Shown here: piece by piece, positions 1 through 64,000 of the stretch | Layout: every line of letters begins with the position of its first letter | Position numbering within the stretch: the stretch's first letter is position 1 | Virus record (IMG/VR): IMGVR_UViG_3300028832_002797 | Reading direction: 5' to 3' (one strand) | From: a virus | Lineage: Duplodnaviria > Heunggongvirae > Uroviricota > Caudoviricetes | DNA: 64,000 bases | Made by a program: the position numbers and the translations under genes | The notes under the pieces: model-generated | Told to the model about the DNA's origin: nothing | Database searches by the model: none | Seen by the model: the letters and a program-made list of their open reading frames with translations, nothing else

Positions 1-119
1 CCGTAGCAATCGCCTACGATAACATTGACATCCTGTTTCATCAAATCATCCAGGCATGCCATCATTTCCGGGTTTAGTTTCTTAATTTTTGAACTACCCG
101 ATATAAAAACAGTTTTCAT
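1..119 (-). CDS. Partial CDS (N-terminus only; gene continues beyond window start). Begins MKTVFISGSSKIKKL...VIVGDCYG, a Rossmann/SLOG-like (DprA/LOG/YpsA-like) glycine-rich start
   Basis: ATG at 117-119 on the minus strand abuts the stop of the next gene (TAA-1nt-ATG style). Reverse-complement translation gives an ISGS...IVGD nucleotide-binding-like pattern. The family assignment is weak. Confidence 0.3.
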   Translation of the reverse strand, partial: MKTVFISGSSKIKKLNPEMMACLDDLMKQDVNVIVGDCY

Positions 120-422
120 TTAATCCTCTGCAGATTCTTCAAAAGTTGGAACTACTCCGTCTTCTTTTGCATATTTTATGATTGTTCCAAATGCCTCATT
201 GAATTCTTCTGTGTCTTTGTATTCTTGTCGGTAAGTACCAAGTTGAATAACATAATGATCTGCATAGACTTCTATGTAATTAACCTGGCTAAAACGGACT
301 GTCCAAGCCCAAGAACCAAGTTTTTCCCCACAATCAGACATGCCGATTACCTTATAAGGTAAATCGGCAGATTCAATCATATCACAAATGTAACTTAAAT
401 CATAATCGTAATATGGCTTCAT
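120..422 (-). CDS. hypothetical protein (100 aa)
   Basis: ORF track. Lies in the consistent minus-strand gene series. No recognisable motif. Confidence 0.45.
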   Translation of the reverse strand: MKPYYDYDLSYICDMIESADLPYKVIGMSDCGEKLGSWAWTVRFSQVNYIEVYADHYVIQLGTYRQEYKDTEEFNEAFGTIIKYAKEDGVVPTFEESAED

Positions 423-865
423 AGTCTTTTACCGCACTTTGGACAAAAATCGATATATTCGCTGCCATAATATTCAGCTTTAATATCGCTTTTAACCAGT
501 GACATGATAAAATATAGCCCAGTTTCGGACTCTTTAGTCACCCTTTGCTCAAAAACATCTGATAAACTGAAGTTTTGACCGCATTGCATTCCGTAAACAT
601 TCTCAGACATCGTGCAATAAGGACATGTCTTCTTACCGATATTTCCGGCTTTAGGGTGAACATGCGCCATAGACACATAATGTGTAGGATATTTTTCGTC
701 TTGTACTTCAATCATATTAACGGATATTGTGGTTAATAAACCAGTCGATTTCGTTAAAACTATCGGCATTGATAACCTTATTTCCCATACCGTCATAGAC
801 ATAGAAGCTAGAACGGTTAAGCATGAGGTTATACTGTTCGATACGGAACTGCATTTTGCCGACAT
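419..865 (-). CDS. hypothetical protein with C-terminal zinc ribbon (CPYC...CPKCG)
   Basis: ORF track. Paired CxxC motifs (CPYCTMSEN...CPKCGKRL). Confidence 0.45.
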   Translation of the reverse strand: MSAKCSSVSNSITSCLTVLASMSMTVWEIRLSMPIVLTKSTGLLTTISVNMIEVQDEKYPTHYVSMAHVHPKAGNIGKKTCPYCTMSENVYGMQCGQNFSLSDVFEQRVTKESETGLYFIMSLVKSDIKAEYYGSEYIDFCPKCGKRL

Positions 866-922
866 TTACGCCAACAATCTTGCCGTTATCATCATGGAGA
901 TATTCAACTTTCTTCTTAAACA

Positions 923-1750
923 TTATGCACCACACATTTTTACAAAGTCTTCTTCAGAAATAAGGGTCGTTCCCTGCTTACGGGCCTTTTGAGCCTTGCT
1001 CGAAGTGGAATTCGGATCGGCGAGCACGAGGAAGTTCGTAGTCTTCTTCATGGTTTCATCAACGACACCGCCATTGTTTTCGACCAATGCCCAGAGTTCC
1101 TTACGAGGACGGGAAGCCGCACCAGTGAAACAGAAAGACTGACCGTTGAGAACACCCGCGACAGGAGCCTTCGGAACGAGAATGGAGATATACTTCAAAG
1201 TTTCTCGCATGTCGGATTCGAGTGCCTTCAGACCAGCTTTGAGCTTATCGGACGTAATTTGACCCACGCCTTCGCAAACATAATCGTTACAGTTGATGAA
1301 GTCATCGAAAGTGGTCAATTTCTTCGCATCGATAATCCTCTGGACGATTCTTTCGCCAAGGCCTGAGATGTTATAGCCCGAGATAAATTGAGCCAATGTG
1401 GCTTGTTTATGGGCTTCTATTTGGGCCTTAATGATTTCAGCGGAACGCTTGCCATAACCTTCAAGATTTTCAATCTTCTTGTAGTCAATCTTGTAGAGAT
1501 CCGAGATAGACTTAAAAACGCCAGCGTCATAAAGAGATTCAATGGTGGTCAAGCCAAGTTCCATAATCTGAAGTTTTTCAGTCCATTTCGAAATACGACC
1601 GGAAAACTTGCTCTTGCACAGTTCGTTAGTGCAATAGAACTGTTTATGATTTTCAGAAACTGTCAAATCACCGCCGCAAATCGGACAAACAGTCGGCATG
1701 TTCCAGTTGTGAAGGCTTGCTAAAGTTTTAACGTCCATTGTAATCTCCAT
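923..1750 (-). CDS. ligA: NAD-dependent DNA ligase, C-terminal fragment (Zn-finger + HhH + BRCT domains only)
   Basis: CPICGG...C..C zinc-finger motif, helix-hairpin-helix region, and a BRCT-like GQSFCFTG...VLADPNSTSSKAQKARKQG segment. These align with the LigA C-terminal modules. The ORF-track start at 1780 is TTG and would translate the promoter box. I place the start at ATG 1748-1750 (MEITMDV...). Confidence 0.8.
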   Translation of the reverse strand: MEITMDVKTLASLHNWNMPTVCPICGGDLTVSENHKQFYCTNELCKSKFSGRISKWTEKLQIMELGLTTIESLYDAGVFKSISDLYKIDYKKIENLEGYGKRSAEIIKAQIEAHKQATLAQFISGYNISGLGERIVQRIIDAKKLTTFDDFINCNDYVCEGVGQITSDKLKAGLKALESDMRETLKYISILVPKAPVAGVLNGQSFCFTGAASRPRKELWALVENNGGVVDETMKKTTNFLVLADPNSTSSKAQKARKQGTTLISEEDFVKMCGA

Positions 1751-1760
1751 TGTATGACTA

Positions 1761-1772
1761 CAATATAGCAAA
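1761..1772 (-). promoter_or_regulatory. Conserved phage promoter-like box (minus-strand CTATATTG) about 10 nt upstream of the ligA-C ATG
   Basis: Plus strand reads caatatagcaaa. Same motif family as more than 25 other intergenic sites. Confidence 0.45.
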
Positions 1773-1798
1773 TTTGGCAAGCTTTGTCAATGGTAAAT

Positions 1799-1993
1799 TT
1801 ACGGGTTATCTATCGGAACGAGCTTCCAGCCGTATTTTCCACATTTTTCTCTTGCGAATGTTGCGGCTTTTTCGTCATCGGTCCAGGTTTTCACGTTTTT
1901 ATCCATCATATACTGATATGTATCGGAATTCGTAGGAAATACCGGGCCATTAGGAAAATCAAACTGTACTGTCCAAATATTATTACATGTCAT
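1799..1993 (-). CDS. hypothetical small protein (64 aa)
   Basis: ORF track. Compact spacing in the operon. Confidence 0.4.
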   Translation of the reverse strand: MTCNNIWTVQFDFPNGPVFPTNSDTYQYMMDKNVKTWTDDEKAATFAREKCGKYGWKLVPIDNP

Positions 1994-2171
1994 CTTGAAT
2001 TACCTTTTCTGAAAATTCTTCGAGCTTATCTAGGCTCTTTTCTGCTGCGACGCGTTCTTCTGTAACGACGTCGGTATCAAATCTATCGAGATGAAGCATG
2101 GCCCTAGCCAATTCTGCGGCCGGGAACATTTCCATCATTGTTTTCGGTCTTTCTTTATTTTCTTCGTCCAT
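1983..2171 (-). CDS. hypothetical small acidic protein (62 aa, MDEENKERPK...)
   Basis: Internal ATG at 2169-2171 lies immediately downstream (6 nt) of a promoter box. The upstream part of the track ORF overlaps the uvsX 3' end and is probably not coding. Confidence 0.35.
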   Translation of the reverse strand: MDEENKERPKTMMEMFPAAELARAMLHLDRFDTDVVTEERVAAEKSLDKLEEFSEKVIQDDM

Positions 2172-2177
2172 AATAAT

Positions 2178-2191
2178 AAAATATAGTAAAA
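2178..2191 (-). promoter_or_regulatory. Promoter-like box (minus-strand TTTTACTATATTTT) directly upstream of the 1983..2171 start
   Basis: Plus strand reads aaaatatagtaaaa. The start codon follows 6 nt later, a leaderless-type arrangement. Confidence 0.4.
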
Positions 2192-2192
2192 T

Positions 2193-2222
2193 AAAAGGGC
2201 CCATTTGGACCCTTTTATTTAT
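2193..2222 (-). terminator. Rho-independent terminator hairpin (aagggcccatttggaccctt) with flanking A/T runs, downstream of uvsX
   Basis: GC-rich inverted repeat followed by T-runs on both strands, so potentially bidirectional. Confidence 0.55.
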
Positions 2223-2238
2223 TTGTTCTGGAAAACAA

Positions 2239-3432
2239 CTACATATCGTCGTCGTCTTCAGCGAGAATATCACCGTCGAGTTCGTCGAGGTTAGCACCAG
2301 TACGGTTAACCATAGCGATACCTGTATTTTCACTGAGGTCTTCGTAACCCGCATTCATAAGAGCGAGAACGTCTTCGTTTGCGTTGATAAGTACCTGTTC
2401 TTCGAATGCGAACTTGGATTCTACATAATGCCTGAACGTTTCATCCTTATAGAGAGGAATCCAGAATTTAGCACAGTAGAGTTCTTCTTCCTTCCACATT
2501 CTTTCCGGCTTGCCAAGTTCACCAGTTTCAGGATCAACCTTGGTATCGTAACCGATACGTGCATAATAACCCGGCTTCGGCTTGTAAACTACGCCACATT
2601 CCATGGCTTCATCCAAAAGTCCGTAGTACGGAGATACACCACCTGCATGAAGGATAAGATACTTGGTCTTGACGAATTCCTTAGCGGAACGACCCTTAGC
2701 AACAGCACAGGTAACGACCTTACCAAGAACATTCTTGCCCTTGTCACGTTCCTTTTTAGAGGAGTAACCGAGAACAATACCGTCAGCGTTAAAGATAATA
2801 CGCATACCGCCAGGAATCTTATACGGGTCGCCGAACATTTCGAGAGAAGCATAAACGTGGTTCATGACGAGAGTCGTGAAACCGCCACTCAAAATAATGT
2901 TTGCGAGTTCGTTTTTGAATTTTGCGGAAGACATGTTAACAGCGGAACTTCCCTGTTGTGCCTTTTCAAGAACCTGGTCTTCGATAATCGGACCCCAGGA
3001 GTCAAACAATACGAAAGTATTGCGACGTTGCTGAAGCGAGCCACACTGAGCCGAGAGCTTAGCGATGAACTGCTTAATTTTCGGAATGCTGTTCGTAGGA
3101 CCGTGAACACCGACTTCATCCATGTTAATTCCGAGCTTCGTAAGAAGGTCATAGTTAACGGAGTTTTCAGTATCGACAATGAAACAGTCCATACCAGAAT
3201 CCTGTGCAGCCTTAAGAACTGAATAACCAATCATGGACTTACCCCAGCCGGAACCGGCAGCAATCATGCTGATTGAACCCTTCTTAATACCACCCTTAAT
3301 TTTACCAGAAAGAACGAGGTTAACCGAAATACAGTTCGTACTAAGCCATTCCACAGGAATACGCTCAGTATGAAGAAGATCGGCCAAATCCTTATCTTTC
3401 TTCATTTTCGCCAAAAGCGTGTTTTTTGCCAT
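2239..3432 (-). CDS. uvsX: UvsX/RecA-family recombinase
   Basis: Walker A motif GSGWGKS. RecA-fold core with an acidic C-terminal tail (EDDDDM). Size (397 aa) is like T4 UvsX (391 aa). Confidence 0.85.
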   Translation of the reverse strand: MAKNTLLAKMKKDKDLADLLHTERIPVEWLSTNCISVNLVLSGKIKGGIKKGSISMIAAGSGWGKSMIGYSVLKAAQDSGMDCFIVDTENSVNYDLLTKLGINMDEVGVHGPTNSIPKIKQFIAKLSAQCGSLQQRRNTFVLFDSWGPIIEDQVLEKAQQGSSAVNMSSAKFKNELANIILSGGFTTLVMNHVYASLEMFGDPYKIPGGMRIIFNADGIVLGYSSKKERDKGKNVLGKVVTCAVAKGRSAKEFVKTKYLILHAGGVSPYYGLLDEAMECGVVYKPKPGYYARIGYDTKVDPETGELGKPERMWKEEELYCAKFWIPLYKDETFRHYVESKFAFEEQVLINANEDVLALMNAGYEDLSENTGIAMVNRTGANLDELDGDILAEDDDDM

Positions 3433-3542
3433 TTTTTACCTATTATTTTATTTTGTCATCGAATTTGTCATCATGAGCTTTAATCGGCTAACGTACTTTG
3501 AATCGCCCTTTTCATTGCACTTTTACTGTTAGCCAGAATATT

Positions 3543-3552
3543 TATAATATAG
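3543..3552 (-). promoter_or_regulatory. Promoter-like box (minus-strand CTATATTATA) following a terminator hairpin
   Basis: Plus strand reads tataatatag, adjacent to hairpin 3560-3577. Confidence 0.4.
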
Positions 3553-3559
3553 AAAAAAT

Positions 3560-3577
3560 GGTAAACTTTCGTTTACC
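3560..3577 (-). terminator. Terminator hairpin ggtaaac-ttt-cgtttacc downstream of the 3599..3961 gene, followed by a T-run on the minus strand
   Basis: Perfect 7-bp stem plus T6 on the coding strand. Confidence 0.5.
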
Positions 3578-3598
3578 ATTCTTAAATTTGTTCCGATT

Positions 3599-3961
3599 TT
3601 ATCGGCCGAGGAACTCGTTGAGAACTTCACCTTCCGACGGATATAAATCACGGTACGGATTATGATATTCTGCCTTCTGTTTTACGAATTCACTCTTTTC
3701 CGTCTTTTCGACAACGAAATCCTTATCAATCTTTGCAGCGGGTGCTTCGAGAATTTCCTTAGATTCCGTAATCTGTTGCGGCTTAATCAAACCTTCAGCA
3801 GCCTTAGGCTTTGATGATTCGTTAATCTGCGGAGCCGGAGTTTCTTGGTGAGCGGCTTCATATTCCTTGAGCTTAGTCTTATGCTTTGTCCACATGTGAG
3901 AGCCAAGCTTCATACGGTTTTCAAAAGTTTCACCACAAATAGGGCAAGTTACTTGATCCAT
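3599..3961 (-). CDS. C2H2-type zinc-finger protein (CPICGETF...HMWTKH)
   Basis: N-terminal CxxC...HxxxxH pattern. Verified ATG at 3959-3961. Confidence 0.5.
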   Translation of the reverse strand: MDQVTCPICGETFENRMKLGSHMWTKHKTKLKEYEAAHQETPAPQINESSKPKAAEGLIKPQQITESKEILEAPAAKIDKDFVVEKTEKSEFVKQKAEYHNPYRDLYPSEGEVLNEFLGR

Positions 3962-3973
3962 AGTCTACTCCAA

Positions 3974-4594
3974 TTATTTCTTTTTAGTATTCTTCTTTGC
4001 AGGCTTCTTCTTGTTCTTCTTTCCGTTAACAGCCTCATTTTGGCGGGGCTTAGTTTTCTTCGGAGTGCTTTTGCCTGGCTTGACAGTTTTCTCAGTCTTC
4101 TTCTTGGTTTCATTTGTTGTTTCCTTACGTGAACGCTTCTTTTCAGTCGGCTTCTTGACCGGCTTAAGAGCCTTTGCAATCTTCTTCAGATCTTCATCGG
4201 AAATCTTGTCGGTTTCCTTTTCAACGACCTTCGGAGTAGCAGGAACTTCAGCCTTAGCCACTTCCAATGTTTCTGGAGTTTCAGCGAGAACCTTGCCAGC
4301 GAGCTCTTCTGTTACGGTATATGTCGGTTCCAATTCAACCATCGGTTCCGGCTTATTTGCTTCTTCGCAAATAATGTTTCCGGCTTCCATGATGTCGCAT
4401 GCTGTCTGCTGACATTCTGCTTCATGCTGAGCTGGATCTTCTTCATATCCTTCAATCATAGAGTCAAGCGGATTTTCGTCAAGCTTAACGATTTCCGGCT
4501 TCTGTTCACGCAATGCCTTGCGGAGCAAGAAATATCCGATTACAACCAAGATTACGGCGAGCGCAATCAAACCAATTACTAATGTAGTATTCAT
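3974..4594 (-). CDS. membrane-anchored protein with acidic middle and lysine-rich (histone-H1-like) C-terminal tail
   Basis: N-terminal hydrophobic helix (LVIGLIALAVILVVIGYFLL). The C-terminus reads KKKTEKTVKPGKSTPKKTKP...KKNTKKK. Confidence 0.5.
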   Translation of the reverse strand: MNTTLVIGLIALAVILVVIGYFLLRKALREQKPEIVKLDENPLDSMIEGYEEDPAQHEAECQQTACDIMEAGNIICEEANKPEPMVELEPTYTVTEELAGKVLAETPETLEVAKAEVPATPKVVEKETDKISDEDLKKIAKALKPVKKPTEKKRSRKETTNETKKKTEKTVKPGKSTPKKTKPRQNEAVNGKKNKKKPAKKNTKKK

Positions 4595-4642
4595 TTTTTC
4601 ACCTCATTAAAATATAACTTGTGTATTGTATATATAAAATTT

Positions 4643-5719
4643 CTAACTGAAAAACTCGAACATTGTCGGTCGTTCCAAATTAATTTCTTCCTTCGGACCT
4701 AACCAACCAGCGATTCTGAACATCGTATCGAAAAGCTGACAGAAAGATTTTCTGAATGCGGTTTCATAGTCAATCTCAAAGTATTTATTAAATTCTTGCG
4801 GCCAAGATTCGAGATATGCGACTGCTTCAATCGGCGAAGTTTTTCCGTCCATATCCTTGGCTACAATCTTCTGAGATGGCTTTACATATACATATCGTAA
4901 TTTGGAATTATTACGAATCGGGTTATATTTCAACCTGTCCTTAGTAACGATATAGTTGTAGATAATCGAAATCTTTGCACCGAAAATGAGACCAGTCGGA
5001 AGAATCAAACCGTGGTCCATGTAATAGTCCATGAGAGTCTCGTATTTCATATCGAACGGCGTCGTATTCATCGCACTTTCAGAATACAGCTCTCTGAATT
5101 TGTCCATGGCGATTGTCGTATATTTCGTATAGTTCTTGATACCGATAACCGACGAAATAACGTTCAAATCCGAGCTCTTAAACTGGTCATAAACCTTGTA
5201 GATATATTCCTGTGCTTCGTCCTTACCGATACCGTCGCAGATTTTGAATGCGAGTTCTTCAGCAGCCGTTTTACAGAAGTCTGGCATAGTCGATTTCTTA
5301 ATAGGAACGCCCATAATTTTATGCTTCATGTGGTCAAGCGGATATAACGAACCTTCACTATCGATAATATTACCGATATACAACTTCTTTGCAAAACAGA
5401 ACATGTTTTTGAAGATGTTTTCACGGTTGAAATTAATCTTATTGACCGTATGGAACTGCTTGGCTCGAATGTCGAGAATCTTATCGAAGAAACGCTGGAA
5501 CACGTCCTCGCATTTCTGGAAATAGCTTCGATATTCCTCTTCGTTCGTAATCTGCAAACCAGATTCCATCAAACGCTTCTTTAGCTCAATAATCGAAAAA
5601 TAAACTGAGTCCGTATCATTATGGACCGCACAGACATCGCGACCTTTCACGACAAGAGGACTCATGTCGTTCATTTGAAATTTATCAATCTTTACATCTA
5701 ATGCTTTCTTAAATTCCAT
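4643..5719 (-). CDS. Family B DNA polymerase, C-terminal subunit (motif C region, HNDTDSVYF)
   Basis: YGDTDS-like motif C (VHNDTDSVY). ATG at 5717-5719 lies 1 nt after the TAA (5721-5723) of the upstream pol fragment. The track ORF extends upstream in a non-coding overlap. Confidence 0.75.
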   Translation of the reverse strand: MEFKKALDVKIDKFQMNDMSPLVVKGRDVCAVHNDTDSVYFSIIELKKRLMESGLQITNEEEYRSYFQKCEDVFQRFFDKILDIRAKQFHTVNKINFNRENIFKNMFCFAKKLYIGNIIDSEGSLYPLDHMKHKIMGVPIKKSTMPDFCKTAAEELAFKICDGIGKDEAQEYIYKVYDQFKSSDLNVISSVIGIKNYTKYTTIAMDKFRELYSESAMNTTPFDMKYETLMDYYMDHGLILPTGLIFGAKISIIYNYIVTKDRLKYNPIRNNSKLRYVYVKPSQKIVAKDMDGKTSPIEAVAYLESWPQEFNKYFEIDYETAFRKSFCQLFDTMFRIAGWLGPKEEINLERPTMFEFFS

Positions 5720-5720
5720 C

Positions 5721-7928
5721 TTAATCCTCAATACCGAGAAGGTCAGTGTCCTTGTTGAATTCGTAAGCGTAGATTTCCATTTCGTCATTACCGCGAAGAA
5801 CAGTAATCTTTTCATAGAAATCGTACTTATATGTCTTTTCTTCCGTAATGATGGAAACTGTCGAGAATTCCTTGACAACATCCTTGAGCAAGAACGGAGA
5901 AACATAGTATTCATTGAGATTCTTGGTCAACCAGTCTCTCAAAGTGACACGAGCGCAACGGCAAATAGCACGAGCAACGTCAGGGTCATACAAAGCGAAA
6001 CTGTTAGCAAGAGAAACACCGTAAACCGAGTTAATGATGAGCTTCTTGGTCATCTGTCGGTTATGATACAAATGTTCACCAGCTTTATCGCCTTTCTTGT
6101 GACATTCCTTTTCCTTATTCTTATATACCTTACGTTCTGCAAACACCTGCTTGACAACGTTCGGAAGAATACCGTCATCACGGTTATAGAAACCAAGTTC
6201 TGCAACGTCTGTCGGAATAACCTCACCGGATTCAATCTGTTCCTTAGTCGGATGAACAACCTTCAATTCCGGAGAGATATGGAATTCCATAATGTGGTGC
6301 GGATATGACGAGGTAATATCGAAAGACATACAATCGTCATGTCGACCAGGGAAGTCATAACAATAACCTGCCTTTACCTGGAATTCTGGGAACGGATGAG
6401 GATCCTTCTTATACGCTTCCCATGCGGCAAGGAAATCCTTTTCAGTTTTCCAATGCTCGAATCTTCTCTGTCCGACAAGTCGCTTGATTGTATCGTAATC
6501 ATACTTTCCTTCAGACTGAGCTTCCTTATAAGCATCATAGAAAACACGGAACTTACAATAGTCCTTATAACGCTTTGCACCCGGTTCCCATTCAGTGTTC
6601 TGGAAATAATCGTTTCCGTCCTTATCTTTTACGATATAGCAACGTTCATTTCTCCACCAGTCAACATGATGGTCTTCACGGTCATTCAAAACACGGTTGG
6701 TCTTATGTAAGAATTTTAAGATATAACCAGTAGTCGTCGGAACCTTCTGTTCAACCTTATCGAGAGTAACAAGGCAATCGAATGCATATTCAATAATAAG
6801 GTCGAAGAGCTTGTTTTTCTTTTCAAGGTCGACCATAATCATAACGTCCTTTCTGTTATACTTCAGGAAGTTATTACCGTCAATCTTGTAGGTTTCAGAA
6901 ATTGCACCGCTATATTCCAACTTTTGGTCATTTAATTCGAGGTTGGCAACATAGTTAAGGGAATACGAAGAAAGAGGCGGATGAGATCCGAAGACTTCGT
7001 ACAGTTTCATGTAGTCAAGAGAATACAAACCAGGAATCGTGTACTTCGTTCCAAGTTCAACGTTTTCCATCTTGCGGTCAGTAATCTTTTCAGCCACAGG
7101 CATCATGCCGAGAGGAGACAGATTCTTTTCCCATTCAACCTTGATGTCGTATTTCTCTCTGAGAACTTCACAACGACGCATGATATAGGGAATATCGTAT
7201 GCGAGCGAGTTCCAACCTGTAATGATGTCAAAATGATTATTGGCGAACCACTTAATCCATTCACGGATAAGTACCATTTCTGACTTACAGTACGTATAAT
7301 TCGGTAAATCCTTCGGGTCATCTGTATATCTGATTGTGCTCCAGGTATAAGATTGACCAGTCTTTGTAGAATAACAAGTAATGGCGTTAATTGGCCACTG
7401 AGCTATTTCAGGAGACGGGAAGTCATATGAAACAAAACAGCTATCATCGTAGGGAAGCCATTTCTGAACTTCAATGTCATAAACAAAATACTTGTCATGG
7501 TCAAACTTCATATCGAAATCAATAAGACTGATGTCGAGAGTTTTCTTGGTTTTCTTTTCGCAGACCTTAATCAATGTTTCGTCATAATACTTACTTCCTG
7601 ACGCAACTTCAATATCGAAGAAACAGATATTCCATTTGCTCATATCAACTTGGAGTTCTTCGTTATCGTATAGTTGGTGCATGTATTTGACTTCTGGACG
7701 CAAATTACCTTCACATACGCCTCTAAGACCCATAAGGGAATTACGGTCACTATAATCGAACCGTATCATCGGTGTCTTGTGAATGTCAGTAATATTGCTC
7801 TTCTTTGAAGGATCCGGCCTGTAGCACCAGTTATGAAATTCAACTTCTTTAAAATCAATATCATCTTGGGCTTTAAAATAGAGCTTTTGTTTTTTAAAGT
7901 CCCAGTAACAATTCTTAAATCCACTCAT
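5721..7928 (-). CDS. Family B DNA polymerase, N-terminal subunit (3'-5' exonuclease + palm motifs A and B)
   Basis: Exo I (FFDIEV) and Exo II (WNSLAYDIPYI) motifs. Motif A DITSSYPHHI and motif B KLIINSVYGV. Ends before motif C. Confidence 0.85.
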   Translation of the reverse strand: MSGFKNCYWDFKKQKLYFKAQDDIDFKEVEFHNWCYRPDPSKKSNITDIHKTPMIRFDYSDRNSLMGLRGVCEGNLRPEVKYMHQLYDNEELQVDMSKWNICFFDIEVASGSKYYDETLIKVCEKKTKKTLDISLIDFDMKFDHDKYFVYDIEVQKWLPYDDSCFVSYDFPSPEIAQWPINAITCYSTKTGQSYTWSTIRYTDDPKDLPNYTYCKSEMVLIREWIKWFANNHFDIITGWNSLAYDIPYIMRRCEVLREKYDIKVEWEKNLSPLGMMPVAEKITDRKMENVELGTKYTIPGLYSLDYMKLYEVFGSHPPLSSYSLNYVANLELNDQKLEYSGAISETYKIDGNNFLKYNRKDVMIMVDLEKKNKLFDLIIEYAFDCLVTLDKVEQKVPTTTGYILKFLHKTNRVLNDREDHHVDWWRNERCYIVKDKDGNDYFQNTEWEPGAKRYKDYCKFRVFYDAYKEAQSEGKYDYDTIKRLVGQRRFEHWKTEKDFLAAWEAYKKDPHPFPEFQVKAGYCYDFPGRHDDCMSFDITSSYPHHIMEFHISPELKVVHPTKEQIESGEVIPTDVAELGFYNRDDGILPNVVKQVFAERKVYKNKEKECHKKGDKAGEHLYHNRQMTKKLIINSVYGVSLANSFALYDPDVARAICRCARVTLRDWLTKNLNEYYVSPFLLKDVVKEFSTVSIITEEKTYKYDFYEKITVLRGNDEMEIYAYEFNKDTDLLGIED

Positions 7929-7934
7929 AGTATC

Positions 7935-7948
7935 AAATATAGAAAAAA
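7935..7948 (-). promoter_or_regulatory. Promoter-like box (minus-strand TTTTTTCTATATTTG) 6-7 nt upstream of the polB ATG
   Basis: Plus strand reads aaatatagaaaaaa. ATG at 7926-7928, a leaderless-type spacing. Confidence 0.45.
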
Positions 7949-7979
7949 CCTACAAACGATTAAGTTTGTAGGTCTTTTT
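7949..7979. terminator. Bidirectional hairpin terminator (cctacaaac-gattaa-gtttgtagg) flanked by A6/T5 runs
   Basis: 9-bp perfect stem with T-runs on both strands. Lies between the 7997..8203 gene and polB. Confidence 0.55.
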
Positions 7980-7996
7980 GTTCCAAATTTCTTCAA

Positions 7997-8203
7997 TTAT
8001 GCATTCAACGTCTTGATGAAGGTCTGCATGTCCTGGAAAGCCTGGAGGTAACCAGCCTTGAATTCAGCCTTTTCAGCCGGAACTTCGGTCTTGCGGACTT
8101 CATCGATCTTTGCGACCACGATTTGCTTGATTGCACGGAGGTTGTTAACAACAACGTCTTCGGCGTCAACTGCATCATTAAAGTTATTAGCATTAGTCAT
8201 CAT
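7997..8203 (-). CDS. hypothetical small protein (68 aa)
   Basis: ORF track. Confidence 0.35.
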   Translation of the reverse strand: MMTNANNFNDAVDAEDVVVNNLRAIKQIVVAKIDEVRKTEVPAEKAEFKAGYLQAFQDMQTFIKTLNA

Positions 8204-8216
8204 AATTTGTTTTCCT

Positions 8217-8447
8217 TTATCGTTTAGTTAACCATATGTTATAGGTTCTTGTGTCTTCTTTTTGTGTCTTCGCATTGTCAGGAATCATAGATTGATATTC
8301 TTCCGGAATTTCAGAAAAATCTGGAGCTTGCTCATACTGTTTCCACACATTGGTATTGGCAATAGCATTGGCTATTTCCGGCATACCTTCTGTAGCTTCT
8401 TCAATATCAAGCGGAAGTCTTCTCTTTCTGCTGTACTCTGGTATCAT
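8217..8447 (-). CDS. hypothetical acidic protein (76 aa)
   Basis: ORF track. Overlaps the infA-like 3' end by about 40 nt. Confidence 0.3.
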   Translation of the reverse strand: MIPEYSRKRRLPLDIEEATEGMPEIANAIANTNVWKQYEQAPDFSEIPEEYQSMIPDNAKTQKEDTRTYNIWLTKR

Positions 8448-8697
8448 ATCTAAATTTTATCCTTCCTTTACTCATATCATAGATGTTAACACCGATGAGG
8501 CATTTATCACCTGGAGTGATATGAATATGCTTAACACGAATTTTACCAGATATTGTGCAGAGCACTCTCTGGCCGTTTTCGAGTTCTACGTCAAACATCG
8601 CATTAGGGCGGGCTTCTAAAACCGTGCCGATAACATCGACTTCTGACAAGTTTTGTTTTTCTGCTTTATCTTTTTTATTAGTTTTAATTTTTTTCAT
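8407..8697 (-). CDS. infA: Translation initiation factor IF-1 homolog (S1-like OB fold) with lysine-rich N-terminal extension
   Basis: VIGTVLEARPNAMFDVELENGQRVLCTISGKIRVKHIHITPGDKCLIGVNIYDMSKGRIKFRY aligns closely with bacterial IF-1 (GTV.E.LPN.MF.VELENGH...ISGKMR...I..GD.V....PYDL.KGRI..R). ATG at 8695-8697 lies 1 nt after the upstream TAA. Confidence 0.8.
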   Translation of the reverse strand: MKKIKTNKKDKAEKQNLSEVDVIGTVLEARPNAMFDVELENGQRVLCTISGKIRVKHIHITPGDKCLIGVNIYDMSKGRIKFRYDTRVQQKEKTSA

Positions 8698-8698
8698 G

Positions 8699-9718
8699 TT
8701 AATTCGCAGCTGTTTCAAGCTCAGCATTAGTGGTCGGGTTTTCTTCAGCAGATGGCATTTCAAAAGTTGATTCTCCGTCAGCAACGACTTCGAATTCTTC
8801 TACAGGTTCATTAGATTCTTCAATTTTTTGCTGTGCTTCTTTCTTTTCTTCAGATAGCTTTTTAATTCTTTCACTATTGGCCTGCACCAAAGCAAGGCGT
8901 TTAGCACCTTCGTCAACCTGGACGGAGGATTGCTTTGTAAGCGTGCTTCCCAATTCACTCAGATCTGCGGTTTCGAGCATTGCATCGAGGTTAGCTTTCT
9001 TTTGTTTCAAGATTTCTTCTTCAGATTTCGCAGGTTCTGCTTTTTTAACAACTCTGGGCTTCGTTACTTGTGGTGCTGCAGCAGCTTCAGCAACTTTTTC
9101 AGTTTTTGCTACTACGGGCTTTTTCTTAACAACAGTCTTCTTTACAGGAGCCGGAGGAGCTACAACTACTTCCGGTTCTTTTTCTTTGTAAATAATCTTC
9201 GGAGCTGGCGGAGGGGGATTCATGATTTCATCACACATGTCCAACATACATTCATTGAGTTTCTCAAGGCCAGTCATTCCATATTTAAAAAACATTGCAG
9301 TCATTTTCTCTTTCATTTCGTCAATAAGAGAAAAAGCTTCAGAAAAAGCGGGGTTATTAATATAACCCGCACTTTCTACAATACTTTGTGGCTTTTTAGT
9401 GCGTCTGCGAACAGGCGCAGGTTCTACATAATTATCATCGTCAAAATCGGGTTCAGCAGGCATAGGAGCAGGACGCGGCGCCGGAGTAGGAGCCGGAGCT
9501 GGTGCCGGACGTGGAGCTGGCCTCGGTGAAGGACGCTGCGTACGGTGAGCTTCGTTAATCTCCGGAACTTCGTCATTATAAAAATCATCATCCTCTAGCT
9601 CATCGACAGAAACTGTCTGAGCTGTAGACTTGTAATTCTTATATGCCTCGAGTTGCTGTTCTTCGGTATAAGACGGGTCGTTTTTATGTAGAAAGCTTAA
9701 AAAATCACCTTTACTCAT
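8699..9718 (-). CDS. proline/alanine-rich protein (RPSPRPAPRPAPAPAPTPAPRPAP; PPPPAPK...) with coiled-coil C-terminus
   Basis: ORF track with verified ATG. Low-complexity Pro-rich segments. Function unknown; scaffold or linker protein is possible. Confidence 0.5.
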   Translation of the reverse strand: MSKGDFLSFLHKNDPSYTEEQQLEAYKNYKSTAQTVSVDELEDDDFYNDEVPEINEAHRTQRPSPRPAPRPAPAPAPTPAPRPAPMPAEPDFDDDNYVEPAPVRRRTKKPQSIVESAGYINNPAFSEAFSLIDEMKEKMTAMFFKYGMTGLEKLNECMLDMCDEIMNPPPPAPKIIYKEKEPEVVVAPPAPVKKTVVKKKPVVAKTEKVAEAAAAPQVTKPRVVKKAEPAKSEEEILKQKKANLDAMLETADLSELGSTLTKQSSVQVDEGAKRLALVQANSERIKKLSEEKKEAQQKIEESNEPVEEFEVVADGESTFEMPSAEENPTTNAELETAAN

Positions 9719-9747
9719 AATTATACCTTATTTATAGAAGTTATTTT

Positions 9748-9760
9748 CAAAATATAGAAA
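9748..9760 (-). promoter_or_regulatory. Promoter-like box (minus-strand TTTCTATATTTTG) between clpP and the Pro-rich gene
   Basis: Plus strand reads caaaatatagaaa. A TATAAATA-like element is also present about 15 nt closer to the ATG. Confidence 0.35.
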
Positions 9761-9763
9761 TTT

Positions 9764-10510
9764 TTAAACTAACTTCGTCTTTACCTTGTCAATTAATCCG
9801 ATTTTCTTTGCTTCATTTGCCGACATGAAGTTATCAAACGAAGTAAGTTCACGGAGTTCTTCAGTAGTCTTTCCAGTCTGCTTCTTGAACACGCGATTCA
9901 TGCTATCGGTCCAGTTCTGTAATTCCTTCTGGAGAATGCTAACGTCCTTGAGACGACCAGCGAAACCATCGGCGACAATACCAGCCTGATGAATCATGAT
10001 ACGAGAAGACGGGAAAGCATAACGATGGCCAGGAGTTCCATTAGCGAGAATAACAGAAGCCATACTCGAGCAAGAACCACATGCAATCGTATTGATAATA
10101 ATACCCTTACGCTTCAGTTCGTCCATGACATCGATGAGTGCGAAACCGGCGTCGCAATCACCACCAGGAGAAGAAAGGTAAATGGTAACAGGTTCCTTCA
10201 GGTCATCATCGTAGAATGAGAGACGCTGGATAGTGCGGATAGCGATACTCCAGTCAATAGCGCCCGTAATCCAAATACAACGCTTGACTTCGAAGTAATT
10301 CTGACGCATAATTTCGAAATAACCACCCATTTCGCCAAGAGGAATTCCCTGTTGCTCAGGTTCTTCCGGCTGGCCTTCAGGAGGAACAGCATTAGGATTT
10401 TCCGGACCTACTGGAGGCATTTGACCCGGATTCGGAGTAACCATCGGAGCAATTGGAGCTTCTACTGGCTTATTATCAGATTTCTTCTTTACGATGCGCT
10501 TTAAAGACAT
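9764..10510 (-). CDS. clpP: ClpP-family serine protease with Pro-rich N-terminal extension
   Basis: YLSSPGGDCDAGFALIDVM...GSCSSMASVIL...RIMIHQ matches the ClpP catalytic Ser (GxSxMAS) and His (IHQ) regions. Confidence 0.8.
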   Translation of the reverse strand: MSLKRIVKKKSDNKPVEAPIAPMVTPNPGQMPPVGPENPNAVPPEGQPEEPEQQGIPLGEMGGYFEIMRQNYFEVKRCIWITGAIDWSIAIRTIQRLSFYDDDLKEPVTIYLSSPGGDCDAGFALIDVMDELKRKGIIINTIACGSCSSMASVILANGTPGHRYAFPSSRIMIHQAGIVADGFAGRLKDVSILQKELQNWTDSMNRVFKKQTGKTTEELRELTSFDNFMSANEAKKIGLIDKVKTKLV

Positions 10511-10811
10511 TTAAATATCCTTCATTATTTAAGTTGATTTCAATTTGCTTCTTGGATTTCGATCTTTCTTCAACATCGATCTCCGGGTCGAATCTAAGTT
10601 TGAACGGACCAGCAGACAATAACGGTTTTCCATACTGGATAACTGTATCGTTGCCAGAATACAGGACATACCTAAATCGTTTTGTGACATTGCGGAATTT
10701 GACATTCACGAAGTTTTCATCCAAAGACAAAACTGTGTATTCGTTACCATCAACGCCTTTGTAAGTTTTTCCGACTTCAAATTTCATGTTACACCAATTT
10801 GTTCTTTTCAA
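10476..10811 (-). CDS. hypothetical protein (111 aa)
   Basis: ORF track. Confidence 0.35.
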   Translation of the reverse strand: MKRTNWCNMKFEVGKTYKGVDGNEYTVLSLDENFVNVKFRNVTKRFRYVLYSGNDTVIQYGKPLLSAGPFKLRFDPEIDVEERSKSKKQIEINLNNEGYLNVFKAHRKEEI

Positions 10812-10963
10812 GGAAAACGCTAATCTTATGGTTAAGGTCTTCGTTCTTCAAGAAAATTGCCTTAAGTTCTTCATCGTTATAGTTATCGTAATTCTTTACG
10901 AAAACCTTTGCGTATTCTGAGAAATTCTTGTAGACATCTTCCAGAACAGACGCATAGACGGTC

Positions 10964-11254
10964 TTAACAAGGTTCAGAGGTGTTACTTCCTTTTGATTCA
11001 TTCGAATATTCATTTACTAGATCCTTTAGTTTTTCGCAGAATTCTGCGTCAGTTTCAAATTTGGGCAAAATAGAAATAACATAAACCATCCAATCGTTAA
11101 GATTTTTCGGATGAACGATATTGTCTGTAACATGATTAGCTTGTGCCACCATGTCCTTCAAGGTCGCGAGGGTTTTCGGATTATTGATGACTTTCAAATA
11201 ATCCTTTTCCTTTCGAAACAACGGTTGCATCTTTACTGGTTTATGTTTCTTCAT
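10964..11254 (-). CDS. hypothetical protein (96 aa)
   Basis: ORF track. Confidence 0.35.
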   Translation of the reverse strand: MKKHKPVKMQPLFRKEKDYLKVINNPKTLATLKDMVAQANHVTDNIVHPKNLNDWMVYVISILPKFETDAEFCEKLKDLVNEYSNESKGSNTSEPC

Positions 11255-11257
11255 ATT

Positions 11258-11692
11258 TTACTCAACGATTTCAAGTTCTTCCGGGTCTGTCATCGGTTCT
11301 GGGCCATTCGACGGTTGGGTATTCTCGAGATACTTACCAGCATAGAGCACAGCAGTTTCACCTTGAATAGTATCAACCATGTCCTGAATTCCAGCCATGA
11401 AGGCGGACTCATTAGACTCTTCAGTTTTTTCCTCGACATTGATATTCATCTTGTCGTAGGCTTCGAACACAGCCTTATTAATCTTGTCCGCAAGCGGCTT
11501 CTTAATAGGCTGAACGAAACACAGCTCACGCTTGTTATTCACATTCTTAGGGTAAATAACGTAACGCTTGCCGTAGTAGTCCATTAATGTAAGGCCAGTA
11601 AGCAGAAGTTCGTGGTCAAGAATAACCTGACACTTGCCGAGCTTTCCGTACTTTACATTGTAGGGATAAATTTTGACTTTTGTTACTTCCAT
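11258..11692 (-). CDS. hypothetical protein (start moved to ATG 11690-11692; track start is TTG)
   Basis: ATG lies 1 nt after the upstream TAA (11694-11696). Confidence 0.4.
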   Translation of the reverse strand: MEVTKVKIYPYNVKYGKLGKCQVILDHELLLTGLTLMDYYGKRYVIYPKNVNNKRELCFVQPIKKPLADKINKAVFEAYDKMNINVEEKTEESNESAFMAGIQDMVDTIQGETAVLYAGKYLENTQPSNGPEPMTDPEELEIVE

Positions 11693-11693
11693 A

Positions 11694-12149
11694 TTACGGT
11701 AAATCCTTTCTGTACTCTTCGAGAGCTTCAATATCCTTTGTAACCTTCATCAGGTCGATTTCCTTTGCCACAGCAATGGAAATGATGTCATTGAAGATAC
11801 TCTGCACAGCAGGAACAGGTTCAACATCTGCGACTTTAATCATACGTTCTACGACTTCTGCAGAAGGAACCGGATGTTCATTAGTTACATTGCCACTTCC
11901 ATCAACAAAATTCTTGAGGAAGTCATTAAGATAGAAAATAGCCTTTCCCAAATCCTGATACGGTGTTGCATGTTCAGGATCGGTCTTTACCTTATCAAGG
12001 TAGCGCATGGAATACTTCCATACATTTGCACAGTCACAATCAAGATAGCGTGTAATAGTAATAGTTTCAATTCCAGATGCGTTATTACAGTAATGATCAG
12101 GGTGATTAACGGCTCGGTCAATTTTTTTAAGCTGTTCTTCAGTATGCAT
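11694..12149 (-). CDS. hypothetical protein (151 aa; HPDHY motif, possibly DUF3310-like)
   Basis: ORF track. Weak family resemblance only. Confidence 0.4.
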   Translation of the reverse strand: MHTEEQLKKIDRAVNHPDHYCNNASGIETITITRYLDCDCANVWKYSMRYLDKVKTDPEHATPYQDLGKAIFYLNDFLKNFVDGSGNVTNEHPVPSAEVVERMIKVADVEPVPAVQSIFNDIISIAVAKEIDLMKVTKDIEALEEYRKDLP

Positions 12150-12165
12150 TGTATTTTACCTTAAA

Positions 12166-12579
12166 TTATTTAAATGTTTCGTTAGAGTTCAATGCTTTTA
12201 AAATATTTTCTTGCAATTCATGAGACTTATTGGCATGGTCTGTCAACTTCTTATCGAAAGCCCGGTCTTCTCGAATTTCTTTATTACGAGCAAGAGCCTG
12301 ACTGATACGAATAGGAAGAAATACTGCCATAAAATAACCGAACGCCATCGCAATGTATGGAACGATGTCGGTCATAAAATACATTATTCCTTTCTTAAGT
12401 GTATCTCCAAACACGCCAAATGAGCCTAAAACTAGGGTATAAACCACGGCACTAATAAGAGAACCGATAATGAGCTTCTTATTGGCCTTAATTTTAGACC
12501 AAAATGCTTTCATTTTGGTCTGAAAACCCTTCATCTTAGCCTTGAAATTTGACTTATTTGTCTGCTTAGATGTCTTCAT
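12166..12579 (-). CDS. small membrane protein (basic N-terminus, 2-3 TM helices)
   Basis: Hydrophobic segments LIIGSLISAVVYTLVLGSFGVF and IVPYIAMAFGYFMAVFL. Confidence 0.45.
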   Translation of the reverse strand: MKTSKQTNKSNFKAKMKGFQTKMKAFWSKIKANKKLIIGSLISAVVYTLVLGSFGVFGDTLKKGIMYFMTDIVPYIAMAFGYFMAVFLPIRISQALARNKEIREDRAFDKKLTDHANKSHELQENILKALNSNETFK

Positions 12580-12895
12580 TGTCTTCCAAGATTACTTCCA
12601 CTGCCGAATCAGGAATCTGGTAATACTTAGTCTTAACGTAAGCACCCTTATCATTCTTCGCAGCGATGTTAAGTTCGATTGCACGCAAGTCCGTAAAGAT
12701 AATGCGGTCACCAACAGATACAACACATGGAATACGGGAATCCGTGACAGGATTGTACTTGCCTGGGCCAACGGCAACAACTTCGCCATAAACAAGCTTA
12801 CCCGAGCTATCAAGTTCCGGAATATAGATACCGCCAGCGGTCTTAGTGTCACCGTTACGGCGCTTTACAAGCACATAGTTATCATTCATCTTCAT
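12566..12895 (-). CDS. GroES-family co-chaperonin (copy 1; T4 gp31 analog)
   Basis: 109 aa. KTAGGIYIP...GEVVAVGPGK...VGDRIIF matches the GroES mobile-loop and roof regions. Confidence 0.65.
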   Translation of the reverse strand: MKMNDNYVLVKRRNGDTKTAGGIYIPELDSSGKLVYGEVVAVGPGKYNPVTDSRIPCVVSVGDRIIFTDLRAIELNIAAKNDKGAYVKTKYYQIPDSAVEVILEDNEDI

Positions 12896-12909
12896 AGTTA
12901 AATTTCCTT

Positions 12910-13239
12910 TTACTTAATTTCTTCGTTATCGTCAAGAATGCAAGTACATTCGTTTTCTGGAACCTTAACAAGTTTGAGCTTAGATACGTTTCCGTTTTCG
13001 TCCTTGACAGAAACCGTAATTTCTGTAGCAACACCTGGATTATAAATCACACGGTCACCAACATTGAGGTTGATGGGCGCAATCTTATTGGTGTAAGGAT
13101 TGAATTTACCCGGACCAAGCTTTACGATGGTACCAAGGGCCATAGGAATCGTTCCAATTCGGGGAATAAATAAGCCTCCGACAGTCATTTTGTCGAAAGG
13201 TTCCTCTTTTACGAGTACGTTATTTTCTGTAGTTTTCAT
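12910..13239 (-). CDS. GroES-family co-chaperonin (copy 2, tandem paralog)
   Basis: 109 aa. MTVGGLFIP...GTIVKLGPGK...VGDRVIY. Same architecture as the neighbouring gene. Confidence 0.6.
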   Translation of the reverse strand: MKTTENNVLVKEEPFDKMTVGGLFIPRIGTIPMALGTIVKLGPGKFNPYTNKIAPINLNVGDRVIYNPGVATEITVSVKDENGNVSKLKLVKVPENECTCILDDNEEIK

Positions 13240-13249
13240 CTCAGTTTCC

Positions 13250-13891
13250 TTAAATTTTAAATAGAAAGTCTTTCTTAGTGTACTTTGTGCTCTTATCGAT
13301 GCACGAATTATTTATTAAAAACGTGTCACCGATTTCGCAAATGGACTTTTTCTTGTCCTGACCGAAGTGCCAGATCTTTCCATTCACATTTAAATTCATC
13401 TTTCTGGGGTCATAATAAGAAACAACGACGTCAGGAACAGACTCCGCGATTTTACGGAACCTATTAACTTCATCGTTGTATATCTCATCGATATTGGTTG
13501 TCCACCAATTCCATTTTTTAATATTAACACTAGGGTCAATTCCAGACGCACCGCCAAATACATGCTTATCTACCACAACTACTTGCCCATCTAACCTAGT
13601 TGGCGTACAAAGTTTGCGCTGGAATGACCTTAGTGAATCTTTAACTTTTTCAAATTTCAAATCAAGCGGCATATCAGATTTCATATCACAACCACCATAT
13701 ACATACAGCACGTTTTTGTAATGCTGTCCGAGGTAAACCAGAAAACGTCTAGTCATCTCGTAGTCTTCCGATATGCCGCTTATACACAATACATCAGCAG
13801 GGAGAAATTCTTCATCAAGTAATTTCTTAAAATCAGCAAACATGTGCTTGCTAGGTTTAAGATTCAAATTATTGATGAAGAAACAATCCAT
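13250..13891 (-). CDS. hypothetical protein (213 aa)
   Basis: ORF track with verified ATG. Confidence 0.4.
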   Translation of the reverse strand: MDCFFINNLNLKPSKHMFADFKKLLDEEFLPADVLCISGISEDYEMTRRFLVYLGQHYKNVLYVYGGCDMKSDMPLDLKFEKVKDSLRSFQRKLCTPTRLDGQVVVVDKHVFGGASGIDPSVNIKKWNWWTTNIDEIYNDEVNRFRKIAESVPDVVVSYYDPRKMNLNVNGKIWHFGQDKKKSICEIGDTFLINNSCIDKSTKYTKKDFLFKI

Positions 13892-14069
13892 GCTTACTTA
13901 GTCCAGATAGTAGTCCACTTTCCACCGATAAACTGTTCAATCTTGACAACTGAACGAAGACGCGGATTCTTGTAAGATTCCATGAGTTCTTCAGTATAGC
14001 AGTCAGAAGTAAACGGTTCACCATACGGTGTACCAGTTTCATCAACGTGATAGCGAGTAATGCGCCACA

Positions 14070-14342
14070 TTAGGCCATAACCTCCTGTTGAAGTGTACGA
14101 TAGAGAGCAACCATGTTGCGGTCGAGTTCAGAACGCTTGTGCTTGCCGCGAAGAACCTTTTCAGCCATATAGCAGATAGTTGCTTCAGTCTGAGAAAGTG
14201 CAACGAGACTTGAACGAGCATAACGGGCATGTTCCGGATTACGAACTTCCATACCTTCGAGCTGCAGACGGTCACGTGTTTGTTCATTGCCGGTTGTAAC
14301 CACATAGGCCTTACCGGTCTTACGATTCATAGCATAATTCAT
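14070..14342 (-). CDS. hypothetical protein (90 aa) with Shine-Dalgarno AGGAG upstream
   Basis: ATG verified. aggagattaatATG upstream. Confidence 0.45.
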   Translation of the reverse strand: MNYAMNRKTGKAYVVTTGNEQTRDRLQLEGMEVRNPEHARYARSSLVALSQTEATICYMAEKVLRGKHKRSELDRNMVALYRTLQQEVMA

Positions 14343-14430
14343 ATTAATCTCCTATTATTTGCTTGGTAATAACAAATATAGTTAAATGCCTGTAAATTAT
14401 TTTTTAACATAGGAAAAAGATTTGAATTTT

Positions 14431-14997
14431 TTACAGGGCTGAAATAGGGAATAATATGAGTTCATTTTTAAGAGATAAGAGCTTGTTCATCATAGACTTA
14501 ACGAATTTATGATGAGCATCCGAATTTTTATCAAATATCGGATCTGTTTCATCTGTATGATTAACTATCTTACAAAGTTGACCAAGAGCCTGGTCATACT
14601 TGTTTAATACATGGAAAAATTCCAGAAGCCTTTCAAATGTAAACCATTCTCGGAATTTAGCGACGTTTTTGAAAGCTAACGTCTGATATTTATCGATACC
14701 GTCCTTAAAAAACATATCATCGAAATACTCGTACATTTCTTTACGAGCAGGACAGCCATAAGTATAATGTTCTTGAATAAATGAGTCGGCGACGTAAATA
14801 ATTCCGACCTTATTATCATCGGTTACGGCGATTTTGACATCGTGCACGCCAAAGGGCACAACAATACACGTACCATATACCTTAACATACGGAAATTTCA
14901 ATTTAGTCGTATGTAGTGCGGTTTCAACAATTTCTATAACTTCTTTATTAGGGAAAGTTCCCCAATCTTCACGTATTAATCTGTCTTTTTTCGCCAT
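14431..14997 (-). CDS. hypothetical protein (start moved to ATG 14995-14997; track start is GTG)
   Basis: MAKKDRLIRE start. Promoter box 30 nt upstream. Confidence 0.4.
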   Translation of the reverse strand: MAKKDRLIREDWGTFPNKEVIEIVETALHTTKLKFPYVKVYGTCIVVPFGVHDVKIAVTDDNKVGIIYVADSFIQEHYTYGCPARKEMYEYFDDMFFKDGIDKYQTLAFKNVAKFREWFTFERLLEFFHVLNKYDQALGQLCKIVNHTDETDPIFDKNSDAHHKFVKSMMNKLLSLKNELILFPISAL

Positions 14998-15045
14998 ATA
15001 CACTTACCGTAATACATTGTACTACACAAGTATAATATAGTAAAC

Positions 15046-15069
15046 AGACGGGCATTTGTAAACCCGTCC
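15046..15069. terminator. Hairpin (acgggcatttgtaaacccgt) flanked on both sides by inverted copies of the TATAATATAG / CTATATTAT box
   Basis: Stem-loop with the TTTGTAAA loop motif shared by several other terminators in the window. Confidence 0.45.
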
Positions 15070-15076
15070 TGCTATA

Positions 15077-15601
15077 TTATTTTAGCCTTTCGATTATCTT
15101 TTGGACAATTCCGTTATATCCGTCCTCAGTTCCATCAGCAACTTCATATTGTAAGTTATTTGAATCCAAAAAATCAAGCAATCGACCATCAATAGCCTTA
15201 GCTTCTTCTTCAGTTTGGTTTCGACCGTTAGGATTATATTTCTTGGCACGCTTTACAAAAATATTGAATGTATTTTTATATTTCTTCGCTTCATAAAGGC
15301 ACACATCCTGATACGGTTTTTCATCGGTATACATTGCACCCATAGCAATCGGACTATCGGTAACAATCACATCGACTTTTCCGAGAAGTCTGGCAACTTT
15401 AAGGCATTGCTTACCCGTAACATACAGCTGGCAGAACTTGAGCGGAAACTGATCATCCTGCCATACCCTATCCTTGGCATATTCTGAGACGTATTCGCAA
15501 TCAACTCCAGCCATTTTAAGTTTTGCAAAAATATAAGCGGCTCCGGTTGATTTTCCCGAGCCTGGACCTGCATAAAGATTAACTAATAATGTGTCTTTCA
15601 T
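15077..15601 (-). CDS. P-loop NTPase / nucleotide kinase-like protein (AAA_33-like)
   Basis: Walker A LYAGPGSGKSTGAAY near the N-terminus. Small size (about 174 aa). Start moved to ATG 15599-15601. Confidence 0.5.
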   Translation of the reverse strand: MKDTLLVNLYAGPGSGKSTGAAYIFAKLKMAGVDCEYVSEYAKDRVWQDDQFPLKFCQLYVTGKQCLKVARLLGKVDVIVTDSPIAMGAMYTDEKPYQDVCLYEAKKYKNTFNIFVKRAKKYNPNGRNQTEEEAKAIDGRLLDFLDSNNLQYEVADGTEDGYNGIVQKIIERLK

Positions 15602-15691
15602 AATTTTCACCTGTGATACAAATATAGTAAAGTTTTTATTACATTTCGTAACGTTTATAAAAATCTGTATTTACAAAAACGCTTCGGTTTG

Positions 15692-15700
15692 CTATATTTA
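15692..15700 (+). promoter_or_regulatory. Plus-strand copy of the CTATATTTA promoter box 5 nt upstream of the cca ATG
   Basis: Reads gctatatttattaatATG. Same box as the minus-strand instances, here in plus orientation for a plus-strand gene. Confidence 0.45.
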
Positions 15701-15705
15701 TTAAT

Positions 15706-16893
15706 ATGAAAATTGATTTATCGACTATCAAAAATGACCTTCTCACTTCTGGTATGAAACTTGCTTCCGCTATCGAAAGCAAGGGTTATGAAGCATACCT
15801 GGTTGGCGGTTGCGTTCGTGATATGGTTCGTTGGTCTCTCGGCCAGAGCGGTTTTCCTGATATTCATGATATTGACATCAGTACGAACATGCCTATCAAA
15901 GAACTGCAGAAAACCTTCAAGACCGCATCCAACAACGGTGAGACTCATGGCACTATTCTGGTTTTCCAGGACGGTGAACCTTTCGAGGTGACTCAGTTCA
16001 GAACCGACGGTGCATATACCGATGGTCGTCACCCCGATTCAATCACTTTCGCCAAGACTTTCAAGGAAGACTGCTTACGTCGCGATTTTACCATCAACGC
16101 TATGGGACTTAGCGGCAAGGGTGAAGTGATTGACTATTACGGTGGTATCGCTGATGTCGAAAACAGTATTATTCGAGCTGTCGGCAAGGCAGAAGATCGT
16201 TTTGCTGAAGACTACCTTCGAATTTTCCGTGGTGTTCGCTTCATGGTCAACTTCGATTATTCTTTGGCTGATAGCACTTACGAAGCGATGAAGACTACTG
16301 CTTCTACTTATACCTATAAGCTGGATTCTCTGTCTTATCCTCGTATTCGTGGTGAAATTAGCAAGGTCAAGAACCCTTCTAAGAATCTTGCGAAGTTCTT
16401 CTTTACCTTGAACCACACTGGTGTTCTTAACTGGCTTACTACTTTCAGAAATGTCGATGTTCCTGCAATGATTAAGCGTTTGGAATCTGTAAAGCATCTC
16501 AACGAAGATAACATTTTCGCTGTAATCGCTTTCAGTGAAGAACCTGAAATGCTTGAACGCCTTTCTGCTACTCGCGAAGATTCTCGTCTTCTCAAGTGGT
16601 ATAATTACATGCTCAAGAAGCTGAAGGAAACAAACGAGAACATTAGCTGGGATAGTATTGTTAAGTTCGTTGAGGGTGATTACAAGACACTCCTCGAAAT
16701 GACCAAGATTATTCCTGCATGGTATCATCGAATTCCTATCGCTCTGAAGCTGAAAGACGATAAGCCTGATTTACATGCCATCGTCGAAAGAGTTCAGAAC
16801 GAATTAGGTATCAAGCCAAGTGCTAAGTTCGGTCTTGCGGTTGACGCACTTCTCGAACAAGAATACGAAGCGAAAGCAACGAAAATCCAATAA
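15706..16893 (+). CDS. cca: tRNA nucleotidyltransferase (CCA-adding enzyme), class II
   Basis: GGCVRD...DIDI head-domain signature and RRDFTINAM motif of class II CCA/poly(A) polymerases. Confidence 0.85.
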   Translation: MKIDLSTIKNDLLTSGMKLASAIESKGYEAYLVGGCVRDMVRWSLGQSGFPDIHDIDISTNMPIKELQKTFKTASNNGETHGTILVFQDGEPFEVTQFRTDGAYTDGRHPDSITFAKTFKEDCLRRDFTINAMGLSGKGEVIDYYGGIADVENSIIRAVGKAEDRFAEDYLRIFRGVRFMVNFDYSLADSTYEAMKTTASTYTYKLDSLSYPRIRGEISKVKNPSKNLAKFFFTLNHTGVLNWLTTFRNVDVPAMIKRLESVKHLNEDNIFAVIAFSEEPEMLERLSATREDSRLLKWYNYMLKKLKETNENISWDSIVKFVEGDYKTLLEMTKIIPAWYHRIPIALKLKDDKPDLHAIVERVQNELGIKPSAKFGLAVDALLEQEYEAKATKIQ

Positions 16894-16897
16894 AAAA

Positions 16898-16924
16898 CAA
16901 ACCCGGTTTTTAACCGGGTTTTCA
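16898..16924. terminator. Rho-independent terminator aacccggtt-ttt-aaccgggtt plus T-run immediately after the cca stop
   Basis: 9-bp perfect stem. Lies between convergent genes. Confidence 0.65.
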
Positions 16925-16926
16925 TT

Positions 16927-17172
16927 TTATGCGATTGTTTCCCAACTGATTGTAATCATCTTTGAATCTTCATCCATTCGCATGAACTTAAACTCAAATT
17001 CATTGAATTCGATGTCTTTTCGATTCAATGCTGGTAGTTTCACTTGGCTTTCGAGAATCGGCAAGCACTTTTCACGGAATCGAGTGATTTGGCGAGAAGC
17101 TCCTGGAGTTCCTTCAGCTTCGTCAACAATCGTACATTTCTTTGTTTTCTTATCAACTCTTACAATAACCAT
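16927..17172 (-). CDS. hypothetical protein (81 aa)
   Basis: ORF track. Confidence 0.35.
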   Translation of the reverse strand: MVIVRVDKKTKKCTIVDEAEGTPGASRQITRFREKCLPILESQVKLPALNRKDIEFNEFEFKFMRMDEDSKMITISWETIA

Positions 17173-17612
17173 CAGATTCTCCGTTTAATTTTGATTTCAT
17201 TTTCCTGGTCCACAAAATGTTCCTTCATGTATGCGACCTTATCAGCCGGTACATTGTGAACATTCTGGAATTCATTATCCATACGGTAAATCGTAACTTT
17301 AATGTCACGAGCTTCCGCTTCTCTCAAATACGGTTTCAAATCCTTACGGGTTACGAACGTATTTGCGACGATAACATACTGTGCACCTTCATCAAAAGCC
17401 CTAAATACTCTTTCAAAACAGTTTTTATGGGCATAATAAAGTTTACTAGTATGGAAAACGTATTCACCCTTATCATTATACCAATAATCATCAGCCTCTA
17501 CGTGCTCGACTTTGTAGCCTTGCTTTTCGAGGTCGATTTTTAATGTTTTAGCATAAGTAGACTTTCCGGAACCAGGTATTCCACGAACAACAATCAATGT
17601 CTGTGTATTCAT
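17172..17612 (-). CDS. Polynucleotide kinase-like P-loop kinase (T4 Pnk kinase-domain-like)
   Basis: VVRGIPGSGKSTYAKTL Walker A at residues 8-24. Size and layout resemble the T4 PseT kinase domain. Adjacent to the RNA ligase. Confidence 0.55.
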   Translation of the reverse strand: MNTQTLIVVRGIPGSGKSTYAKTLKIDLEKQGYKVEHVEADDYWYNDKGEYVFHTSKLYYAHKNCFERVFRAFDEGAQYVIVANTFVTRKDLKPYLREAEARDIKVTIYRMDNEFQNVHNVPADKVAYMKEHFVDQENEIKIKRRI

Positions 17613-17830
17613 TTGATTTCCCTTGAGGAAACCAAATAAAAATCTGGTTTCCTATTCTGTTAACCTATATGCCGCAGCAACCAACAGAACATTCAGTAAA
17701 TAGAATTTAAAGAATATTCCGAAGACTGACCTACAGCCTAATTCCTCTCGACTTGTTCCTATTGAAGATATGATTAGAAACACAAATTCCAATACGAACA
17801 ATAACGTTCCATATTCAAATATAGTAAAAA

Positions 17831-19063
17831 TCATTCTTCAATAGTCCTTTGCACGTTAGAAGGTTCCAATTTTTTGTGTACAGCACGCTTTACAGAAACA
17901 AAGCTCTTGTCATTGCGAGAAATACACTTGATAGCCTGCATGATAGCCCCTACATCGCTTTTATAGTGTGCTGTGGCATATTCATAGCGAGAACGCTGGT
18001 CTTCAACAGCCTTCATGGTTTCACGAGCTTCAGAGACGACTACTTCAGTTAATTCTGCTACCCTTTTACGTACGCTTTCGGCGTATTCACGTAATTCCGG
18101 GAATTCTTCAGGAATATACAGAACTTCGTCGTCAATCGGCTTGTAACCCTTTGTCTTGTCGACATTGGCATGGAAGAAATCCTTTTCACAGTCGTAAGCT
18201 ACCCAGATATTCCATTCACTAAGGCATTCGAGCATTTTCGCAAGCTGGCACCATTCATCAGACTTTACCTTAATCTTGAAACCGTGTTCCGGGAAAGTGA
18301 TAACGTAACCTTCCTGGTTTGACGGAAGCTTGGTTGCGATATTTCGAGCTTCATTGAAAGTATCGAATTCGTAAATCTCCGCCATCTTGATTCCCCAAGC
18401 ATTAGCATAGACACGAAGTCCGGTAATGTGTTCTTCTTCGCCAGTTTCATTATCGATAACGGCGAGCAGCACAAGGCCTTCGAAGTCATAACGGATCGGA
18501 TGGAAATCCTCGTTATAAACGATTTCGAACAGGTAGGTCTTCTTCGGGTTCAAGAGTTCCTTTTTGATATGCTGGTCAAACCAACGCTGTCCCCAGATTG
18601 CCTGGTCAGAATCGAAAGAACCGCCGGTTTTCAACTGCCAATGTTTCAGATACGGATTCCAGAATACGATACCCAAAGACCCGTCAACCTTTTCCATAGT
18701 ATGGAAACGAATAGACTTCAGAATCTTTCGGATGTCAATCTTCTTCTGGTACTTCATGACCTTCTTTGCGAGTTCCGTCAGTTCGCCAGTCTCGCTGTCA
18801 ATCAGTTCACCGTAGTTGAAGAACTTATCGAACGGACGAGCTACGATTTCGCCGGTTTCAGAATCGAAAACGATACCACGGGAGGTGAGAGTAATCTCAT
18901 CCCAATCCGAAGTATATACTGTTTCTCGAGTATACTTGAAACCAACGAGCTTACCGTACCAGTGAGCTGTGATTCGTCCTTTTTCTGCCGCCTTCAAATA
19001 CTTACGAAGCTTGTACTTCTTCTGTATTTTCCTTAGCAGGTTCTTCAACTTTTCCGTTATCAT
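17831..19063 (-). CDS. rnlA: ATP-dependent RNA ligase, T4 Rnl1 (RnlA) family
   Basis: Nucleotidyltransferase motif I TMEKVDGSLG. Segments RGIVFDSETGEIVARPFDKFFN, FEIVYNE...LLAVIDNETGEE and EGYVITFPEHGFKIKVKSDEW are collinear with T4 Rnl1. Confidence 0.85.
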   Translation of the reverse strand: MITEKLKNLLRKIQKKYKLRKYLKAAEKGRITAHWYGKLVGFKYTRETVYTSDWDEITLTSRGIVFDSETGEIVARPFDKFFNYGELIDSETGELTELAKKVMKYQKKIDIRKILKSIRFHTMEKVDGSLGIVFWNPYLKHWQLKTGGSFDSDQAIWGQRWFDQHIKKELLNPKKTYLFEIVYNEDFHPIRYDFEGLVLLAVIDNETGEEEHITGLRVYANAWGIKMAEIYEFDTFNEARNIATKLPSNQEGYVITFPEHGFKIKVKSDEWCQLAKMLECLSEWNIWVAYDCEKDFFHANVDKTKGYKPIDDEVLYIPEEFPELREYAESVRKRVAELTEVVVSEARETMKAVEDQRSRYEYATAHYKSDVGAIMQAIKCISRNDKSFVSVKRAVHKKLEPSNVQRTIEE

Positions 19064-19277
19064 CTTTTTCTACCTTTTTCTTTGCACCGACCTTATGGGT
19101 CTTGTCAAGTTCCACATGTTCGATTTTACAACCAGCTTCATATCTTTCCTTAATGAAGCTTTCAAGTTCACCACGAACTTCAGTTTCCGTTTCACCGTAA
19201 CGCTTGAAAATAAGCGGTCCGGGAAGTCCATCGATAAAAACAATACACTTATAACGTTCTTTCATTACTTTTCCCAC
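19002..19277 (-). CDS. hypothetical small protein (91 aa)
   Basis: ORF track. Overlaps the rnlA start by about 60 nt in another frame. Confidence 0.3.
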   Translation of the reverse strand: MGKVMKERYKCIVFIDGLPGPLIFKRYGETETEVRGELESFIKERYEAGCKIEHVELDKTHKVGAKKKVEKDDNGKVEEPAKENTEEVQAS

Positions 19278-19933
19278 ATGGCATCGATTTTGACTAGTTC
19301 ATCAATGCTTACGGGACGATACCATGCTTCCCAGCTAACATTGTTTTCAATCAACCGCATATCGTCCTGGTCAATAACACTGGTTTTATTGAATTCGTGT
19401 GTATGACCATGCACGACATAATCGATTTGACGACCTTCGTTGAGGTACTGGTTCAGAGCCGTAGGATCTCCAGAAGTACCATCATGTTCGTTAAGTGTTT
19501 TATCGTAGTTAAAATGCTGGAACAGGTAATTCTTACCGTTATATGTCAAGAAAATATTGTCCTTTACCATTGTGATGTTCGGGAACATAGTGTCCTTGAC
19601 TGGATAGAGCTTCTTGAACAACTGATAGTCATGATTTCCACGAATCATATACATGTGCTTGAAATTCAACTTATTCGTGTAATAGTCACCGAAAACTTCG
19701 AGCAACTTGCTACCAGGAGTACCAAGAGTAAAGTCACCGAGAAAGATAACGGTATCATTCGGTGAAACGGTCGCATTCCACTGCTTAACAATGTCATCGT
19801 TCATTTCGTCGACGGTCACATACTTACGGGTACGGTCGAAATGATCTTCATAACTGGTACAAAGCTTTCGATGGTTAACGTGCAAGTCGCTGACGACAAA
19901 AATCTTTTCTGTATTAGGTAATTGTAAATCCAT
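19265..19933 (-). CDS. Calcineurin-like metallophosphoesterase
   Basis: Motifs VSDLHVNH, GDFTLG, GNHD and HGHTHE (DxH...GDxxD...GNH[DE]...GHxH). Start moved to ATG 19931-19933, because the track start lies inside the terminator hairpin. Confidence 0.65.
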   Translation of the reverse strand: MDLQLPNTEKIFVVSDLHVNHRKLCTSYEDHFDRTRKYVTVDEMNDDIVKQWNATVSPNDTVIFLGDFTLGTPGSKLLEVFGDYYTNKLNFKHMYMIRGNHDYQLFKKLYPVKDTMFPNITMVKDNIFLTYNGKNYLFQHFNYDKTLNEHDGTSGDPTALNQYLNEGRQIDYVVHGHTHEFNKTSVIDQDDMRLIENNVSWEAWYRPVSIDELVKIDAMWEK

Positions 19934-19953
19934 ATTGCAAATATAATAAAAAT

Positions 19954-19980
19954 AAGGCATTTTGTAAATGCCTTATTTTT
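19954..19980 (-). terminator. Hairpin aaggcatt-ttgtaa-atgcctt plus T-run
   Basis: Follows the stop of the small membrane ORF 19973..20143. Confidence 0.45.
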
Positions 19981-20143
19981 TACTCCTGAACTTCGGCCAG
20001 TTATAACAGATTAGTATCAGAAACAGTGTTTCAAGAATTACGTAAACCATTGAAAACTGTAATTGTAACAACTTACAGAAAATGAACATTGTTACAAGTA
20101 CCGATAAAAATGTGTTAATAACGAATAATGCGAATTTTTCCAT
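19973..20143 (-). CDS. small hydrophobic membrane protein (about 56 aa; MEKFALFVINTFLSVLVTMFIF...), below the ORF-track size cut-off
   Basis: Manual reverse-complement translation of the otherwise ORF-free 19961-20146 interval. Two predicted TM helices. Confidence 0.3.
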   Translation of the reverse strand: MEKFALFVINTFLSVLVTMFIFCKLLQLQFSMVYVILETLFLILICYNWPKFRSKK

Positions 20144-20146
20144 GCT

Positions 20147-21262
20147 TTATTTATTAAGGTAATCTTCAATAATCTGCTCGTGATGGAAACCCATCTTCGG
20201 GAGGTCATTAACATCGAACCATGCAGCATCCTTGGCGTCGTCACCGGCCTTTGCGAGCTTCTTTTCCTTGCCAGATACCTTCACAGACACTGCTGTATCG
20301 ATAATACGCAAGCGTGGGTCAAACATGTGGCTGTAGGTCTTAATCTGCTCAAACTTTTCAACCGGAAGGTCCAGGGACGTTTCTTCGCGGAATTCACGTT
20401 GTGCTGCATGTTCCAAAGAAGCATCTGCTTTTTCTGGAAGTCCGGTTTCCTTATTAGTATAGTCGGTCGGATTAAAAAAACCACCGGGTGTGCAGAAGTA
20501 GTTCATGTAAGGCGGTTTCTTACGACGAATCAACAGAACTTGGTCACTGGAAATACCGACAATATCGACAGTATTTGCAAACTTGCCCCAGCCTTGCTTC
20601 TTGTAGTTTTCAAGCCACTGCTTTTCGAGTTCTTCGTAATTGGACGGGTTCTGGTCATAAAGGCTGTTAGTCTTGATAGGCATATCGCGGTCATCAGTCA
20701 GTTCGCCTTCTTTACGGATATATTCGAAAACCGGCTTGCTGATAATATGCTTAACGTCCTTATAGTGACATTCGGGATTTCTGTAGAAAATATCACGAGC
20801 TTCGCTGCTGGAAATATCGCCCTTGAGATTTAAATTAACAATAGTACAATTATCACGTTTTTCAATATCAGTAATGATATGGAAACAACGAGGACAGACT
20901 ATAAACTTATAATTCTTCAAGAGACGGTCGCTAAACTTCCATTTTCCTGTAAGCAGAGAATTCCATTCGTCTTCACCGACAACGATAGTAATATCCTTAT
21001 CTTCGGTTCCGAACTTGGAAGTAATGAATTCATAAGTTCTGTTATTCTGGATAAGAATAGTCGGATTCAGCTTACGTGCCTTCATCGCGACTTCAACCAT
21101 AGCGACACGTTCATTCACTGGCGTCTTGTAATTCTTTTCATCTGTATTGGAAACGATGACATAAAGTTCATCGCCTTTACGAACCTTCTTGCTCACAGCC
21201 TTGATAATAGCTTCATGAGCGTGTGTAATCGGATCAAATGCACCACCAATCAAATACTTCAT
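20147..21262 (-). CDS. natV: Bifunctional NMN adenylyltransferase / Nudix hydrolase (NatV/NadM-Nudix-like NAD salvage enzyme)
   Basis: N-terminal GGAFDPITHAHEA (HxGH nucleotidyltransferase motif). C-terminal Nudix box GGFFNPT...EHAAQREFREETSL. Start moved to ATG 21260-21262, preceded by GGGAGA. Confidence 0.75.
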   Translation of the reverse strand: MKYLIGGAFDPITHAHEAIIKAVSKKVRKGDELYVIVSNTDEKNYKTPVNERVAMVEVAMKARKLNPTILIQNNRTYEFITSKFGTEDKDITIVVGEDEWNSLLTGKWKFSDRLLKNYKFIVCPRCFHIITDIEKRDNCTIVNLNLKGDISSSEARDIFYRNPECHYKDVKHIISKPVFEYIRKEGELTDDRDMPIKTNSLYDQNPSNYEELEKQWLENYKKQGWGKFANTVDIVGISSDQVLLIRRKKPPYMNYFCTPGGFFNPTDYTNKETGLPEKADASLEHAAQREFREETSLDLPVEKFEQIKTYSHMFDPRLRIIDTAVSVKVSGKEKKLAKAGDDAKDAAWFDVNDLPKMGFHHEQIIEDYLNK

Positions 21263-21263
21263 A

Positions 21264-21632
21264 TTATCTCCCGTAATAATTTCCACAATGAGTTTCGACA
21301 TCACCCATGACATCGCCCTTAACTGTAATGTTTCCGGCTTTTGTTTCTACATCGCCCATAACATCACCGCCAATTTCAACATTGCCAGCTGAACATTCAA
21401 CATCACCGTCGACATCACCCTTTACAGTAATATTATGTCCTTTACAGGTACTGATAATGTCGCCATTAACGGTAATGTTGATAATCTTATCAGTTACTTC
21501 AATGGTCTTGGTACCGATAGTGATATTGTTACCATTGATACTAACATCACCAACAGGGTTATGAATTTTATGGCCATTAATTTCGATGCTCTTTACACCG
21601 CCGAGACCTTTAAGAATATTCTCTTCAGACAT
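21264..21632 (-). CDS. bactofilin-like beta-helical repeat protein (GDV.G.V repeats)
   Basis: Tandem GxVxGDV repeats (NITVKGDVDGDVECSAGNVEIGGDVMGDVETKAGNITVKGDVMGDVE). SD aaggaa upstream. Confidence 0.4.
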   Translation of the reverse strand: MSEENILKGLGGVKSIEINGHKIHNPVGDVSINGNNITIGTKTIEVTDKIINITVNGDIISTCKGHNITVKGDVDGDVECSAGNVEIGGDVMGDVETKAGNITVKGDVMGDVETHCGNYYGR

Positions 21633-21667
21633 AGCTGTTCCTTATGTTTTTACGAAATATAGTAAAA

Positions 21668-21690
21668 AGAAAGGGCTTTGTAAGCCCTTA
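21668..21690 (-). terminator. Hairpin aagggc-tttgtaa-gccctt plus T-run, adjacent to a promoter box
   Basis: Downstream of the 21693..21965 stop. Confidence 0.45.
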
Positions 21691-21692
21691 AA

Positions 21693-21965
21693 TTATTTTA
21701 CTGTATAAGTTTGTCCTTCGTACTCAATCGTTCGCTCATGTTTCGGGTTCTTGACTTCTTTAGGATCCATCTTGAGCGAAAATCCGCTTGTCGTTTCAGG
21801 AACAATCTTTCGACTGTCATCTGCATATCCGAAGCACGGTCCTGTTCCAGCAGTGTCGGCATTAGTATGCATATCTTTAATGACAATACATGAAATACCG
21901 AAAACAAATGCGAGAATCAATAAGATGCACCAATGTTTTTCTCTTGAAGAATTCCACATTTCCAT
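21693..21965 (-). CDS. small membrane-anchored protein (90 aa)
   Basis: One N-terminal TM helix. Confidence 0.4.
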   Translation of the reverse strand: MEMWNSSREKHWCILLILAFVFGISCIVIKDMHTNADTAGTGPCFGYADDSRKIVPETTSGFSLKMDPKEVKNPKHERTIEYEGQTYTVK

Positions 21966-21969
21966 TGTA

Positions 21970-22383
21970 TTACCTCTTCTTTATAAATTTTTCGTAATCA
22001 GAAAGTACGCTTGCTTTATATTTTTCCTTTTCAGCATTATAAATCAGGATTTTTGTATAAAGCCATTTAACTATGCTAAACGGTAACTTCAAAATTATCA
22101 AACATAATTTGAAGAAGTTATACACAACAGCCATGCCGGTAATTCCTTCGAGTAGCTGCACAATCATCATGACAACACCCGTATTTACATAACACCATGT
22201 CAGATAGCAGAAGAATGAATGTTCATGTAAATAACAGTTTCGCTGAGCACAAATAATCGTATGCTGTTCAAGGTGCATACAGATACATGTTGCCGCAATA
22301 GTGATGATTATTGCTGGAAGCCAGTCATACAGGAATATGTCCAACACATCATCATTGTCATCATCTTTATAATCCCAATACAT
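21970..22383 (-). CDS. polytopic membrane protein (137 aa)
   Basis: Multiple hydrophobic helices. Confidence 0.4.
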   Translation of the reverse strand: MYWDYKDDDNDDVLDIFLYDWLPAIIITIAATCICMHLEQHTIICAQRNCYLHEHSFFCYLTWCYVNTGVVMMIVQLLEGITGMAVVYNFFKLCLIILKLPFSIVKWLYTKILIYNAEKEKYKASVLSDYEKFIKKR

Positions 22384-22385
22384 TC

Positions 22386-22706
22386 TTATCCCTTATATTT
22401 GAAGTAAGTTCTGAATAACCACGGAGCCTTTCTAATCTGATTTGTCAGCTCTTCAATAGCACGATATGTAAAGACTTCTCTATTTCCGTCATCGATTTTT
22501 ACGGTATCGCCGTAATAAAGCTCATTGAACAGTTTAACAAATTCGTCATTAGAAAGATACTTCTGACGGTCATGAATTTCTACAAGTTTTTCCCGGACAG
22601 ACTTTGCATTGTCTGTAACGACAGCATTTGCTGCACAGTATTGGGAAGTAAACACACCGATAACGACACCGACCAAAGTGCTGAGGATTATTGCCAGAAT
22701 TACCAT
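22386..22706 (-). CDS. membrane-anchored protein (106 aa)
   Basis: N-terminal TM helix. Confidence 0.4.
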   Translation of the reverse strand: MVILAIILSTLVGVVIGVFTSQYCAANAVVTDNAKSVREKLVEIHDRQKYLSNDEFVKLFNELYYGDTVKIDDGNREVFTYRAIEELTNQIRKAPWLFRTYFKYKG

Positions 22707-22709
22707 GAT

Positions 22710-23270
22710 TTACCCCTTGAGCAAAGTAGCATGACGGGAAGCCGTAACAGTTGTAAGTTCGATACCAGTATCGTCAAAAATACTGAGCTTCATAGCACTG
22801 AAAGAAACTGTAAAGTACGGATTCTGACTCGGCGCTTCAATCGTCAAATCCAGAGCACTAATGCCAGTAACCTTGACCTTTTCATAAACATAAGAACCAT
22901 AAGGAATACTCGGATTCAGCTTGAACTGGTCGACAACAAGCTTGTCAAGCATATAACCATTCTTCAAAGCGTCAATCCAGAAAGCATAATCGACGATGTT
23001 TGCTGCCTTGAAAACAATCGAGAAACAAAGATTAGCTGAATCTGTGAATTCACGCATAGCATCAGATTCACCCTTCGTATTTGCCGCCATCGGAGCACCG
23101 TCTACACGATTAACACGACCGCTAAGATGTTCACTCCAAGCATTAATCAAAGTCTTGTTAGCGATATACTTGGAATTCGTATTTTCACCGAATTCAAAAC
23201 GAAGTTTCATTCCATATCCGTAGTCACGGGTAGCAGTTTCTTTTTGAGGGTAGATTTGCTGGTTATTCAT
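22710..23270 (-). CDS. hypothetical protein (186 aa)
   Basis: ORF track. Confidence 0.4.
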   Translation of the reverse strand: MNNQQIYPQKETATRDYGYGMKLRFEFGENTNSKYIANKTLINAWSEHLSGRVNRVDGAPMAANTKGESDAMREFTDSANLCFSIVFKAANIVDYAFWIDALKNGYMLDKLVVDQFKLNPSIPYGSYVYEKVKVTGISALDLTIEAPSQNPYFTVSFSAMKLSIFDDTGIELTTVTASRHATLLKG

Positions 23271-23335
23271 GGTAGTTCCTTTTGTTTATGTGTATAATAT
23301 AGTAAATTTACTTATAAATGTCAACCCAAAAAATA

Positions 23336-23360
23336 AAAGGCCGACTTACGTCGACCTTTT
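23336..23360 (-). terminator. Hairpin aaggccgac-ttac-gtcgacctt with T-runs
   Basis: Downstream of the stop of 23392..25308. Confidence 0.5.
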
Positions 23361-23391
23361 ACCCCTCACACATCCGAATTATCCACACTCC

Positions 23392-25308
23392 TTACTTATC
23401 TGCTTCGGAGAACAGATTAATAAGCGTGTCCTTGCTCAACTGAGTCAAGTCAAGAGCAACTTCAGTCTCAGTATCGGAATCTTCGACAAATGTAAAGCCT
23501 GCTCTTTCGAGAATCGGCTTCAGGTCGACGAACGAACGACACTTGTTCTTGAGGTTCTCAATATACACGTCTGCATATTCTTGACTCGGGACACGTCCTC
23601 CTCCCTGGGTAAGGTCCATGAGATAGACTTTGTTGTCCACGATCAATGCACACTGCTTGTCGCGTTCGTTATCCACCGGAACGATGAATTCAGCGACAAC
23701 ATTGTTCGGGTCAACCTTTGCACTTACCCTGTATGCGTCCTTCTTCTTTTTCTCTTGACGAGCGACGAAGAACTTAAACTGGGACTTTGCGGAACCATTG
23801 TACTGACTTACGGAAATCTTTCCATCCGGGCACTTGCAGTCGATGTAGAACAATTCTGTTGCTTCAGGGTCTGCATTGGTCATGTCGCCAGAGAAAATAA
23901 TCTTATTTTCACGGTCAGTGAATGATGCGTTCCAGCCGTAGCTACTACCGTTAATATCGGCCATGTGAAGGTCGAAATCACGAGTACCCCATTCATTACG
24001 CCAATAGATACCGACGATATTGTGATCGTCAGCCATATTGACAGAGGTACCGAACGGATAGTTACCGATGAAGTTTTTTTCTGACGTTGGGACGGTCAGA
24101 TTGATATTCAACGGATAACGAACAGTACATGCCTTATCCTTGATGGAATTGACAATGGAATCTTCGAGCATTCCATAAAGTACCATCAGGTAGGAATTCA
24201 TGGACTGGCTTGTAGCCGGAGTGTCCTTGCGGATCCACATCTTGCCGTTACGAATCACGTACATCTTGCCACGAGCATTCTGGAGCTTGGCAAGAATACC
24301 TTGCATGAGAGTAATCTTCTTGAAGTTGGTGATTTCACCCTTTTCAAGACGAGCACGTACATCGTCCAGCTTCTTCTGTTCAGAAAGTACGGTTTCCCAG
24401 AAACCGGCAGTGAACGGCTTATGGTCAGTAACAGCCAAACGACGGATATGGTTAATAACCGATGAATTCGACTTCTTGCCAACAACAGCGGCCTTAAGCT
24501 TTGCTGCAGCCTTTCTGAAAGCTTCATTCTTGAAAACAGACGACTTACCAGCGTCCTTCTGGTTCTTGAATGCCAAGAACAGAGGCTTGAAGCGGTAGAA
24601 AATTGAAGCGAGTGCATGACACTGCTCTTCCGACAGCTTAGTAAAGTCGACGCTTTCAGCCTTTTCCTTAATCATGCGGATAGTCTTCTTGTCCTTGATG
24701 AGCATAGCTGCACCAGTAGCCTTGAAGACGAAGTATCGAAGCATGTTAAACGGATCCTTACCGTAGAAACCGGTTGCATCCATCAGGGCGATAGTTGCTT
24801 CCTTATTCTTGATGGTATCAATATCGAGACCATAGGTCTTGAAACGCTTCTGTTCGGTAATGAAGCCAACAAGTGCGTTAATGGTTTCGGTTTCAAGAGC
24901 GATACCAGCCTGGAGCATCTTAACACAACGGTTATAGATTTCCTCATCAGTTGCCGGCATAATCACCTTGAAAGAGTCGTACGGGATTTCAACGTCCGGA
25001 GCATTGTTCGGAACGTATGTTTCACCCGTATAATCAGTTCCGTAGGTCGAGGCGTAATGAAGAAGTTGATCTACCAACAGTTCAAAACGCGTCTTAGACG
25101 TGATGTCGGACCATTTGGCGTAGAAGGTCTTATTGTAATTTGTCTTCGCTTCAGCCTTGACCCAATCGAGTGCGAGCTTGGAGCAACAATCCGGGTGGAT
25201 AATCCAACCGTACTTTGCAGATTCAGCGTTAACATCTTCAAAAGAACGCTTTGAGTTACCTTCTGCCTTAGGCATGACATTGAACATTGTAATCAACTTA
25301 AGATTCAT
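23392..25308 (-). CDS. large hypothetical protein (638 aa)
   Basis: Long uninterrupted ORF with verified ATG. No motif recognised by eye. Confidence 0.5.
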   Translation of the reverse strand: MNLKLITMFNVMPKAEGNSKRSFEDVNAESAKYGWIIHPDCCSKLALDWVKAEAKTNYNKTFYAKWSDITSKTRFELLVDQLLHYASTYGTDYTGETYVPNNAPDVEIPYDSFKVIMPATDEEIYNRCVKMLQAGIALETETINALVGFITEQKRFKTYGLDIDTIKNKEATIALMDATGFYGKDPFNMLRYFVFKATGAAMLIKDKKTIRMIKEKAESVDFTKLSEEQCHALASIFYRFKPLFLAFKNQKDAGKSSVFKNEAFRKAAAKLKAAVVGKKSNSSVINHIRRLAVTDHKPFTAGFWETVLSEQKKLDDVRARLEKGEITNFKKITLMQGILAKLQNARGKMYVIRNGKMWIRKDTPATSQSMNSYLMVLYGMLEDSIVNSIKDKACTVRYPLNINLTVPTSEKNFIGNYPFGTSVNMADDHNIVGIYWRNEWGTRDFDLHMADINGSSYGWNASFTDRENKIIFSGDMTNADPEATELFYIDCKCPDGKISVSQYNGSAKSQFKFFVARQEKKKKDAYRVSAKVDPNNVVAEFIVPVDNERDKQCALIVDNKVYLMDLTQGGGRVPSQEYADVYIENLKNKCRSFVDLKPILERAGFTFVEDSDTETEVALDLTQLSKDTLINLFSEADK

Positions 25309-25612
25309 AGTATTTCCTCATTAAAAGTGTTAAAGCGAGAAGTAGTATTTATTTGCCTAAATTATTATAGGAACATCTTTTGCTTTAACGGGTTAAAATA
25401 TAGTAATTATTGTGGGTTTTGTAAACCCCTATTTTTTATTTTTTTTTTCCTTGGATGCTTTCTTCTTCAAGGAGTTTTCTGTTTCCAACGTACTTCCCAT
25501 AAAAACTTACCGCTCGGATCGTGTTAGAATAGTTTAGGGATTGAGTTCTGTTTGACGATAAACAACCCGAACGGTCTGTATAATATAGCAAGTGCTTTGT
25601 CTGTTGTAAACC

Positions 25613-26329
25613 CTAATTATAAATAAAATTTTTAATAGATTCAAAAACAATATCTTTATTATTAGTATAATCGTATTCCCAGATTATAAGAAGCTTTATA
25701 TTTTTAGATTCACATAATATTCGTTTTTCATTATCTCGATTCCATAATTCTTGTGCTATTTTACGAGGTTGTATTAAAAAATCATTCGCTTTATAAAAAC
25801 GTGGGTCTGCATGCCATACAGTACCATTATATTCAATGGCTTTATTTAAATTTGGTAAATATATATCTAATTCTTTATTCCCAATAACAAATCTTTCATT
25901 TTGTAAAATTTTATCATTATAAAATGTTTTTATAAATTCACAAATTTCATCTTCAGCTCTAGAACGCATTAATGTATTGTTTAATCTCATAGTATTAAAC
26001 CGTTTTTCTTGCACTTCTGGATTTTGCGATGAATTCTTATATCCCGTCTTTTCAAAATACGTCTTTATATAAGTATTATATCGTTGTTTATTTGCTATTG
26101 GATCTGCAGAACTACAGGAATAATTACAATGCTTTTTATATCCTCGACCAAATTTAATAAATTTAGTCTCTTTACCACAAGTTGGACATATACCTTCACC
26201 GGGTTTTCTTATAAATTTATCGTAATATTCTTTTGAAGTTAACCCATGCTTTTTAAAAGCATGAGATGTTAATCCTTGTGTATCAACACATTCTTTGCCA
26301 CATATCTGACAAATCATACTATACCTCAT
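25613..26329 (-). CDS. Zinc-finger protein fused to DUF559/Vsr-like PD-(D/E)xK endonuclease domain (candidate free-standing homing-type nuclease)
   Basis: N-terminal CxxC/C2H2-like motifs (CQICGK...HAFKKH; CPTCGK). C-terminal ELDIYLPNLNKAIEYNGTVWH matches the DUF559 core (D-[FI]Y-P...AIE-x-[DN]G..H). The gene is AT-rich. Confidence 0.55.
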   Translation of the reverse strand: MRYSMICQICGKECVDTQGLTSHAFKKHGLTSKEYYDKFIRKPGEGICPTCGKETKFIKFGRGYKKHCNYSCSSADPIANKQRYNTYIKTYFEKTGYKNSSQNPEVQEKRFNTMRLNNTLMRSRAEDEICEFIKTFYNDKILQNERFVIGNKELDIYLPNLNKAIEYNGTVWHADPRFYKANDFLIQPRKIAQELWNRDNEKRILCESKNIKLLIIWEYDYTNNKDIVFESIKNFIYN

Positions 26330-26377
26330 TTAATTTTAAAAGATTGCAGTCTTTTATACTATTTATAATAAAAAAAT

Positions 26378-26401
26378 GGGAATACTCTGCAAAGTATTCC
26401 C
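26378..26401 (-). terminator. Hairpin gggaatact-ctgcaa-agtattccc plus T-run downstream of the patatin gene
   Basis: 9-bp stem. Confidence 0.5.
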
Positions 26402-26425
26402 TAATGCTATGAGGTATAGCATGTT

Positions 26426-27298
26426 TTAAACGTTTTTAATAAAATCTAGTATATTTATACGAACAGTTTCATAATATTTATCCCAGATTCCCATTATTAA
26501 ATTAATATTTTCGTCACTTACATTATCCATTTTAAGTTTTTTCTTATATGTTGGACATGCATTAAATACGTTTTCAGCCCCAAGTATTGCTTCACATTCA
26601 TATTGTGGGCTTTTGCTAGAACGTGCAATCCAATCGCTGAGCATATATTCTGCCCATCCAAGTAAAGTTTGATTACCATGCTCAGTATTTGGAGTTTCCA
26701 TACCTGTACTAAAATTAAGAATTTTAATATCTTTATGTCCCTGTTTAAATTGACCTGCCAAAAGAATATCTGAACATTCATTAGCCCAGCAACCGCCATC
26801 CATATAAGATAAACCATCTTTTTCAATAACATCAAAATATGTTGGTGCTGCACAAGATGTTAAAACTGCAAATGCTTTATCAACATCTTTATCGCCTAAA
26901 TCCCATACTTTTTCAACAGATTTACCATTCATGCAAGTAGTTGGTATAAAAATAGGTTTTTTCCAATCTGAACATTTACCTTTCAAATTACTCTGTAATA
27001 ATTTTTTAAGATTAGAATTATCATATGTTGGGCAAGACGGTTTTAAACGCTTATACCATGAATACTTTGTAAAAATTTTCTTTAAGTTATTCTTATAAAG
27101 TTCAAATATATCATGTGCCGAATATCCTTCAGCTAAACAAGCAGCAATAATAGAACCTGTACTTGTTCCTGCAAAAGCAGAAGTTAAATCACAAAGTTTT
27201 TTACCAAGATCCTGTTCAAGACGACACATAAAAGCTAATGGGCCAATTCCAAGAGCACCACCGCCCGCAATACTAATACATAATTGTTTCTTTGCCAT
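26426..27298 (-). CDS. Patatin-like phospholipase
   Basis: Oxyanion GGGALG, nucleophile elbow GTSTGS (GxSxG) and catalytic MDGG (DGG) motifs in the canonical order. Confidence 0.75.
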   Translation of the reverse strand: MAKKQLCISIAGGGALGIGPLAFMCRLEQDLGKKLCDLTSAFAGTSTGSIIAACLAEGYSAHDIFELYKNNLKKIFTKYSWYKRLKPSCPTYDNSNLKKLLQSNLKGKCSDWKKPIFIPTTCMNGKSVEKVWDLGDKDVDKAFAVLTSCAAPTYFDVIEKDGLSYMDGGCWANECSDILLAGQFKQGHKDIKILNFSTGMETPNTEHGNQTLLGWAEYMLSDWIARSSKSPQYECEAILGAENVFNACPTYKKKLKMDNVSDENINLIMGIWDKYYETVRINILDFIKNV

Positions 27299-27340
27299 AT
27301 TTTCTCCTATACATTATTTATAAATAGGAGAAAACTTAGA

Positions 27341-27820
27341 TTATGCTAAATTTTTCAATATTGTGGTTTCAAGCTCAAAATCATTCATGGCCTTTTTATA
27401 TTCAAAACTATCTTCATGTCCAGAAAGTCTCGAATATGGAATTCCCATAGAATCCCAGATTCTATGCTGCATAACTATCCAGCCATTCTCAGCATAAAAA
27501 TCTTCCCATCTATTAAGAAATTCAATCAGATCATTTAGCTTAGATTTTGTCAGCCATTCCAACATTTTAAAGACATTATCTTTATGGTCAAAAATCATTA
27601 TTGCACATCTGTCTTTAATGGGCATAAGAGTACATGTGACCATAATTTCAAACTTTTCTTCATCTTCATACCAACTGAGTTCAACCTCAAAACGATTATC
27701 CTTATCACGAAGACAAATACTTTCATGGGTTTGAGAAGTATTTATACTCATGTAATAATTATCTGGTTTAATTCGAAGAATATAGTTTTGAAAATGTTGG
27801 AATGTATATGCGTCAGACAT
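27341..27820 (-). CDS. hypothetical protein (159 aa), AT-rich island
   Basis: ORF track. Confidence 0.4.
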   Translation of the reverse strand: MSDAYTFQHFQNYILRIKPDNYYMSINTSQTHESICLRDKDNRFEVELSWYEDEEKFEIMVTCTLMPIKDRCAIMIFDHKDNVFKMLEWLTKSKLNDLIEFLNRWEDFYAENGWIVMQHRIWDSMGIPYSRLSGHEDSFEYKKAMNDFELETTILKNLA

Positions 27821-28266
27821 TACTTCTTACCTAGAAGCTTATTAAAGGCATTTACGAGCTTACTGATTTCGTCTTCACCGTGTGTAGGTTCATAATCAAT
27901 ACTTGTATCATAAACAACACGACGTTGAACTGGTTCTTTCTTCATTTTTTCCTTATGTTCATTCATAAGTTTTTCAGCAAGTTCATATGACGGAATATAA
28001 AATCCAACATCCCATGAAGCATCTTTTGAACAAATATGAGGTTTAGATTCTTCTTTCCAAAGACAGCTATCACGGTATCTTAAGTATCGTTCCATATTAT
28101 AGGTCAAACGAAACCAAGTCTTCGAACCACTATTTATCTTACGGTATTCAACAACAAACCATGACGGATCTCGGTTTGCAATACTTGGAGAAACGTCAAA
28201 ATCGAACGTCGGATATTCAAATGTACCAAGTTCTATAATACGATATTCATAAAGTGATTTTTCCAT
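27820..28266 (-). CDS. hypothetical protein (148 aa)
   Basis: ORF track. Confidence 0.4.
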   Translation of the reverse strand: MEKSLYEYRIIELGTFEYPTFDFDVSPSIANRDPSWFVVEYRKINSGSKTWFRLTYNMERYLRYRDSCLWKEESKPHICSKDASWDVGFYIPSYELAEKLMNEHKEKMKKEPVQRRVVYDTSIDYEPTHGEDEISKLVNAFNKLLGKK

Positions 28267-29378
28267 TAGAATACATATCCTTCACGAGACTTACCAGTAG
28301 TAACATTACGAAGAATGGTTGGAATGATTTCACCAGCCTTCGTAATAATGACTTCATGACCAATTTCAATGCCCATATCTTCGAGCATATCGATATTGCA
28401 CATATTTGCACGCTGAACAGTAGTTCCACAGAGTTCCACAGGTTCAACGACAGCGACCGGAGTCAAATTACCATTCTTAATAGACCATTCAATATTGATG
28501 AGCTTGGTCTGAGCAAGAGAATACTTCGGCTTCAAAGCGATAGAGAATTCCGGGAGGTAATTCGTTTCAAGATCTTCATAATCGATAACAGAAGTCTTCC
28601 AAACAAGACCGTCAATCTGATAATCACGTTCTTCATGCCAAACCTGGTCCATAATGGCAACAGCCTTATCGCCAGTCATAGAGTCGAGGTCATAAATCTT
28701 GTATTCAACAACATCGAAACCCTGCTTGGTCATCCAGTCGAGCATATCGACCTGAGTATGAAATTTAGTGTTCTTCGGGCGAGCTTCATAAACCTTGATA
28801 TTGAGCTTGTCACAATCAGAACCATCGAGATGCTTCATAATACCAGAAGCGGCATTACGACAGTTCTTGTACTTCGGGAAGAACTGTTCCTTAACGGACT
28901 TGTAGAGCAAAATTTCACCACGGATAGTTCCGGTAAATTCCTTATCCTTAAGCTTCTTGACAGCACCTTTCATTTTGAGGATATTATCGGTAATGTCATC
29001 ACCGTATTCACCGTCACCGCGAGTAATGCCCTGAACGAGCTTACCGTCAACGTATTCAAGAGCAATAGAACAACCGTCAAGCTTCAAAGGAGCGACGACA
29101 AATTCATGACCGGCCATACGACACTTATTGAACCAGACGTTCATTTCTGGAGCAGTATTGGCCTTATTCTGAGAGCCCATGATAATGTTGTGCTTTACCT
29201 TTTCAAATCCTTCGGTATGATCCTTACCGACTTCCTTCAAAACGTCAGAATCAGGATAATTGGTTTTGAGTTCGTCCCAGAGAGCATCGAATTCGATGTC
29301 GCTCATGATCGGGGTGTCGGAGTTGTAGTAGGCGTCTTGTGCCTGGCGGATTTTAGCTTCAAGTTCGTTCTTATTCAT
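28266..29378 (-). CDS. ligA: NAD-dependent DNA ligase, N-terminal fragment (domain Ia + adenylation NTase + OB fold)
   Basis: Collinear with LigA residues about 1-400. KxDG motif PLKLDGCSIALEY, ITRGDGEYGDDIT, CRNAASG, DGLVWK and VIITKAGEIIP. Ends at the OB-fold boundary. ATG placed at 29376-29378, 6 nt after a promoter box. Confidence 0.85.
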   Translation of the reverse strand: MNKNELEAKIRQAQDAYYNSDTPIMSDIEFDALWDELKTNYPDSDVLKEVGKDHTEGFEKVKHNIIMGSQNKANTAPEMNVWFNKCRMAGHEFVVAPLKLDGCSIALEYVDGKLVQGITRGDGEYGDDITDNILKMKGAVKKLKDKEFTGTIRGEILLYKSVKEQFFPKYKNCRNAASGIMKHLDGSDCDKLNIKVYEARPKNTKFHTQVDMLDWMTKQGFDVVEYKIYDLDSMTGDKAVAIMDQVWHEERDYQIDGLVWKTSVIDYEDLETNYLPEFSIALKPKYSLAQTKLINIEWSIKNGNLTPVAVVEPVELCGTTVQRANMCNIDMLEDMGIEIGHEVIITKAGEIIPTILRNVTTGKSREGYVF

Positions 29379-29384
29379 GTTATA

Positions 29385-29397
29385 CAATATAGTAAAA
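29385..29397 (-). promoter_or_regulatory. Promoter-like box (minus-strand TTTTACTATATTG) 6 nt upstream of the ligA-N ATG
   Basis: Plus strand reads caatatagtaaaa. Followed upstream by hairpin gggccttgtcaaccc. Confidence 0.45.
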
Positions 29398-29654
29398 AAT
29401 ATGGGCCTTGTCAACCCATTTTTTCTAAAGCATTGAGAATACAAAAATCATGCTTAAATGCAAGATTTTCTTTTTCAACGTCCATATCGTATTTCTTGTC
29501 ACCCATTTGGATAATCTTATAAGAAGAATTTGCAATATGAGTATCGCTTTCTCGCGTCCACGAATACGTATAGCCACCAATCAGTTCTTGTTTAAGGGTT
29601 CTCCGTATAAGTCCATGAATATAACAATCACAGTCGTCTTTAACACCATCTTTG

Positions 29655-30053
29655 TCAATTATTGTTACTAGAATCATTCAGATTACACTCCATTTCGTAA
29701 ATATCTGTCTGGTTCAGAATATATAACTGAGCTTTCTTGAAATCCGTACCGTATTTCAGAAACATGTCATAAAGTACATCGGTAGTGACATCCATTCCTG
29801 GATGTTTATCATAAAACTCAATAATACTATAATTCGGTTTCATGCCGGTTTCGAGAATATACGACATTCCATAAACCCACAAGTCTTCGACACGCATTCC
29901 GTTTCGAATAATACTCTGTGCCCATTCATTACAACGTTTTTTATCTACATTACCAGTCCGGGCTTTCTCTTCGTAAAAACAATAACGCATTACGTCTGTT
30001 GCATAATCAGCCCAGTCGTCAACGTCTTTAAAATACTCTGAAAATGTCGACAT
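29655..30053 (-). CDS. hypothetical protein (132 aa)
   Basis: ORF track. Confidence 0.4.
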   Translation of the reverse strand: MSTFSEYFKDVDDWADYATDVMRYCFYEEKARTGNVDKKRCNEWAQSIIRNGMRVEDLWVYGMSYILETGMKPNYSIIEFYDKHPGMDVTTDVLYDMFLKYGTDFKKAQLYILNQTDIYEMECNLNDSSNNN

Positions 30054-30382
30054 TATAAAGACTCCAATGCTAATAAAGAATAAAAATAATTAGTAAATGA
30101 GGCACGTTGTTCTTTATCGTCTAATTTAAACTTCATTTTGTTTATTTCAACTGTACATGGAAATCTAACATGTACTGAATTAGACTGTTTTTTTGGCTTA
30201 GGTTTCTGTCCCCAAATTTTTTCGCCCTTACGCTTAGACGGAGGAGCTGGTGTATAACAGAAATTTTCTACGATATACAAATCCATCGCGATAGGTTCTC
30301 TACTATGCCAAAAATTATAGCCATAGTGAATACCCGTAACACTATATGTCGAACCGTTAACTTTAACTTTTACTATTGCCAT
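30053..30382 (-). CDS. hypothetical protein (start moved to ATG 30380-30382; the upstream part of the track ORF is the regulatory cassette)
   Basis: The cassette (promoter box + hairpin) would otherwise be translated. Confidence 0.4.
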   Translation of the reverse strand: MAIVKVKVNGSTYSVTGIHYGYNFWHSREPIAMDLYIVENFCYTPAPPSKRKGEKIWGQKPKPKKQSNSVHVRFPCTVEINKMKFKLDDKEQRASFTNYFYSLLALESL

Positions 30383-30386
30383 ACGT

Positions 30387-30421
30387 ATAATATAGAAAAA
30401 GGGTCGACTTATGTCAACCCT
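30387..30421 (-). repeat. 35-nt terminator-promoter cassette, copy 1 (ataatatagaaaaagggtcgacttatgtcaaccct)
   Basis: Identical 35-mer recurs at 31092..31126. Confidence 0.7.
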
Positions 30422-30638
30422 CATAATTCGGGTACATTCTGCAAGTGTCCCAAATATTTGCTTGTTCTTCATCTGACAAATAAATCATCTGGTCTTCTGA
30501 AACCGGCTTTCCTTCCAGTCGATTCATGAATGAATTACGCATTTTTAAAATAGCATCTTGTCGTTCATCAATGCCGTTGATACACATGTCGAATTTTTCA
30601 GCCAGCTGTTGTGCTTTGGATTTCATTTTTGTTCTCCA

Positions 30639-31067
30639 TTAATAAATTTCTCTTGTATAAAATTCTTTAGTAGCCTCTTGCATAGCAACAGCTTTCCAAT
30701 CCGATACGGTTCTGGTATTTATCCATTTATCCATATCATCAATCATGCATTGGGCTTTAGTCTTAAAACCAACAGACTTCAACAATTCACGTTGATGCCA
30801 TTCTTCAAGTCTACGCTTTTCATTATTTTGCTTTGCTTTGTATGCCAAAACTGCTGCTTCACCCAGGACTTTTAGTCTTTTTTGCTTTTCTGCAACAGTT
30901 TCCGTATTTGACAAAAGTTCATCAAATTCTTCAATCAGCTTTCCAAGCTTGTAATCTACATTATTTTGATAATCTTTATGGAAATTGCAATTTAACAAAC
31001 CCTGCATGTACAGAATAACTGCACCTGTAAGAAAGACACAAATTGCGGTAATGATGATTGTTGCCAT
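30639..31067 (-). CDS. membrane-anchored coiled-coil protein (142 aa)
   Basis: N-terminal TM helix. SD aaggag upstream. Confidence 0.45.
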   Translation of the reverse strand: MATIIITAICVFLTGAVILYMQGLLNCNFHKDYQNNVDYKLGKLIEEFDELLSNTETVAEKQKRLKVLGEAAVLAYKAKQNNEKRRLEEWHQRELLKSVGFKTKAQCMIDDMDKWINTRTVSDWKAVAMQEATKEFYTREIY

Positions 31068-31091
31068 TATAAACTCCTTTTGTTTATGTTC

Positions 31092-31126
31092 ATAATATAG
31101 AAAAAGGGTCGACTTATGTCAACCCT
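31092..31126 (-). repeat. 35-nt terminator-promoter cassette, copy 2 (identical to 30387..30421)
   Basis: Exact repeat. Hairpin gggtcgac-ttat-gtcaaccc lies downstream of the flotillin stop. Confidence 0.7.
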
Positions 31127-31151
31127 TTTATTTTTATAGGAGAAATCCTGA

Positions 31152-32801
31152 TTAGCGGCGGCGACGACGCGTTGCTTCGGAAATGATGGACGGATCGTTC
31201 ATCAAATCTGCGAGGTTGCGACCGATAGAAGAAGTATTAAATGCGGCAGATTCCTTAGTCGGATCTTCCTTCGGCTGTGGAGTTTCCGGACGAGCTTCGT
31301 CCTTGGCTTCGTTTACGACTTCAGCTTCAGCCTTTTCAACCTTCGGAGCGCCGGAAACACCAGCGAGTCGGGCACCGAACATAGAACCGAGAACGGTCTT
31401 AAGGTCCATACCGAGAGAATCGGTCAAACCGCTAGAAATCTGAGTAAGCGTCTTAGTAATATCGCCGGTAAGCTTTGCGGTACCACTTTCACCGTACATG
31501 TTGATGTTACCAATCTTTTCCATCGGCTTAGCAACTGCGGCAGCGACAGCCGGGAGCTGTTCGAAATACTTTTCGATGGTCTTGAGCTGCATTTCCTGAC
31601 GAGCTGCGTCACCATACTTCTTCATGGCTTCAGCCTTCTGGTCAAGAGCTGCTGCTTCTGCAAGACCCTTAGCCTTTACAGCATCAGCCTCAGCTTCACC
31701 TTTAGCCTTAGTAGCTGCAGCTTCAGCGAAAGCCTTTTCCTTATCAGCTTCAGCCTTGGCGATAATTGCCTTAGCTTGCTGCTGCTGGGTAAAGAGTGCT
31801 GCTTCAGCTTCCTTCTGCTGCTTATAAAGTTCAGCATCAGAACGCTGCATCTGAGCCTGCTTATCGGCTTCAGCCTTCTTCTGAATTTCAGCTTCAAGTT
31901 CCTTCTGACGGACAGCTACCATACGTTCGCGAATTTCAATCTGCTTTTCCTGCTTTGCAACTTCTGCAGCTGCTGCGGTAATATTGATGGTCTTCTGCTG
32001 TTCCTGCTTCTGAATTTCATAAGCGGCATCAGCTTCGGCCTTCTTAGTATCAGAAATTCGCTTAAGGTCAGCCTTCTTAACTTCGAGGTCATTCTGCTTC
32101 TGAGCGATTTCAAGGTTTGCTGCAACCTGAGCGTCGTTTGCGGTCTTTGCTGCTTCAGCTTGAGCAATCTTCACGTCACGTTCTGCATTTGCTCGAGAAA
32201 TTGATGCAGCCTTCTGAATAGCCACTGCCTTATCGACACCGAGGTTTTCAATAACCTTACCGTCATCGGAGAAGTTCTGAATATTGAAGGTCTTAACGAT
32301 AATACCGAGTTTTTCAAGGTCTGGAATAGCATTTTCGAGAACCTTTTCAGAAACCTGCTTTCGGTCCGTAACCATGTCGACCAGATTCATCTGACCAACA
32401 ATCTCACGCATATTACCCTCAAGCACGTCAACAATCATCGCCTTAATCTGTTCAATCGGTTTATTGAGGAAGTTCTGTGCTGCTTTCTTAATTGCTTCAG
32501 GTTCATCAGAAATCTTCGCATTAACAACAGCGTCAACTGTTACATTAATGTAGTCCTTGGTCGGAACTGCCTGCTTAGTCTTGACGTCAATCGGAATCAA
32601 CTTCAAGCTAAGAACGTCAGCACGTTCAAGGAACGGGATCTTGAAACCGGCATGTCCGATAATTGTTCGAAGCTGTCGGAAACCCGAAATAATAATTACT
32701 TCATCCGGCGCCGCCTTAATGTAAGACGTAATGAAGAGGATAACGAGGAAAAGTACGAGCAGGCCGATACCCGCACCGATGAGGATATTTGAACTAATCA
32801 T
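31152..32801 (-). CDS. Flotillin-like SPFH/Band-7 domain protein with long Ala/Lys/Glu coiled coil
   Basis: N-terminal TM helix, then an SPFH core (PDEVIIISGFRQL...). About 250 aa of AEA/KQ-rich coiled coil. Size 549 aa, like bacterial FloT/YqiK. Confidence 0.65.
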   Translation of the reverse strand: MISSNILIGAGIGLLVLFLVILFITSYIKAAPDEVIIISGFRQLRTIIGHAGFKIPFLERADVLSLKLIPIDVKTKQAVPTKDYINVTVDAVVNAKISDEPEAIKKAAQNFLNKPIEQIKAMIVDVLEGNMREIVGQMNLVDMVTDRKQVSEKVLENAIPDLEKLGIIVKTFNIQNFSDDGKVIENLGVDKAVAIQKAASISRANAERDVKIAQAEAAKTANDAQVAANLEIAQKQNDLEVKKADLKRISDTKKAEADAAYEIQKQEQQKTINITAAAAEVAKQEKQIEIRERMVAVRQKELEAEIQKKAEADKQAQMQRSDAELYKQQKEAEAALFTQQQQAKAIIAKAEADKEKAFAEAAATKAKGEAEADAVKAKGLAEAAALDQKAEAMKKYGDAARQEMQLKTIEKYFEQLPAVAAAVAKPMEKIGNINMYGESGTAKLTGDITKTLTQISSGLTDSLGMDLKTVLGSMFGARLAGVSGAPKVEKAEAEVVNEAKDEARPETPQPKEDPTKESAAFNTSSIGRNLADLMNDPSIISEATRRRRR

Positions 32802-32838
32802 TTGTGTTCCTTTTGTTGAGTTTTTATTTGTTAAGAGC

Positions 32839-33579
32839 TTAATCGTTCAGCCATGAGTTCTCCATTGCAATGAAGACACAGCAGATTACGATAATAACCG
32901 TTGAGAAAATAAGCCAGAAGTAAAGTACAGTGTGTTTCCAACTGAATGACTCTACCGCCTGGTCAATGCGTACACCATCTCGATATTCAGCGTCATTCAT
33001 CCGATGATTATCAATATTGGCATAAACAGTTCCAGTATAGCTTAAAGACCTACAATAATAAACATATCTCTTATTATGAGCGAAATTAATCGTCTTTACA
33101 TAATGACCTTCCGGCAATTTCGGGAATTGACTGTAATAAAAGTCCTTCTTGATGAAATTGACCTTATCAACAGCCCAATCCTTGGCACCGTGATAGTCCC
33201 AGGTCCAATATACCTTGGTATGACAGCTACGTGTCTTACCAGAACCAGTACAGACGAGCTTTGTGTGCATCGTATAGACCTCAAGCACTCGATGTATCGA
33301 CATATACTGGCCAGGCAAACCGTTGTCCGTAACGCTTCCTATTGCGTTAACAGTGCCATATGCCAAAGTATGCCCAGCATTGGTTTTGAAAGCATATTCA
33401 AACTGTGTGGAATCGTTATCGATCTTTACAGCCTGATTATACTTAGCGTTATGTTCATCCTGCCAAATACCCATCCGGTTCCCGACATAGAAACCTACGC
33501 CGAGGGAGATAAGGGCGAAAATGAGGGCGATAATAACTTCGCGCTGAGTTACTTCAATATTGGTATTACCAAGATACAT
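32839..33579 (-). CDS. membrane protein with TM helices at both termini (246 aa)
   Basis: Hydrophobic segments at N- and C-termini. Confidence 0.45.
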   Translation of the reverse strand: MYLGNTNIEVTQREVIIALIFALISLGVGFYVGNRMGIWQDEHNAKYNQAVKIDNDSTQFEYAFKTNAGHTLAYGTVNAIGSVTDNGLPGQYMSIHRVLEVYTMHTKLVCTGSGKTRSCHTKVYWTWDYHGAKDWAVDKVNFIKKDFYYSQFPKLPEGHYVKTINFAHNKRYVYYCRSLSYTGTVYANIDNHRMNDAEYRDGVRIDQAVESFSWKHTVLYFWLIFSTVIIVICCVFIAMENSWLND

Positions 33580-33583
33580 TTAT

Positions 33584-34135
33584 TTAGTCCTTGAGAAGTC
33601 CAGTAGGTGCGTCAACAGGCGCATTCTCGAATTCGAGGAATTCATAATCCTTTTCTTGATACCCGAGAATGCTTAAAAACATACGAGTCGGGAACATACG
33701 AACATGTTGCTTATATTCACGAACATTCGAATTGTAATACTTACGGTGTGAAGAAATACGGTTTTCAGTCATCGCAAGTTCCGTCATATAACGGTCATAA
33801 TTCTCGATACTGCGAAGCTGAGGATAGCGTTCTACAACGCCCTTGATATATGCAGAAGCATTGACATTGCCGTTGCCTTCACTTGGCGTACGAGCCTGAG
33901 ACAACTGGACAAGCACTTCAGCTTCATGCTTGTTATAGGATTTGACTGCTTCAGCCAAATTCACGAGCAAACCGGATCTACGGTTGTATTCTGCGTTCAA
34001 ATCACTTAGAGAGCTTTCAATAAGCTGTTCCTTTGCGATTGCGGTATTCTGCGAACTCTGAATTCCGAGCACGCCAGCGATGATTGCGGCACCGATGACC
34101 AAAAGGCCTACGAGTAGCATTGTTACGGGTTTCAT
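33584..34135 (-). CDS. LemA-family membrane protein
   Basis: N-terminal TM. Conserved ERYPQLRSIENYDRYMTELAMTENRIS and MFPTRMFLSILGY blocks typical of LemA. Confidence 0.6.
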   Translation of the reverse strand: MKPVTMLLVGLLVIGAAIIAGVLGIQSSQNTAIAKEQLIESSLSDLNAEYNRRSGLLVNLAEAVKSYNKHEAEVLVQLSQARTPSEGNGNVNASAYIKGVVERYPQLRSIENYDRYMTELAMTENRISSHRKYYNSNVREYKQHVRMFPTRMFLSILGYQEKDYEFLEFENAPVDAPTGLLKD

Positions 34136-34144
34136 TGGTTTCTC

Positions 34145-34651
34145 CTATTTGTTTAAAAGTTCAGAATAGTCCTTGATAACCTTGGCAGTGTCGACATCAT
34201 CGACCTGATTATCGTTATCTTCCTTGCCAAGAATAAAATCTTCGTTTCCAAGATATTGGAAAGACCAAGAAATTGTCTTTCCATCATCACTTTCAAGTAA
34301 TGGAACAAGAATATAATACTTGCCATTGAATTTCTTATTCTTATCCTGCAATTTCTTCAGAATATCGATAGCCGATTGCTTGATAATCATATTTCGAATA
34401 TCAAGAATATCTTTTTCGGTAAGACGGTTCAAACTATCTGTATATGACCAAAATACGAGCTTATCGTAACGGAACCATTCGGCAACGACCGAGCCGTAAT
34501 TCTCTCGCATATAGCTTGTAACGGTTCGTTCTTCCTTCTTCTTTTCGTTTGTCTTTTCGTAATAGTCAATATAGGCCCTAGCAGTAAGGCGATTAACCAC
34601 AATAGTCCAGATTGTCAAGAAAATTACGCCTGTGATAACAAATGCAACCAT
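34145..34651 (-). CDS. membrane-anchored protein (168 aa)
   Basis: N-terminal TM helix. Confidence 0.4.
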   Translation of the reverse strand: MVAFVITGVIFLTIWTIVVNRLTARAYIDYYEKTNEKKKEERTVTSYMRENYGSVVAEWFRYDKLVFWSYTDSLNRLTEKDILDIRNMIIKQSAIDILKKLQDKNKKFNGKYYILVPLLESDDGKTISWSFQYLGNEDFILGKEDNDNQVDDVDTAKVIKDYSELLNK

Positions 34652-34731
34652 TTAAGTCTCCGTATTTACGTGTCTAAATATAAAAAAAGAGTTGACGCTT
34701 GTCAACCCTTTTTTATCAATTATTTACGGGC

Positions 34732-35103
34732 TTATTCTTTTTTGATGTTGTTTATGGTCTGCATAATCTTATTCTGATCTTCTAATGCCTTTACAAGGTG
34801 TTCCACTTGACAGTTCAACTTAACAAGTTCCTGGTTAACAAGATTAAGTCTATCATCTATGGATTCAAGTCTTGTTTTGTGAATATCCACAATTTCTTCA
34901 AGATTTGAAACTTTAAATTTAAGGCTGAGAATGTCATCATGAATAGATTGACTATCCGCGTCGCGGTTTACTTTTGTTACTTTTCTATCATCTTCAACTT
35001 TTTTAAATTTGAAGTAAAGATATACACATCCCAAAATCACCGCTACTAACGGAAGCGCAGACGGATTTATCGCCGCTATAATCGCTGTTATCGTATTAGT
35101 CAT
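34732..35103 (-). CDS. membrane-anchored coiled-coil protein (123 aa)
   Basis: N-terminal TM helix followed by a heptad-like region. Confidence 0.4.
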   Translation of the reverse strand: MTNTITAIIAAINPSALPLVAVILGCVYLYFKFKKVEDDRKVTKVNRDADSQSIHDDILSLKFKVSNLEEIVDIHKTRLESIDDRLNLVNQELVKLNCQVEHLVKALEDQNKIMQTINNIKKE

Positions 35104-35132
35104 AGTTTGTACCTCCTCAACAAATTACAACA

Positions 35133-36449
35133 TTAGTCCTTAAACAGCGTATATCCGGCCTGCAAAAGAATACGTTTCGCTTCGTTGAAATCGTCAACGT
35201 CGGAAATTTCTTCTTTATTCTTCCAATATTCTGCTGTTTCCTTATCAATCTGGTCTACCATGAAGGTAGTAACTTCATCAAAAATCTTAAACAATGTTCT
35301 AGTAGTATAGCCACGGTTGAATACAATCTTGAACTTGTCATAGAATTCCTGGATTGTACCTTCGAAAGCACCTCTCTGACCGACGTGGAACTTACGGTTG
35401 AGCTGGTTCATACAATACTTGTAGCTTTCGACTACCTGCTTCTTATCGACCTTACCAATTTTGGACTTATCGACAGAACCTTCTTCAGCGGCAACTGCTG
35501 CAATCTTCTTGATAACGCCGATAGGAATCGCGAATCCACCGAAGTTACCGGAGAAACTTCCGAAATAATCGGTATCACGGTCGTCAGAACCGGCGAGATT
35601 GCCAGAAGCGATACGACGCTTTTCTTGTTTTTCAATCTGGTCGATGTACTTCGGATCGTCAAGAGCCTTCATGATACGCTTCAATTCACGTTCAAGAGCG
35701 GTTTCATCTGCATGGATAACCTTGTGTCCAGCCATTTCACCAACCATCTTGGCAACGTAGAAGAATAAGCCCTTATTTCCGATAATACGTTCGGCATCCG
35801 GCATATTTAAGAGGTCTTCGAGCTTATCAAGAACATATTCGCTGAGGCAATAGTTATCGCCAGCCTTACGAGCACGGTGCCAGTCCCAGAATTCGTCAAT
35901 GGCTTCTTCATAGCTTCCGGCATAATCCTTAACGACATACGGAGCAAGCCAACGTACAGCCTTATCGTAATCCTTTCCGAAAACTTCCCTAGCCTTTTCA
36001 GGGTCATTTCGGAACATATCAATCATCTGCTGCATAGTCTTGTCCTGACTCGGGTCAAAGGATGAAAGATCATTGCCTTCAGACTTGGCCTTGTAGTATG
36101 CCCAGAAAGTATCAATCATATCATCATACTTGTCTTTGGTTTCTTCAACATAGGCATGATTATCGTCCAAATCGATTTTATAATTCTTTGCCCAGTTGTT
36201 AATATTCCAGTTCAAGTCAATTTTGCCACTGCTTCCCTTCCAATGCTTCATATTGAGCATATTAAGTATCTTTTCAGCGTCATCGCCATAATAACGCTCA
36301 ATGAACTTATAGGCCTGGTTGGGTGTAACCTTTCCCTGATTCTTATTGGCAAAATCCTGAAGAACATAGAGAACGTTAGCGATTGATTCCCTTCCGAGGG
36401 CTCTATCAGAAGCACGGGACATTTCGTTAATAATATTCTTAAATCTCAT
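35133..36449 (-). CDS. hypothetical protein (438 aa)
   Basis: ORF track. Confidence 0.45.
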   Translation of the reverse strand: MRFKNIINEMSRASDRALGRESIANVLYVLQDFANKNQGKVTPNQAYKFIERYYGDDAEKILNMLNMKHWKGSSGKIDLNWNINNWAKNYKIDLDDNHAYVEETKDKYDDMIDTFWAYYKAKSEGNDLSSFDPSQDKTMQQMIDMFRNDPEKAREVFGKDYDKAVRWLAPYVVKDYAGSYEEAIDEFWDWHRARKAGDNYCLSEYVLDKLEDLLNMPDAERIIGNKGLFFYVAKMVGEMAGHKVIHADETALERELKRIMKALDDPKYIDQIEKQEKRRIASGNLAGSDDRDTDYFGSFSGNFGGFAIPIGVIKKIAAVAAEEGSVDKSKIGKVDKKQVVESYKYCMNQLNRKFHVGQRGAFEGTIQEFYDKFKIVFNRGYTTRTLFKIFDEVTTFMVDQIDKETAEYWKNKEEISDVDDFNEAKRILLQAGYTLFKD

Positions 36450-36527
36450 AATAACCTCTATATACTATTTATAAAAAAGACTAGAACCCATAGGATTCTA
36501 GTCTTATATCATCTATGACGAGAAAAA

Positions 36528-37316
36528 CTACTTTTCGTAACGCCCGCCAGTCTTCTGCCGATTTACGTTTTCGATGTTCTTATCACGATAGCACTGGTAG
36601 ATTTCAGCCGGAGTCATTCCGAGATTTACGAAAATCTTGACGAACTTGATAAACATCTTGTCACCAAGTTCTTGAATCTTGAGAGGATCTTCCTTCCATT
36701 CAGAATAGGACTTCCAGTCCTTATAACTCGCACAATTCTGATACAAGTCACCGACTGCTACGATAAAATCACCGATGAGGTACTGAAGACTGTTAGAACC
36801 GATAGTACCTGTCTTGGTATCTTCAACTGCCAAATCATAGAACTTCTGAAGAGTCATCTTCGGACGATACTTGAGGTAAAGCAACTGATTATAAACGAAG
36901 TGCAATGCGTCAACTGCTTCAGCCTTACCTTCCTTGGTTACTTCAAAATTGTCCTTTTCGAGCTGTTCCATGAGTTCGAAGAGTTCAGTAACGGTGCTCA
37001 TCATGAAATAACCTGAACGCTTTGCATTCTGATGGTTATCTTCATTATTTGTCGGAGCAAGAGTACCACGCTTTGCTGCAAGAATATTCTGAAGAGCTTC
37101 CTGCATATTATACATGGTTTCGAGTGCCGTTGCTTCAATATATTCTTCAGGAAAATCAGGAAGCTTAATTTCAGAAGCCTTCAACTGCGGTGGAAGCGGT
37201 ACTGATTCAGCAAACTTCTTAGCTTCTTCTGCACGCTTAGCCAGCTTTTCCTGAAGGACTACGAATTCGTCCCTTTCTTCCTGTACGTTTCCGTACATTT
37301 CACCTGTACTAATCAT
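36528..37316 (-). CDS. hypothetical protein (262 aa)
   Basis: ORF track. Confidence 0.45.
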   Translation of the reverse strand: MISTGEMYGNVQEERDEFVVLQEKLAKRAEEAKKFAESVPLPPQLKASEIKLPDFPEEYIEATALETMYNMQEALQNILAAKRGTLAPTNNEDNHQNAKRSGYFMMSTVTELFELMEQLEKDNFEVTKEGKAEAVDALHFVYNQLLYLKYRPKMTLQKFYDLAVEDTKTGTIGSNSLQYLIGDFIVAVGDLYQNCASYKDWKSYSEWKEDPLKIQELGDKMFIKFVKIFVNLGMTPAEIYQCYRDKNIENVNRQKTGGRYEK

Positions 37317-37672
37317 TAGTTAACCTTCTCCTTTCGACTCTTCTTGGCCGGACGAGCAACAGGCTGTTCAGTCTGGATTTCATCTGCGGACTTCTGAAGA
37401 GTTTCCAATAAATTTTTCTGCATACGGATTGCGTCGAGAATACGAGTAGATTCAGCCGTAAGAAGAGTTTCATTACGTTCGAATTCTTCGTCTGTAAGGC
37501 CAAGCAAATCCTTCATCACAAATTCACGAGAGAAAAGCGGAATAAAACCACTATCCAACTGAGGCATGAACTGTGCGAAAGTTCCCAAAAGCCCCGCAAT
37601 CTTTGCAGAACGTTCATAATCAAATTTCTTTGATGTCTTTGTAGTCTTTGTTGTTTTCTTATTTGTTTTCAT
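37316..37672 (-). CDS. hypothetical basic protein (118 aa)
   Basis: ORF track. Confidence 0.4.
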   Translation of the reverse strand: MKTNKKTTKTTKTSKKFDYERSAKIAGLLGTFAQFMPQLDSGFIPLFSREFVMKDLLGLTDEEFERNETLLTAESTRILDAIRMQKNLLETLQKSADEIQTEQPVARPAKKSRKEKVN

Positions 37673-37735
37673 AATATTGCAAATATAGTAAATAAATTTT
37701 TAACTAATTTTTGTTTACACGAAAAACTTCTGAAA

Positions 37736-38833
37736 TTAAAGGATTTCAAAATACGGTGCGTACTTTTCCATCACTTCTATGACCTTCTTGTATTCAATCT
37801 TGTCGAGATTCTTTGGAAGCATCATACCACCTTTATTAATCAAATCGCCACAATGTGCATAATAAAGGAGCTTATCTTCTTCTCGAGCAATCTTTTCCTG
37901 TTGCATTACAAGAGTGAATTCTTTCTTCGGAAGATACTTCTTGAAATTCGAAATATACTTGGTATAAACGGACTTCAATTCTTCAGCATGTTCAGGATCT
38001 GTCGTTGCAGAGAAAATCATGAGACCATTATTGACATATTCCATAACACCAGCACGAGACTGATATGCGAGACCACGCTTTTCACGGATTTCATGATAAA
38101 GCGGAGAAGTCAACTTACCGTTAAGCATTTCAAGTGCGATAACGACATATGGATAATCCTTCTTAGAAACCGGTTTCTTGCAGATTGCAAAAACAGTTTC
38201 TTTTTCAGGAGCTGGAATCGGCATCAAACTGGTTTTATAATCTTTCTTCCAACGAAGATTAATATTGAGTTCTGGTTCCTTGGTCAAGAACTTGACCTTT
38301 ACACCAGTTGTCTGACGAGGACCAACTTCGACAATACGAACAGGCTTGAAAAGTTCCTTATAGAGCTTCTTGGCGTCTGCAAGGGTGAAATTCATGACAT
38401 CTTCAGTCCTGCCGAGAACTAGGTCATTATTGAAATGCTGGCGAAGAATATTATGAAGCTTTCCTTCAATCGGACGGTTGAATGCGTCAAGAATTTCCTG
38501 ATAAACAATCTTTTGTTCCTTTTCGAAAACTTCCTTAGTAACGTAGGTATCAAAACCACTGGTAACACGTTCGATAAGCAACTTCTTCCATTCCGGAGTA
38601 AGATACTTGTCCATACCAGTAAAATGAACAACGAGCAAATCCGTGCTTGTATAGGCATTGAAATCGATGTTGTATTTCTGGAAATCATCGAATTGATCCT
38701 GAATTGTATTTGTAATCAAATGTTCCATCAGGTGATGACAACCATGCTGACCTTCCTTTTCATAGCTGGAGCCAGCTTTGAATACGATATAAAGACCAGT
38801 TTTCTTAAAAGATTTTTTCTTGTAGATATACAT
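37736..38833 (-). CDS. M16 (pitrilysin/insulinase)-family zinc peptidase-like protein
   Basis: GSSYEKEGQHGCHHLMEHL contains the inverted zinc motif HxxEH preceded by the M16 G-rich segment. Confidence 0.5.
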   Translation of the reverse strand: MYIYKKKSFKKTGLYIVFKAGSSYEKEGQHGCHHLMEHLITNTIQDQFDDFQKYNIDFNAYTSTDLLVVHFTGMDKYLTPEWKKLLIERVTSGFDTYVTKEVFEKEQKIVYQEILDAFNRPIEGKLHNILRQHFNNDLVLGRTEDVMNFTLADAKKLYKELFKPVRIVEVGPRQTTGVKVKFLTKEPELNINLRWKKDYKTSLMPIPAPEKETVFAICKKPVSKKDYPYVVIALEMLNGKLTSPLYHEIREKRGLAYQSRAGVMEYVNNGLMIFSATTDPEHAEELKSVYTKYISNFKKYLPKKEFTLVMQQEKIAREEDKLLYYAHCGDLINKGGMMLPKNLDKIEYKKVIEVMEKYAPYFEIL

Positions 38834-38842
38834 TGTTTTCCC

Positions 38843-39337
38843 TTATATTTTTTCAACAGTTACGCCGTTTCGTTCTAGGAACTGAATTCCTTTCGACCCA
38901 CGATCATATTTGTTTACGTACATGACATGATTGATACCAGATGCGAAGATAAGTCTAGCACAGGATTCACAAGGTTCATGAGATATAACCATAGAAGCAC
39001 CGGCTATATTCATATTCCATTTCAAAGCATAGCCGAGACAGCTCTGCTCCGCATGGATTTCTTGTTCATTTGCGAATTCGTGATGTTTGGCTCTCCATTC
39101 CATTTCTGGAACTTCCTTCCATTCTTCTTCCTTATTATCTCGCAGGTAAAACTTTCCGTTTTCAGATTTAAAAATTTCGTTACAGTTCACTTGTCCGGAT
39201 GGAGTTCCGTTATAGCCACAAGAAATAATACGGCCTTTTTCAACGAGCAATGCAGCGACTTTCATCCTAGAACATTTGCTCAGGTTCTGATATTCCTTAA
39301 GAACTGTTTTATAAAGATGTTTATACTTGAGTTCCAT
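38843..39337 (-). CDS. cd: dCMP deaminase
   Basis: Zinc-binding HAE...PCESC signature (EIHAEQSCLG...SHEPCESCARLI) of cytidine/dCMP deaminases. Confidence 0.75.
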   Translation of the reverse strand: MELKYKHLYKTVLKEYQNLSKCSRMKVAALLVEKGRIISCGYNGTPSGQVNCNEIFKSENGKFYLRDNKEEEWKEVPEMEWRAKHHEFANEQEIHAEQSCLGYALKWNMNIAGASMVISHEPCESCARLIFASGINHVMYVNKYDRGSKGIQFLERNGVTVEKI

Positions 39338-39848
39338 AAAGTATTTCCTTTGGAAGTTCTAAAAACAGTTTACTAATTTTGATTATTTCTTTACGATATA
39401 ATCGGATATAACGACTTCTATCATAAATACGATTTCCATGACCATCCCTGTGAAAACCCGTATATAAACGTTTATGATTAAGTTCGTTTTCAACCAAGGC
39501 TAAAAGTTTTTTTGGTGATGGCATATAAAGTTTATTATCGTTCAAATATAATAATCCAAATTGAAATTTTTTGATAATGCCTTCAATATCGATACGCTGA
39601 TTATTTCTGTTAATTATATCAACACACAAATATTTATCACCATTATCTCCTTGTCCAGTTTTAAGCTGCATATTCCTTGTTTCACCGGTTATCAAATCTC
39701 GAATAATCAGGTCTATACCGTCAAGGTCTTCCTTTGACAAATAACGTGTACATTGAACATTGTACCGACCTTTAAGACGAGCATTCATACCAATAGCAAC
39801 AAGTGGCTGTGCAATTTTTCCAGCCTTTCTAGGATCTTTTTTATTCAT
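39321..39848 (-). CDS. hypothetical basic protein (175 aa)
   Basis: ORF track. Confidence 0.4.
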   Translation of the reverse strand: MNKKDPRKAGKIAQPLVAIGMNARLKGRYNVQCTRYLSKEDLDGIDLIIRDLITGETRNMQLKTGQGDNGDKYLCVDIINRNNQRIDIEGIIKKFQFGLLYLNDNKLYMPSPKKLLALVENELNHKRLYTGFHRDGHGNRIYDRSRYIRLYRKEIIKISKLFLELPKEILYGTQV

Positions 39849-39926
39849 ATAATTTCCTCATTAAAAATTGTTAAAAAGAAAAACAAAATAATAGGAAAAT
39901 TAATTCCTATTATTTTGTCAGTTTGT

Positions 39927-40541
39927 TTAAAATACTTCTACCCATGCGCTTTGCGGCAAATGGTTAACTGTCACATAAGCGGTACATTTTACAATACCGT
40001 TAGGATTAGCTATCCTTTGGGCTTCAATATTCTTGATTTCTTTTTTCAATTTCGGATCTGACAAAGCATAATCCCATGCAGCGTCAGCATCAACGATGAA
40101 CATTCTTGTCCAGTCTTTGCTAACGCAAAGGTACAAGGATAATCCGTCGTTTTGATGGAAATCATATAAAGAACTTATTGGAATTGAACCTGCTACGTAA
40201 GATGGAAGGCCCTTGGCATTTTCAACCATTTCGCAGGATGCAACTTTTAAATCGATCCTATATCCATTTTGGTACCAGTCGCCATTCGACCTATCGAAGT
40301 CGGTAAATTCCCAGTTGTCTTTGTCTTTAAGATGTTTGTTATACTTTACAAGATACTCAGGATTCTGAGTCTTATGCAAAATATTGATTTGCGGCGCAAC
40401 CTTCTTCACGATGCTGATGAAACCCTGTTCTTCGGAATTTCCGTATGTATTCGGAATTACCGTAGGCGGATTTGCAATGCAAGCACCCTTAATTAAAGTT
40501 GAACTACCATTAAATAATGCAGAAATAAGATTTCCTGTCAT
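39927..40541 (-). CDS. hypothetical protein (204 aa)
   Basis: ORF track. Confidence 0.4.
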   Translation of the reverse strand: MTGNLISALFNGSSTLIKGACIANPPTVIPNTYGNSEEQGFISIVKKVAPQINILHKTQNPEYLVKYNKHLKDKDNWEFTDFDRSNGDWYQNGYRIDLKVASCEMVENAKGLPSYVAGSIPISSLYDFHQNDGLSLYLCVSKDWTRMFIVDADAAWDYALSDPKLKKEIKNIEAQRIANPNGIVKCTAYVTVNHLPQSAWVEVF

Positions 40542-40660
40542 TTATTATCTTTGCTCCAAACCGCTTTTGAAGACTTCAAGATGATAATACAGACTTATAC
40601 ATTAATTTGTAGCTCGTCTGCCTGGGGCATAGCGGTAATGCCCTAGTTAGATGTCAAATT

Positions 40661-41515
40661 TTACTTTATACTTTTGATAATATTCGTATATTCAATAATG
40701 TTGGTTACTAACAATCCAATTCCGGAATTATTTGAAAATTCATTGAACTTCTTTGCTCTCGGTTCAGGATTATATTCAAACGAGTCAACGACACGATTAA
40801 TCGCTTCAACATATTCTGTTGGAATATTTTCAAAAGAGATAAGCTTGGAATTTAATAAAAACTGTTCATTGAGATTGTTTTCGTCAAGCCACTTATCGAG
40901 CTCTCCGGAATTAACAATCTTTTCTGCGGTTTTCACACCCGTTCCGCGCTTAATTCCCGGAATGTCATCAGACTTATCACCAGTAATAATCTTTACGAGC
41001 AAATCTGTTTCCGGGTTCAATGTTCCTAAATACTCTTTCTTTATCGCGTCGAACTGGTGATAATTTGGGTAAACAAAAAGTTGCATAAAGTCTCTATCAG
41101 AAGAAACATTATAGCATTCCCACTGTGGATGATACTTCGTAATTACTGCAATTTGGTCGTCAGCCTCGGTCCTGGGCACATCTACGAAATAAATATTGGT
41201 ACCTTCGAACGCTTTTTTCATACGTTCGAGCAAGTTACCCCAGACTTCAAAAAATTTATCGAAATTAACAATAGATGCGGAACGCTTTGCTGCACGACTG
41301 GCTTTATAGCCTTCATAAATGTCCTTACGCCAACTTGTTCCGTCAATACAACAAAATACCCTATTAGGATTGATTTCACTAATAGCCTTAAAGAAAGATG
41401 AGAAGAATGTCGCCTTAAATAACAGAAACTCCTTTTCTTCAGGTCCAGGAGTTTGCGCAAACAAACAGCGCATAATCATGTTAGAAATATCGAGGGTTAG
41501 TATCTTATTACTCAT
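40661..41515 (-). CDS. rnh: 5'-3' exonuclease / flap endonuclease (T4 RNase H / Pol I 5'-exo family)
   Basis: TEADDQIAV metal-binding motif. ITGDKSDDIPGIKRGTGVKTAEK H3TH/helical-arch motif. Confidence 0.75.
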   Translation of the reverse strand: MSNKILTLDISNMIMRCLFAQTPGPEEKEFLLFKATFFSSFFKAISEINPNRVFCCIDGTSWRKDIYEGYKASRAAKRSASIVNFDKFFEVWGNLLERMKKAFEGTNIYFVDVPRTEADDQIAVITKYHPQWECYNVSSDRDFMQLFVYPNYHQFDAIKKEYLGTLNPETDLLVKIITGDKSDDIPGIKRGTGVKTAEKIVNSGELDKWLDENNLNEQFLLNSKLISFENIPTEYVEAINRVVDSFEYNPEPRAKKFNEFSNNSGIGLLVTNIIEYTNIIKSIK

Positions 41516-41558
41516 ACACCCTCAAATATAGGTAAAAATAATTTTTTAGTCTTTCGCT

Positions 41559-42089
41559 CTATGGAGTTTTATCCGACTTTTTGATTTGGTCCATCAGGCA
41601 ACGGCTGATAAAACCTTCAATATCATTGACATCGGTATCGATATAGTAATATTCCTTCTTCAGTTGTTCAACAGTTCCGAAATAATACTTCTTGATATAG
41701 CACTGGGATTTAGTGTCTACTAAGGAATAACCGGAATTATTGGCGAAGGAATAGAATTCAAGCATTTCATTTCCGTTAAAATATTCACGGACTTTCGCAG
41801 CCTGACTGATTATACCTTCCGTCTTTACCTTGTTGATTGTAGTAGTATCAACAACGTAGTCATACACGTTTTCCTTCATGTCGATAATAGTCACCTTCTT
41901 GTCGGTGATAGAAATCTTTGATTCTGTATTCATCGTAGCACAGTAACGAATGTTGTCGATTGCGGTGCAGATTGCATACGTGTTGAATTCCTTGAAAACC
42001 TGGGCGAAGGCACAGGCGACAGAAAAGAAAATGGGTAATACGAACTTAATCATATTACCCAATATAGAAAAATGTTGTGTTTTTGTCAA
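41559..42089 (-). CDS. secreted or membrane-anchored protein (176 aa, N-terminal signal-like sequence)
   Basis: Hydrophobic N-terminus (FVLPIFFSVACAFA). Confidence 0.4.
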   Translation of the reverse strand: MTKTQHFSILGNMIKFVLPIFFSVACAFAQVFKEFNTYAICTAIDNIRYCATMNTESKISITDKKVTIIDMKENVYDYVVDTTTINKVKTEGIISQAAKVREYFNGNEMLEFYSFANNSGYSLVDTKSQCYIKKYYFGTVEQLKKEYYYIDTDVNDIEGFISRCLMDQIKKSDKTP

Positions 42090-42222
42090 TGGTTAAATTA
42101 AAGCGAACATGACGATAATACCACCGAAGAGACCGACAAGGATGAGGGTCGCGATTATCTTCAGTGCTAATTCTTCAATGCCGTTGCCGAATAGGTTTTT
42201 ATCTTCATCTTTTGTCATATCA

Positions 42223-42639
42223 TTAACCTGTTGTATAGAGCATTTTCTTGTAATCCAAATAATTCTTAATAGTAAATCCGAGATTCTTAATGTTCGTCAG
42301 CGTTTCTTCGATAAAGTCATAGTAATACTTCTGAGTATCGTATTCCTTTATTGCCATAAGGTATTTCGAATCCTTGTAAATCTGAGATTCTATTTCCTTG
42401 GTCGTTCCCCAGCTTACGTTATCATTGAACTTGTAATAGTAATAGAGTTCTCCATAAATCTTGTTGAGACTGACCTTTAGCTGCGATACCAGATATTTCT
42501 GGGTAGTATACAACTTCGTCCATTTCTGAATAGTAGAAGGCAATAGGTTATTTACACGCATCACCTCTTCGATATTATCAGGCAATGTCGTATCTTCTTC
42601 TGCATATTTCTTTAAAATTTCAAAATCTTCTACTTTCAT
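42223..42639 (-). CDS. hypothetical protein (138 aa)
   Basis: ORF track. Confidence 0.4.
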   Translation of the reverse strand: MKVEDFEILKKYAEEDTTLPDNIEEVMRVNNLLPSTIQKWTKLYTTQKYLVSQLKVSLNKIYGELYYYYKFNDNVSWGTTKEIESQIYKDSKYLMAIKEYDTQKYYYDFIEETLTNIKNLGFTIKNYLDYKKMLYTTG

Positions 42640-42779
42640 AATTTATCCTTAATGTTTAAATATAGCAAATCCATTACGATTCAATTACAACATATATATA
42701 AAATTTCCATGATTTTTAAAACGACAGAATATTTTGTTTTTAGTTAAAAAATTTTTTACAAAAACTTTCTATACTTGGG

Positions 42780-43140
42780 TTTACATATTCAAGTCTGATT
42801 CCTCGGAACGAAGACCAATCCAATGGAATTATCGGTAGAGGGTCAGCCATTGAAAACTTCAGATACGGGTTTTCCAGAAATGAGCTGGAATATCGTTTTG
42901 AAACATACTCGGTAACAGCTAGTGGAAGTATCAGCGAAGTGCAGATTAGCAATCTGCACGTTTAGCCGCCATGGTTTTAACGGATGTAGCCGAAGTACAG
43001 GATGACCGCCTCGTAAGCCGTTATGTAAATCCCGAAAGATTGACGATGAAGCTTTATACCAAAAGTGGAATAGTCATAGTCTGGAAGTTCCTTCTAGGCT
43101 TATGATCTCTGAATCGCATTACCCAAAAGATAGAACAAAT
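42780..43140. ncRNA. Candidate structured non-coding RNA (about 360 nt, ORF-free, hairpin-rich; strand undetermined)
   Basis: No ORF of 60 aa or more on the plus strand, and only an unconvincing alternative-start ORF on the minus strand. Perfect 9-bp hairpin gtgcagatt-agc-aatctgcac at 42939-42959, with further stems nearby. By eye the GC content is higher than the flanks. Bounded by a promoter-like box and a terminator. Confidence 0.25.
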
Positions 43141-43148
43141 AAAAATAA

Positions 43149-43170
43149 AACCTAGTTTAACAACTAGGTT
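43149..43170 (-). terminator. Hairpin aacctag-tttaacaa-ctaggtt with a long T-run on the minus strand
   Basis: Downstream of the small acidic ORF 43196..43345. Confidence 0.45.
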
Positions 43171-43195
43171 TTAAAATTAAAGATTTTTAAATTAT

Positions 43196-43345
43196 TCTAC
43201 TGATAAATCGATTTCATCAGAAAGTTCTTGCAATTCATCAAGCTCTTCTTCAGAATATTTCTTTTTCTTCTTATTCAATACTGTTTCATCAATCTGAATC
43301 GAATCCAACTCGACGAAATTTTCTTCTGTATTATACATCATAAAT
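43196..43345 (-). CDS. small acidic protein (about 49 aa, MMYNTEENFVELDSIQIDE...)
   Basis: Manual translation. Below the ORF-track cut-off. Confidence 0.25.
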
Positions 43346-43351
43346 TTCTCC

Positions 43352-44212
43352 TTATTTTAACTCACCGATAGGTTCTTCTTTTCTAATCATGCCCTTAGGG
43401 AATCTTGAATCTCTCCAATATTTTGTCATATCCCTGCTTGCACGAATATTAGTAAATTCTTCTGGTTTCAATGTTGGCCATTCTCTGGACCATTTTCCTC
43501 TATAACAGCCAGGTATACCAGCTTCGCTTGCAGATTTTCCATCCTTTATAGCATTTAGGATTTTATTAAGCGTTACGTTATTTTTAGAAACACAGAAATA
43601 TGCAGTTCCAAAATAACTATCTTCAACTTTTACAATAACATTTTTAAGACAGAAATCAACAACGTACTTTTTATCCATCATTGCAACGCCAGTTTCTGTA
43701 TTTTGAACCGCATATCTTTCAATATTACCAAGTTCTGGATATTTAAGCGACATTTCATCCGCTAATTGTTTCCAAATACCAGTATGAGCAGTTTCGGCAG
43801 TATTATTCAGAATCTGACGATAACGTGTAATAGCACGATAGCTCAAAGCACGTCTAGCAGCATCCCATTCAGCTTCCGTAAAACCAACAACACAGTCGCG
43901 GTAATAGTGAAGCATTTCATGAACAAATGTATTTCTAAAAGCTGCAAAAGTACCACAGGCATTGATATTAAGTTTAATTTCAACACCTTCAACTTTACTT
44001 TCGTAAACATTCGGTCTCGGTCTAAAATAGCCGTGAACCCTTGTACCCTTGAACCAACCTAATTTAATCGGTTGAAGCTTGCCGCCGAAGTAAGTATCGT
44101 TAAATTCATTAAAATACTTCTTTAACGCTTCGTCATTCTTTTCGAATTCTTCACCAGTATCTGGGTCTGTAAGCTTAAAGCTTTCGTCTAATAAAAATTC
44201 GTTATTTTCCAT
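43352..44212 (-). CDS. putative zinc metallopeptidase (HExxH; SprT/WLM-like)
   Basis: FVHEMLHYY HExxH motif in a 286-aa protein. Family assignment is tentative. Confidence 0.35.
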   Translation of the reverse strand: MENNEFLLDESFKLTDPDTGEEFEKNDEALKKYFNEFNDTYFGGKLQPIKLGWFKGTRVHGYFRPRPNVYESKVEGVEIKLNINACGTFAAFRNTFVHEMLHYYRDCVVGFTEAEWDAARRALSYRAITRYRQILNNTAETAHTGIWKQLADEMSLKYPELGNIERYAVQNTETGVAMMDKKYVVDFCLKNVIVKVEDSYFGTAYFCVSKNNVTLNKILNAIKDGKSASEAGIPGCYRGKWSREWPTLKPEEFTNIRASRDMTKYWRDSRFPKGMIRKEEPIGELK

Positions 44213-44219
44213 ATATTAT

Positions 44220-45035
44220 TTATGACAATGCTTCAATGAAGGTAATGAACTTCATCGGGATATTTTGGTTAGTAAAGCATGCACAGGAGGACAATTCGTC
44301 ATCGTCGTCGAATTCCGGATCCTTATGGACTGGCCAATTTTCCGGAAGGTCGATTCTGTACATATACATCTGAGGCATTTCCTCGTCATGGTCTTCTTCC
44401 CATTCGATTACAATCTGGTTAAACATGGACTGGGCGAGGTTATACATTTCGTCATTAAGCTTGTGCTGGGCCATTCTTACGCTTGTGTCTATATCTATAT
44501 CCCCTCTGAGAATAAGGACCTTCAAAGCCATCTTACCGTTAATCATGTAGATACGTGGAGGATAGTTGACGCTCTTAGACTTTCTCTTGCAACGGAGACC
44601 GCCGGTTTTAATTAAGTCATCAGGAGTAGCACTGCTTATGTGATAGAACTTGGTAAAATCAAGCTTTCCAAGGAACTTGTTGAAAGTAGCCATGTATTCC
44701 TTGTTTTTGAAAAGCTCAAGTTCATAATAAGGCTTGACGTTATCGACTTCTTCACGTCCCTGACGGAAAATGACTTCATCAGTAGTATAGTTGCCTTCGT
44801 CATCAACGAGAGAACAATCGTCCCAGCCGTTAGCGGCAAAAAACTTGGCAACGTCATGAACATCGAGGTCGTTTTCCTTCAATATGTCCTGGCTGAACTT
44901 TACTTCCATTCCGTTTAGAATCAAACGCTTAGCACAGTTCTGTAACGGAATATGAAATCTTACCCTGAACTTTTTCACAAGTTCCGGCAAGTCTACGAAT
45001 TTAAGCGATTCCGTTAAAATATTCAAAAGTCTCAT
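44220..45035 (-). CDS. hypothetical protein, paralog A (271 aa)
   Basis: Shares the N-terminus MRL.N/E.LTE and the C-terminal DPEF/DPEY...ACFT motif with the neighbouring gene. Confidence 0.45.
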   Translation of the reverse strand: MRLLNILTESLKFVDLPELVKKFRVRFHIPLQNCAKRLILNGMEVKFSQDILKENDLDVHDVAKFFAANGWDDCSLVDDEGNYTTDEVIFRQGREEVDNVKPYYELELFKNKEYMATFNKFLGKLDFTKFYHISSATPDDLIKTGGLRCKRKSKSVNYPPRIYMINGKMALKVLILRGDIDIDTSVRMAQHKLNDEMYNLAQSMFNQIVIEWEEDHDEEMPQMYMYRIDLPENWPVHKDPEFDDDDELSSCACFTNQNIPMKFITFIEALS

Positions 45036-45758
45036 TTATTCTCCAATCATTTTCTTTAAATTCTGAACAGTGTCTTTATATGTTCCACCCGAACTGATAA
45101 GTTCAATCCAGGATGGGTCTAATTTCTGGGTCGTAAAACAAGCGCCAGTAGAAACTTCTTCTTCGAGTTCCGTATATTCAGGGTCCTTATATACTTTTAC
45201 TGAATCTGGCAGACGAACCAGATATGTATTCTTACCGTAAGCCCTCATGGCTTCAACTGTATAATAGACGTTATCCCAGAATTCGTACTTGTTCTTTACA
45301 TGAGCCGCAATTTCTTCAAGGCTCCAAAGATATACACGGCCTTCGTTATAAATCGGACCTACCTTGGTCGCATTCGGCTCTTCATCAGTCCATGCGTTTT
45401 CCTTATGCGGTCGGAATCCAATCTTCGAGAACACTTCGATATTTCTATGAGCTGCACGAAGGTACAAACCGTGGAACTGCTTTGCAAATTTCGAATCAGA
45501 CTTATATTCAGTCCTGGAATTTCTCAAAACAAGCGACCAGTCGCTATATGCACCGATTCTCCAGCCGTAGTTATCAAGAAGCTCGTCGAAACCCTTTACG
45601 GAGTAGTCAATCTTGTCGAAAATAGAAGGATCCATTTCGATTACGCTATCCGTCTCGTCGAGAACATAATGGGCAACGTCAATACCGAGTTTTCCCTTCA
45701 AGAACCCGACCAGCTGCTTAGGAGTGGTGGTATGTGTAAGAAATTCAACTAGACGCAT
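45036..45758 (-). CDS. hypothetical protein, paralog B (240 aa)
   Basis: Tandem paralog of 44220..45035. Stop and start directly adjacent. Confidence 0.45.
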   Translation of the reverse strand: MRLVEFLTHTTTPKQLVGFLKGKLGIDVAHYVLDETDSVIEMDPSIFDKIDYSVKGFDELLDNYGWRIGAYSDWSLVLRNSRTEYKSDSKFAKQFHGLYLRAAHRNIEVFSKIGFRPHKENAWTDEEPNATKVGPIYNEGRVYLWSLEEIAAHVKNKYEFWDNVYYTVEAMRAYGKNTYLVRLPDSVKVYKDPEYTELEEEVSTGACFTTQKLDPSWIELISSGGTYKDTVQNLKKMIGE

Positions 45759-46090
45759 TCTTTACCTATAATCAACTTTATATTCTTCTTGATTTCATAT
45801 GTCAGTGAATCAGGAACTATTGGAAGAACCTTGATTGTACTGTCGTCGATAATCATTGTTACATGGCTATTTCCGAAAATGTAGTAGAAGTTGATTTCTG
45901 TTCCTCTGTCTTCCACTGATAATGAAAGTGCTTTGGTGTCTTTATTCTCGTTAGTCCTCGACATGATAACATTACGGTCGTGAATCGACTTGTTCATATC
46001 CGTAAAAACAGTCTTGACATTATTGTAATTAATTGATCGCCAGTTTATATTGTCGTTCATATCATATTTATAAGTGGACAAAAACTCCAT
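45749..46090 (-). CDS. hypothetical protein (113 aa)
   Basis: ORF track. Confidence 0.4.
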   Translation of the reverse strand: MEFLSTYKYDMNDNINWRSINYNNVKTVFTDMNKSIHDRNVIMSRTNENKDTKALSLSVEDRGTEINFYYIFGNSHVTMIIDDSTIKVLPIVPDSLTYEIKKNIKLIIGKECV

Positions 46091-46116
46091 TTTTATAAAT
46101 ATATCAGTGAGGATTT

Positions 46117-47382
46117 ATGAAATTAACAGAAGCTAAAAAAATACTTGCGGAATATGGATATTTGCTTAAAGAATATTCGCCGCATCAAGAAACATATAGC
46201 CATGACAGTGAAGGCTGGGATGAAGCCGAAAAGCGTTTTAAGGCCGGTGCAGACTTGGTAAAAAAGAAAATTGATTCTTTGGACCTCGAAATTACTTCTG
46301 AAAATATGTCAGAACCCGCACCGATGAATGATACATGGGATTATACCGTTAGGGCCAAATCTGATAATAAGTTGACTTATTATTTTTCATTCCATGAAAC
46401 TAAGCCAGAACGTCTTAAAGGAAAAGAAGATGTTAAAGGCGAGATGTATGATTACCGTTATTACGTATCTGTTGACGGTGCAATCAATAAGACTCTTTCG
46501 CCTGAAAAATCTTTTGAAAATTCTGTAGATTGTGCTAAAGAAATGATAAATGCTATTGATTCCGTGGTAAATATTGATACTTCTGGAGTAATTGCGATTG
46601 CTGATAAGATTAAAGATGAGTTAGACCCTTGGACTGCAAAGGGATATACAGTAAATGTTAAGATAAAAGAAGCAAATTATGGACATAATAAAGACTACGA
46701 AACATTCCTTGACATCATTGTACAAAAGAAACTCAGTGATGAAGTTAGGAAATATACATATCAGGGATTTTCTGAACATTTGGCTGTAGCTTTCACCATT
46801 AATGGTAAAACATTAAAATGGAATATTTCTGCTATAAGAGGACATTCTCCGGAAACAATTTCCGCTGATGAAGGTTCTCTTGATAAAATGACTGAATTGA
46901 TTCAGAAATATGTTCTTACAAAATATAATGAAATGCTGAGATCGATGAGCGATTCCAAGAAGCGTGCCAATACAGTCAAACCTGATAATTCCAATAAGAA
47001 GAAAGCGCAAGCCCGTCTTAAAGCACACATAGAGGACTTACTCGAAACCGATCTTATCGGTAATTTCGATAAGGCAGTAGAACTTAATAAGGATTACGTC
47101 AACGCCATAATCATGAAACCTGTTGCAGAAGCAGTAAATGATTATGTATATGATAATTACAGTGACGAAGACGGTAGCGTAGGTACTTGGGATGCTGATG
47201 ACGCTTGGGATTATTTCGATGATGACTTTGTTGGTTATATCGAAAAGGAATGGAACGGTAGTATTAAAGACTACTGTGATGAATCCGATATTACAACCCT
47301 TGACGAATTACAGGAAGATGTAAAAGAAAATTGGGATTGGGATAGACCACGCGAAAGTGCAGTTGAATATGACCCATATTAA
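46117..47382 (+). CDS. hypothetical acidic protein (421 aa), plus-strand gene divergent from 45749..46090
   Basis: ttttataaatatatcagtgaggatttATG upstream: a TATAAATA-like box plus SD GTGAGGA. Confidence 0.5.
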   Translation: MKLTEAKKILAEYGYLLKEYSPHQETYSHDSEGWDEAEKRFKAGADLVKKKIDSLDLEITSENMSEPAPMNDTWDYTVRAKSDNKLTYYFSFHETKPERLKGKEDVKGEMYDYRYYVSVDGAINKTLSPEKSFENSVDCAKEMINAIDSVVNIDTSGVIAIADKIKDELDPWTAKGYTVNVKIKEANYGHNKDYETFLDIIVQKKLSDEVRKYTYQGFSEHLAVAFTINGKTLKWNISAIRGHSPETISADEGSLDKMTELIQKYVLTKYNEMLRSMSDSKKRANTVKPDNSNKKKAQARLKAHIEDLLETDLIGNFDKAVELNKDYVNAIIMKPVAEAVNDYVYDNYSDEDGSVGTWDADDAWDYFDDDFVGYIEKEWNGSIKDYCDESDITTLDELQEDVKENWDWDRPRESAVEYDPY

Positions 47383-47402
47383 TAGTTAATAAATTATAAA
47401 AT

Positions 47403-47431
47403 AAAAACCGGTTAATTATAACCGGTTTTTA
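47403..47431. terminator. Bidirectional rho-independent terminator (aaaa-aaccggtt-aattat-aaccggtt-tttt) between convergent genes
   Basis: Palindromic 8-bp stems flanked by A-run and T-run. Confidence 0.7.
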
Positions 47432-47432
47432 T

Positions 47433-48578
47433 TTACTTGTCTCTTTTAACAAATATTGTGAACCCTAAGAACCCTATGAAATAAAGTAGGGCCAAAACTA
47501 GATATAACGTATTGTCAGTAAACATGTTTCCTAGAATAGGTCCTGCAATTCCAGCGAAACCCCAGGCACTTAGAGTCATCGAGTGAACCGTAGAAAGACA
47601 ACTACTTCCGAATCTCTTTGCAAGTAGGCTAGGAAGACAACTAAAGCCTCCGCCATAGTTCCATTCAATCATCAAAATACCAGCGACCAACAAAATTGGA
47701 TTCTGAGTATAGCATAGGAATGCACCCAGAATTCCGAGACTTGCAACCCAATGATATGCAGCCTTTCTTCCAATATAATCACTTGCCGTACTCATTCCGA
47801 AACGACCACCAACATTAGCGATAGCCGTTGCCGCCATGAGAGCCGCGATAGCCGTATATCCTGCATTCAGGAATAAACTCTTTTCTTGAGAAATCAAAGC
47901 GAGACCACATGTGATATTGATGAAGAACATAAACCAGACGGAAATATATTCCTTAGTCAAGAATTTTGCTTTAATCAGAGTTCGATACGGAATAGCCGTA
48001 TATTTTGTAGAAATATATGCAGGATTCGGTCTATATAACCAGGAAGAGAAAGACATTACTACAAGGAAAATCAGCCCCATGAGCAAGAATACGACCGGTA
48101 ACGAGAAATTAGCCAAAAGGCCTTCAATCATCGGAGCGGCGACGAACTTACCCATCCCAAAACCAGTAATAGCCAAACCAGAAGCTAGACCTTTATGATT
48201 AGAGAAATTTGACAGAAGCTGTTTTATAGGTGCCGTATATCCGATACCAGTTCCACATCCCATAAAGGAACATCCGATATAGTAAAGTGGAAGAAATCCA
48301 GTATATGTCGATAACGAAAGAAGCAAGAGACCGATTGTGAACAGAATAGTCGATACAACCGACATTCTCTTCGGGAACATCTCTACAAATCTTCCGAAAA
48401 CTGCTGCTCCCATGCCAAGGAAGAAAATAATCAGTGTAAAACCAATATCAGCCGAGAATTTCGAAATATCGAAAGTCTCCATGATATTCTTGGCATATTG
48501 TGAGTAGTTATAAACTGAACCTAAACTAACGGGTAATAAAATACCCGGAACTAAAATATTAAGAAATCGATTTGTCAT
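47433..48578 (-). CDS. Major facilitator superfamily transporter (12 TM, oxalate/formate antiporter-like)
   Basis: Twelve hydrophobic segments. MFS-like loop GMGAAVFGRFVEMFPKRM. Start moved to ATG 48576-48578 (track start is TTG). Confidence 0.6.
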   Translation of the reverse strand: MTNRFLNILVPGILLPVSLGSVYNYSQYAKNIMETFDISKFSADIGFTLIIFFLGMGAAVFGRFVEMFPKRMSVVSTILFTIGLLLLSLSTYTGFLPLYYIGCSFMGCGTGIGYTAPIKQLLSNFSNHKGLASGLAITGFGMGKFVAAPMIEGLLANFSLPVVFLLMGLIFLVVMSFSSWLYRPNPAYISTKYTAIPYRTLIKAKFLTKEYISVWFMFFINITCGLALISQEKSLFLNAGYTAIAALMAATAIANVGGRFGMSTASDYIGRKAAYHWVASLGILGAFLCYTQNPILLVAGILMIEWNYGGGFSCLPSLLAKRFGSSCLSTVHSMTLSAWGFAGIAGPILGNMFTDNTLYLVLALLYFIGFLGFTIFVKRDK

Positions 48579-48585
48579 TTTTATT

Positions 48586-49365
48586 TTACCGTGTCTTATA
48601 TCCAAAAGGCACCATTTCGGCCTTTATGAATTCTTTATATTTATTCAAACCAATTTCGTTAATTACCCAATTTTCATCGACTGGTTTTTTAAAATCATAG
48701 ACAGGTACACAGTCATATTTTGAGTGTTGATTGAATTTATAAAGATAATTCAGAAACATTGCAATGTCGGTATTGCAATAATCGATAAAATTCTGACATT
48801 CTGTTTTGGTAGCAAATCCGATATACTGATTTTTGAGTTTTAAGGCACTTTCGGGGACATTTTGGACTGGGGTGTATCTTTCCTTGGATAAAAGTGTACA
48901 CCAGTCCCAGGCTCGTCTATGGCCTCTTATATCGCTTAATTGAATATACCAGGTATTCTTCTTTCCCTGTTCAGTTCCAATAGTCTTTTTTCCGACCAAA
49001 TAGGCGTCAACAATCTTCGTTATTTCTTTATATTTCTCAGGATCTGAAAATCTGTTGAATCTGAGGTCATAAAGGTCAAGTTGCTTCTTGTCGAACTTGA
49101 AAATACCGACATCTGAGAAAAATTCGGCATCATCAAACTTTGCATCTCCGACGACAGTCTCAATACGACTGAAAGACTCGAATCTTTCGTTAAGAATCAA
49201 GATATGCTTGTTATTGATATTTTCCTTGATACGATGATTGTCGACAAAATCCGTAGGTACTAGCCAGACAGCGGAATCTGTAAACTTCTCACATTCCGAC
49301 ATTACTTTGAGGTAGAATTTTTCACCTTTACCAATATAAGGAGGATTTCCGATTATCGTAAACAT
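48586..49365 (-). CDS. N6-adenine DNA methyltransferase, C-terminal fragment (motif IV NPPY + target-recognition region)
   Basis: Begins MFTIIGNPPYIGK. The NPPY catalytic motif is at residues 7-10, so motifs X-I-II-III are missing from this ORF. Confidence 0.6.
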   Translation of the reverse strand: MFTIIGNPPYIGKGEKFYLKVMSECEKFTDSAVWLVPTDFVDNHRIKENINNKHILILNERFESFSRIETVVGDAKFDDAEFFSDVGIFKFDKKQLDLYDLRFNRFSDPEKYKEITKIVDAYLVGKKTIGTEQGKKNTWYIQLSDIRGHRRAWDWCTLLSKERYTPVQNVPESALKLKNQYIGFATKTECQNFIDYCNTDIAMFLNYLYKFNQHSKYDCVPVYDFKKPVDENWVINEIGLNKYKEFIKAEMVPFGYKTR

Positions 49366-49784
49366 TTTAAATTACTTTCAGTTTCAAGATTGGAAGCAAG
49401 TTTCAAAAAGTCCGCGTCCGTATTTATGGTTATTGACCAGTCCCTGCATTGAACTATATCGTTTCGTTTGAAAACGACATCACATACTTCTGGCATGATG
49501 TCATAAACTGGTTTTTCACGTGTATTATAAATCGCTTCATACTTTTTGGAGCAAATACCGATTCCAGCATACATGTTGGGAAATTTGAACATTCCCCAGA
49601 CACATGGACGTCGACCAAGATTGTCTGTATAATCCTGACTTGAAAAATGACAAATAAGCGGAAGCTGATGATAATACACTGACTTCTTTATTTTTTCATT
49701 ACCTCTTAGAATGGTAATTTTGATTTTATTTTTATTTAAGAACACACTCAGTCTCCAAATTGTGAATAAATTTTTGAAATGCAT
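49353..49784 (-). CDS. small protein, paralog 1 of 3 inserted between the methyltransferase fragments
   Basis: Shared C-terminal block RNDIVQCRDWSITINTDADFLKLASNLETESNL with the next two genes. Confidence 0.45.
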   Translation of the reverse strand: MHFKNLFTIWRLSVFLNKNKIKITILRGNEKIKKSVYYHQLPLICHFSSQDYTDNLGRRPCVWGMFKFPNMYAGIGICSKKYEAIYNTREKPVYDIMPEVCDVVFKRNDIVQCRDWSITINTDADFLKLASNLETESNLKCLR

Positions 49785-50061
49785 AATTAGAATCTAATTT
49801 AATTGTCCATCCACGACATGAAACGGTATCGCCTTTAAAAAACTCTGCAGCCTTGATATAAAATGGTAGAGTTCCAGCTATGAATTCTTTATATTCATCT
49901 TTATACAATATTACAAACTTGACATAATTACCATTATTGTCATACCAGCTAAGACAGGTATTATCTATCTTCGAATAACAAACATAGAAAGCTTTTGATT
50001 TGTTTTTACGTTTAATCCGAACCTTTATTGCTCCAGGTACATATTTTTTACTGCAATACAC
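49732..50061 (-). CDS. small protein, paralog 2 of 3
   Basis: GDTVSCRGWTIKLDSNYAFQKFIHNLETECVLK. Confidence 0.45.
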   Translation of the reverse strand: MYCSKKYVPGAIKVRIKRKNKSKAFYVCYSKIDNTCLSWYDNNGNYVKFVILYKDEYKEFIAGTLPFYIKAAEFFKGDTVSCRGWTIKLDSNYAFQKFIHNLETECVLK

Positions 50062-50482
50062 TTTCCATCTCCAAATTGTTTACAAGTCTGTCAATATCGC
50101 CGCTAGTTTTGATTTCAAGTGTCCAAGTAGGAAATACAACAGTATCTCCACGCTTGATAATATATGTTGCATGGTCTGGAGATAACAAACCATAAAAATA
50201 CCCAGTATTACTTCTATCGATTTCACTTACTGGAATATACTGTACACCAATGGCATATTTTTCCTCTGGCGGAATATTACCATGTGGTGTACCCATCATT
50301 AACATGTTTAAATAATCCATAGTGTCTCGCCATCTTTCGGTCAAATCTGGATTATATTTTTTACTAGTGTAAACTTCCATTCTAAACCAGGGCGCATATT
50401 CGACCCTGCTTGAATGTCCGTTTCTAATTACAGTAAACAAAATAGGCTTTGCATGATTTTCAGTAGTATCGATAGAACTCAT
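50048..50482 (-). CDS. small protein, paralog 3 of 3
   Basis: GDTVVFPTWTLEIKTSGDIDRLVNNLEMESVLQ. Confidence 0.45.
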   Translation of the reverse strand: MSSIDTTENHAKPILFTVIRNGHSSRVEYAPWFRMEVYTSKKYNPDLTERWRDTMDYLNMLMMGTPHGNIPPEEKYAIGVQYIPVSEIDRSNTGYFYGLLSPDHATYIIKRGDTVVFPTWTLEIKTSGDIDRLVNNLEMESVLQ

Positions 50483-50490
50483 TTGGCCTC

Positions 50491-50943
50491 CTAAGAAACG
50501 AATTCGGCAAATCCGCTATTTTCAATTTTTGTTTCATCGACTTCTTCTTTAGGTTTCCAGTTTTCAAAATCCCATTTAAAGAAATCAGCACATACAATAT
50601 TTTTGTTTACAATTTTACTGTATTTAGGTCCAACAATTTCAAGAATTCTTTGAACACACAAATCTCTGTTATCCTGCATCAATTCAACACCGTAAAGTGT
50701 CTTTACTGCATCTTCAACTGAAATTCCAGAAGCAAGACGTTTTTCAAGCATACGAACAAGGATATTTCCAGAACCAGCTGTAGGATCCAAAAATGTGGCT
50801 TTAGGGTCTTTCCATTTTTCTTCAGGAATTTTAGCAATCATTTGGTCAATAACTGCAAATGGGGTAAATACTTCACCATTCTTGGTGATACGTTCTTTAG
50901 AACGCTGAATTCCATCATTAGTAGTAAATAATTCTTTAACCAT
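50491..50943 (-). CDS. N6-adenine DNA methyltransferase (gamma class), N-terminal fragment (motifs X, I, II, III)
   Basis: Motif X GEVFTP, motif I LDPTAGSGNIL, motif II LYGVELMQDNRD and motif III IVCADFFKWDF. Terminates about 20 aa after motif III, before NPPY. Start moved to ATG 50941-50943. Confidence 0.6.
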   Translation of the reverse strand: MVKELFTTNDGIQRSKERITKNGEVFTPFAVIDQMIAKIPEEKWKDPKATFLDPTAGSGNILVRMLEKRLASGISVEDAVKTLYGVELMQDNRDLCVQRILEIVGPKYSKIVNKNIVCADFFKWDFENWKPKEEVDETKIENSGFAEFVS

Positions 50944-50956
50944 AATATTAAACCTT

Positions 50957-51760
50957 TTAATCACCTATAATAGATTTATAAGTATTTTCCCAAAAAGTTT
51001 TATTTTGATTTTTATTATTTGGACAACCCAAATATTTTAATAAATCATCTTCATCAATTTTATCAAATGCTTGTGAACCTATAGCACTTGTAATAGAATC
51101 TGATACCTTTGTTGTAGTAACAATAAGTGCTCTACGATTTACATTTAAACCCCAATCAATCCATTCATCTTTTGTTAATTGACCATCACGAAATAATGTA
51201 CGAACACGTTCATCAGTTAATGCTACGGCTTTTGTAATTTGGTCATTCCATTTAACTGATTTTTCAAAACGATATTTAACTTGAACACCAATAAAAAATT
51301 TACTATTATTTCCTTTAGCGGCATGTTTTAACCATCCATCTACACCTGCATCTTCTTTACTATTTCCAACCCATTCACTAAATGTATATTTATTAGTAAA
51401 TGGATGGCAATTCTGAGAAAACATATTACCAGCAATAATTTCCATAATATTGCCTTGCCATTTCCATTGTAAATTCTGTAAAACTGCTTTTGTAAGTTTA
51501 GGAGCAACTTTATAATTTCTACCGTCAGTAAGAGAATTATCTTCAATTTTGAGTTCATTTATTAACTTTGTAGAATAACTCATAATTATTTCACGTAAAT
51601 AATCTGTAGAATTATAAAGATTATAACCTGTAGATTGCATAAAATTAAAAAATTCCAATGCAATTTTAGATGGCGACTGCATATAATGAATAATTCCGTT
51701 TTCACGTTTATGATACGGGTCAAGTGCTGCTGATGTAATTAATTCTTTAAAATTTGACAT
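50957..51760 (-). CDS. hypothetical protein, candidate PD-(D/E)xK restriction endonuclease partner
   Basis: D-x(n)-(E/Q)xK-like block VDGW...FFIGVQVKYR. Position immediately upstream of the methyltransferase. Weak. Confidence 0.3.
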   Translation of the reverse strand: MSNFKELITSAALDPYHKRENGIIHYMQSPSKIALEFFNFMQSTGYNLYNSTDYLREIIMSYSTKLINELKIEDNSLTDGRNYKVAPKLTKAVLQNLQWKWQGNIMEIIAGNMFSQNCHPFTNKYTFSEWVGNSKEDAGVDGWLKHAAKGNNSKFFIGVQVKYRFEKSVKWNDQITKAVALTDERVRTLFRDGQLTKDEWIDWGLNVNRRALIVTTTKVSDSITSAIGSQAFDKIDEDDLLKYLGCPNNKNQNKTFWENTYKSIIGD

Positions 51761-51835
51761 ACATTATTCCTTTTTATATAATATAGAAAAACCATTTACT
51801 TTTGTAAATGGTTAAAATAAAACTATATATTGAAA

Positions 51836-52930
51836 TTACCATTGTTTCATAATTTCTTCCCATTCAGAACCGGGTACCGCATGTTCATCATCAATATAAC
51901 CATTAATATTAAAATAATCACAAAACATTTTAGTAGTCCAAGGTTTAGTATAATCATTAAAATATGGTAATTTTTCAGAATATACATGCGTATTAAATTT
52001 CCATAACCTATAATACCATATCATAAATCGATGGCAATAACAATCATAAAAATTATGTCGTTCTATTTCAGTATCAAATTCAAAATGTCCACCTTGATTA
52101 TTATATGCAGTTTTTTCATTCATTGGTACCGTTTGACATTGAATATTATATTCTTTACACATAATACAATCTAGTTCATTTGAATTACCGTGTATAGGAG
52201 CAACATCTAATTTAAATTGTTTATTTGGAATTTGATTTAAATAAAATTTCTTGGGACTATATGGTAACCAGTTTGATTGTTTAACTTTATTAATAATTTT
52301 TTTATTTAAAGGTGTTTCCATATCATAATTGAAACCGCCATTTCCACAAACATAAATACCTAAATTTATTGTAAATTTTGCACCAACAAAAATTTTATTT
52401 GCGGTATCGGCGTCAATAATTTGAAGGGTTTCAATTTTTTTACTAATAAATTCTTCAAATTTATTATAATCTGAAGATTTAATATATTTTGCAAAAGGAT
52501 CTTGTAACCAACGTATAGGACTAATATTAACTACTTTATCACATAAAGGAATAACTTTACTTAAAATTTTTAAATGTAAACTTCCATCATATGGTGGGTT
52601 CATAATTGCAACATCAAATTTCATATTAATTCCTTTTAACCAGTTTAACCAAGCATTACTATCTGTAATAATGTTACCTTTTTTATCAACTGATGTATTT
52701 ATGAGAATAACAGCATCGTCATTACCAAAATTAATATTTCGAATAACAACTAATCTAAATTTTTCTTCTGCTTCTGGATCATCTGTAACAAATAAAACTT
52801 TATTATTCTTTGCTAAAAATACAGCAGTATACCAGTCACGAATAACTAAAACGGTTTTATTAGAAATTTTGCCTAGTTTTGAAACTAACATATTAGTAAA
52901 AACTGTAGGTATTTTAGCTTGATATTTCAT
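51836..52930 (-). CDS. NPPY-motif DNA methyltransferase-like protein (motif I not identified)
   Basis: FDVAIMNPPYDGSLHLK catalytic-type motif IV around residue 100. Confidence 0.4.
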   Translation of the reverse strand: MKYQAKIPTVFTNMLVSKLGKISNKTVLVIRDWYTAVFLAKNNKVLFVTDDPEAEEKFRLVVIRNINFGNDDAVILINTSVDKKGNIITDSNAWLNWLKGINMKFDVAIMNPPYDGSLHLKILSKVIPLCDKVVNISPIRWLQDPFAKYIKSSDYNKFEEFISKKIETLQIIDADTANKIFVGAKFTINLGIYVCGNGGFNYDMETPLNKKIINKVKQSNWLPYSPKKFYLNQIPNKQFKLDVAPIHGNSNELDCIMCKEYNIQCQTVPMNEKTAYNNQGGHFEFDTEIERHNFYDCYCHRFMIWYYRLWKFNTHVYSEKLPYFNDYTKPWTTKMFCDYFNINGYIDDEHAVPGSEWEEIMKQW

Positions 52931-52997
52931 AGAGTATAAACCTTAATTGCTATATGTAATATAGCAAATTATACTTAAACCGTAAACCCTGTTTTGT

Positions 52998-54605
52998 CTA
53001 AAAAATCATCAATGCTTTATTAAGTTCCTCTTCATTAAGATAAGTATTAACAAGTTCCGGATATTTTTCATTCCATAATTCAGTATATTTTGTAGCCGCA
53101 TTAATTTTTGCTATAGTATCAGAACCTGACATAATTTCTTTAAGTTCACCAATTTCATTTGCAATAATACTCCATTTATCAAAATCAGTTTTCATCGATT
53201 TTACATAAACATCAAGATCTTTGTATTTTGTAAAAATATTATTTACAATATTACCATCTTCTGGAAAAGGAGGGTCATCATTATCAGCAGAACCATCATT
53301 TTGGTCTTCAACAATTCCGCCGAAATCAAATGTACCACCAGTAATATCTGCAAGGTTTTTCAAAAAATCAATCATATTATCAGCAATACCTGTTTCAGTT
53401 ATTGCATAAAGATTAAAATCAACTTTACCTTGAGATTTACGACAACCGCGACTTACTGCTTGATATAAAGATGCATCAGATTTTTGACATGCAATAAGAA
53501 CACTATTAAGTTCTGGAAGGTCAATACCTTCAGTAAGCATAAATGCATTTAAAATAATTTTTTCGTTTTTATCATTTCGAATAATTTCAAGTATTTCTGC
53601 TTTCGTATATTTTTTATTATTATTATAATCATTGCCATTTACACGTAGGCAAGCCTTATATTTTTTTTCGTCAATAGCAATATCCTTATCTGAAATAATT
53701 TCATAAATATTAACATTTCGAATTGCTTTTCTTTTAAGATTATTTTTAACTTCATTAAGTTGTTTACCAACCATAGCCACTGCATCAACACTAGGTAAAA
53801 ATACAATAAGATTTGTATTTTCTTTACGTGATTTACGACAATGTTTAACAGTACGAATAACAAGATTTGTATATGCAAGATCATTAAGATTTGCATAATC
53901 TTTTACTTCCATACCAAAAAAACGCGGTTTTACAATATAACTAGCTTTAACTGCTTCAGCAAAATTACAATGATAAATAGTTGTTAAATTATTAGTAAGA
54001 TATTTACCAGGTGTTGCAGTAAAGAAATAATATTTTTTATTATTGCCGTTCATTGCAGCTTGAACAGTTTTTACTAAAGAATCACTAAATTCTTTATGGG
54101 CTTCATCATGTACATAAAGATCAACTTTACTAAGAATATTATTTGCTAATGCATCCAAACCATTTTTATGAAGCGTATCATGATGTTTTACATAATCAAT
54201 AATAGATGCCGTAGTAGTAAAATAAATTACATGTTCAGGCATACCAGTAGCCATTTCATCCGCACCTTTCTGTTTAAGAGAATTATCTCCTTCAGAATTA
54301 AGCATAATAAGTTTAACATTATGCTCAGTAAAAAAGTTATTAGTTAAACTATTAAAATTATTCTTAACTTGTGCTTCAAGAAGTAAACGATGGCAAACCC
54401 AAATACCTTTAAATTTTCTTCCTTCTTTTTCTGCATTAAGAATTTCACGAACAAAAGTAAAAACTTGAATCCATGTTTTACCAACACCGCAAGCAATTTC
54501 AAGTAATCCATGATTGTTATCCCACATTGCATCAATAGCTTCAAACTGTGCAATACGCGGAGTTTTTGCCATAATTTTAATCATAGATTCAGATACTTTA
54601 GCCAT
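52998..54605 (-). CDS. Superfamily-2 DEAH-box helicase/ATPase (restriction Res-/UvsW-like)
   Basis: Motif I CGVGKT, motif II VHDEAH, motif III FTATP and motif VI QAVSRGCRK. Very AT-rich coding sequence. Confidence 0.65.
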   Translation of the reverse strand: MAKVSESMIKIMAKTPRIAQFEAIDAMWDNNHGLLEIACGVGKTWIQVFTFVREILNAEKEGRKFKGIWVCHRLLLEAQVKNNFNSLTNNFFTEHNVKLIMLNSEGDNSLKQKGADEMATGMPEHVIYFTTTASIIDYVKHHDTLHKNGLDALANNILSKVDLYVHDEAHKEFSDSLVKTVQAAMNGNNKKYYFFTATPGKYLTNNLTTIYHCNFAEAVKASYIVKPRFFGMEVKDYANLNDLAYTNLVIRTVKHCRKSRKENTNLIVFLPSVDAVAMVGKQLNEVKNNLKRKAIRNVNIYEIISDKDIAIDEKKYKACLRVNGNDYNNNKKYTKAEILEIIRNDKNEKIILNAFMLTEGIDLPELNSVLIACQKSDASLYQAVSRGCRKSQGKVDFNLYAITETGIADNMIDFLKNLADITGGTFDFGGIVEDQNDGSADNDDPPFPEDGNIVNNIFTKYKDLDVYVKSMKTDFDKWSIIANEIGELKEIMSGSDTIAKINAATKYTELWNEKYPELVNTYLNEEELNKALMIF

Positions 54606-54697
54606 ATTTATTCCTTAATCTTATGTATATAATATAGCAAATAGGTTAACCATTGTCAACCTATAAAATTATTAATATAATTGATAGAAACTAAAAA

Positions 54698-55465
54698 TTA
54701 TCGTGATACATAGCTTTCACAGGATTCTTCTTTTTTAATAGCACGCATTTTTGCATATGAATCTTTACTGTCACCTTCAAATTTATCTAAATCACTTAAT
54801 AAATTACAATTATGGATAATTGCTTTTGCGGTACATTCTTTAAATCTTCTAGCATCATCATTGTTTTTAATTGAAAGTATGGCATTCAAGTTATAGAAAA
54901 AACAGTCTATATCTTCTTTATCTGATTTTACCCTAATAGTCTGATATGTATGATAAAAGCCTTTTGTTTTTCCAATAGAATATATACAATTTTTTATAAT
55001 GTTTGCTCTGGCAGAATTTTTATTTACGAACATTTTACCAAGTTCATAAGTATCAAAACTATATTCTAGTTCATAAAATTTATATTCATATCTATATGTT
55101 TTAGGGTCATTTTTCAAATGATATTTTCCAACTCTTTTATTATATCTTGCACGTACATTTAAAATAACGTCATTATCTGGATGTTTTATATTGAAAATGA
55201 TTGTAGAATATGGCAGTATGTCCTCAGGTTCAGATGTAATGCCATTATATGTTACTGGTGCTATTTTAAATGCTGAAACATCATAACCGCATACTTCAAT
55301 ACCATATTTTTCAAACAGTTTAATAATCTGAAAAATTTCACCTTTTCTTGCTGTTATTTCTTTCTTTGTCTGTTTGACTACATCAATGACTTTATTATAC
55401 TGTTTGATATGTTTATCAAGAAGTTTATTAATATCGTTTCCAATTTTAATATCTAAATCTTTCAT
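54698..55465 (-). CDS. hypothetical protein, family-X paralog 1 (255 aa)
   Basis: Shares the KYGIEVCGYDV / GYEIVYHEI / GYKIIGYSMF block and the K.GKYHL / KLYLTIRHK / GRYYMTLRGK block with 55877..56455 and 56457..57053. Confidence 0.45.
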   Translation of the reverse strand: MKDLDIKIGNDINKLLDKHIKQYNKVIDVVKQTKKEITARKGEIFQIIKLFEKYGIEVCGYDVSAFKIAPVTYNGITSEPEDILPYSTIIFNIKHPDNDVILNVRARYNKRVGKYHLKNDPKTYRYEYKFYELEYSFDTYELGKMFVNKNSARANIIKNCIYSIGKTKGFYHTYQTIRVKSDKEDIDCFFYNLNAILSIKNNDDARRFKECTAKAIIHNCNLLSDLDKFEGDSKDSYAKMRAIKKEESCESYVSR

Positions 55466-55467
55466 AA

Positions 55468-55875
55468 TTAGCCAGGCAAAGAATCCAAAGCTTCTTCTGT
55501 TTCACTCTGTTGTACTCGCAAATAGATATTGCGATAATCAATGACGTTTTCGTAGATTGCATTAAATACGGTCTTGATGTCTCGCAGTTCTCTACTGTTA
55601 AACCAGATAGTAAAAGAATCTGCACTACGTTGATTTCCATTACATAGAATCATGCATTGATTATGAAGTTCAATGCAAAGCTGATTTCCAGGAATATGGA
55701 AAAACTTCGAACGTTCTGGACGAATAAAGTTATGATGAATTAAGAATGAATGAACAGTATCATGAACTTCGTCAGAAAACGGAATGGCATCACTTATCGT
55801 ATTAAGGAAATAAGCATGCTGTTCAGTCGGTGTCATTTCCCTAAAACTTTTTATTTCTTTTTTCTTTCTAGCCAT
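55468..55875 (-). CDS. hypothetical protein (135 aa)
   Basis: ORF track with verified ATG. Confidence 0.4.
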   Translation of the reverse strand: MARKKKEIKSFREMTPTEQHAYFLNTISDAIPFSDEVHDTVHSFLIHHNFIRPERSKFFHIPGNQLCIELHNQCMILCNGNQRSADSFTIWFNSRELRDIKTVFNAIYENVIDYRNIYLRVQQSETEEALDSLPG

Positions 55876-55876
55876 A

Positions 55877-56455
55877 TTAATCCAGTTTTTTAAGGGTTTT
55901 AATCATTTGCAAATTTTTCTTTGCCATTGCACAAACATATTCTTTATATTTTGTGTAATCTTCTTCAGTTACGATATTAGACAAACCGTCAACCAACAAG
56001 AAGAACGTATCAATCTTTTCGGGTTCCGTATCTGCGAAGATTTGGATAAATGGAGTTTCCTGTGTAGCACGAGCATAATAGTATTTTGCACTATGCTTCT
56101 TGCTGACAAATCCGGTCTTGTGACGGATAGTCAAATACAGCTTATTCTGTTTATCTTCTTTCTTTGAAGCCGAGATATTGTAATTCAGAACGACTGGATG
56201 CTCAGAATCTTTCTTACGGATATGAATAGACGAAATTTTGTTTTCGACATACGTATTCTGAATTATTGGTTGTTCGATTTCGTGATAAACGATTTCATAG
56301 CCTCTTGAAGTGATGAGATTTTCAAGAGTTTCTGCGTCTGCCTGATTTTTCGTAAAAATACCTTTATACCGTTCAATGGAACGGTCACGCATATCGTTGT
56401 AGTATTTCTTGATACGCTCGATATTGTCATCTATGATACTTGAAAAACGTGCCAT
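55877..56455 (-). CDS. hypothetical protein, family-X paralog 2 (192 aa)
   Basis: Conserved C-terminal ...TLKKLD versus ...LLNTLD in paralog 3. Confidence 0.45.
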   Translation of the reverse strand: MARFSSIIDDNIERIKKYYNDMRDRSIERYKGIFTKNQADAETLENLITSRGYEIVYHEIEQPIIQNTYVENKISSIHIRKKDSEHPVVLNYNISASKKEDKQNKLYLTIRHKTGFVSKKHSAKYYYARATQETPFIQIFADTEPEKIDTFFLLVDGLSNIVTEEDYTKYKEYVCAMAKKNLQMIKTLKKLD

Positions 56456-56456
56456 A

Positions 56457-57053
56457 CTAATCCAATGTGTTAAGAAGGTTCAAAGTTCTCATATCTACAC
56501 GAGCCTTGTAGCAAATACCTTGAGAATAATGTTCAGAACTCTGAGTTCGACGAACTTCTTCCATACCGTTCAGCAACGTAAAGAAAATATCCTTCAATTC
56601 GCGACAACTGTCTACGCGAACATGACAACGCGGGCGAGCATTCATCGCATTCAGCATTACTCGTTCCTGAGCTACCAAGTCATCGCTATATTCCTTGTTA
56701 TACATGGACTCGTCAAACTTTCCGCGTAACGTCATGTAATAACGACCAGTCTTTTTCTTATTGTTACTGGCAATATCGACATGGTGCTTGATTCCGTCGC
56801 CCTTCTGGATAACAAGAGAAACACGGTTAGATTCGAAATTAAACATCGAATAACCGATAATCTTATAACCGTATTCTGCCAACATGTCGTTGAAGCGAAT
56901 AATCTGTTCCTTGTAGATTGCTTCAAGTTCTACGCTTCTAACACGTTTTGATTCGATGACATCCCGAAGAGACTGGATCTGTTTTTCGAGTTTTTCTTCA
57001 TCGCGATGAAATGCGGCATTGACTGATTCTAGGAAATTATTATACATGACCAT
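56457..57053 (-). CDS. hypothetical protein, family-X paralog 3 (198 aa)
   Basis: Tandem with paralog 2. 1-nt intergenic gap. Confidence 0.45.
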   Translation of the reverse strand: MVMYNNFLESVNAAFHRDEEKLEKQIQSLRDVIESKRVRSVELEAIYKEQIIRFNDMLAEYGYKIIGYSMFNFESNRVSLVIQKGDGIKHHVDIASNNKKKTGRYYMTLRGKFDESMYNKEYSDDLVAQERVMLNAMNARPRCHVRVDSCRELKDIFFTLLNGMEEVRRTQSSEHYSQGICYKARVDMRTLNLLNTLD

Positions 57054-57110
57054 AATATAATAAAAAGGCTGACTTTCGTCAACCTTTTTTATTTTAACTA
57101 TTACAGTGTG

Positions 57111-58400
57111 TTAATCTTGTTTCAAAGTTACATTAATTTCATAACCCTCACCGGTCTTATAGCTAGGAATATATTGAGTAATGAGTTCTTCGAAATATTC
57201 CTTATTTTCTGGATATGTAAGGTTATAAGTATTACCATCCATATCTTCTTCAGTGAGGTCATATTTCATTTCAACATTACAGAACTTAACCCAGTTTTCC
57301 GGAGTTCCGGTAATCTTGAGAGCCCAAGTTCTTTCGGAATAAGTGGTAAAGTAAGTAATGTAGTTGGAATTTTCACCGTAAGGACCATCATGACCCCAGT
57401 CTGCAACCGGTTCTTCATCAACATCCTGAGAAACAGTAGCCTGTGTATGCTGTTCGGAAACAGTCAAGCCGTAATTGGCAAAGAAATCCTTGATAGCAGC
57501 AGTATCTACCCATGTCCAAGATTTACTAGAATCAAAATCAGCCTTTCTGTGAATCATACCGACGGTAGTGCTACCCATCTGACGAGCATCTTTACCGATT
57601 GCATTAGCTTCAGCACGTTTTTTCATAGCACGCTGAAGCATAGCCTTACGGGTTTCAGCAGTTTCCTTAGGAGCTTCTTCACCCTTCTTAGGTCTGTAAT
57701 CTTCAAGACCATAGGCCCTTGCATTCATGTAATATATTCTACGGCCTGCAGAAGTACGATTGTCGGCAGACTTTGTTGTTTCGTGCTTGATGTAAGTATT
57801 GACAATAAGAGTAATTTCGTTAGTTGCTTCGTTGAGAACCGCTTCATAGCCGAGACGCTTGAGGGTTTCAAGTGCTTCTTCAACTTTGTTTTTACCCTTA
57901 TCAGACTTCTTTGACTTAAACGCAAACCACTTGGACTTCTTGTTTTTCTTCTTACCTCCGCAGCAGCAACTTTCGTTTTCAAGGTTCGTTTCTGGATCCA
58001 CATAGGAATCATCTTCGAGACCTGTTTGCTGTTCGTCCTGGACTGCCTGTTCTGGAGTACCGAACATCTTAACGAATTCATCATAAGAAGTTTCATTGAA
58101 CCATACTGGAATTTCAGTATCGTTCATTTCTGCCTTCCAAAGTTCATCGTCACCGTCAAACGGATAATTGAGGTCCTGTAAACCATTTACCGGCAAGGCG
58201 TCATGCCAAAGAGTATACTGGTCATCTTTACCGCCGAGTGCTTCGTATTCTTCGAACCAATCATTACCGGTCATATTGGAAGTATCACAAGAACCGTCTC
58301 CGCATTCATTTACGAAATTGTTACGGAAAGAACGGAATTCATGTCTGAACTTTACAGATTCTGGAAGAATCGCATAATTTTGTTTATCGTGAGAATACAT
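57111..58400 (-). CDS. hypothetical acidic protein (429 aa)
   Basis: ORF track. Confidence 0.45.
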   Translation of the reverse strand: MYSHDKQNYAILPESVKFRHEFRSFRNNFVNECGDGSCDTSNMTGNDWFEEYEALGGKDDQYTLWHDALPVNGLQDLNYPFDGDDELWKAEMNDTEIPVWFNETSYDEFVKMFGTPEQAVQDEQQTGLEDDSYVDPETNLENESCCCGGKKKNKKSKWFAFKSKKSDKGKNKVEEALETLKRLGYEAVLNEATNEITLIVNTYIKHETTKSADNRTSAGRRIYYMNARAYGLEDYRPKKGEEAPKETAETRKAMLQRAMKKRAEANAIGKDARQMGSTTVGMIHRKADFDSSKSWTWVDTAAIKDFFANYGLTVSEQHTQATVSQDVDEEPVADWGHDGPYGENSNYITYFTTYSERTWALKITGTPENWVKFCNVEMKYDLTEEDMDGNTYNLTYPENKEYFEELITQYIPSYKTGEGYEINVTLKQD

Positions 58401-58419
58401 TTAACCCCTCCTAATAAAA

Positions 58420-58797
58420 TTAAGCGGTGAATGTGTTCTTTGCATTAGAAATGTCAACACCGATATGACGGAAGAGGTCAACCATAGTACCACCAGCGTT
58501 AAGACCAATCTTCTGGTCAACGAAGTTTTCATACTTGGCCTTGGCGTCAATAGAATCGAACTGGTCTTCGGAAACGACCTGATTCTTGGCGTAGTCGACG
58601 ATAGCCTGGACGAGATCCTGAGCAAGGTTCTTGAAACCTTCCTTGAGGTCACCGTTCTTTACGTACTGAGCAATAATGCTAGCAGCACCGCTCATCGGAG
58701 CTTCAGAAGGCTGAGCCTGGGGAGCAGCAGCAATAGCAGCTTCTTCGTCGAGCTTCTGGCGCATATAGGTCTTGAAATCTACATCTTTAATATCCAT
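58420..58797 (-). CDS. hypothetical protein (125 aa)
   Basis: ORF track. Confidence 0.4.
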   Translation of the reverse strand: MDIKDVDFKTYMRQKLDEEAAIAAAPQAQPSEAPMSGAASIIAQYVKNGDLKEGFKNLAQDLVQAIVDYAKNQVVSEDQFDSIDAKAKYENFVDQKIGLNAGGTMVDLFRHIGVDISNAKNTFTA

Positions 58798-58824
58798 AAT
58801 TGTTTCTCCTAAATTTTTTATTAT

Positions 58825-59175
58825 TTATAGTTCCTTGGCCAGTTCCTTAACTGCGTCCTTGTATTTCTTTATCAGAATACGAGTTTCTGCACCGACTTCA
58901 AGAAGCGGTTTTCCAGCCTTGTAAACACGCTTGTTGGCTTTCATCAAAGACTTGATTTTTCCCTTGTTCTTACTTCCAGTAAGAGTGAACGTTACTTCAC
59001 CTCCCTTAGAAACGGTAATAGAACCGATTTCACCGGTTTCATCGGAGCAAGTCATTGAATTGTCAACGATTTTAATCTTGGAATCGCTATAAAAACTGTA
59101 CTTGAATCCAGCCTTTGTAAGAATATCCAAGATTTTGTTTAATTTTGGGTCAATTTCTTTAAAATCTCTAGTCAT
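58825..59175 (-). CDS. hypothetical protein (116 aa)
   Basis: ORF track. Confidence 0.4.
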   Translation of the reverse strand: MTRDFKEIDPKLNKILDILTKAGFKYSFYSDSKIKIVDNSMTCSDETGEIGSITVSKGGEVTFTLTGSKNKGKIKSLMKANKRVYKAGKPLLEVGAETRILIKKYKDAVKELAKEL

Positions 59176-59192
59176 ATATTATTTATAAAACC

Positions 59193-59708
59193 TTAGTAAA
59201 ATTTGGCATTTTTATAGATGTAGAAATCGACGTCAAAATCGTCACCTTCTTGACCATGTGCTTCGCCGGTCTTTTCCTTTTTCCACTTAGTTTCGTCAAT
59301 TTCAGGGAAGAACACATCTGCTTCCGGAAATTCTTGATTAATGTCTGTAACATAGATATAGTCTACACAGCCCGTATTCATCATCTGGCGATAGATTGTC
59401 GCACCACCAATAATGAATACTTCTCGTTCATTTCGTGAGGCCACGTAGTCCATTGCGAGCTGTAATGTGGGTTTTACGATGCATCCTTCGGCCTTGAAGT
59501 CAGGATTGCTGGAAACTACAACATTTGTTCGATTCGGAAGTGCTTTTCCGATAGATTCAAAACAGCGACGACCCATAATGACACAGTGTCCGCTTGTAAT
59601 TTCCTTGAAATGCTTCAAGTCAGATTTAATATGCCAAGGCATACAATTTTTGGAACTAATACCGATTTCGTTATTTCGTCCCTTAGCTACAATTAAACTT
59701 ATTTTCAT
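59193..59708 (-). CDS. frd: Dihydrofolate reductase
   Basis: ISLIVAKGRNNEIG...MPWH...VIMGRRCFESIG...NVVVSS...IGGATIY is collinear with bacterial/T4 DHFR. Confidence 0.8.
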   Translation of the reverse strand: MKISLIVAKGRNNEIGISSKNCMPWHIKSDLKHFKEITSGHCVIMGRRCFESIGKALPNRTNVVVSSNPDFKAEGCIVKPTLQLAMDYVASRNEREVFIIGGATIYRQMMNTGCVDYIYVTDINQEFPEADVFFPEIDETKWKKEKTGEAHGQEGDDFDVDFYIYKNAKFY

Positions 59709-59718
59709 AATTTAGTCC

Positions 59719-60096
59719 TTATAAAAGTTCTTCAAATTCGGACATATCTAGTTGACGTTCTTTATACATCTTTCGACTTTCACGAATTTTGATTTTGCGT
59801 TTTTCAGTTTCTTTCATTTTTATATACTGATGAGCATTAACGTGTCTATAACAATATTTTAGACATTTGCCCATTTTGATAAGCAATAAATGACAGATAT
59901 GGTGTTCTTTCGGAGAAAGTTCAATTTTATTTTCTTTCTTATTGCTTCCGCCTTCGGACCTGGGTATGATGTGATGGTTTTCAATTTGACCCATTAATAA
60001 TCTGTTTTTTGCTCGCTCGATTATCTTATTATAGATTCTTTCGTAATCCAAACTAATATCCCTTATTGGAGGTTGTAGACAATTCTCTTTCTGCAT
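59719..60096 (-). CDS. HNH endonuclease (free-standing homing-type)
   Basis: HHIIPRSEGGSN...N...H motif. Located between conserved metabolic genes. Confidence 0.6.
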   Translation of the reverse strand: MQKENCLQPPIRDISLDYERIYNKIIERAKNRLLMGQIENHHIIPRSEGGSNKKENKIELSPKEHHICHLLLIKMGKCLKYCYRHVNAHQYIKMKETEKRKIKIRESRKMYKERQLDMSEFEELL

Positions 60097-60514
60097 CTTT
60101 CTGAATGTCGTTCGACATAAAGAAATCCGATGGTATTCCTAGAATTTCTGGAACACTAGAATTCTTAATTCTATAACAGCGTTTTACCCTATCCTTTTTG
60201 TACATTTTAACAGCATAGCCAACGTCTGTAAAACATTTGTAAAGCTCATGACCGTTAAAAATATGTGGAACGTCTTTATCCATAATATGTTTCATTTTTT
60301 GCATATTCACAAGTATGTATTTTATAATATTGGTATTGAAATAATGAAAATTCAAACCGATAAAATACTCTTCCATTTCCGGTGCATAAATGCAATAGAT
60401 AACTGGTTCGTGGTCAGTTCCGACCATATCTTTTGCCGTATAATTGAAAGTATAAAAATAACCAGCAATCATCTGGCTAGTATATATCAGCGAATTATTA
60501 GTATCAACAGCCAT
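60053..60514 (-). CDS. hypothetical protein (153 aa)
   Basis: ORF track. Overlaps the HNH start by about 40 nt. Confidence 0.4.
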   Translation of the reverse strand: MAVDTNNSLIYTSQMIAGYFYTFNYTAKDMVGTDHEPVIYCIYAPEMEEYFIGLNFHYFNTNIIKYILVNMQKMKHIMDKDVPHIFNGHELYKCFTDVGYAVKMYKKDRVKRCYRIKNSSVPEILGIPSDFFMSNDIQKDAERELSTTSNKGY

Positions 60515-60609
60515 ACATTATTTATGTTAATATAGCTTAATTTAAAGGAAAACAAACAAAAAACTCAGTAAGAATACTGAGTTTTTGAATATAAAGGATT
60601 GTTTGTCTA

Positions 60610-61488
60610 TTACTTCTTGAGAGCGGCTTCGCGGAGTTCCTTCTTAGCTTCTTCGATACGCTTTCTGATCTTAGCATTGATAGCAGTCATAATCGGTTCA
60701 AAGAGCAAGTCATAACGGGATTCGTTGAGCTTACCAATGAGGTAGTCGCTCTTAGCGTTCAAGTAACGACCCTTACGGTGCCAGTAGTTGTAAGCTTCAG
60801 ACTTAGTAGCGTCGTCTTCGGAAGTATCTTCCTCACCTTCGCCTTCAGAACCTTCTTCAGATTCGCCTTCGCCTTCAGAACCCTCTTCAGATTCACCTTC
60901 ACCACCTTCTTCGCCTTCGCCTTCGGTACCTTCTTCAGATTCACCTTCACCCTCAGCGCCGTTATCTTCGTCACCAAGTTCAGCGTCTCCAAAATCTTCG
61001 GTGCTAGCTTCTTCAGATTCGCCTTCACCTTCGCCTTCTTCGGAACCTTCTTCGTTATTGTTTCCAAGGTTTTCTACCTTGTCAGACAAAGTTTGAATTG
61101 CGGTTGTAAGAGTGGAGAGGAGGTCCTTGAGTTCGGTTGTCACACCGGCTTCAGCTTCCTTGGCAGCGCCATCGTCTTCTTCGCCTTCACCCTTGAAATC
61201 TTCGAGGTTGTCGGTATTTTCTTCACCTTCGCCTTCGGCAGGAGTTTCGTCATCGGACTGAGATTCGTCGTCAGAACCCTCTTCGCCTTCAGCACCTTCT
61301 TCTGGTTCTTCAGAAATATCGAGATCTGAATTCTTTTCATCCTCGTTAGAAAGTTCTTCGAGGTTTTCTTCACCAGTAGAATCATCGGAAGTTACCGGCT
61401 TTTCTTCGTCACCGTCCAAGAAGCCTTCATTGAGGCCCTTCTTGTTGGCACGCTTCCATTCTTCAAAAATTTGCTGTTCGTTTTTCAT
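60610..61488 (-). CDS. highly acidic Glu/Gly-repeat protein (GEGEGESEEGSEGEGE...), possible DNA mimic or internal virion protein
   Basis: About 150 aa of (G/S)E(G/E) repeats, with DNA-level tandem repetition at 60780-61080. Conserved basic C-terminus. Confidence 0.5.
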   Translation of the reverse strand: MKNEQQIFEEWKRANKKGLNEGFLDGDEEKPVTSDDSTGEENLEELSNEDEKNSDLDISEEPEEGAEGEEGSDDESQSDDETPAEGEGEENTDNLEDFKGEGEEDDGAAKEAEAGVTTELKDLLSTLTTAIQTLSDKVENLGNNNEEGSEEGEGEGESEEASTEDFGDAELGDEDNGAEGEGESEEGTEGEGEEGGEGESEEGSEGEGESEEGSEGEGEEDTSEDDATKSEAYNYWHRKGRYLNAKSDYLIGKLNESRYDLLFEPIMTAINAKIRKRIEEAKKELREAALKK

Positions 61489-61548
61489 ATTTTTAAATCC
61501 TCTATATTCTTATTTATAAAATTTTTAAAAAGGCTCGTTTTTGCAAAA

Positions 61549-61953
61549 TTAAAGGGTATTTCTAAATGTTAACATTTCTGGAGAATTATACATTTCATCA
61601 AATTTCTTAGTAAGTTCAACACACTTTAAGAAACTTGTCGTGTTATTAGTGATAATATCACGGAAATCCCTATAATATTCGTCAAGAGTAGTCTTGTAGT
61701 TCTTGCTGAGCTTGAACATATCCAGAACTGCAGCACTCTTGAATTCCTTCTTGAGTTGCTTGATTGTAGCTGGGGTAAGGGTCTTGATATAACGTTCAAC
61801 AGTATCAACCGCAGCCTTAAGAACGACGTCAGCCTTGATTTCTTTCTTATCAGCACATGTGATAAGACGAGGACTGATGAGAGTATAAATCAACGGATTG
61901 TTTTCCATCGAACTAAACTCTGCAGATTCATTCATTAAATAGTCTCTTAACAT
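61549..61953 (-). CDS. hypothetical protein (134 aa)
   Basis: ORF track. Confidence 0.4.
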   Translation of the reverse strand: MLRDYLMNESAEFSSMENNPLIYTLISPRLITCADKKEIKADVVLKAAVDTVERYIKTLTPATIKQLKKEFKSAAVLDMFKLSKNYKTTLDEYYRDFRDIITNNTTSFLKCVELTKKFDEMYNSPEMLTFRNTL

Positions 61954-61977
61954 ATTGTTTTCCTTTTGACTTGTCTT

Positions 61978-62793
61978 TTAATTATTTATTGCCTTCTCCA
62001 ATTTAGTTATACGCTTCTTTATGTCAGTAACTACATTATTTGCGATAGTTTGAGCAGCTTCTGCATCTTCAAGAGCGGTTACTCTTTCGTCAAGTGCTGT
62101 AATTCTTGTACTTAGGTCATGAACACTTTCCTTTAATTCGGCAATATAATTCATGACTACATCGCATTCTTTATTGGTAACTAGGGTATACGGATAACTA
62201 TTTGGATTTTCTGGGTCATCAGCAGACGGTTCATAAGTAACTGATAAAACTTTTTCAAATGCCAATTCGCCGATTGGATTAAATCTTAAAACATGGTCCT
62301 TTGTACCGTTTCCAACGAAATATGTCGGATCTGCATAAACTTCCTTGAGGCATGCACTAGTTGCCGAATAATATGCCTTTTTCGCAACTTGAGCAGAAAT
62401 CGCAGAAAGTTTACTGTAAATATCCGGCACTGCACTGGCAGCACTTGTCCAATTTTCCCAGTTCTCTCCAACAACCCATGCTGCAGAAAGCATTTCAGAA
62501 ATTCCAGAGAGAGCACTTAATCCACTAAAATCGTTGATATTCAATGCTGTAAAACCAAGTACAGCAGAAATCGAATTCCACATGTTAATGTCTTCGTAGG
62601 TCACGCAAACGCATTCGTCAGCGGACGGAGGACAACAAGGAGCATTCCAAGGAACCAGTGCTGCAGGTTCGGAATCGTTCCAATGATGCCAGTAACGATA
62701 ATGAGGCCAGTCCGGATGAACATTTGGACCTGGCCAATCCGGTCCGTAAGGACGCGGAGGATAGGGTGGATATGGTGGATAACCGTTATTCAT
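61978..62793 (-). CDS. Pro/Tyr/Trp-rich N-terminus protein with C-terminal coiled coil (271 aa)
   Basis: N-terminus GYPPYPPYPPRPYGPDWPGP. C-terminal heptads TALDERVTALEDAEAAQ. Confidence 0.45.
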   Translation of the reverse strand: MNNGYPPYPPYPPRPYGPDWPGPNVHPDWPHYRYWHHWNDSEPAALVPWNAPCCPPSADECVCVTYEDINMWNSISAVLGFTALNINDFSGLSALSGISEMLSAAWVVGENWENWTSAASAVPDIYSKLSAISAQVAKKAYYSATSACLKEVYADPTYFVGNGTKDHVLRFNPIGELAFEKVLSVTYEPSADDPENPNSYPYTLVTNKECDVVMNYIAELKESVHDLSTRITALDERVTALEDAEAAQTIANNVVTDIKKRITKLEKAINN

Positions 62794-62864
62794 ATTATAT
62801 TTATAAATTTTGAAAACACCCTAAATTTTGGGTGTTTCAAAAAATTTTTATATAAAGTATTTGA

Positions 62865-63218
62865 TTAGAGATACTTGGAAGCGATGTCCATAGAATAATC
62901 AAATGCAGACTTGCGTGGTGCTTCAGCTGGTGCAGCAGGGGTGGCAGAAGTTTCAGTACCAGTCGAAACCGGTGCTTCAGCCGGTTTTGCAGCAGGTGTA
63001 GCCGGAGCTTCAGCTGGCTTAGCGGCAGGAGCCTGAGCTGGCTTAGCAGCAGGAGCAGGAGCCGGAGCAGGCTCATCAGCCTTACGAACATTATAACCAG
63101 CAGCCATTGCGATATTGCGTGCCTGTTCTACCTCATCCTTCGGAAGTTCAACGGTATAACCGTTATTACGAACCATACGCTTTGCTCTGATAATATCTTC
63201 AACACTGTAATCACTCAT
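62865..63218 (-). CDS. small protein with Ala/Pro-rich (PAPAPAPAAKPAQAPAAKPAEAP) linker
   Basis: ORF track. Confidence 0.4.
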   Translation of the reverse strand: MSDYSVEDIIRAKRMVRNNGYTVELPKDEVEQARNIAMAAGYNVRKADEPAPAPAPAAKPAQAPAAKPAEAPATPAAKPAEAPVSTGTETSATPAAPAEAPRKSAFDYSMDIASKYL

Positions 63219-63258
63219 ATTTTTTCCTCACTATGTTTTGAATGTTATAACTTATTTA

Positions 63259-63951
63259 TTAAATTTTTACTGTGCCATATTTCTTGGCAGTATCATCATT
63301 CTTCGCCCATGCATTTAGAGTTCTCCAAATTTTTTCGCAACGTTGTGCAATTTGAGAATTCGGTTCCTGAATGATTTTGATTGCTGTTTGTGTAACAGAA
63401 AGGAATTCGTCTGTTTCACGGTCATAAAGAACAGAATTACTTCCAGTATCATCACTGAAATATTCTACTTCAATAGGTTCTTCAAGCGGGTCAGGGAAGA
63501 TTTGAACTAAATCACAACCCTGTCTCATATATACATTTCCTTCGGCGTCGACTTCAAGACCATCCGCAAGTTCCTCAGTAGTAAACAATTCTTTATTTAC
63601 ACTCTTGTCTCTATCCCAAGCAGCTTGAATAGCGTCTTTCTTCTGAGAAAAGTATTTAACCATTTTATTCTTACGCCAAGTGTCCTTGCTCTTAAATTTT
63701 GTCCAACTAAACTTACCGTCTTCGGTAGTCACGTCAGCCCAGGAAATACCACCCGGGAAAATATTTTTGGAAAGGTCATAGGCATTATTTGCCTTGCTCA
63801 ATTCATCCGGATTTACGATAACATCACATATCGTATCAATATCATTTACGGCGTCATTAATCATAACTGTGTTTCCTTCGATTGCGCCGTAAGTGCTATT
63901 CTTGTATTCTGGATCTACATACCAAGTATCACCACTCTTCGTAATATGCAT
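63259..63951 (-). CDS. hypothetical protein (230 aa)
   Basis: ORF track with verified ATG. Confidence 0.4.
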   Translation of the reverse strand: MHITKSGDTWYVDPEYKNSTYGAIEGNTVMINDAVNDIDTICDVIVNPDELSKANNAYDLSKNIFPGGISWADVTTEDGKFSWTKFKSKDTWRKNKMVKYFSQKKDAIQAAWDRDKSVNKELFTTEELADGLEVDAEGNVYMRQGCDLVQIFPDPLEEPIEVEYFSDDTGSNSVLYDRETDEFLSVTQTAIKIIQEPNSQIAQRCEKIWRTLNAWAKNDDTAKKYGTVKI

Positions 63952-64000
63952 TGTAGCACAAGCATTCTTGTAGTAATTACTAGAAGTAGCAATAGATGAA

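Follow-up and report, generated by a model that had tools for sequence, protein, structure and literature searches.

The locus described here raises the question of whether two genes, each encoding part of an NAD+-dependent DNA ligase (LigA; EC 6.5.1.2) and separated by 26.5 kb from the stop of the first to the start of the second, jointly produce a single enzyme. The genes, referred to as the N-half and the C-half, are both on the minus strand of the window, the 64-kb stretch of DNA that was analyzed, which belongs to a huge, T4-like jumbo phage of ∼400 kb. A sequence-only reading had placed about 27 kb of unrelated genes between them; the wide separation holds at the corrected figure, and the intervening genes are indeed those of phage replication and repair, not parts of the ligase (Table 1). 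The GC content of this region is mostly 0.38−0.41 with a dip to 0.35 at 24−28 kb and thus gives no sign of a foreign origin. We note that the family-B DNA polymerase of the same window is also found in two ORFs.

Table 1. Coordinates of the ligase halves, their upstream sites, and neighboring genes in the window
Feature	Position	Strand	Description
68-aa ORF	717..923	−	ATG overlaps C-half stop (TAATG); no Pfam match
C-half, DNA-binding subunit gene, 271 aa	923..1738	−	13-aa head, Cys4 zinc finger, HhH, BRCT
Promoter-like site and Shine-Dalgarno before C-half	1745..1790	−	TTGACA-N17-CTATATTGTA (1759−1790), then GGAG (1745−1748)
Region between halves, 26.5 kb	1791..28265	−	Jumbo-phage replication/repair genes of ordinary kind, not part of the LigA enzyme
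UvsX	2239−3432		Between halves
Family-B DNA polymerase, two ORFs	4643−7928		Between halves
ClpP	9764−10510		Between halves
PolyA_pol-type nucleotidyltransferase	15706−16893	+	Between halves
Rnl1 RNA ligase	17831−19063		Between halves
NMN adenylyltransferase-Nudix gene, NAD+ synthesis	20147..21313	−	CTP_transf_like 1.6e-11, NUDIX 1e-12
Patatin	26426−27298		Between halves
N-half, catalytic subunit gene, 370 aa	28266..29378	−	Domain Ia, nucleotidyltransferase domain, OB fold, 11-aa tail
Promoter-like site before N-half	29383..29414	−	TTGACA-N17-CTATATTGTA, directly upstream, perfect match

The two products carry complementary sets of LigA domains. Against the 652-position LigA profile TIGR00575, the N-half covers positions 1−382 (1.2e-83) and the C-half positions 384−652 (3.2e-38), so neither ORF holds a full set, and the cut falls at the junction between the OB fold and the Zn finger to within about one profile position. 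Both the division of LigA over two minus-strand ORFs and the placement of the break at this boundary had been proposed from the letters alone, and the Pfam and TIGR00575 searches bear them out. In the N-half, Pfam detects DNA_ligase_aden (PF01653, 5.2e-34) and DNA_ligase_OB (PF03120, 4.3e-21, residues 290−363), the latter of the LigA type, and LigA structures in the PDB are matched with E-values down to 4e-31. The Pfam match to Nlig-Ia is weak (6.9e-4, below cut-off), but domain Ia is recognizable from the TIGR00575 alignment, which begins at position 1, and from a YY..D.P..SD.EFD segment that aligns to the Thermus filiformis LigA; its residues Y17, S26, D27, E29, and D31 are invariant within the clade. 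The NMN-binding residues of domain Ia are the source of NAD+ specificity in LigA. The nucleotidyltransferase domain retains the KxDG motif, with K99 as its lysine (K99-L-D101-G102), together with motifs III, IV, and V, and K99, D101, G102, R120-G121-G123, R153-G154-E155, C173-R174-N175, D256-G257-K261, and K283 are all invariant.

The C-half begins with a Cys4 zinc finger behind a short head and continues through HhH and BRCT domains, as had been read. Pfam places BRCT above cut-off (1.5e-9) and HHH_5 (2.2e-5, 25.3 bits) and ZBD (1.7e-3, 18.6 bits) each just under it; residues 402−656 of the T. filiformis LigA (1dgs) are aligned at 1.9e-25, and the zinc-finger cysteines C18, C21, C36, and C41 are invariant. 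An AlphaFold (AF2) model of the C-half (pLDDT 86.5) matches structures of LigA as well as 9hu3_B, the B subunit of a phage ligase that is a heterodimer. In place of a single polypeptide of ∼650−700 aa there are thus two, one of 370 aa that scores 281.6 bits on TIGR00575 and one of 271 aa that scores 131.6 bits, each below the equivalog cut-off of 444.45, so the pair is a split derivative and not a canonical LigA equivalog. Even the summed score is below 444 bits, which shows that the halves have diverged from cellular LigA. Read in the standard code, each gene terminates at a TAA; that of the N-half overlaps the next ATG, and read-through of the N-half yields nonsense.

The start of the C-half had been put at 1750, which is four codons too far upstream. 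In relatives the codon at 1750 encodes Leu and the protein begins at a later Met, and the GGAG is located 6 nt upstream of the ATG at 1738, which makes 1738 the most likely start on sequence grounds. The claim that each gene has its own promoter box stands at this level of evidence, with a perfect TTGACA-N17-CTATATTGTA consensus match before each. The motif has 12 matches in the window versus 0.31 expected, and the two copies that precede the ligase halves are the only perfect ones. Because the ATG of the N-half is only 7 nt past the −10 hexamer, its mRNA is probably leaderless. Relatives down to 64% protein identity keep the N-half motif at the same position, and the C-half motif is also kept in relatives, including one (L012) in which the halves are adjacent.

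Conservation was assessed with alignments of 118 N-half and 118 C-half clade sequences (query included), plus alignments of 25 and 32 sequences. Purifying selection on both halves is strong, with dN/dS values of 0.057−0.074 (N-half, 0.065; C-half, 0.057; dS 0.58−0.85). The same short length is kept in more than 100 homologue clusters per half, down to about 50% identity, and none of the catalytic and structural residues varies among them. The peptides that flank the cut are conserved as well: the N-half ends after the OB fold in a clade-specific tail of 11 aa (TTGKSREGYVF; conserved form TTGKxxxGYxF), and the head of the C-half holds a conserved HNWNxP ahead of the Zn finger. Every related genome with enough sequence contains both halves. 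The order N-then-C on the same strand is found at 14 of 14 loci with the halves ≤10 kb apart, as well as in two contigs in which they are 27.2 kb apart; in the related contigs L011 and L035, no C-half was found within 10 kb of the N-half. The two contigs with the 27.2-kb spacing are independent IMG/VR assemblies of close relatives (411 and 137 kb), and the larger is collinear with the window over the parts compared (1−11653 and 18873−38825).

No trans-split LigA had been thought described, and here the sequence-only reading was mistaken: phage T5 encodes the same type of enzyme as LigA and LigB ("NAD-dependent DNA ligase subunits A and B", phrog_3359/phrog_3498), likewise from two genes on one strand in N-then-C order with a promoter each. 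On LigA profiles, the T5 cut (ligA ending at ∼378−381, ligB starting at 388) matches that of the window (382|384). The DNA ligase of the T5-like phage PR1, with the same split, has been solved as a heterodimer on nicked DNA (PDB 9hu3, 9i5i). The two-subunit ligase cut at this point is therefore already known from T5 and its relatives, and only the wide separation and the evolutionary history are new. The T5 genes are 202 bp apart versus 26.5 kb in the window, and the conserved peptides of the tail and head are absent from the T5 halves. The T5-type enzyme has been tied to the sealing of nicks in the phage genome (PDB title; PMC4319617), whereas nothing suggests a nicked genome for the window phage.

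Several comparisons argue against a shared origin with T5 ligA/ligB. On the fused family phrog_3869, the window halves reach 309 (N) and 168.6 bits (C), versus 157 bits on phrog_3359 (N) and 98.1 bits on phrog_3498 (C), and they are only 27% (N) and 22% (C) identical to their T5 counterparts. In trees, T5 falls outside a group, with 100% bootstrap, of this clade and fused LigAs. The nearest outgroups are contiguous single-chain enzymes: L036 and L038 are single ORFs, and the metagenomic P0241 (645 aa) is 48% (N) and 42% (C) identical. Single-chain LigAs (Escherichia coli 2owo; T. filiformis 1dgs/1v9p; phages AR9 and c-st; P0241) have the same six modules in the same order and share the catalytic motifs, Cys4 finger, and BRCT with the window halves, which differ in that the covalent OB−Zn linker has given way to a stop codon and to a start and promoter that are both new. 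Since the nearest outgroups are fused and the halves group with fused LigAs, the sequence relationships indicate that this jumbo-phage clade split its LigA independently of T5.

Related genomes suggest how the present arrangement may have arisen. The relatives are split as well, with gaps of 0.19, 0.4, 0.75, 1, 1.9, 2.6−2.8, 5−6.6, >10, and 27 kb; the halves are adjacent (0.19−1 kb) in more distant members of the clade, and the region is strongly rearranged between relatives. A fused phage LigA would have been cut at the OB−Zn linker within the clade, each half would have gained its own promoter while the two were still adjacent, and the gap would then have grown from 0.19 to 27 kb through lineage-specific genes and rearrangements. 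The N-half and C-half trees are incongruent, and so the halves have been reassorted between lineages.

Taken as a whole, we consider it likely that the products of the two genes form a heterodimeric NAD+-dependent DNA ligase, split within this clade and then dispersed. That the pair is a genuine two-subunit enzyme, as first proposed, and not a pseudogene is well supported by the selection, the invariant residues, and the co-occurrence of the halves, and by analogy with 9hu3. The 370-aa subunit would bind NAD+, self-adenylylate on K99, transfer AMP, and seal the nick. LigA-type cores cut after the OB fold self-adenylate and cannot ligate (PMC1684257), and thus the N-half needs a partner; the 271-aa subunit would be the required DNA-binding clamp. 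Separate transcription units under one promoter class would make the two subunits, presumably coexpressed, which would assemble non-covalently, probably on nicked DNA, into a ring round the duplex as in single-chain LigA. Physical heterodimerization is here suggested by analogy with a T5-like relative that is only 22−27% identical. The TTGKxxxGYxF tail and HNWNxP head would replace the covalent linker and are candidate docking elements. We infer a role in joining Okazaki fragments and repairing nicks during phage replication, with NAD+ coming from phage salvage genes. The NMN adenylyltransferase-Nudix gene of the window probably supplies the cofactor; in relatives, its homologue adjoins the C-half together with other NAD+ salvage genes.

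Incongruent trees and a 27 kb separation would also fit a looser functional coupling. Nucleotidyltransferase-OB cores can suffice in some viral ligases, and the N-half might accordingly be a self-sufficient minimal NAD+ ligase and the C-half a free-standing DNA-binding or scaffold protein for other partners. The distance between the genes and the discordant trees are compatible with this, as are the 32 of 150 nearest cluster representatives that are N-half-only when judged by length alone. The C-half also travels with the NAD+ salvage genes and the 68-aa ORF and not with the N-half; in L014, L015, L017, and L026 a homologue of that ORF immediately follows the C-half, and in L025 one is found ∼2 kb downstream. 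However, the failure of truncated cores to ligate, the partner found in the same order and on the same strand at all 14 loci and in both 27-kb contigs, the perfect promoter motif shared by both genes, the conserved peptides at the cut, and the heterodimeric state of the solved T5-like enzyme make independent action of the halves quite unlikely. A further proposal, that the LigA core and the Zn-HhH-BRCT clamp are freely reassorting, separately mobile modules, the latter moving with a NAD+ salvage island and swapped between lineages independently of the former, we regard as rather doubtful.

The arrangement also recalls the "genes in pieces" of T4-like phages, such as nrdA and the DNA polymerase gp43, both of which are split in Aeromonas phage Aeh1-type phages. 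As there and in "fractured genes" (PMC2677866), a large phage makes an essential DNA-metabolism enzyme as two separately translated polypeptides that must reassemble. Split inteins, with an endonuclease gene in the gap, are known to fracture phage DNA-metabolism genes, one DNA ligase included (PMC2677866). A homing-endonuclease fragment is present between the halves in one relative (L007), and rejoining after expression, by a split intein (protein trans-splicing) or by RNA trans-splicing, could be imagined. Only 11 residues follow the OB fold and 13 precede the Zn finger, however, where the pieces of a split intein would take up about 100 and 35, which leaves no room for an intein; a Pfam search found no intein or Hint domain in either half, the TIGR00575 alignments contain no extra segments, and the termini are conserved as short peptides. 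Each gene moreover has a promoter-like site, a start codon, and a TAA stop of its own, and we consider rejoining very improbable. Unlike in those two groups of genes, what separates the ligase pieces is not one mobile element but a stretch of as much as 26.5 kb that holds ordinary phage genes, and the pieces have been reassorted between lineages. Although the region is heavily rearranged between relatives and the source of the window is probably metagenomic, a decaying ligase gene or a chimeric assembly is scarcely credible and is effectively refuted by dN/dS values of about 0.06 in both halves, invariant catalytic residues, reading frames intact in hundreds of independent contigs, and the two assemblies that reproduce the ∼27 kb spacing and collinearity.

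The dispersed ligase halves reveal no new kind of enzyme or mechanism. Our results highlight that division of LigA at the OB−Zn linker is a viable solution that phages have reached repeatedly, at least twice, and that, once each half has its own promoter, linkage of the genes is no longer needed; the graded series of gaps records how the gene was first divided and its parts then progressively dispersed, with reassortment of the subunits. If the modules do reassort freely, the TTGK..GY.F tail and HNWN.P head would have to form a docking interface that is both conserved and portable, and a clamp subunit could serve more than one partner enzyme; the ligase subunits would then be naturally interchangeable, and no other split known in a phage would disperse the gene of an essential replication enzyme so widely. 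For enzymology, the pair would offer a second heterodimeric NAD+ ligase of independent origin, with additional peptides at the termini, for comparison with T5/PR1. For annotation, when a phage genome shows a "LigA" that consists of an N-half only, a Zn-HhH-BRCT partner should be sought across the entire genome before the gene is labeled truncated or a pseudogene.

The two minus-strand ORFs that the sequence-only reading had taken for parts of a LigA-type ligase are both present (see the table). On TIGR00575 (LigA equivalog, 652 positions), the N-half covers positions 1-382 (1.2e-83) and the C-half, searched as the product of 923..1750, covers 384-652 (3.2e-38). The N-half matches DNA_ligase_aden (5.2e-34), DNA_ligase_OB (4.3e-21) and, weakly, Nlig-Ia. 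The homology predicted for the C-terminal fragment was found as a clear BRCT match (1.5e-9) with sub-threshold zinc-finger and HhH matches; residues 402-656 of T. filiformis LigA align with it (1.9e-25), and its AlphaFold model (32 homologues, pLDDT 86.5) matches LigA structures. Together, the profile ranges and structure matches put the break at the OB/Zn-finger junction, exactly where it had been proposed. The C-half gene stands, but its proposed start at 1750 does not: the equivalent codon is Leu in relatives, whose proteins start at the Met that corresponds to 1738, and ATG 1738 has a GGAG Shine-Dalgarno 6 nt upstream, so this is most likely the start. Likewise, the wide separation of about 27 kb holds, with an exact distance of 26.5 kb from N-half stop to C-half start.

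Coordinates of the ligase halves and other features in the window and in related phage loci (L-numbers)
Feature	Coordinates	Strand	Description
N-half	28266..29378	-	370 aa; DNA_ligase_aden, DNA_ligase_OB, Nlig-Ia
C-half	923..1738	-	271 aa, ATG at 1738 most likely; BRCT, Zn-finger, HhH
68-aa ORF	717-923	-	no family match; ATG overlaps C-half stop (TAATG)
Family-B DNA polymerase	4643-7928	-	two overlapping ORFs
Polymerase, first ORF	5721..7928	-	735 aa; phrog_1918 positions 18-89 end here
Polymerase, second ORF	4643..5914	-	423 aa; phrog_1918 positions 90-369
Plus-strand gene	15706-16893	+	PolyA_pol/CCA-adding-enzyme head domain, 7e-30
NMNAT-Nudix	20147-21313	-
Plus-strand gene	46117-47382	+	DUF1007 match only, weak
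Low-GC stretch	48000-56000		GC 0.28-0.33 vs ~0.40 elsewhere
Gene in low-GC stretch	51836-52930		weak Eco57I-type methylase match
Helicase gene in low-GC stretch	52998-54605
Promoter-like site	1759-1790		perfect, ahead of C-half
Promoter-like site	29383-29414		perfect, ahead of N-half
Promoter-like site	23293-23324
Promoter-like site	30386-30417		29-nt core identical to next
Promoter-like site	31091-31122		29-nt core identical to previous
Promoter-like site	54628-54659
N-half, 411,059-bp contig	63,578-64,693		90% identical
C-half, 411,059-bp contig	91,890-92,711		93% identical; same strand as N-half
Polymerase, 411-kb relative (L023)	3736-7021		same two-ORF layout
Mini-ORF, L027	~11190-11306		just upstream of C-half
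Mini-ORF, L029	~11200-11317		just upstream of C-half
Mini-ORF, L031 and L007			just upstream of C-half
Endonuclease fragment and following 142-aa ORF, L007 (435-kb relative)	11237-11934		fragment 90 aa, homing/HNH, phrog_655, 6.4e-18; between halves
TnpB-type gene, L017	62-1141		IS605 OrfB/TnpB-type (Cas12f-like), ~9 kb upstream of C-half
ligA_2 + ligA_1, Listeria phage LPJP1 (L003)	1747-3795		adjacent, 256 aa and 393 aa

The best-supported reading, and one that we consider probable, is that the two genes encode a heterodimeric NAD+ ligase. The Ia-NTase-OB subunit would carry out the chemistry and the Zn-HhH-BRCT subunit would act as the DNA clamp that LigA-type cores need to complete ligation, the two assembling non-covalently, probably on nicked DNA. 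Conserved peptides flank the cut, TTGKxxxGYxF at the N-half tail (TTGKSREGYVF in the window) and HNWNxP at the C-half head (window MDVKTLASLHNWN). They are absent from the subunits of bacteriophage T5, and nothing corresponds to them in the linker of P0241, a metagenomic fused LigA; they may be docking elements. It is unlikely that the two proteins instead have independent functions. Rejoining of the halves by trans-splicing is very improbable: 11 residues follow the OB fold in the N-half and 13 precede the zinc-finger region in the C-half, which leaves no room for split-intein pieces, and Pfam and TIGR00575 profile searches detected no intein domain in either half, so that protein splicing by a split intein can be eliminated. 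Stop-codon recoding can be eliminated as well, because both genes terminate with TAA, translation past these stops yields nonsense, each of the three stop codons is in use and the coding density is 0.86.

Decay or artefact is scarcely credible as the source of the two ORFs. Among 118 N-half and 118 C-half clade sequences (query included, down to ∼50% identity), K99 (KLDG), the TRGDG, RGE, CRNAA, DGxVxK and ALK motifs, the NMN-binding residues of domain Ia and, in the C-half, the BRCT core and the four zinc-finger cysteines show no variation or almost none. Compared with ∼90%-identical relatives, the N-half has a dN/dS of 0.065 (dS 0.85) and the C-half one of 0.057 (dS 0.58). These values, the conserved residues and the intact TAA-ended genes show that neither half is a pseudogene and support the earlier proposal of a genuine two-subunit enzyme. 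With regard to artefact, the halves lie 27.2 kb apart on an IMG/VR contig of 411,059 bp and at identical spacing on one of 136,626 bp; the former is collinear with the window across the stretches fetched (1-11653 and 18873-38825). The wide-gap arrangement is a stable genome feature and no assembly artefact.

The window phage is a T4-like jumbo phage. Searched at the DNA level, GenBank phages gave no match to either locus, so the lineage is known from metagenomes only; the best GenBank phage protein matches are ∼30% identical. Between the halves lie genes for UvsX, a family-B DNA polymerase, ClpP, a PolyA_pol-type nucleotidyltransferase, an Rnl1 RNA ligase, an NMN-adenylyltransferase/Nudix protein and a patatin. 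A foreign origin of this 26.5 kb is unsupported, since GC is mostly 0.38-0.41 (falling to 0.35 in the 24-28 kb stretch) and the sections fetched from a relative are collinear. The polymerase is itself split into two ORFs. A sequencing error is excluded by the 411-kb relative, where this layout recurs, and either a programmed frameshift or a second gene in pieces could account for the split. Apart from the two sizeable plus-strand genes in the table, the array is all minus-strand.

Across relatives, the halves always lie on one strand in N-then-C order, with gaps of ∼0.19 kb (L027, L029, L031), 0.4 kb (L009), 0.75 kb (L012, L028), 1.0 kb (L007), 1.9 kb (L034), 2.6-2.8 kb (L025, L026, L033), 5.2-6.6 kb (L039, L032, L037), more than 10 kb (L011, L035, and L014 and L017 viewed from the C-half side) and 26.5-27.2 kb (the window and close relatives). 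Gap gene content is lineage-specific. Two candidate correspondences were ruled out for lack of similarity: that of the window's 148-aa ORF downstream of the N-half to the 149-aa spacer ORF of adjacent-type genomes, and that of the ORFs in the 2.6-kb gap of L025/L026 to the genes beside the window's halves, which would have pointed to insertion into an old gap. The tightest-gap lineages carry a conserved hydrophobic mini-ORF of ∼38 aa (M.KI.MIPVTF.I.G.AFCC.ASPF.V.G.SF.KGFIG), which the window lacks; its TGA overlaps the start codon of the C-half (ATGA).

The sequence-only reading knew of no described trans-split LigA, and on this point it does not hold. Bacteriophage T5 encodes ligA (323 aa, phrog_3359) and ligB (259 aa, phrog_3498) 202 bp apart with annotated promoters in between, and on the same profiles ligA ends at ∼378-381 and ligB starts at 388, the same cut as in the window. 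PDB entries 9hu3 and 9i5i hold a T5-like enzyme (T5 ligA vs chain A, 8e-104; T5 ligB vs chain B, 3.8e-80); 9hu3, released 2026-01-14, is titled 'PR1 phage heterodimeric DNA ligase in complex with 21-mer nicked DNA containing phage nick sequence'. The jumbo-phage review PMC7824862 makes no mention of a split LigA. The adjacent LigA pair of Listeria phage LPJP1 is cut elsewhere than the OB/Zn-finger junction; another fission, an intron or a frameshift could explain it.

The split in the window's clade arose independently of T5. The window halves are only 27% (N-half) and 22% (C-half) identical to those of T5, and they score higher on the fused-ligase PHROG (phrog_3869) than on the T5 PHROGs. When 1.8 billion representatives were searched exhaustively, the nearest protein from outside the clade was the fused 645-aa P0241 (48% to the N-half, 42% to the C-half), and related loci L036 and L038 are single fused ORFs. 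Lastly, in bootstrapped NJ trees of either half, the split clade and P0241 group together with 100% support, to the exclusion of T5, AR9 and c-st. N-half-only length was found in 32 of the 150 nearest representatives, most ending just past the OB fold, so the junction may be a recurrent break point; a Fitch count of 27 changes on a 156-taxon NJ tree is of qualitative use only, as the tree is without support values and some short proteins are possibly fragments. A scan of gap genes for a mobile element behind the split found a homing-endonuclease fragment in L007 only, followed by a 142-aa ORF matching the C-terminal end of phrog_4538; this gap holds a mobile-element remnant. The TnpB-type gene of L017 places a transposon in the rearranging region.

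The halves have also been reassorted between lineages. The window N-half groups with that of L012 (99% bootstrap; 64% identity vs 50% to L025), whereas the window C-half groups with L025/L026 (90% bootstrap; 61% identity vs 46% to L012), and the L012 C-half groups with that of L007 (100% bootstrap). The C-half retains a neighborhood of its own, comprising the 68-aa downstream ORF and, in relatives, NAPRTase, nicotinamidase, NAD synthase and NMNAT-Nudix genes. The 68-aa ORF has homologues immediately downstream of the C-half in L014, L015, L017 and L026, and one ∼2 kb downstream of it in L025; the association may reflect a functional partnership or just tight linkage. We note that genes for phage NAD+ supply or turnover, represented in the window by NMNAT-Nudix, include NAPRTase, isochorismatase/nicotinamidase, NAD synthase, PARG and NADAR in relatives (L014, L015, L017, L025, L011), mostly clustered beside the ligase C-half.

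Each half had been credited with its own promoter box, and TTGACA-N17-CTATATTGTA indeed stands directly ahead of both. If up to two mismatches are allowed, the window contains 12 copies (0.31 expected), 11 on the coding strand, and none but the pair at the ligase genes is free of mismatches. Its offset before each half is kept in relatives, including genomes with neighboring halves. The class is sigma-70-like, TTGACA-N17-CTATATT(G/A)TA, and its sites are consensus matches, from which promoter activity and timing are predicted. The mRNA of the N-half is probably leaderless, as the ATG (29378) lies 7 nt past the -10 hexamer without a Shine-Dalgarno, a spacing kept in relatives as distant as 64% identity. 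Two other sites share a 29-nt core, which points to duplication of a promoter segment. The TTGACA/TATAAT type argues against a Bacteroidota host, despite MAG names on some homologues.

Split phage LigA being already known, the variant described here is an independently evolved, unusually dispersed one; what is new is the independent origin, the graded gap series and the reassortment of the halves. Its interest is not mechanistic. It is practical for annotation and evolutionary, in gene fission, loss of linkage and subunit reassortment.

Follow-up and report, generated by a model that had tools for sequence, protein, structure and literature searches.

Putative sigma-70-type promoter-terminator cassettes, a subset with leaderless-type spacing, in a large uncultured gut phage

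Our analysis of a 64,000-nt stretch of phage DNA (the window) suggests that a TATATT box recurring in front of its genes is the -10 half of a canonical sigma-70/sigma-A-type bipartite promoter, that at roughly half of its sites it is joined to a terminator-like GC hairpin plus T-run, and that a subset is spaced from the start codon as expected for leaderless mRNAs. The window comes from a large, uncultured phage that inhabits the guts of ruminants and other herbivores and has T4-like replication genes; its PolB is only ~30% identical to that of any cultured T4-like phage.

Results

All 26 intergenic sites named by the first-pass annotation, which had claimed more than 25, are present within a few nucleotides of where it had placed them, and two added boxes (41525-41530 and 42659-42664) give n = 28. 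The feature had been assigned to 1761-31126; it is indeed found there, but the boxes span the whole window, far past 31126. TTTTWCTATATT matches ten times, always on the minus (gene) strand, compared with 0.13 matches expected from dinucleotide shuffles, none of which reached ten; the motif exceeds what composition predicts, and with a GC content of 33-41% except for one 28% stretch, the window is not extremely AT-rich. CTATATT is found 28 times on the minus strand of the window and 7 times on the plus strand, and a repeat finder supplied with no motif returned the box cassette as the main dispersed repeat. The proposal that the box is a promoter element oriented like the genes, including the single plus-strand case, is supported, and the 35-nt exact repeat (30387-30421 = 31092-31126) was confirmed. 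Position 5 of the hexamer is T in every box, which never reads TATAAT; host recognition gives no explanation for this constancy.

TTGACA or TTTACA lies exactly 17 nt upstream in 17/28 boxes (class A), with 14 exact matches; for TTKACA-N17-TATATT, 14 matches compare with 0.07 expected. The four top-scoring sites of an independent consensus scan (14001-34000; 11/12 positions matched) are boxes, and several terminator-like calls in that scan overlap boxes. Orthologues at ~80-86% nucleotide identity have TATATT without exception and keep the -35, with TTGACA and TTTACA interchanged. TTTGTAAA and TTATGTCAACC, which had been taken for hairpin loops, are instead reverse complements of the -35 (TTTACA or TTGACA) 17 nt before TATATT. 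The arrangement points to recognition by a sigma-70-family holoenzyme, and a phage-specific polymerase is thus not required by the motif itself.

Class A boxes with longer leaders all lie on the minus strand. TTGACA-N17-TATATT stands at 1762..1790 (C-terminal part of the ligase; 23 nt to ATG 1738, Shine-Dalgarno (SD) GGAGA), at 23296..23324 (25-nt leader cassette ATACACATAAACAAAAGGAA) and at 34677..34705 (hairpin GGGTTGAC/GTCAACTC; ATG 34651 at 25 nt), and TTTACA-N17-TATATT at 15034..15062, where the -35 is within the loop of hairpin GGACGGG/CCCGTC, and at 25397..25425, with the ATG of a 638-aa gene at 88 nt. CTTACA-N17-TATATT is found at 21656..21684 (hairpin AAGGGC/GCCCTT; ATG at 23 nt, SD AAGGAA). 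The box at 25582..25610, with a TG extended -10, is followed by a 21-codon ORF, which in a relative begins 8 nt past the -10, and the second copy of the 35-nt repeat (31094..31122) by a 26-nt leader with AAAGGAG. Three promoter-plus-gene cassettes make up a low-GC, minus-strand island (50953..54698) that is missing from a 411-kb relative: 51780..51808 (hairpin AACCATTTAC/GTAAATGGTT; ATG at 19 nt, SD AAAGGAA), 52958..52986 (TTTACG-N17-TATATT with TG; ATG at 27 nt) and, at the island's left edge, 54631..54659 (TG; ATAGGTTGAC-type hairpin; helicase ATG at 25 nt).

In 11/28 boxes (class B) no -35 is recognisable, and only one of these, 42659..42670 (ATG at 19 nt, SD TAAGGA), has a TG extended -10, so that they may be poor promoters for sigma-70 holoenzyme by itself. 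Also on the minus strand, TTTTTCTATATT at 3546..3557 follows hairpin GGTAAAC/GTTTACC 113 nt upstream of uvsX and overlaps TATAAATA; 9751..9762 overlaps the end of the ClpP gene and is succeeded by TATAAATA and an SD before ATG 9718; TTTTACTATATT at 17818..17829 comes directly after the RNA ligase stop codon, its downstream gene being uncertain. The ATG is 32 nt from the box at 14375..14386 (SD AGGAG) and 19 nt from that at 15621..15632, which serves a thymidylate-kinase-like gene (SD AGGTGA). The CTATATT box at 60529..60540 is followed by ATAAATA-N4-ATG (60512-60525).

The expectation that a box is usually preceded by a hairpin was overstated, although hairpins are clearly enriched: the 45 nt upstream fold at <= -10 kcal/mol in 14/28 boxes, i.e., in half, versus 9.7% of random windows (P = 7e-8). 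In orthologues the stems, which are probably terminators, show compensatory changes (G-C to A-T at 29391, C-G to T-A at 7941). The likeness to promoter-stem-loop (PeSL) cassettes drawn in the first-pass annotation holds for the architecture and, at least once, for a recombination junction: homology with a relative stops directly after the -10 of the 30389..30417 promoter (junction at 30388).

In ten of the 28 promoters only 6-9 nt separate the end of the -10 from an ATG; all ten starts share a pyrimidine at -1 and the absence of an SD. Six are class A: the only plus-strand box, TTTACA-N17-TATATT with a TG extended -10 (15670..15698; 7 nt to ATG 15706 of the CCA-adding enzyme gene, cca), and, on the minus strand, 19940..19968 (within a 15-bp hairpin; metallophosphoesterase ATG 19933 at 6 nt), 29386..29414 (hairpin ATGGG/CCCAT; N-terminal part of the ligase, ATG 29378 at 7 nt), 30389..30417 (hairpin GAGGGTTGAC/GTCGACCCTT; ATG 30382 at 6 nt), 42061..42089 (without hairpin; ATG 42053 at 7 nt, the relatives' -35 being TTTACA) and 57054..57082 (TTGACG-N17-TATATT in a hairpin; in-frame ATG 57047 at 6 nt). 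Four are class B, likewise on the minus strand: TTTTACTATATT at 2180..2191 (after hairpin GGGTCC/GGGCCC; ATG 2171 at 8 nt), TTTTTCTATATT at 7936..7947 (after a 15-bp hairpin; PolB ATG 7928 at 7 nt), 37682..37693 (ATG 37672 at 9 nt, with the same spacing in relatives) and TTTTTACCTATATT at 41525..41536 (5'-3' exonuclease/RNase H ATG 41515 at 9 nt; 7 nt in relatives). The spacings noticed earlier for polB, the ligase N-part, cca and the genes at 30382 and 2171 were thereby all confirmed, and the other five are new. For the metallophosphoesterase, ORF callers choose a start 27 nt upstream.

TATATT-N6-9-ATG occurs 15 times versus 5.6 expected; an N7 instance (46088..46103, minus strand) marks the start of gene 45749-46090 and has TATAAATA-N4-ATG (46058-46072) ten codons further in frame. 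The distance from -10 to start is bimodal, either 6-9 nt or >=19 nt, with one 14-nt exception that has its own ATAAATA-N4-ATG. In line with the 20-30-nt leaders with AAGGA(A) noticed earlier, the other promoters are 19-32 nt away from an ATG preceded by an AAGGA/GGAG-type SD, apart from two with far longer leaders (88 and 113 nt); in 12/17 of the longer-spaced promoters the seventh nucleotide after the hexamer is A. A relative has 10/25 promoters at 6-9 nt, none at 10-15 nt and one uncertain 16-nt case, and the short spacing is retained in an 86%-identical relative. For four of the short-spaced genes, sequence comparisons show the N-termini to be the true ones: PolB homology with the more distant relative L011 begins at residue 3, the profile match of the ligase N-part starts one residue past the ATG-defined start, the Pfam match of the 5'-3' exonuclease starts at residue 4, and the first codons of cca exhibit synonymous changes only. 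Leaderless transcription of this subset is suggested by spacing.

Six further genes begin 4 nt past a T4-late-like ATAAATA (ATAAATA-N4-ATG: 6 occurrences versus 0.54 expected). On the minus strand, such gene starts are found at 20141..20154, at 44210..44223 (SprT-like gene) and, as TATAAATA-N4-ATG, at 59173..59187 and 62791..62805; immediately beyond the window, TATAAATA also precedes the gene for the tail tube and those next to it. According to the T4 late rule (TATAAATA at -13 to -6; PMC1524935), the N4 spacing would place +1 one nucleotide past the A, which counts against a leaderless reading of this class.

Discussion

Taken as a whole, the data are best explained, with a probability of about 0.68 in our estimate, by sigma-70-type promoter-terminator cassettes, of which a subset is leaderless, together with a late-like class. 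The box would represent the -10 hexamer and the T-rich spacer end of G-TT(G/T)ACA-N17-(C)TATATT. Roughly half of the sites would have the -35 in the loop, or in the 5' arm, of a GC-rich hairpin whose U-tract doubles as promoter spacer, so that a single ~45-nt element may both end the upstream transcript and begin the next; this PeSL design would give every gene a transcription unit of its own, open to gain, loss or exchange. The predicted start site is the seventh or eighth nucleotide after the hexamer, which in 10/28 promoters would be the A of the ATG, yielding a leaderless mRNA with the ribosome binding the 5' AUG directly, while the other promoters would provide 12-25-nt leaders with an SD. 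The second, T4-late-like class, (T)ATAAATA, would occur in the same two arrangements.

The first-pass annotation took the box to imply a sigma factor specific to the phage, or a polymerase with such a specificity. This reading would have parallels in the T4 middle promoters and in a second class of promoters known from the jumbo phages CBB and GAP32. A phage factor is possible for the 11 boxes without -35, whose downstream genes include polB, uvsX and that for the 5'-3' exonuclease; these boxes tend to read TATATT-TG and in several cases have AAAA.TYGGAAC ~55 nt ahead of the predicted start; moreover, TATATT is invariant although sigma-70 would accept TATAAT. CBB has a gene for a sigma-70-like factor and a separate class of promoters ahead of its genes for DNA synthesis (PMC5259590), the Jug phages, recently described gut phages of 360-402 kb with ruminant relatives, encode RpoC (PMC12880540), and TATATTAT is present in the AR9 virion-polymerase promoter (PMC5312081). 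The AAATATA portion of the AR9 motif is missing from the boxes, however, and the GGAAC motif is not conserved in L011 and lies partly within coding sequence. Against the proposal for the boxes at large, 17 of them have a canonical -35 at a distance of precisely 17 nt, which the described AR9/phiKZ virion-polymerase promoters lack (PMC5312081); the cassette is also shared with a cultured Klebsiella jumbo phage, and a Yersinia phage has a similar one. Within the window no homologue of gp55, gp33, MotA or AsiA was identified, and ~50 window proteins scanned yielded no sigma factor or RNA polymerase domain. The only host-like clue, a major facilitator (MFS) transporter 75-78% identical to genes in MAGs labelled Paludibacteraceae, points to Bacteroidales as host. 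The sigma-A of Bacteroidales does not use TTGACA/TATAAT, and the clue thus counts against the sigma-70-type reading; if the host were a Bacteroidales species, a phage factor would become necessary. Overall, we consider a phage-specific specificity unlikely.

Still less probable, in our judgement, is that the short-spaced genes are not leaderless and that longer read-through or upstream transcripts are translated by internal initiation that needs no SD and takes place on the box, which is AU-rich and unstructured, e.g., with ribosomal protein S1. The sequence before the short-spaced ATGs is U/A-rich and just 3' of a hairpin, terminators may leak, and the polB box of L011, accompanied by a GAAAGGAG SD, is 42 nt upstream, so that polB can do without the short-spaced arrangement. 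Internal initiation, however, gives no reason why the starts should all be ATG and keep strictly to 6-9 nt, with hardly any at 10-18 nt; spacing is retained while the spacer sequence varies, and the same spacing logic recurs with a different promoter motif (ATAAATA) and on divergent promoter pairs outside the window. That the boxes are recombination or homing repeats devoid of a transcriptional role appears very improbable: their standing as the main dispersed repeat, the mosaic junction located at a box and the presence of homing endonuclease genes would fit, but box orientation tracks the genes, including the lone plus-strand case, position relative to start codons is constant, and two conserved hexamers are held at canonical spacing around variable sequence.

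Promoter-terminator cassettes of the kind favoured here closely resemble the PeSL of the T4-type phages RB49/phi1, T4/PST and KVP40/nt-1 (PMC2839356, PMC4122927), defined by sigma-70-like promoters with stem-loops overlapping or between the boxes (PMC2839356). These likewise combine strong -35/-10 elements with a GGG...CCC stem-loop, are intergenic (from stop codon to next gene) and are present in many copies among small accessory genes, and their reported crossovers between -10 and ATG match the junction at 30388. PeSL as described end with SD and ATG, whereas 10/28 cassettes in the window have no room for a leader; the invariable TATATT and the 11 boxes without -35 are further differences, and there is no evidence here for mini-circles. 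Rak2/CBB-type jumbo phages (PMC5259590), which have RpoD-like early promoters, terminators and ATAAATA late promoters, share with the window phage a huge genome with T4-like core genes and a late class that resembles TATAAATA. The cassette of the Klebsiella phage RCIP0023, aaaGGGTTGAC..GTCAxCCCttttGCTAT(A/T)AT, is a near-identical composite of A-tract, GGGTTGAC, loop, GTCAxCCC, TTTT, G/T, C and TAT(A/T)AT; that of the Yersinia phage fHe-Yen9-03, which has a weaker -10, is similar. Unlike in the window, cassette-type promoters in 49 kb of RCIP0023 lie 27-36 nt from annotated ATGs with an SD, and none is leaderless-type.

T4 itself has early promoters with -35 GTTTAC/GTTGAC and a -10, a -10-only class before replication genes and the TATAAATA late motif (PMC2988021, PMC1524935); its middle MotA box (TGCTT at -30) is absent from class B. 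Early promoters of the AR9/phiKZ virion RNA polymerase have TATATTAT in common with the boxes and start ~6-7 nt downstream, yet they are single extended AT-rich elements (AAATATATATTAT-N6-G) devoid of a -35, AR9 5' UTRs measure 26-491 nt (PMC5312081), and no multisubunit polymerase gene is seen in the window. Leaderless mRNAs of Deinococcus-Thermus likewise have a TANNNT -10 ~6-7 bp before the ORF and no SD, and a -35 added at a suitable distance increases their transcription (PMC12340547); theirs is a chromosomal habit of one bacterial phylum, whereas in the window it belongs to a phage, stands alongside SD-led genes and is linked to terminator hairpins. Promoter-terminator fusion is known from T4-type phages, and what is unusual here is that about a third of the promoters lie close enough to the ATG that the mRNA should be leaderless.

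Promoter architecture

The box, i.e. the repeated CTATATT-type intergenic motif, is genuine, with counts well beyond those expected by chance: TTTTWCTATATT is present 10 times in the whole window against 0.13 expected, every time on the minus strand, which bears about 90% of the window's ORFs, and the CTATATT core yields 28 minus-strand vs 7 plus-strand matches. Since the GC content is mostly 33-41% across the window, base composition does not explain this excess. All 26 sites listed by the first-pass annotation are present; boxes at 41525-41530 and 42659-42664 are added here, and the exact 35-nt repeat reported earlier (30387-30421 = 31092-31126) was borne out. The extent then assigned to the feature (1761-31126) was too narrow, as boxes span the entire window. 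A motif-free repeat finder likewise returned the cassette, that is, the box together with a terminator-like hairpin, as the window's principal dispersed repeat (families D2, D3, D8, D10, D11, D13, D14, D16).

Alignment of the sites on the hexamer reveals a second conserved block, GGG-TT(G/T)ACA, exactly 17 nt 5' of TATATT. The pattern TTKACA-N17-TATATT has 14 exact matches against 0.07 expected and, when one further mismatch beyond TTKACA is tolerated, a -35 element at N17 is found in 17 of the 28 boxes (TTGACA, n=8; TTTACA, n=6; TTGACG, TTTACG and CTTACA, n=1 each), including the sole plus-strand promoter, that of the CCA-adding enzyme gene. The spacer is exactly 17 nt in 17/17, and the -10 hexamer TATATT matches TATAAT at 5/6 positions; the elements thus have what defines sigma-70/sigma-A promoters, namely a -35 close to TTGACA and a spacer of 17 +/- 1 nt to a TATAAT-like -10. 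Because the -35 stands exactly 17 nt upstream of TATATT, the box is, as read from the sequence, the -10 hexamer of a canonical sigma-70/sigma-A-type promoter together with the T-rich 3' end of its spacer. What had been taken for the 'hairpin loops' TTTGTAAA and TTATGTCAACC (plus strand) are the reverse complements of TTTACAAA and GGTTGACATAA, i.e. the -35 element read on the opposite strand. An independent consensus scan of 14001-34000 returned boxes as its top four sites, with 11/12 matches each. For the bipartite promoters, recognition by the host primary-sigma holoenzyme is predicted, with transcription starting about 7 nt after the -10; the 7th nucleotide after the hexamer is A in 12/17 longer-spaced promoters, and this is the position occupied by the A of ATG at 6-nt spacing.

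The other 11 boxes (2185; 3551, uvsX; 7941, polB; 9756; 14380; 15626; 17823; 37687; 41530; 42664; 60534) have no recognisable -35. A strong hairpin with T-run precedes 3/11 of them, and 6/11 can be read as TATATT-TG. A search for a MotA-box or a shifted -35 revealed nothing shared between -30 and -35, and the CBB-type TGAAACG -35 is absent from that position. Five to eight of these boxes carry AAAA.T(C/T)GGAAC about 55 nt 5' of the predicted start: it lies about 43-45 nt 5' of the hexamers at 3551, 7941, 9756, 17823, 41530 and 42664, with variants upstream of those at 2185 and 37687. The element is position-specific, is seen at -35-less boxes only, and falls partly inside the 3' end of upstream ORFs, i.e. 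in coding sequence; its GGAAC reads GGAAT in the relative at 86% nucleotide identity, and it is absent in a more distant relative, L011. The -35-less boxes may be weaker, UP-element-assisted or, in the manner of T4 middle promoters, phage-factor-dependent promoters, and they mark a likely second regulatory class whose factor is yet to be found.

Hairpins and terminators

The 45 nt upstream fold with an energy of -10 kcal/mol or below in 14/28 boxes, compared with 9.7% of random 45-nt windows (P = 7e-8). The earlier statement that a hairpin 'usually' precedes the box is hence correct for about half of the sites and otherwise overstated. The -35 sits either in the 5' arm of the hairpin (GGGTTGAC/GTCAACCC) or in its loop (GACGGG-TTTACAAAT-CCCGTC), and the T-run 3' of the stem is the promoter spacer. 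Because of this overlap, a dual terminator/promoter role is suggested, in which a single element of about 45 nt would end the upstream transcript and start the next one. A GC-rich stem-loop followed by a T-run, 3' of a gene, is the make-up of an intrinsic terminator (predicted activity), and several terminator-like hairpin calls of the 14001-34000 scan overlap boxes.

Relatives, conservation and mosaic structure

The same phage turns up in a number of metagenome assemblies from ENA, Logan and JGI. Relatives sharing about 86% nucleotide identity are found in IMG/VR, one of them on a 411-kb contig (IMGVR_UViG_3300023371_000061), as is L011, with 68% PolB identity. A megablast of 25 kb against GenBank phages gave no match, PolB is about 30% identical to cyanomyovirus gp43 and no more, and an exact-protein look-up of 63259-63951 found no match.

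Across orthologues TATATT is invariant, the -35 is either unchanged or switches between TTGACA and TTTACA, and spacer and flanks vary. Compensatory substitutions occur in the hairpin stems, where G-C is replaced by A-T at the ligase promoter and C-G by T-A at polB. Such a pattern is as expected of predicted functional promoter hexamers combined with a putatively selected RNA or DNA structure.

Relative to the 411-kb contig the window is mosaic. A low-GC island (50953-54698; 3.75 kb, 28-33% GC) with three genes (a ResIII/DEAD helicase, an Eco57I-methylase-like protein and a 267-aa ORF), each with one promoter cassette, is absent from that relative, in which the downstream gene has CTTACA-N17-TATATT-N6-ATG instead. 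For the helicase (52998-54605) no relatives were found in IMG/VR, in keeping with its place in this window-specific island. At the 30388 junction, 90% homology covers the entire cassette and ends directly after the -10; past it the 411-kb relative has another gene, with an SD leader resembling the window's second cassette copy. The gene at 34732-35103 is an insertion that follows a stop codon and precedes another cassette, and the remaining mosaic junctions lie at stop or start codons. These comparisons support the view that the genes would be self-contained, exchangeable units, and are little proof of a mechanism, since intergenic DNA is where an indel of gene size has to fall in any case.

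Spacing to start codons

The spacing between hexamer end and start codon is bimodal, being either 6-9 nt (n=10) or at least 19 nt, and the first-pass proposal of leaderless-type spacing is thus upheld for ten promoters. The -10 ends 6 nt before the ATG at the phosphoesterase gene (19933), 30382 and 57047; 7 nt at polB (7928), the ligase N-part (29378), cca (15706, plus strand) and 42053; 8 nt at 2171; and 9 nt at 37672 and the 5'-3' exonuclease gene (41515). Promoters at the longer spacing bear AAGGA/GGAG SD sequences, and the sole intermediate spacing, 14 nt at 60534, belongs to a site with its own ATAAATA-N4-ATG. TATATT-N6-9-ATG occurs 15 times in the window against 5.6 expected. All ten short-spaced early-type starts are ATG, each is preceded by a pyrimidine, and none has an SD. 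Among 25 promoters of the relative, 10 lie at 6-9 nt and none at 10-15 nt, with one uncertain TTG candidate at 16 nt; several of the short spacings are at orthologous genes, where the spacing is kept and the spacer sequence altered, and some are at other genes. In 22 kb of L011 no early-type short-spaced case was found.

The short-spaced ATGs are the true N-termini, as supported by protein comparisons for five genes: (i) the L011 homologue of PolB aligns from residue 3, the L011 polB box itself lying 42 nt upstream of the start, with an SD; (ii) the profile match of the ligase N-part starts one residue past the ATG-defined start; (iii) the Pfam match of the 5'-3' exonuclease begins at residue 4; (iv) the Metallophos match of the shortened phosphoesterase begins at residue 10; and (v) the first 16 codons of cca differ solely by synonymous changes from the relative.

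The promoter at 25582-25610 is followed by about 150 nt (25430-25581, minus strand) with only a 21-codon ORF (MGSTLETE...), which a deletion in the relative brings to 8 nt after the -10.

Late-type promoters

The T4 late consensus (T)ATAAATA (PMC1524935) occurs 15 times in the window against 6.5 expected, 12/15 on the gene strand, and ATAAATA-N4-ATG occurs 6 times against 0.54 expected, each time at a gene start (20141-20154, 44210-44223, 46058-46072, 59173-59187, 60512-60525 and 62791-62805, all with (T)ATAAATA exactly 4 nt before the ATG). As with T4-type late promoters, TATAAATA stands 5' of late (structural) genes, preceding the tail-tube gene and its neighbours directly beyond the window's right end, on the contig L021. 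The same contig has, beyond the window, a divergent TATAAATA-N4-ATG pair (3486-3507) and a divergent TTTACA-N17-TATATT-N7-ATG pair. If TATAAA is taken as the hexamer, the N4 late spacing equals the 6-nt early spacing; with T4 numbering the predicted +1 falls one nucleotide beyond the A of ATG. The six late-type starts are likewise ATG (6/6) preceded by a pyrimidine (6/6). In total, 10 early-type and 6 late-type genes, 16/16 starting with ATG, have a -10 at 6-9 nt and no SD, and are predicted leaderless. In the gene at 45749-46103 (minus strand), two candidate leaderless starts share a frame and lie 10 codons apart, the first behind TATATT-N7 and the second behind TATAAATA-N4.

It is tempting to speculate that about every sixth gene of a T4-related huge gut phage is transcribed into leaderless mRNA, that early (TTKACA-N17-TATATT) as well as late (TATAAATA) promoters do so, with the genes for CCA-adding enzyme, DNA polymerase, ligase and 5'-3' exonuclease among those concerned, that this mode of translation forms part of a takeover strategy, possibly aided by an IF1 homologue, and that the cassettes carrying the arrangement act as gene-shuffling units. 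We assign this reading as a whole a probability of only about 0.3. If the predicted leaderless starts are true, essential phage replication enzymes would rely on SD-independent 5'-AUG initiation.

Other genes and elements of the window

A homologue of translation initiation factor IF1 (8407-8727, minus strand; PF01176, E = 1.5e-19) may have a bearing on leaderless translation. Two minus-strand genes 26 kb apart encode the NAD-dependent DNA ligase, 28266-29378 (N-part, profile positions 7-386) and 923-1738 (C-part with BRCT, 384-653), and a separate promoter cassette serves each. The family-B DNA polymerase is divided between two neighbouring minus-strand genes of 735 aa (5721-7928) and 358 aa (4643-5719), and the 68% identical polymerase of L011 is a single 1086-aa ORF. 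Further minus-strand genes encode two tandem Cpn10/GroES-like proteins and a weak SpoVG-like protein (12566-13239 and 11258-11731), an HNH homing endonuclease (25613-26329), of which the relative has only a short matching fragment beyond the neighbouring 290-aa gene, and an acidic, Glu/Gly-rich protein whose gene (60610-61488) consists largely of degenerate 12-30-nt repeats (D1, D4, D5, D7). A ClpP-like protease lies at 9764-10510. A cow-rumen-2 orphan RNA (42933-43037, plus strand; Rfam 108 bits vs gathering threshold 66) lies antisense to the prevailing gene direction, and conserved copies are found both in the 411-kb relative and in contig L032 (27% GC). A tRNA scan found none.

Host and transcription factors

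A phage-specific sigma factor or RNA polymerase had been proposed to read the box. For the 17 bipartite promoters, which have canonical -35 and -10 elements, this proposal is not supported; for the other 11 boxes it may hold. Recognition in the manner of the AR9/phiKZ virion-polymerase early promoter (a single extended AT-rich element, AAATATATATTAT-N6-G, no -35) was rejected, in that a -35 is present at 17 nt and the AAATATA part is absent; no RNA polymerase gene was found among the window proteins scanned. When a degenerate DNA pattern for the RNA polymerase motif NADFDGD was run over IMG/VR, the relative's contig was not among the matches listed, and no gp55/gp33-type late transcription factor was found among the window proteins scanned. 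The Bacteroidetes -33/-7 promoter (TTTG-N19-21-TAnnTTTG) was rejected as well, with 2 matches vs 2.5 expected: TATATT-TG fits TAnnTTTG in 7 boxes, though without TTTG at the right distance, and TAnnTTTG alone is not enriched (64 vs 68.5 expected).

Taken together, the canonical -35/-10 pairs, the frequent strong SDs and the lack of enrichment of Bacteroidetes-type promoters argue for a predicted host with an E. coli-like sigma-A and SD-using ribosomes. In conflict with these signals, an MFS transporter (47433-48605, minus strand) has 75-78% protein identity to genes of Paludibacteraceae-labelled MAGs from ruminant guts and is thus a possible host or gene-transfer clue; the matching MAG contigs have 50% GC, and the transporter is the only gene that aligns. 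No host is assigned on the strength of this clue, as it clashes with the promoter and SD signals. The 'Jug' gut phages of Bacteroides/Phocaeicola (360-402 kb) encode RpoC, RNase H and IF1A, the last a core gene; their DNA polymerase genes are often split, and relatives of theirs occur in ruminants (PMC12880540). Were the host a Bacteroidales species, its sigma-A would be unable to recognise the promoters described here, and the proposal of a phage-specific factor would prove correct; such a host together with a sigma factor or multisubunit polymerase would revive that interpretation. The promoter map may help to narrow the host.

Comparison with known systems

The analysis provides a predicted transcription map for an uncultured, very large gut phage lineage, with about 28 early-type and at least 12 late-type promoters in 64 kb, and corrects start codons where ORF callers extend upstream (ligase N-part, phosphoesterase, 57047 gene). 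The cassette itself is of an already known kind. Promoter-early stem-loops (PeSLs) of T4-type phages combine a strong sigma-70-like promoter with a GGG...CCC stem-loop overlapping or between -35 and -10, follow a stop codon and precede the next gene's SD and ATG, and have observed crossovers between -10 and ATG (PMC2839356, PMC4122927). The window's cassettes fit this description in that a sigma-70-like promoter comes with a stem-loop overlapping or adjoining the box (14/28). About 15 cassettes have an SD and ATG at their 3' end; in 10 others the ATG comes 6-9 nt after the -10, and an SD is lacking. As for the first-pass annotation, its promoter, terminator and PeSL parts are supported, and the range of the PeSL design extends well past the cultured coliphages and vibriophages of T4 type.

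A 76-nt cassette query against GenBank phages returned mainly enterobacterial jumbo phages of 337-358 kb among the top-ranked records. Klebsiella phage RCIP0023 has an almost identical element, aaaGGGTTGACttcgGTCAgCCCttttGCTAT(A/T)AT, and Yersinia phage fHe-Yen9-03 a similar cassette with a weaker -10; since the design is found in these two, it is known from phages whose hosts have an E. coli-type sigma-70. The related phage CBB has three promoter classes, namely RpoD-like, a variant before DNA-synthesis genes, and ATAAATA late, and encodes gp55-like and sigma-70-like factors (PMC5259590). In 49 kb of the Klebsiella jumbo phage the cassettes are always 27-36 nt from the ATG, none being of leaderless type, and leaderless use hence appears particular to the present lineage. 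In Deinococcus-Thermus, a -10 element 6-7 bp 5' of the ORF is the recognised hallmark of leaderless genes (PMC12340547); what is new here is the systematic placement of predicted early- and late-type -10 elements against ATGs, core replication enzymes included.

Follow-up and report, generated by a model that had tools for sequence, protein, structure and literature searches.

In a 64,000-nucleotide stretch of DNA from a large uncultured phage of the class Caudoviricetes (IMG/VR record IMGVR_UViG_3300028832_002797; hereafter the window), sequence analysis supports the presence of a genuine family B (gp43-like) replicative DNA polymerase encoded in two abutting, co-oriented cistrons (Table 1). 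Taking all the evidence into consideration, we think it probable that the two cistrons give rise, by coupled translation, to a two-subunit polymerase whose added tails act as a clasp, and that the split allele was gained by recombination or gene conversion. A preliminary description of this DNA had reported a 735-aa ORF with the exonuclease motifs and motifs A and B, ending with TAA at 5721-5723, and an ATG at 5717-5719, one nucleotide past this stop, opening an ORF with motif C and the thumb; both sets of coordinates are correct, on the minus strand. That the polymerase is split between motifs B and C, as was also claimed, is borne out by the coordinates, the motifs and the relatives with split genes. 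The break lies 98 residues past motif B and 33 residues ahead of motif C.

Table 1. Features of the split polymerase gene in the window.
Feature	Position	Strand	Description	Basis
Cistron 1 (ORF1)	7928->5721	minus	735 aa + TAA; N-terminal domain, 3'-5' exonuclease, palm part with motif A, fingers with motif B, 45-aa C-terminal extension	ORF list and translation
Cistron 2 (ORF2)	5719-4643	minus	358 aa + stop at 4645-4643; 15-aa N-terminal extension, palm part with motif C, KKLYIG region, thumb	translation
Junction	5717..5723	minus	TAA stop 5723-5721, spacer G at 5720, ATG 5719-5717	sequence
Motif A, DITSSYPHH	6320-6294	minus	ORF1 aa 537-545, contains catalytic Asp	translation
Motif B, KLIINSVYG	6044-6018	minus	ORF1 aa 629-637, fingers helix	translation
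Motif C, HNDTDSVY	5623-5600	minus	ORF2 aa 33-40, catalytic Asp pair	translation
Cistron 1 C-terminal extension	5724..5858	minus	ORF1 aa 691-735; VSIITEEKTYKYDFYEKITVLRGNDEMEIYAYEFNKDTDLLGIED	
Cistron 2 N-terminal extension	5675..5719	minus	ORF2 aa 1-15; MEFKKALDVKIDKFQ	
Shine-Dalgarno-like GAGGA	5729-5725	minus	5 nt before cistron 2 ATG, within the last codons of cistron 1	
Central patch of different ancestry (approximate)	5315..6011	minus	ORF1 ~aa 640-735 and ORF2 aa 1 to ~135	

Pfam searches placed DNA_pol_B_exo1 (PF03104) in ORF1 residues 133-327 (6e-14) and the first third of DNA_pol_B (PF00136, profile positions 60-193) in the same ORF (1.6e-11), while ORF2 weakly matched a later part of the latter profile (positions 262-362); in tblastn, the C-terminal parts of cyanophage gp43 match ORF2. 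Residues D105, I106 and E107 of the exonuclease are near-invariant, D537, S540, S541, Y542 and P543 of motif A are invariant in 20 homologues, and K629, N633, S634, Y636 and G637 of motif B are invariant too. Motifs A (DxxSxYP), B (KxxxNSxYG) and C (DTDS) are complete only with both ORFs combined. At the amino acid level, cistron 1 is 93% identical to P0038 and 68% identical to P0039, which is contiguous, and cistron 2 is 92% identical to P0001. The RB69/T4 gp43 fold is predicted for P0158, a homologue modelled in place of the window pieces, the model of which matches RB69 gp43 with a TM of 0.71-0.83 (E 1e-50).

Relative to the contiguous orthologues that share its gene neighbourhood, the split gene contains an additional 181 bases, which encode a 45-aa C-terminal tail on the first piece and a 15-aa N-terminal head on the second, an insert of about 60 aa. 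Alignment with split and unsplit homologues, a check proposed in the preliminary description, shows that P0039 spans the junction and skips ORF1 residues 691-735 and ORF2 residues 1-15, both of which are missing from the contiguous insert-less orthologues: P0039 residue 682 aligns with ORF1 residue 690, the P0039 residues that follow align from ORF2 residue 16, and ORF2 is aligned over P0039 residues 684-1086. Motifs B and C are 213 nt apart in all insert-less contiguous loci; the spacing is 384 nt where a one-piece gene holds the insert, and 394 nt in the window. The tail is conserved among split relatives, and the head pattern M-x-F-x-K...VK is conserved in P0001-P0004, P0010 and P0015; none of the cultured phages in the collection carries the tail. 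The insert, the GAGGA and the open frame upstream of ORF2 had gone unremarked in the preliminary description.

That description had named a sequencing error as a possibility, and an indel in the reads or the assembly could have artificially broken a normal one-piece gene, since the ORFs abut with a 1-nt offset and the ORF2 frame is open for 65 codons further upstream (a 423-aa ORF from 5914), so that one indel could fuse them. However, five further assemblies (L001 and L011-L014) carry the same gap-free 3286-nt architecture and share the junction at 88% DNA identity, with A replacing G as the spacer in the otherwise identical layout of L001 and L012, and diverged split versions, broken at the same place with different spacers, were found in many other assemblies. 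Moreover, the excess over the contiguous orthologues is 181 bases rather than one. Against the 88%-identical relatives, the 45-aa tail shows 6-7 synonymous and 0 non-synonymous changes, compared with a synonymous to non-synonymous ratio of about 2:1 in the ORF bodies, and on this substitution pattern the tail is under purifying selection. The upstream extension of the ORF2 frame shows 0 synonymous and 11-12 non-synonymous changes in the same comparison, whereas the same stretch read in the ORF1 frame shows 8-9 synonymous and 3 non-synonymous; the extension is therefore not coding. Since the junction is conserved in independent assemblies and the tail substitutions are synonymous only, a sequencing error is excluded, and an artificial break of any such kind is exceedingly improbable.

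A programmed frameshift or readthrough, the other alternative put forward at first, does not fare better as a conserved mechanism. A +1 frameshift, stop readthrough or short hop could fuse the products of both ORFs, given that ORF2 is in the +1 frame of ORF1 and that GAT-TAA-GAT provides matched codons flanking the stop, with GAGGA just upstream. However, a hop from GAT to GAT arrives in frame 0, where a TAA follows two codons on; the 88%-identical relatives read TAA-AAT, so that the matched codon is not conserved; and a GAU in the P-site cannot re-pair in the +1 frame, which leaves no re-pairing option at GAU-UAA-G. The spacers of the relatives are -20, -11, +1, +2, +5, +26 and +29 nt and cover all three frame relations, and in every one of these seven junction layouts the start Met-(E/K)-F-x-K is kept, along with a Shine-Dalgarno. 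Because the spacers vary across all frames while the Met start is constant, a conserved frameshift or readthrough is excluded, and we regard fusion of the two products by recoding as very improbable. The gene could also be a decaying pseudogene in a phage replicated by another polymerase, as a break within the catalytic palm would normally inactivate the enzyme and the visible DNA amounts to 64 kb of a genome possibly larger than 400 kb; this is highly unlikely when both ORFs are intact and under purifying selection, all catalytic motifs are retained and the arrangement persists over lineages down to about 35% identity.

With regard to the translation of cistron 2, GGAG, GAGG or AGGA is found ahead of 33 of the 73 minus-strand ORFs in the window, versus 6.7% in random 15-mers. 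Most likely, cistron 2 initiation is led by its own Shine-Dalgarno and coupled to the termination of cistron 1; in the arrangement GAGGA-TTAAG-ATG, a single nucleotide separates stop and start. Such coupled initiation would yield roughly matched amounts of both pieces.

The catalytic carboxylates fall on two polypeptides, those of motif A on cistron 1 and those of motif C on cistron 2, and an enzyme divided in this way would have to work as a non-covalent heterodimer; by analogy with gp43A/B of phage 25 and with split Pfu polymerase, we infer that the pieces do so. The model of P0158, a natural one-piece homologue that keeps the insert, was read out as secondary structure and confidence. Its mean pLDDT is 91.9, with values of 94-96 through the insert, where the alignment is poor for many split sequences and the confidence rests on few. 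In this model the insert is confidently predicted as a small unit rich in beta structure, situated in the palm loop immediately ahead of the motif C hairpin, with strands at 639-642, 647-650, 656-660, 663-667 and 692-695; the 45-aa tail corresponds to four confident beta strands and the head to strand 692-695, and the break maps to a short linker inside the insert. The P0039 region corresponding to that of motif B aligned to RB69 gp43 555-606, which puts the insert site at about RB69 residues 607-615. Judging from this predicted structure, the tail and the head probably act as a clasp joining the two halves.

Tail and head might instead be split-intein halves that ligate the pieces by trans-splicing, as in Nanoarchaeum PolB and in 'fractured genes'. 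In the latter, the halves lie in one locus in their original order with a free-standing, often Vsr-like or GIY-YIG, endonuclease gene between them, and the model predicts abutting halves after endonuclease loss (Dassa et al. 2009, PMC2677866). The layout of the relatives, in which the host N-part plus extension is followed by an endonuclease gene and then by an extension plus the host C-part, fits this description, and inteins occur in some more distant PolB homologues (precomputed PF14890/PF07591 matches on P0090 and P0091). However, extensions of 45 and 15 aa are too short for known intein halves, the first tail residue is V or I without a conserved Cys/Ser, the head does not end in HN followed by Cys/Ser/Thr, and Hint/intein Pfam profiles gave no match even at E = 10. 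In addition, the insert is still part of the mature ORF in natural one-piece homologues, where it is modelled as confidently folded. We consider trans-splicing most improbable; unlike those of the fractured genes, the extensions in the window are not intein halves, and therefore ligation of the pieces is not expected.

The preliminary description had likened the arrangement to the split gene 43 of T4-like phages. According to the summaries in PMC3061061 and PMC2988022 of the work on these phages (Petrov et al. 2006, 2010), gene 43 is present as 43A/43B in the T4-related phages 25, 31, 44RR, 65 and 133, the cistrons being 2 bp to 3 kb apart and, in one case, having a seg-type homing-endonuclease gene between them; the gp43 pieces of phage 25 co-purify and are active. 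The resemblance holds for the two-cistron kind, as a gp43-type family B polymerase is made from two adjacent co-oriented cistrons in both cases, but not for the site of the break or the insert of about 60 aa. The T4-like break is at the fingertip, between the two finger helices and upstream of motif B, whereas in the window it comes after motif B, within the palm loop leading to motif C, and is accompanied by conserved 45-aa and 15-aa extensions, unlike 43A/43B. Two further split family B polymerases offer a comparison: PolB of Methanothermobacter thermautotrophicus consists of two non-covalently associated pieces, with genes 85 kb apart and the split in the palm, about 83 residues C-terminal of Pfu 467/468, and an engineered Pfu polymerase, split at the fingertip in what arose as a termination-reinitiation (AUGA) bicistron, is fully active (PMC3061061). 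Both are without added tails, unlike the enzyme in the window. By Pfu numbering, the M. thermautotrophicus split is presumably on the other side of motif C from the window break.

On the tree, split genes are interspersed among contiguous ones. P0039, a contiguous gene, is otherwise the closest relative of the window gene, and outside the central patch sliding-window identities are 70-90% to P0039 versus 45-66% to L002/L016; inside it, they are 63-75% to L002/L016 versus 43-66% to P0039. On these identities the window gene is a mosaic, with a central ~0.7 kb that takes in the junction and has split-type ancestry. P0076, which is split and has an endonuclease gene, shares about 99% identity with the contiguous P0052 up to the last 80 aa before the insert, where the two diverge, and the tail type of P0076 is unlike the tails of its closest split relatives. 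Divergence tracts that adjoin the junction are no more than an indirect sign of putative endonuclease-driven homing into a cassette-free allele. The split allele was most likely acquired through recombination or gene conversion, and, judging from the relatives, recombination associated with a selfish endonuclease gene may have introduced the break. The window would then hold the endonuclease-free state of the cassette, either as a remnant or as an uninvaded split allele.

Tail divergence mostly tracks divergence of the host gene (core). On that ground, the insert may be old and have descended largely vertically, in which case it would be the contiguous form that spread by recombination. Taken further, split and insert would both be ancient and vertically inherited, the contiguous insert-less forms would reflect repeated loss and the endonuclease genes would be later, unrelated squatters; insert-bearing forms do occupy the deepest branches (P0073, P0077, P0078 and the L040 group), and the tail shared by L002 and L082 places the endonuclease gene in an already split gene. 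We find this history rather unlikely, because a motif B-to-C distance of exactly 213 nt in all insert-less contiguous loci is hard to reconcile with many independent deletions, and because it has to face near-identical pairs that differ in state with a divergence tract beside the junction, a mosaic centred on the junction and the discordant tail type of P0076.

The window junction holds a 1-nt spacer only, with no endonuclease gene or trace of one; a homologue of the endonuclease is encoded elsewhere in the window, at 25613-26329. An endonuclease gene lies between the halves in L004/5, L010, L015, L029, L080, L082, L103, L111, L113 and L114, and these genes match PHROG 3339 'homing endonuclease', with a borderline DUF559 match. 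When L002 is compared with L082, the element comprises the endonuclease gene, the head-to-DTDS segment and the extra bases, while the tail is common to both at 95% DNA identity, only the head side being replaced. A gene that is already split is thus open to invasion by the endonuclease, which therefore need not have caused the split. It appears that the endonuclease gene often travels with its own head-to-motif-C segment and 7-9 extra bases after DTDS: eight of the ten distinct endonuclease-bearing relatives have a gap of 7-9 nt after the Ser codon of DTDS and two are without it, whereas in the window GTT directly follows the Ser codon of motif C (GAC TCA GTT). The layout in the relatives with the gap is always UCC, then UAA/UAG, then 1-3 nt, then UCC/UCU, and past it the frame resumes exactly at the homologues' next residue, in frame 0, +1 or +2 depending on the variant. 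This looks like a ribosomal stop-hop, the only reading that fits all six sequence variants, in which the peptidyl-tRNA-Ser would leave the first Ser codon and re-pair at the second. We give even chances to a more specific proposal, by which the split is one state of an undescribed mobile cassette of large uncultured phages, made of a zinc-finger/Vsr-like endonuclease gene in the PolB palm loop with its own head-to-motif-C copy, together with the stop-hop, and the window carries an endonuclease-free, hop-free descendant or target allele.

A comparable series of states is known from T4, where MobA splits the topoisomerase large subunit into genes 39 and 60. As described for this system (Bonocora et al. 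2011, cited by Manning & Atkins, bioRxiv 10.1101/2022.08.31.505936), the element is a free-standing endonuclease gene inside an essential replication gene, adds a ~44-aa tail to the first piece and a head to the second, and brings its own copy of the next stretch of host sequence, after which ribosomes must skip a coding gap; close relatives exist with and without it, and its states are parental contiguous, full element, endonuclease lost, bypass lost with split and tails kept, and secondary fusion. The PolB family displays all of these states, the window being 'split with tails, no endonuclease, no bypass': its split is at a fixed site with contiguous close relatives and its conserved extensions are missing from the contiguous form, but the halves have no endonuclease gene between them and there is no bypass gap. 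The PolB system differs from that of T4 in its host gene (PolB instead of topoisomerase), in the endonuclease of the relatives (zinc finger plus DUF559/Vsr-like, PHROG 3339, not HNH MobA), in a head of 15 aa rather than 44-45 aa, in a gap of 7-9 nt rather than 50 nt, which two endonuclease-bearing loci do not have, and in a tail that lies outside the moving unit in one pair (L002/L082). NrdA of Aeromonas phage Aeh1, split by MobE, requires its added tails for activity of the reassembled complex. It likewise represents an enzyme gene split with tails, differing in host gene and in the presence of the endonuclease gene.

Gene callers list these loci as fragments of 36-38 aa and ~275-315 aa, and the polymerases of this phage group are therefore mis-annotated. 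With this split, the palm loop between motifs B and C becomes a further place at which the family B polymerase fold is naturally broken, and the halves of the active site end up on different chains. The tail-and-head module may make such a break tolerable, and it is also a candidate natural clasp for split-polymerase engineering. The fracture by 'endonuclease gene plus tails', known from T4 topoisomerase and Aeh1 NrdA, extends to the replicative polymerase of widespread uncultured large phages. A 2016 recoding review knew of no natural in-frame stop-hop. If the stop-hop is true, an essential gene would depend on a short translational bypass that occurs in nature, a second independent case of the T4 mobA/gene 60 type. 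The relatives supply candidates for natural stop-hops, in a small set that is simple to study by experiment.

The family B DNA polymerase (PolB) of the window is encoded by two abutting cistrons, and the main reading of the preliminary description, a split between motifs B and C, was right in its open reading frames, its motifs and its stop/ATG arrangement. In profile searches, the upstream ORF1 matched PF03104, an exonuclease domain (6e-14), and positions 60-193 of the polymerase profile PF00136, the initial third of that profile (1.6e-11), and the downstream ORF2 matched later PF00136 positions weakly. The sequence GAGGA lies 5 nt ahead of the ORF2 ATG, and Shine-Dalgarno-type motifs precede 33 of the 73 minus-strand ORFs in the window, against 6.7% of random 15-mers, which indicates that the phage uses Shine-Dalgarno initiation. 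A promoter and terminator scan found no terminator-like site between the cistrons, and its promoter-like matches were not above shuffled expectation. Judged from the sequence, the polymerase is most likely a two-subunit enzyme whose cistrons are translationally coupled.

Coordinates and spacings of the polymerase features in the window and in related loci of other assemblies (L numbers)
Feature	Position or length	Strand	Detail
ORF1, 735 aa	7928-5721	minus	stop TAA 5723-5721
Spacer base G	5720	minus	single nt between ORF1 stop and ORF2 ATG
ORF2, 358 aa	ATG 5719-5717	minus	stop 4645-4643
Motif A	ORF1 aa 537-545	minus	DITSSYPHH
Motif B	ORF1 aa 629-637	minus	KLIINSVYG
Motif C	ORF2 aa 33-40	minus	HNDTDSVY
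GAT-TAA-GAT	5717-5726	minus	matched Asp codons flanking ORF1 stop
120-aa ORF	3599-3961	minus	N-terminal C2H2-type finger
238-aa ORF	25613-26329	minus	endonuclease homologue
Patatin-like gene	26426-27298		beside 238-aa ORF
Low-GC stretches	26001-28000; 50001-56000		GC 0.27-0.31
Helicase-like gene	52998-54605		inside the second low-GC stretch
Cistron spacer, L017	-20 nt
Cistron spacer, L016	-11 nt
Cistron spacer, window, L001, L012	+1 nt
Cistron spacer, L052	+2 nt
Cistron spacer, L043	+5 nt
Cistron spacer, L002	+26 nt
Cistron spacer, L044	+29 nt
Motif B-C spacing, contiguous without insert	213 nt		every locus
Motif B-C spacing, one-piece with insert	384 nt		L040, L042, L049, L055
Motif B-C spacing, abutting split loci	388-428 nt
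Motif B-C spacing, window	394 nt		+181
Motif B-C spacing, with intervening gene	1372-1588 nt
One-piece genes with insert	~5000-5250 each		L040, L042, L049, L055
Extra bases, L004/L005	7374-7410
Extra bases, L010	8753-8790
Extra bases, L015	7290-7320
Extra bases, L029	7338-7375
Extra bases, L082	2421-2450
Extra bases, L111	2208-2235
Extra bases, L080, L097, L103
Variant GAT TCC/TAGGT TCC/GCG	8 extra nt
Variant GAT TCC/TAGA TCC/GTA	7 extra nt
Variant GAT TCC/TAAAAA TCT/TGC	9 extra nt
Variant GAC TCC/TAGAAA TCT/TGT	9 extra nt
Variant GAC TCC/TAAG TCT/GTT	7 extra nt
Variant GAC TCC/TAAA TCT/GTT	7 extra nt
Endonuclease gene without extra bases, L113	3932-4999
Endonuclease gene without extra bases, L114	5240-6208
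Second frame break, L029	~7640-7690		also L097, L103
PolB N-part from internal TTG, L010	5401-6030		494 aa

Two alternatives had been named beside the split, a sequencing error and a recoding event restoring one polypeptide. Loci L001 and L011-L014, which come from different samples, are 88% identical to the window in DNA across the whole 3286 nt without a gap and repeat its layout of stop, one nucleotide and ATG, so that a sequencing error is excluded. Among split relatives the spacer runs from -20 to +29 nt, all frame relations are represented, the first piece ends in TAA, TAG or TGA, and a Met-(E/K)-F-x-K start of the second piece is kept in every relative compared. Since no single frameshift, hop or readthrough fits spacers in every frame relation, and separate initiation does, the recoding alternative falls as well: there is no recoding in the window.

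Three further candidates at this junction were rejected. The ORF2 frame is open for 65 codons upstream of its ATG, as a recent frameshift or an overlapping gene would leave it; compared with close relatives, however, this stretch shows 0 synonymous and 11-12 non-synonymous changes in the ORF2 frame, against 8-9 synonymous and 3 non-synonymous in the ORF1 frame. The extension is therefore not coding, and it is also missing in L002. The matched Asp codons in GAT-TAA-GAT might permit a hop, but this would land in frame 0 and meet TAA two codons on, and close relatives read TAA-AAT; the motif has no apparent function in the window. Lastly, tRNAs or a code reassignment behind the ORF1 stop were dismissed because no tRNA genes were found in the window, TAA serves as a stop there, and relatives use all three stop codons.

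By length, the homologues of ORF1 form two classes, of about 730-760 and 1075-1100 aa, the long class being contiguous orthologues in the same neighbourhood (ClpP ... IF1-like ... 76 aa ... 68 aa ... PolB ... UvsX). One of these, P0039 (68% identical), aligns to ORF1 through residue 690 and then straight to ORF2 from residue 16; the window therefore carries 45 extra residues at the end of the first piece (the tail) and 15 at the start of the second (the head). The motif B-C spacings in the table were measured to the His of HNDTDS, starting where motif B ends. The sequence pattern of tail and head is kept in split relatives down to about 35% identity, and the tail shows 6-7 synonymous and 0 non-synonymous changes against the 88%-identical relatives. 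The same insert stands uninterrupted (...ADFNETTDLVCLTKEEDAEHASNVVRYNF...) in the one-piece polymerases of 991-1001 aa at L040, L042, L049 and L055 and in the protein P0158. An intein remnant was rejected for want of profile support, as tail and head gave no match to a Hint/intein profile even at E = 10. The tail was found in no cultured phage; tblastn with its peptide gave no match at E <= 1 in 50,697 phage records. A search of 50%-cluster representatives with ORF2 returned many short C-terminal pieces, among which contig-end fragments and true split products are indistinguishable, and was left out of the counts.

In the polymerase fold, residues 616-668 of P0039 align to 555-606 of RB69 gp43, that is, motif B and the next palm helix ending in NEYLN, and the insert site lies a few residues beyond, in the loop at about RB69 607-615 ahead of the strand with D621/D623. 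P0158 is a natural one-piece homologue of 999 aa, and its model (mean pLDDT 91.9, pTM 0.82) matches RB69 gp43 with a TM score of 0.71-0.83; its insert (about 637-700) has a block pLDDT of 94-96, in a region where the alignment is poor for many split sequences. The model predicts strands at 639-642, 647-650, 656-660, 663-667 and 692-695 and a short turn at 684-686; the tail of the window aligns to the first four of these strands and the head to the last, with the break mapping to the linker at about 681-690. We infer that tail and head would form one small sheet clasping the two chains, and the insert probably holds the pieces together. Since motif A and motif C are on separate chains, neither piece would be active alone; active two-piece family B polymerases have precedents (PMC3061061, PMC2988022). 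The likeness to the split gene 43 of T4-like phages, also proposed earlier, thus stands as far as a two-cistron family B polymerase is concerned but not in position. The 43A/43B splits lie in the fingertip upstream of motif B (PMC3061061, PMC2988022), and that of Methanothermobacter lies in the palm, about 83 residues past Pfu 467/468 (PMC3061061), whereas the break in the window falls between motifs B and C, with added tails. None of the known polymerase splits compared is of that kind, and the break site has not been described before.

In the relatives L004/5, L010, L015, L029, L080, L082, L103, L111, L113 and L114, an ORF or ORF pair of about 320-370 aa in total is packed tightly between the polymerase halves. 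In most of those displayed, a C2H2-like finger stands at the start and an (E/F)(Y/F)(N/D)G..(F/W)H motif at the end; in L103 the ORF is split in two, and its terminal motif is a different one, PD-ExK-like. They match PHROG 3339 'homing endonuclease' (6e-27) and, at the borderline, DUF559 (Vsr-like). The locus L002, without the endonuclease gene, and L082, with it, share 95% DNA identity through the tail to the stop, about 65% (a by-eye estimate on the alignment) between the second piece's ATG and DTDS, and about 90% afterwards, so that what moves there is the endonuclease gene together with its own segment from head to motif C. According to bioRxiv 10.1101/2022.08.31.505936, MobA in the T4 topoisomerase gene contributes a head as well as a tail of about 44 aa, substitutes its own version of the host segment that comes next and finishes with a 50-nt bypass; in derived states, either endonuclease and bypass are gone while split and tails are kept, or the pieces are joined again and the tails stay within the gene. 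Every state of that series has a counterpart in the PolB family: the window corresponds to the split with tails but without endonuclease or gap, and the one-piece insert-bearing polymerases to the 'hit and run' re-fused topoisomerase genes. In the 'fractured gene' model, too, loss of the endonuclease is predicted to leave the two halves abutting (PMC2677866). The L002/L082 comparison also allows the reverse order, an endonuclease invading an already split gene, and the same ambiguity is pointed out for phages 25 and 44RR (PMC3061061, PMC2988022).

The window genome has the same endonuclease family elsewhere, as its 238-aa ORF is homologous to the genes that separate the halves in relatives (tblastn E 6e-25 against the L015 gene) and matches PHROG 3339 'homing endonuclease' (E 4.5e-24). 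This ORF is found in a stretch of low GC (0.31), between the patatin-like gene and an uncharacterised 638-aa ORF. Two genes downstream of the polymerase, a 120-aa ORF has a finger (Pfam zf-C2H2_4, E 1.4e-4) resembling the N-terminal one of the endonucleases (tblastn E values between 5e-4 and 4e-3); this ORF could be a remnant, or a small DNA-binding protein in its own right.

Of 10 distinct loci with the endonuclease gene, 8 have extra bases directly after the Ser codon of DTDS, in six sequence variants. The layout is constant, with UCC, a stop (UAA or UAG), 1-3 nt and then UCC or UCU; L015 has GAC, not GAT, ahead of the take-off codon. The frame, +2, +1 or 0, is taken up again exactly at the residue that homologues have next after DTDS (AYIC, VYFS, CYLC), and no start codon for a third piece is available at these sites. 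This looks like a required ribosomal stop-hop; movement of peptidyl-tRNA-Ser from the earlier to the later Ser codon would explain all six variants. It is a lead and not a demonstration. No conserved RNA hairpin common to the variants was found by eye. None of the distinct split layouts without endonuclease that were checked (window, L001, L002, L016, L017) has extra bases, nor has any contiguous locus that was checked (L006, L008, L040), and in all contiguous loci the frame is open from motif B to motif C. A strict link between endonuclease and hop was rejected, because L113 and L114 have the gene with DTDS-S/VY intact and no extra bases; the link is therefore one-directional, extra bases occurring only with an endonuclease gene. 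The candidate is analogous to the T4 mobA/gene 60 cassette; according to a 2016 recoding review, nine-nucleotide stop-hops are on record for synthetic constructs, and no natural in-frame one is known. The candidate stop-hop does not concern the window itself.

Two other irregularities were observed in these loci. The three near-identical assemblies L029, L097 and L103 have a second frame break in the PolB C-part (ATT AAA AGG C GGA GAT; IK / GGDSPD), where four consecutive A precede AGG; either a +1 shift site or a homopolymer error could account for it. In L010 the only call for the N-part starts at an internal TTG, with stops preceding the homologous N-terminal region upstream, which may reflect a further interruption or a degraded locus.

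The window comes from a large phage whose replication and recombination genes are T4-like (UvsX, RNA ligase, helicase, ClpP-like protease), and relatives 88% DNA-identical over the polymerase gene are found on contigs of up to 411 kb. No near-identical DNA was found in cultured phages, where the best match is cyanophage gp43, only about 30% identical. Two stretches of low GC, against about 0.40 elsewhere, may have a different origin.

In a neighbour-joining tree built on the 400 residues that precede the insert site, split and contiguous forms are intermingled throughout, close pairs included. The split P0076 and the contiguous P0052 are about 99% identical over 285 residues and then diverge over the last 80 before the insert. 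The window gene is itself a mosaic: ORF1 1-630 and ORF2 136-358 are nearest to the contiguous P0039 (70-90% in most of the segments compared), while ORF1 ~640-735 and ORF2 1-135 are nearest to the split type of L002/L016 (63-75%; P0039 reaches 43-66% here), so that in this lineage the junction arrived, or was replaced, by recombination over about 0.7 kb. Tail identity mostly follows core identity, with a few discordant pairs, and insert-bearing forms are present in the deepest branches, which together argue against simple horizontal spread. The split is best regarded as one of the states of a PolB polymorphism that is associated with endonucleases and spread by recombination in a group of large uncultured phages.
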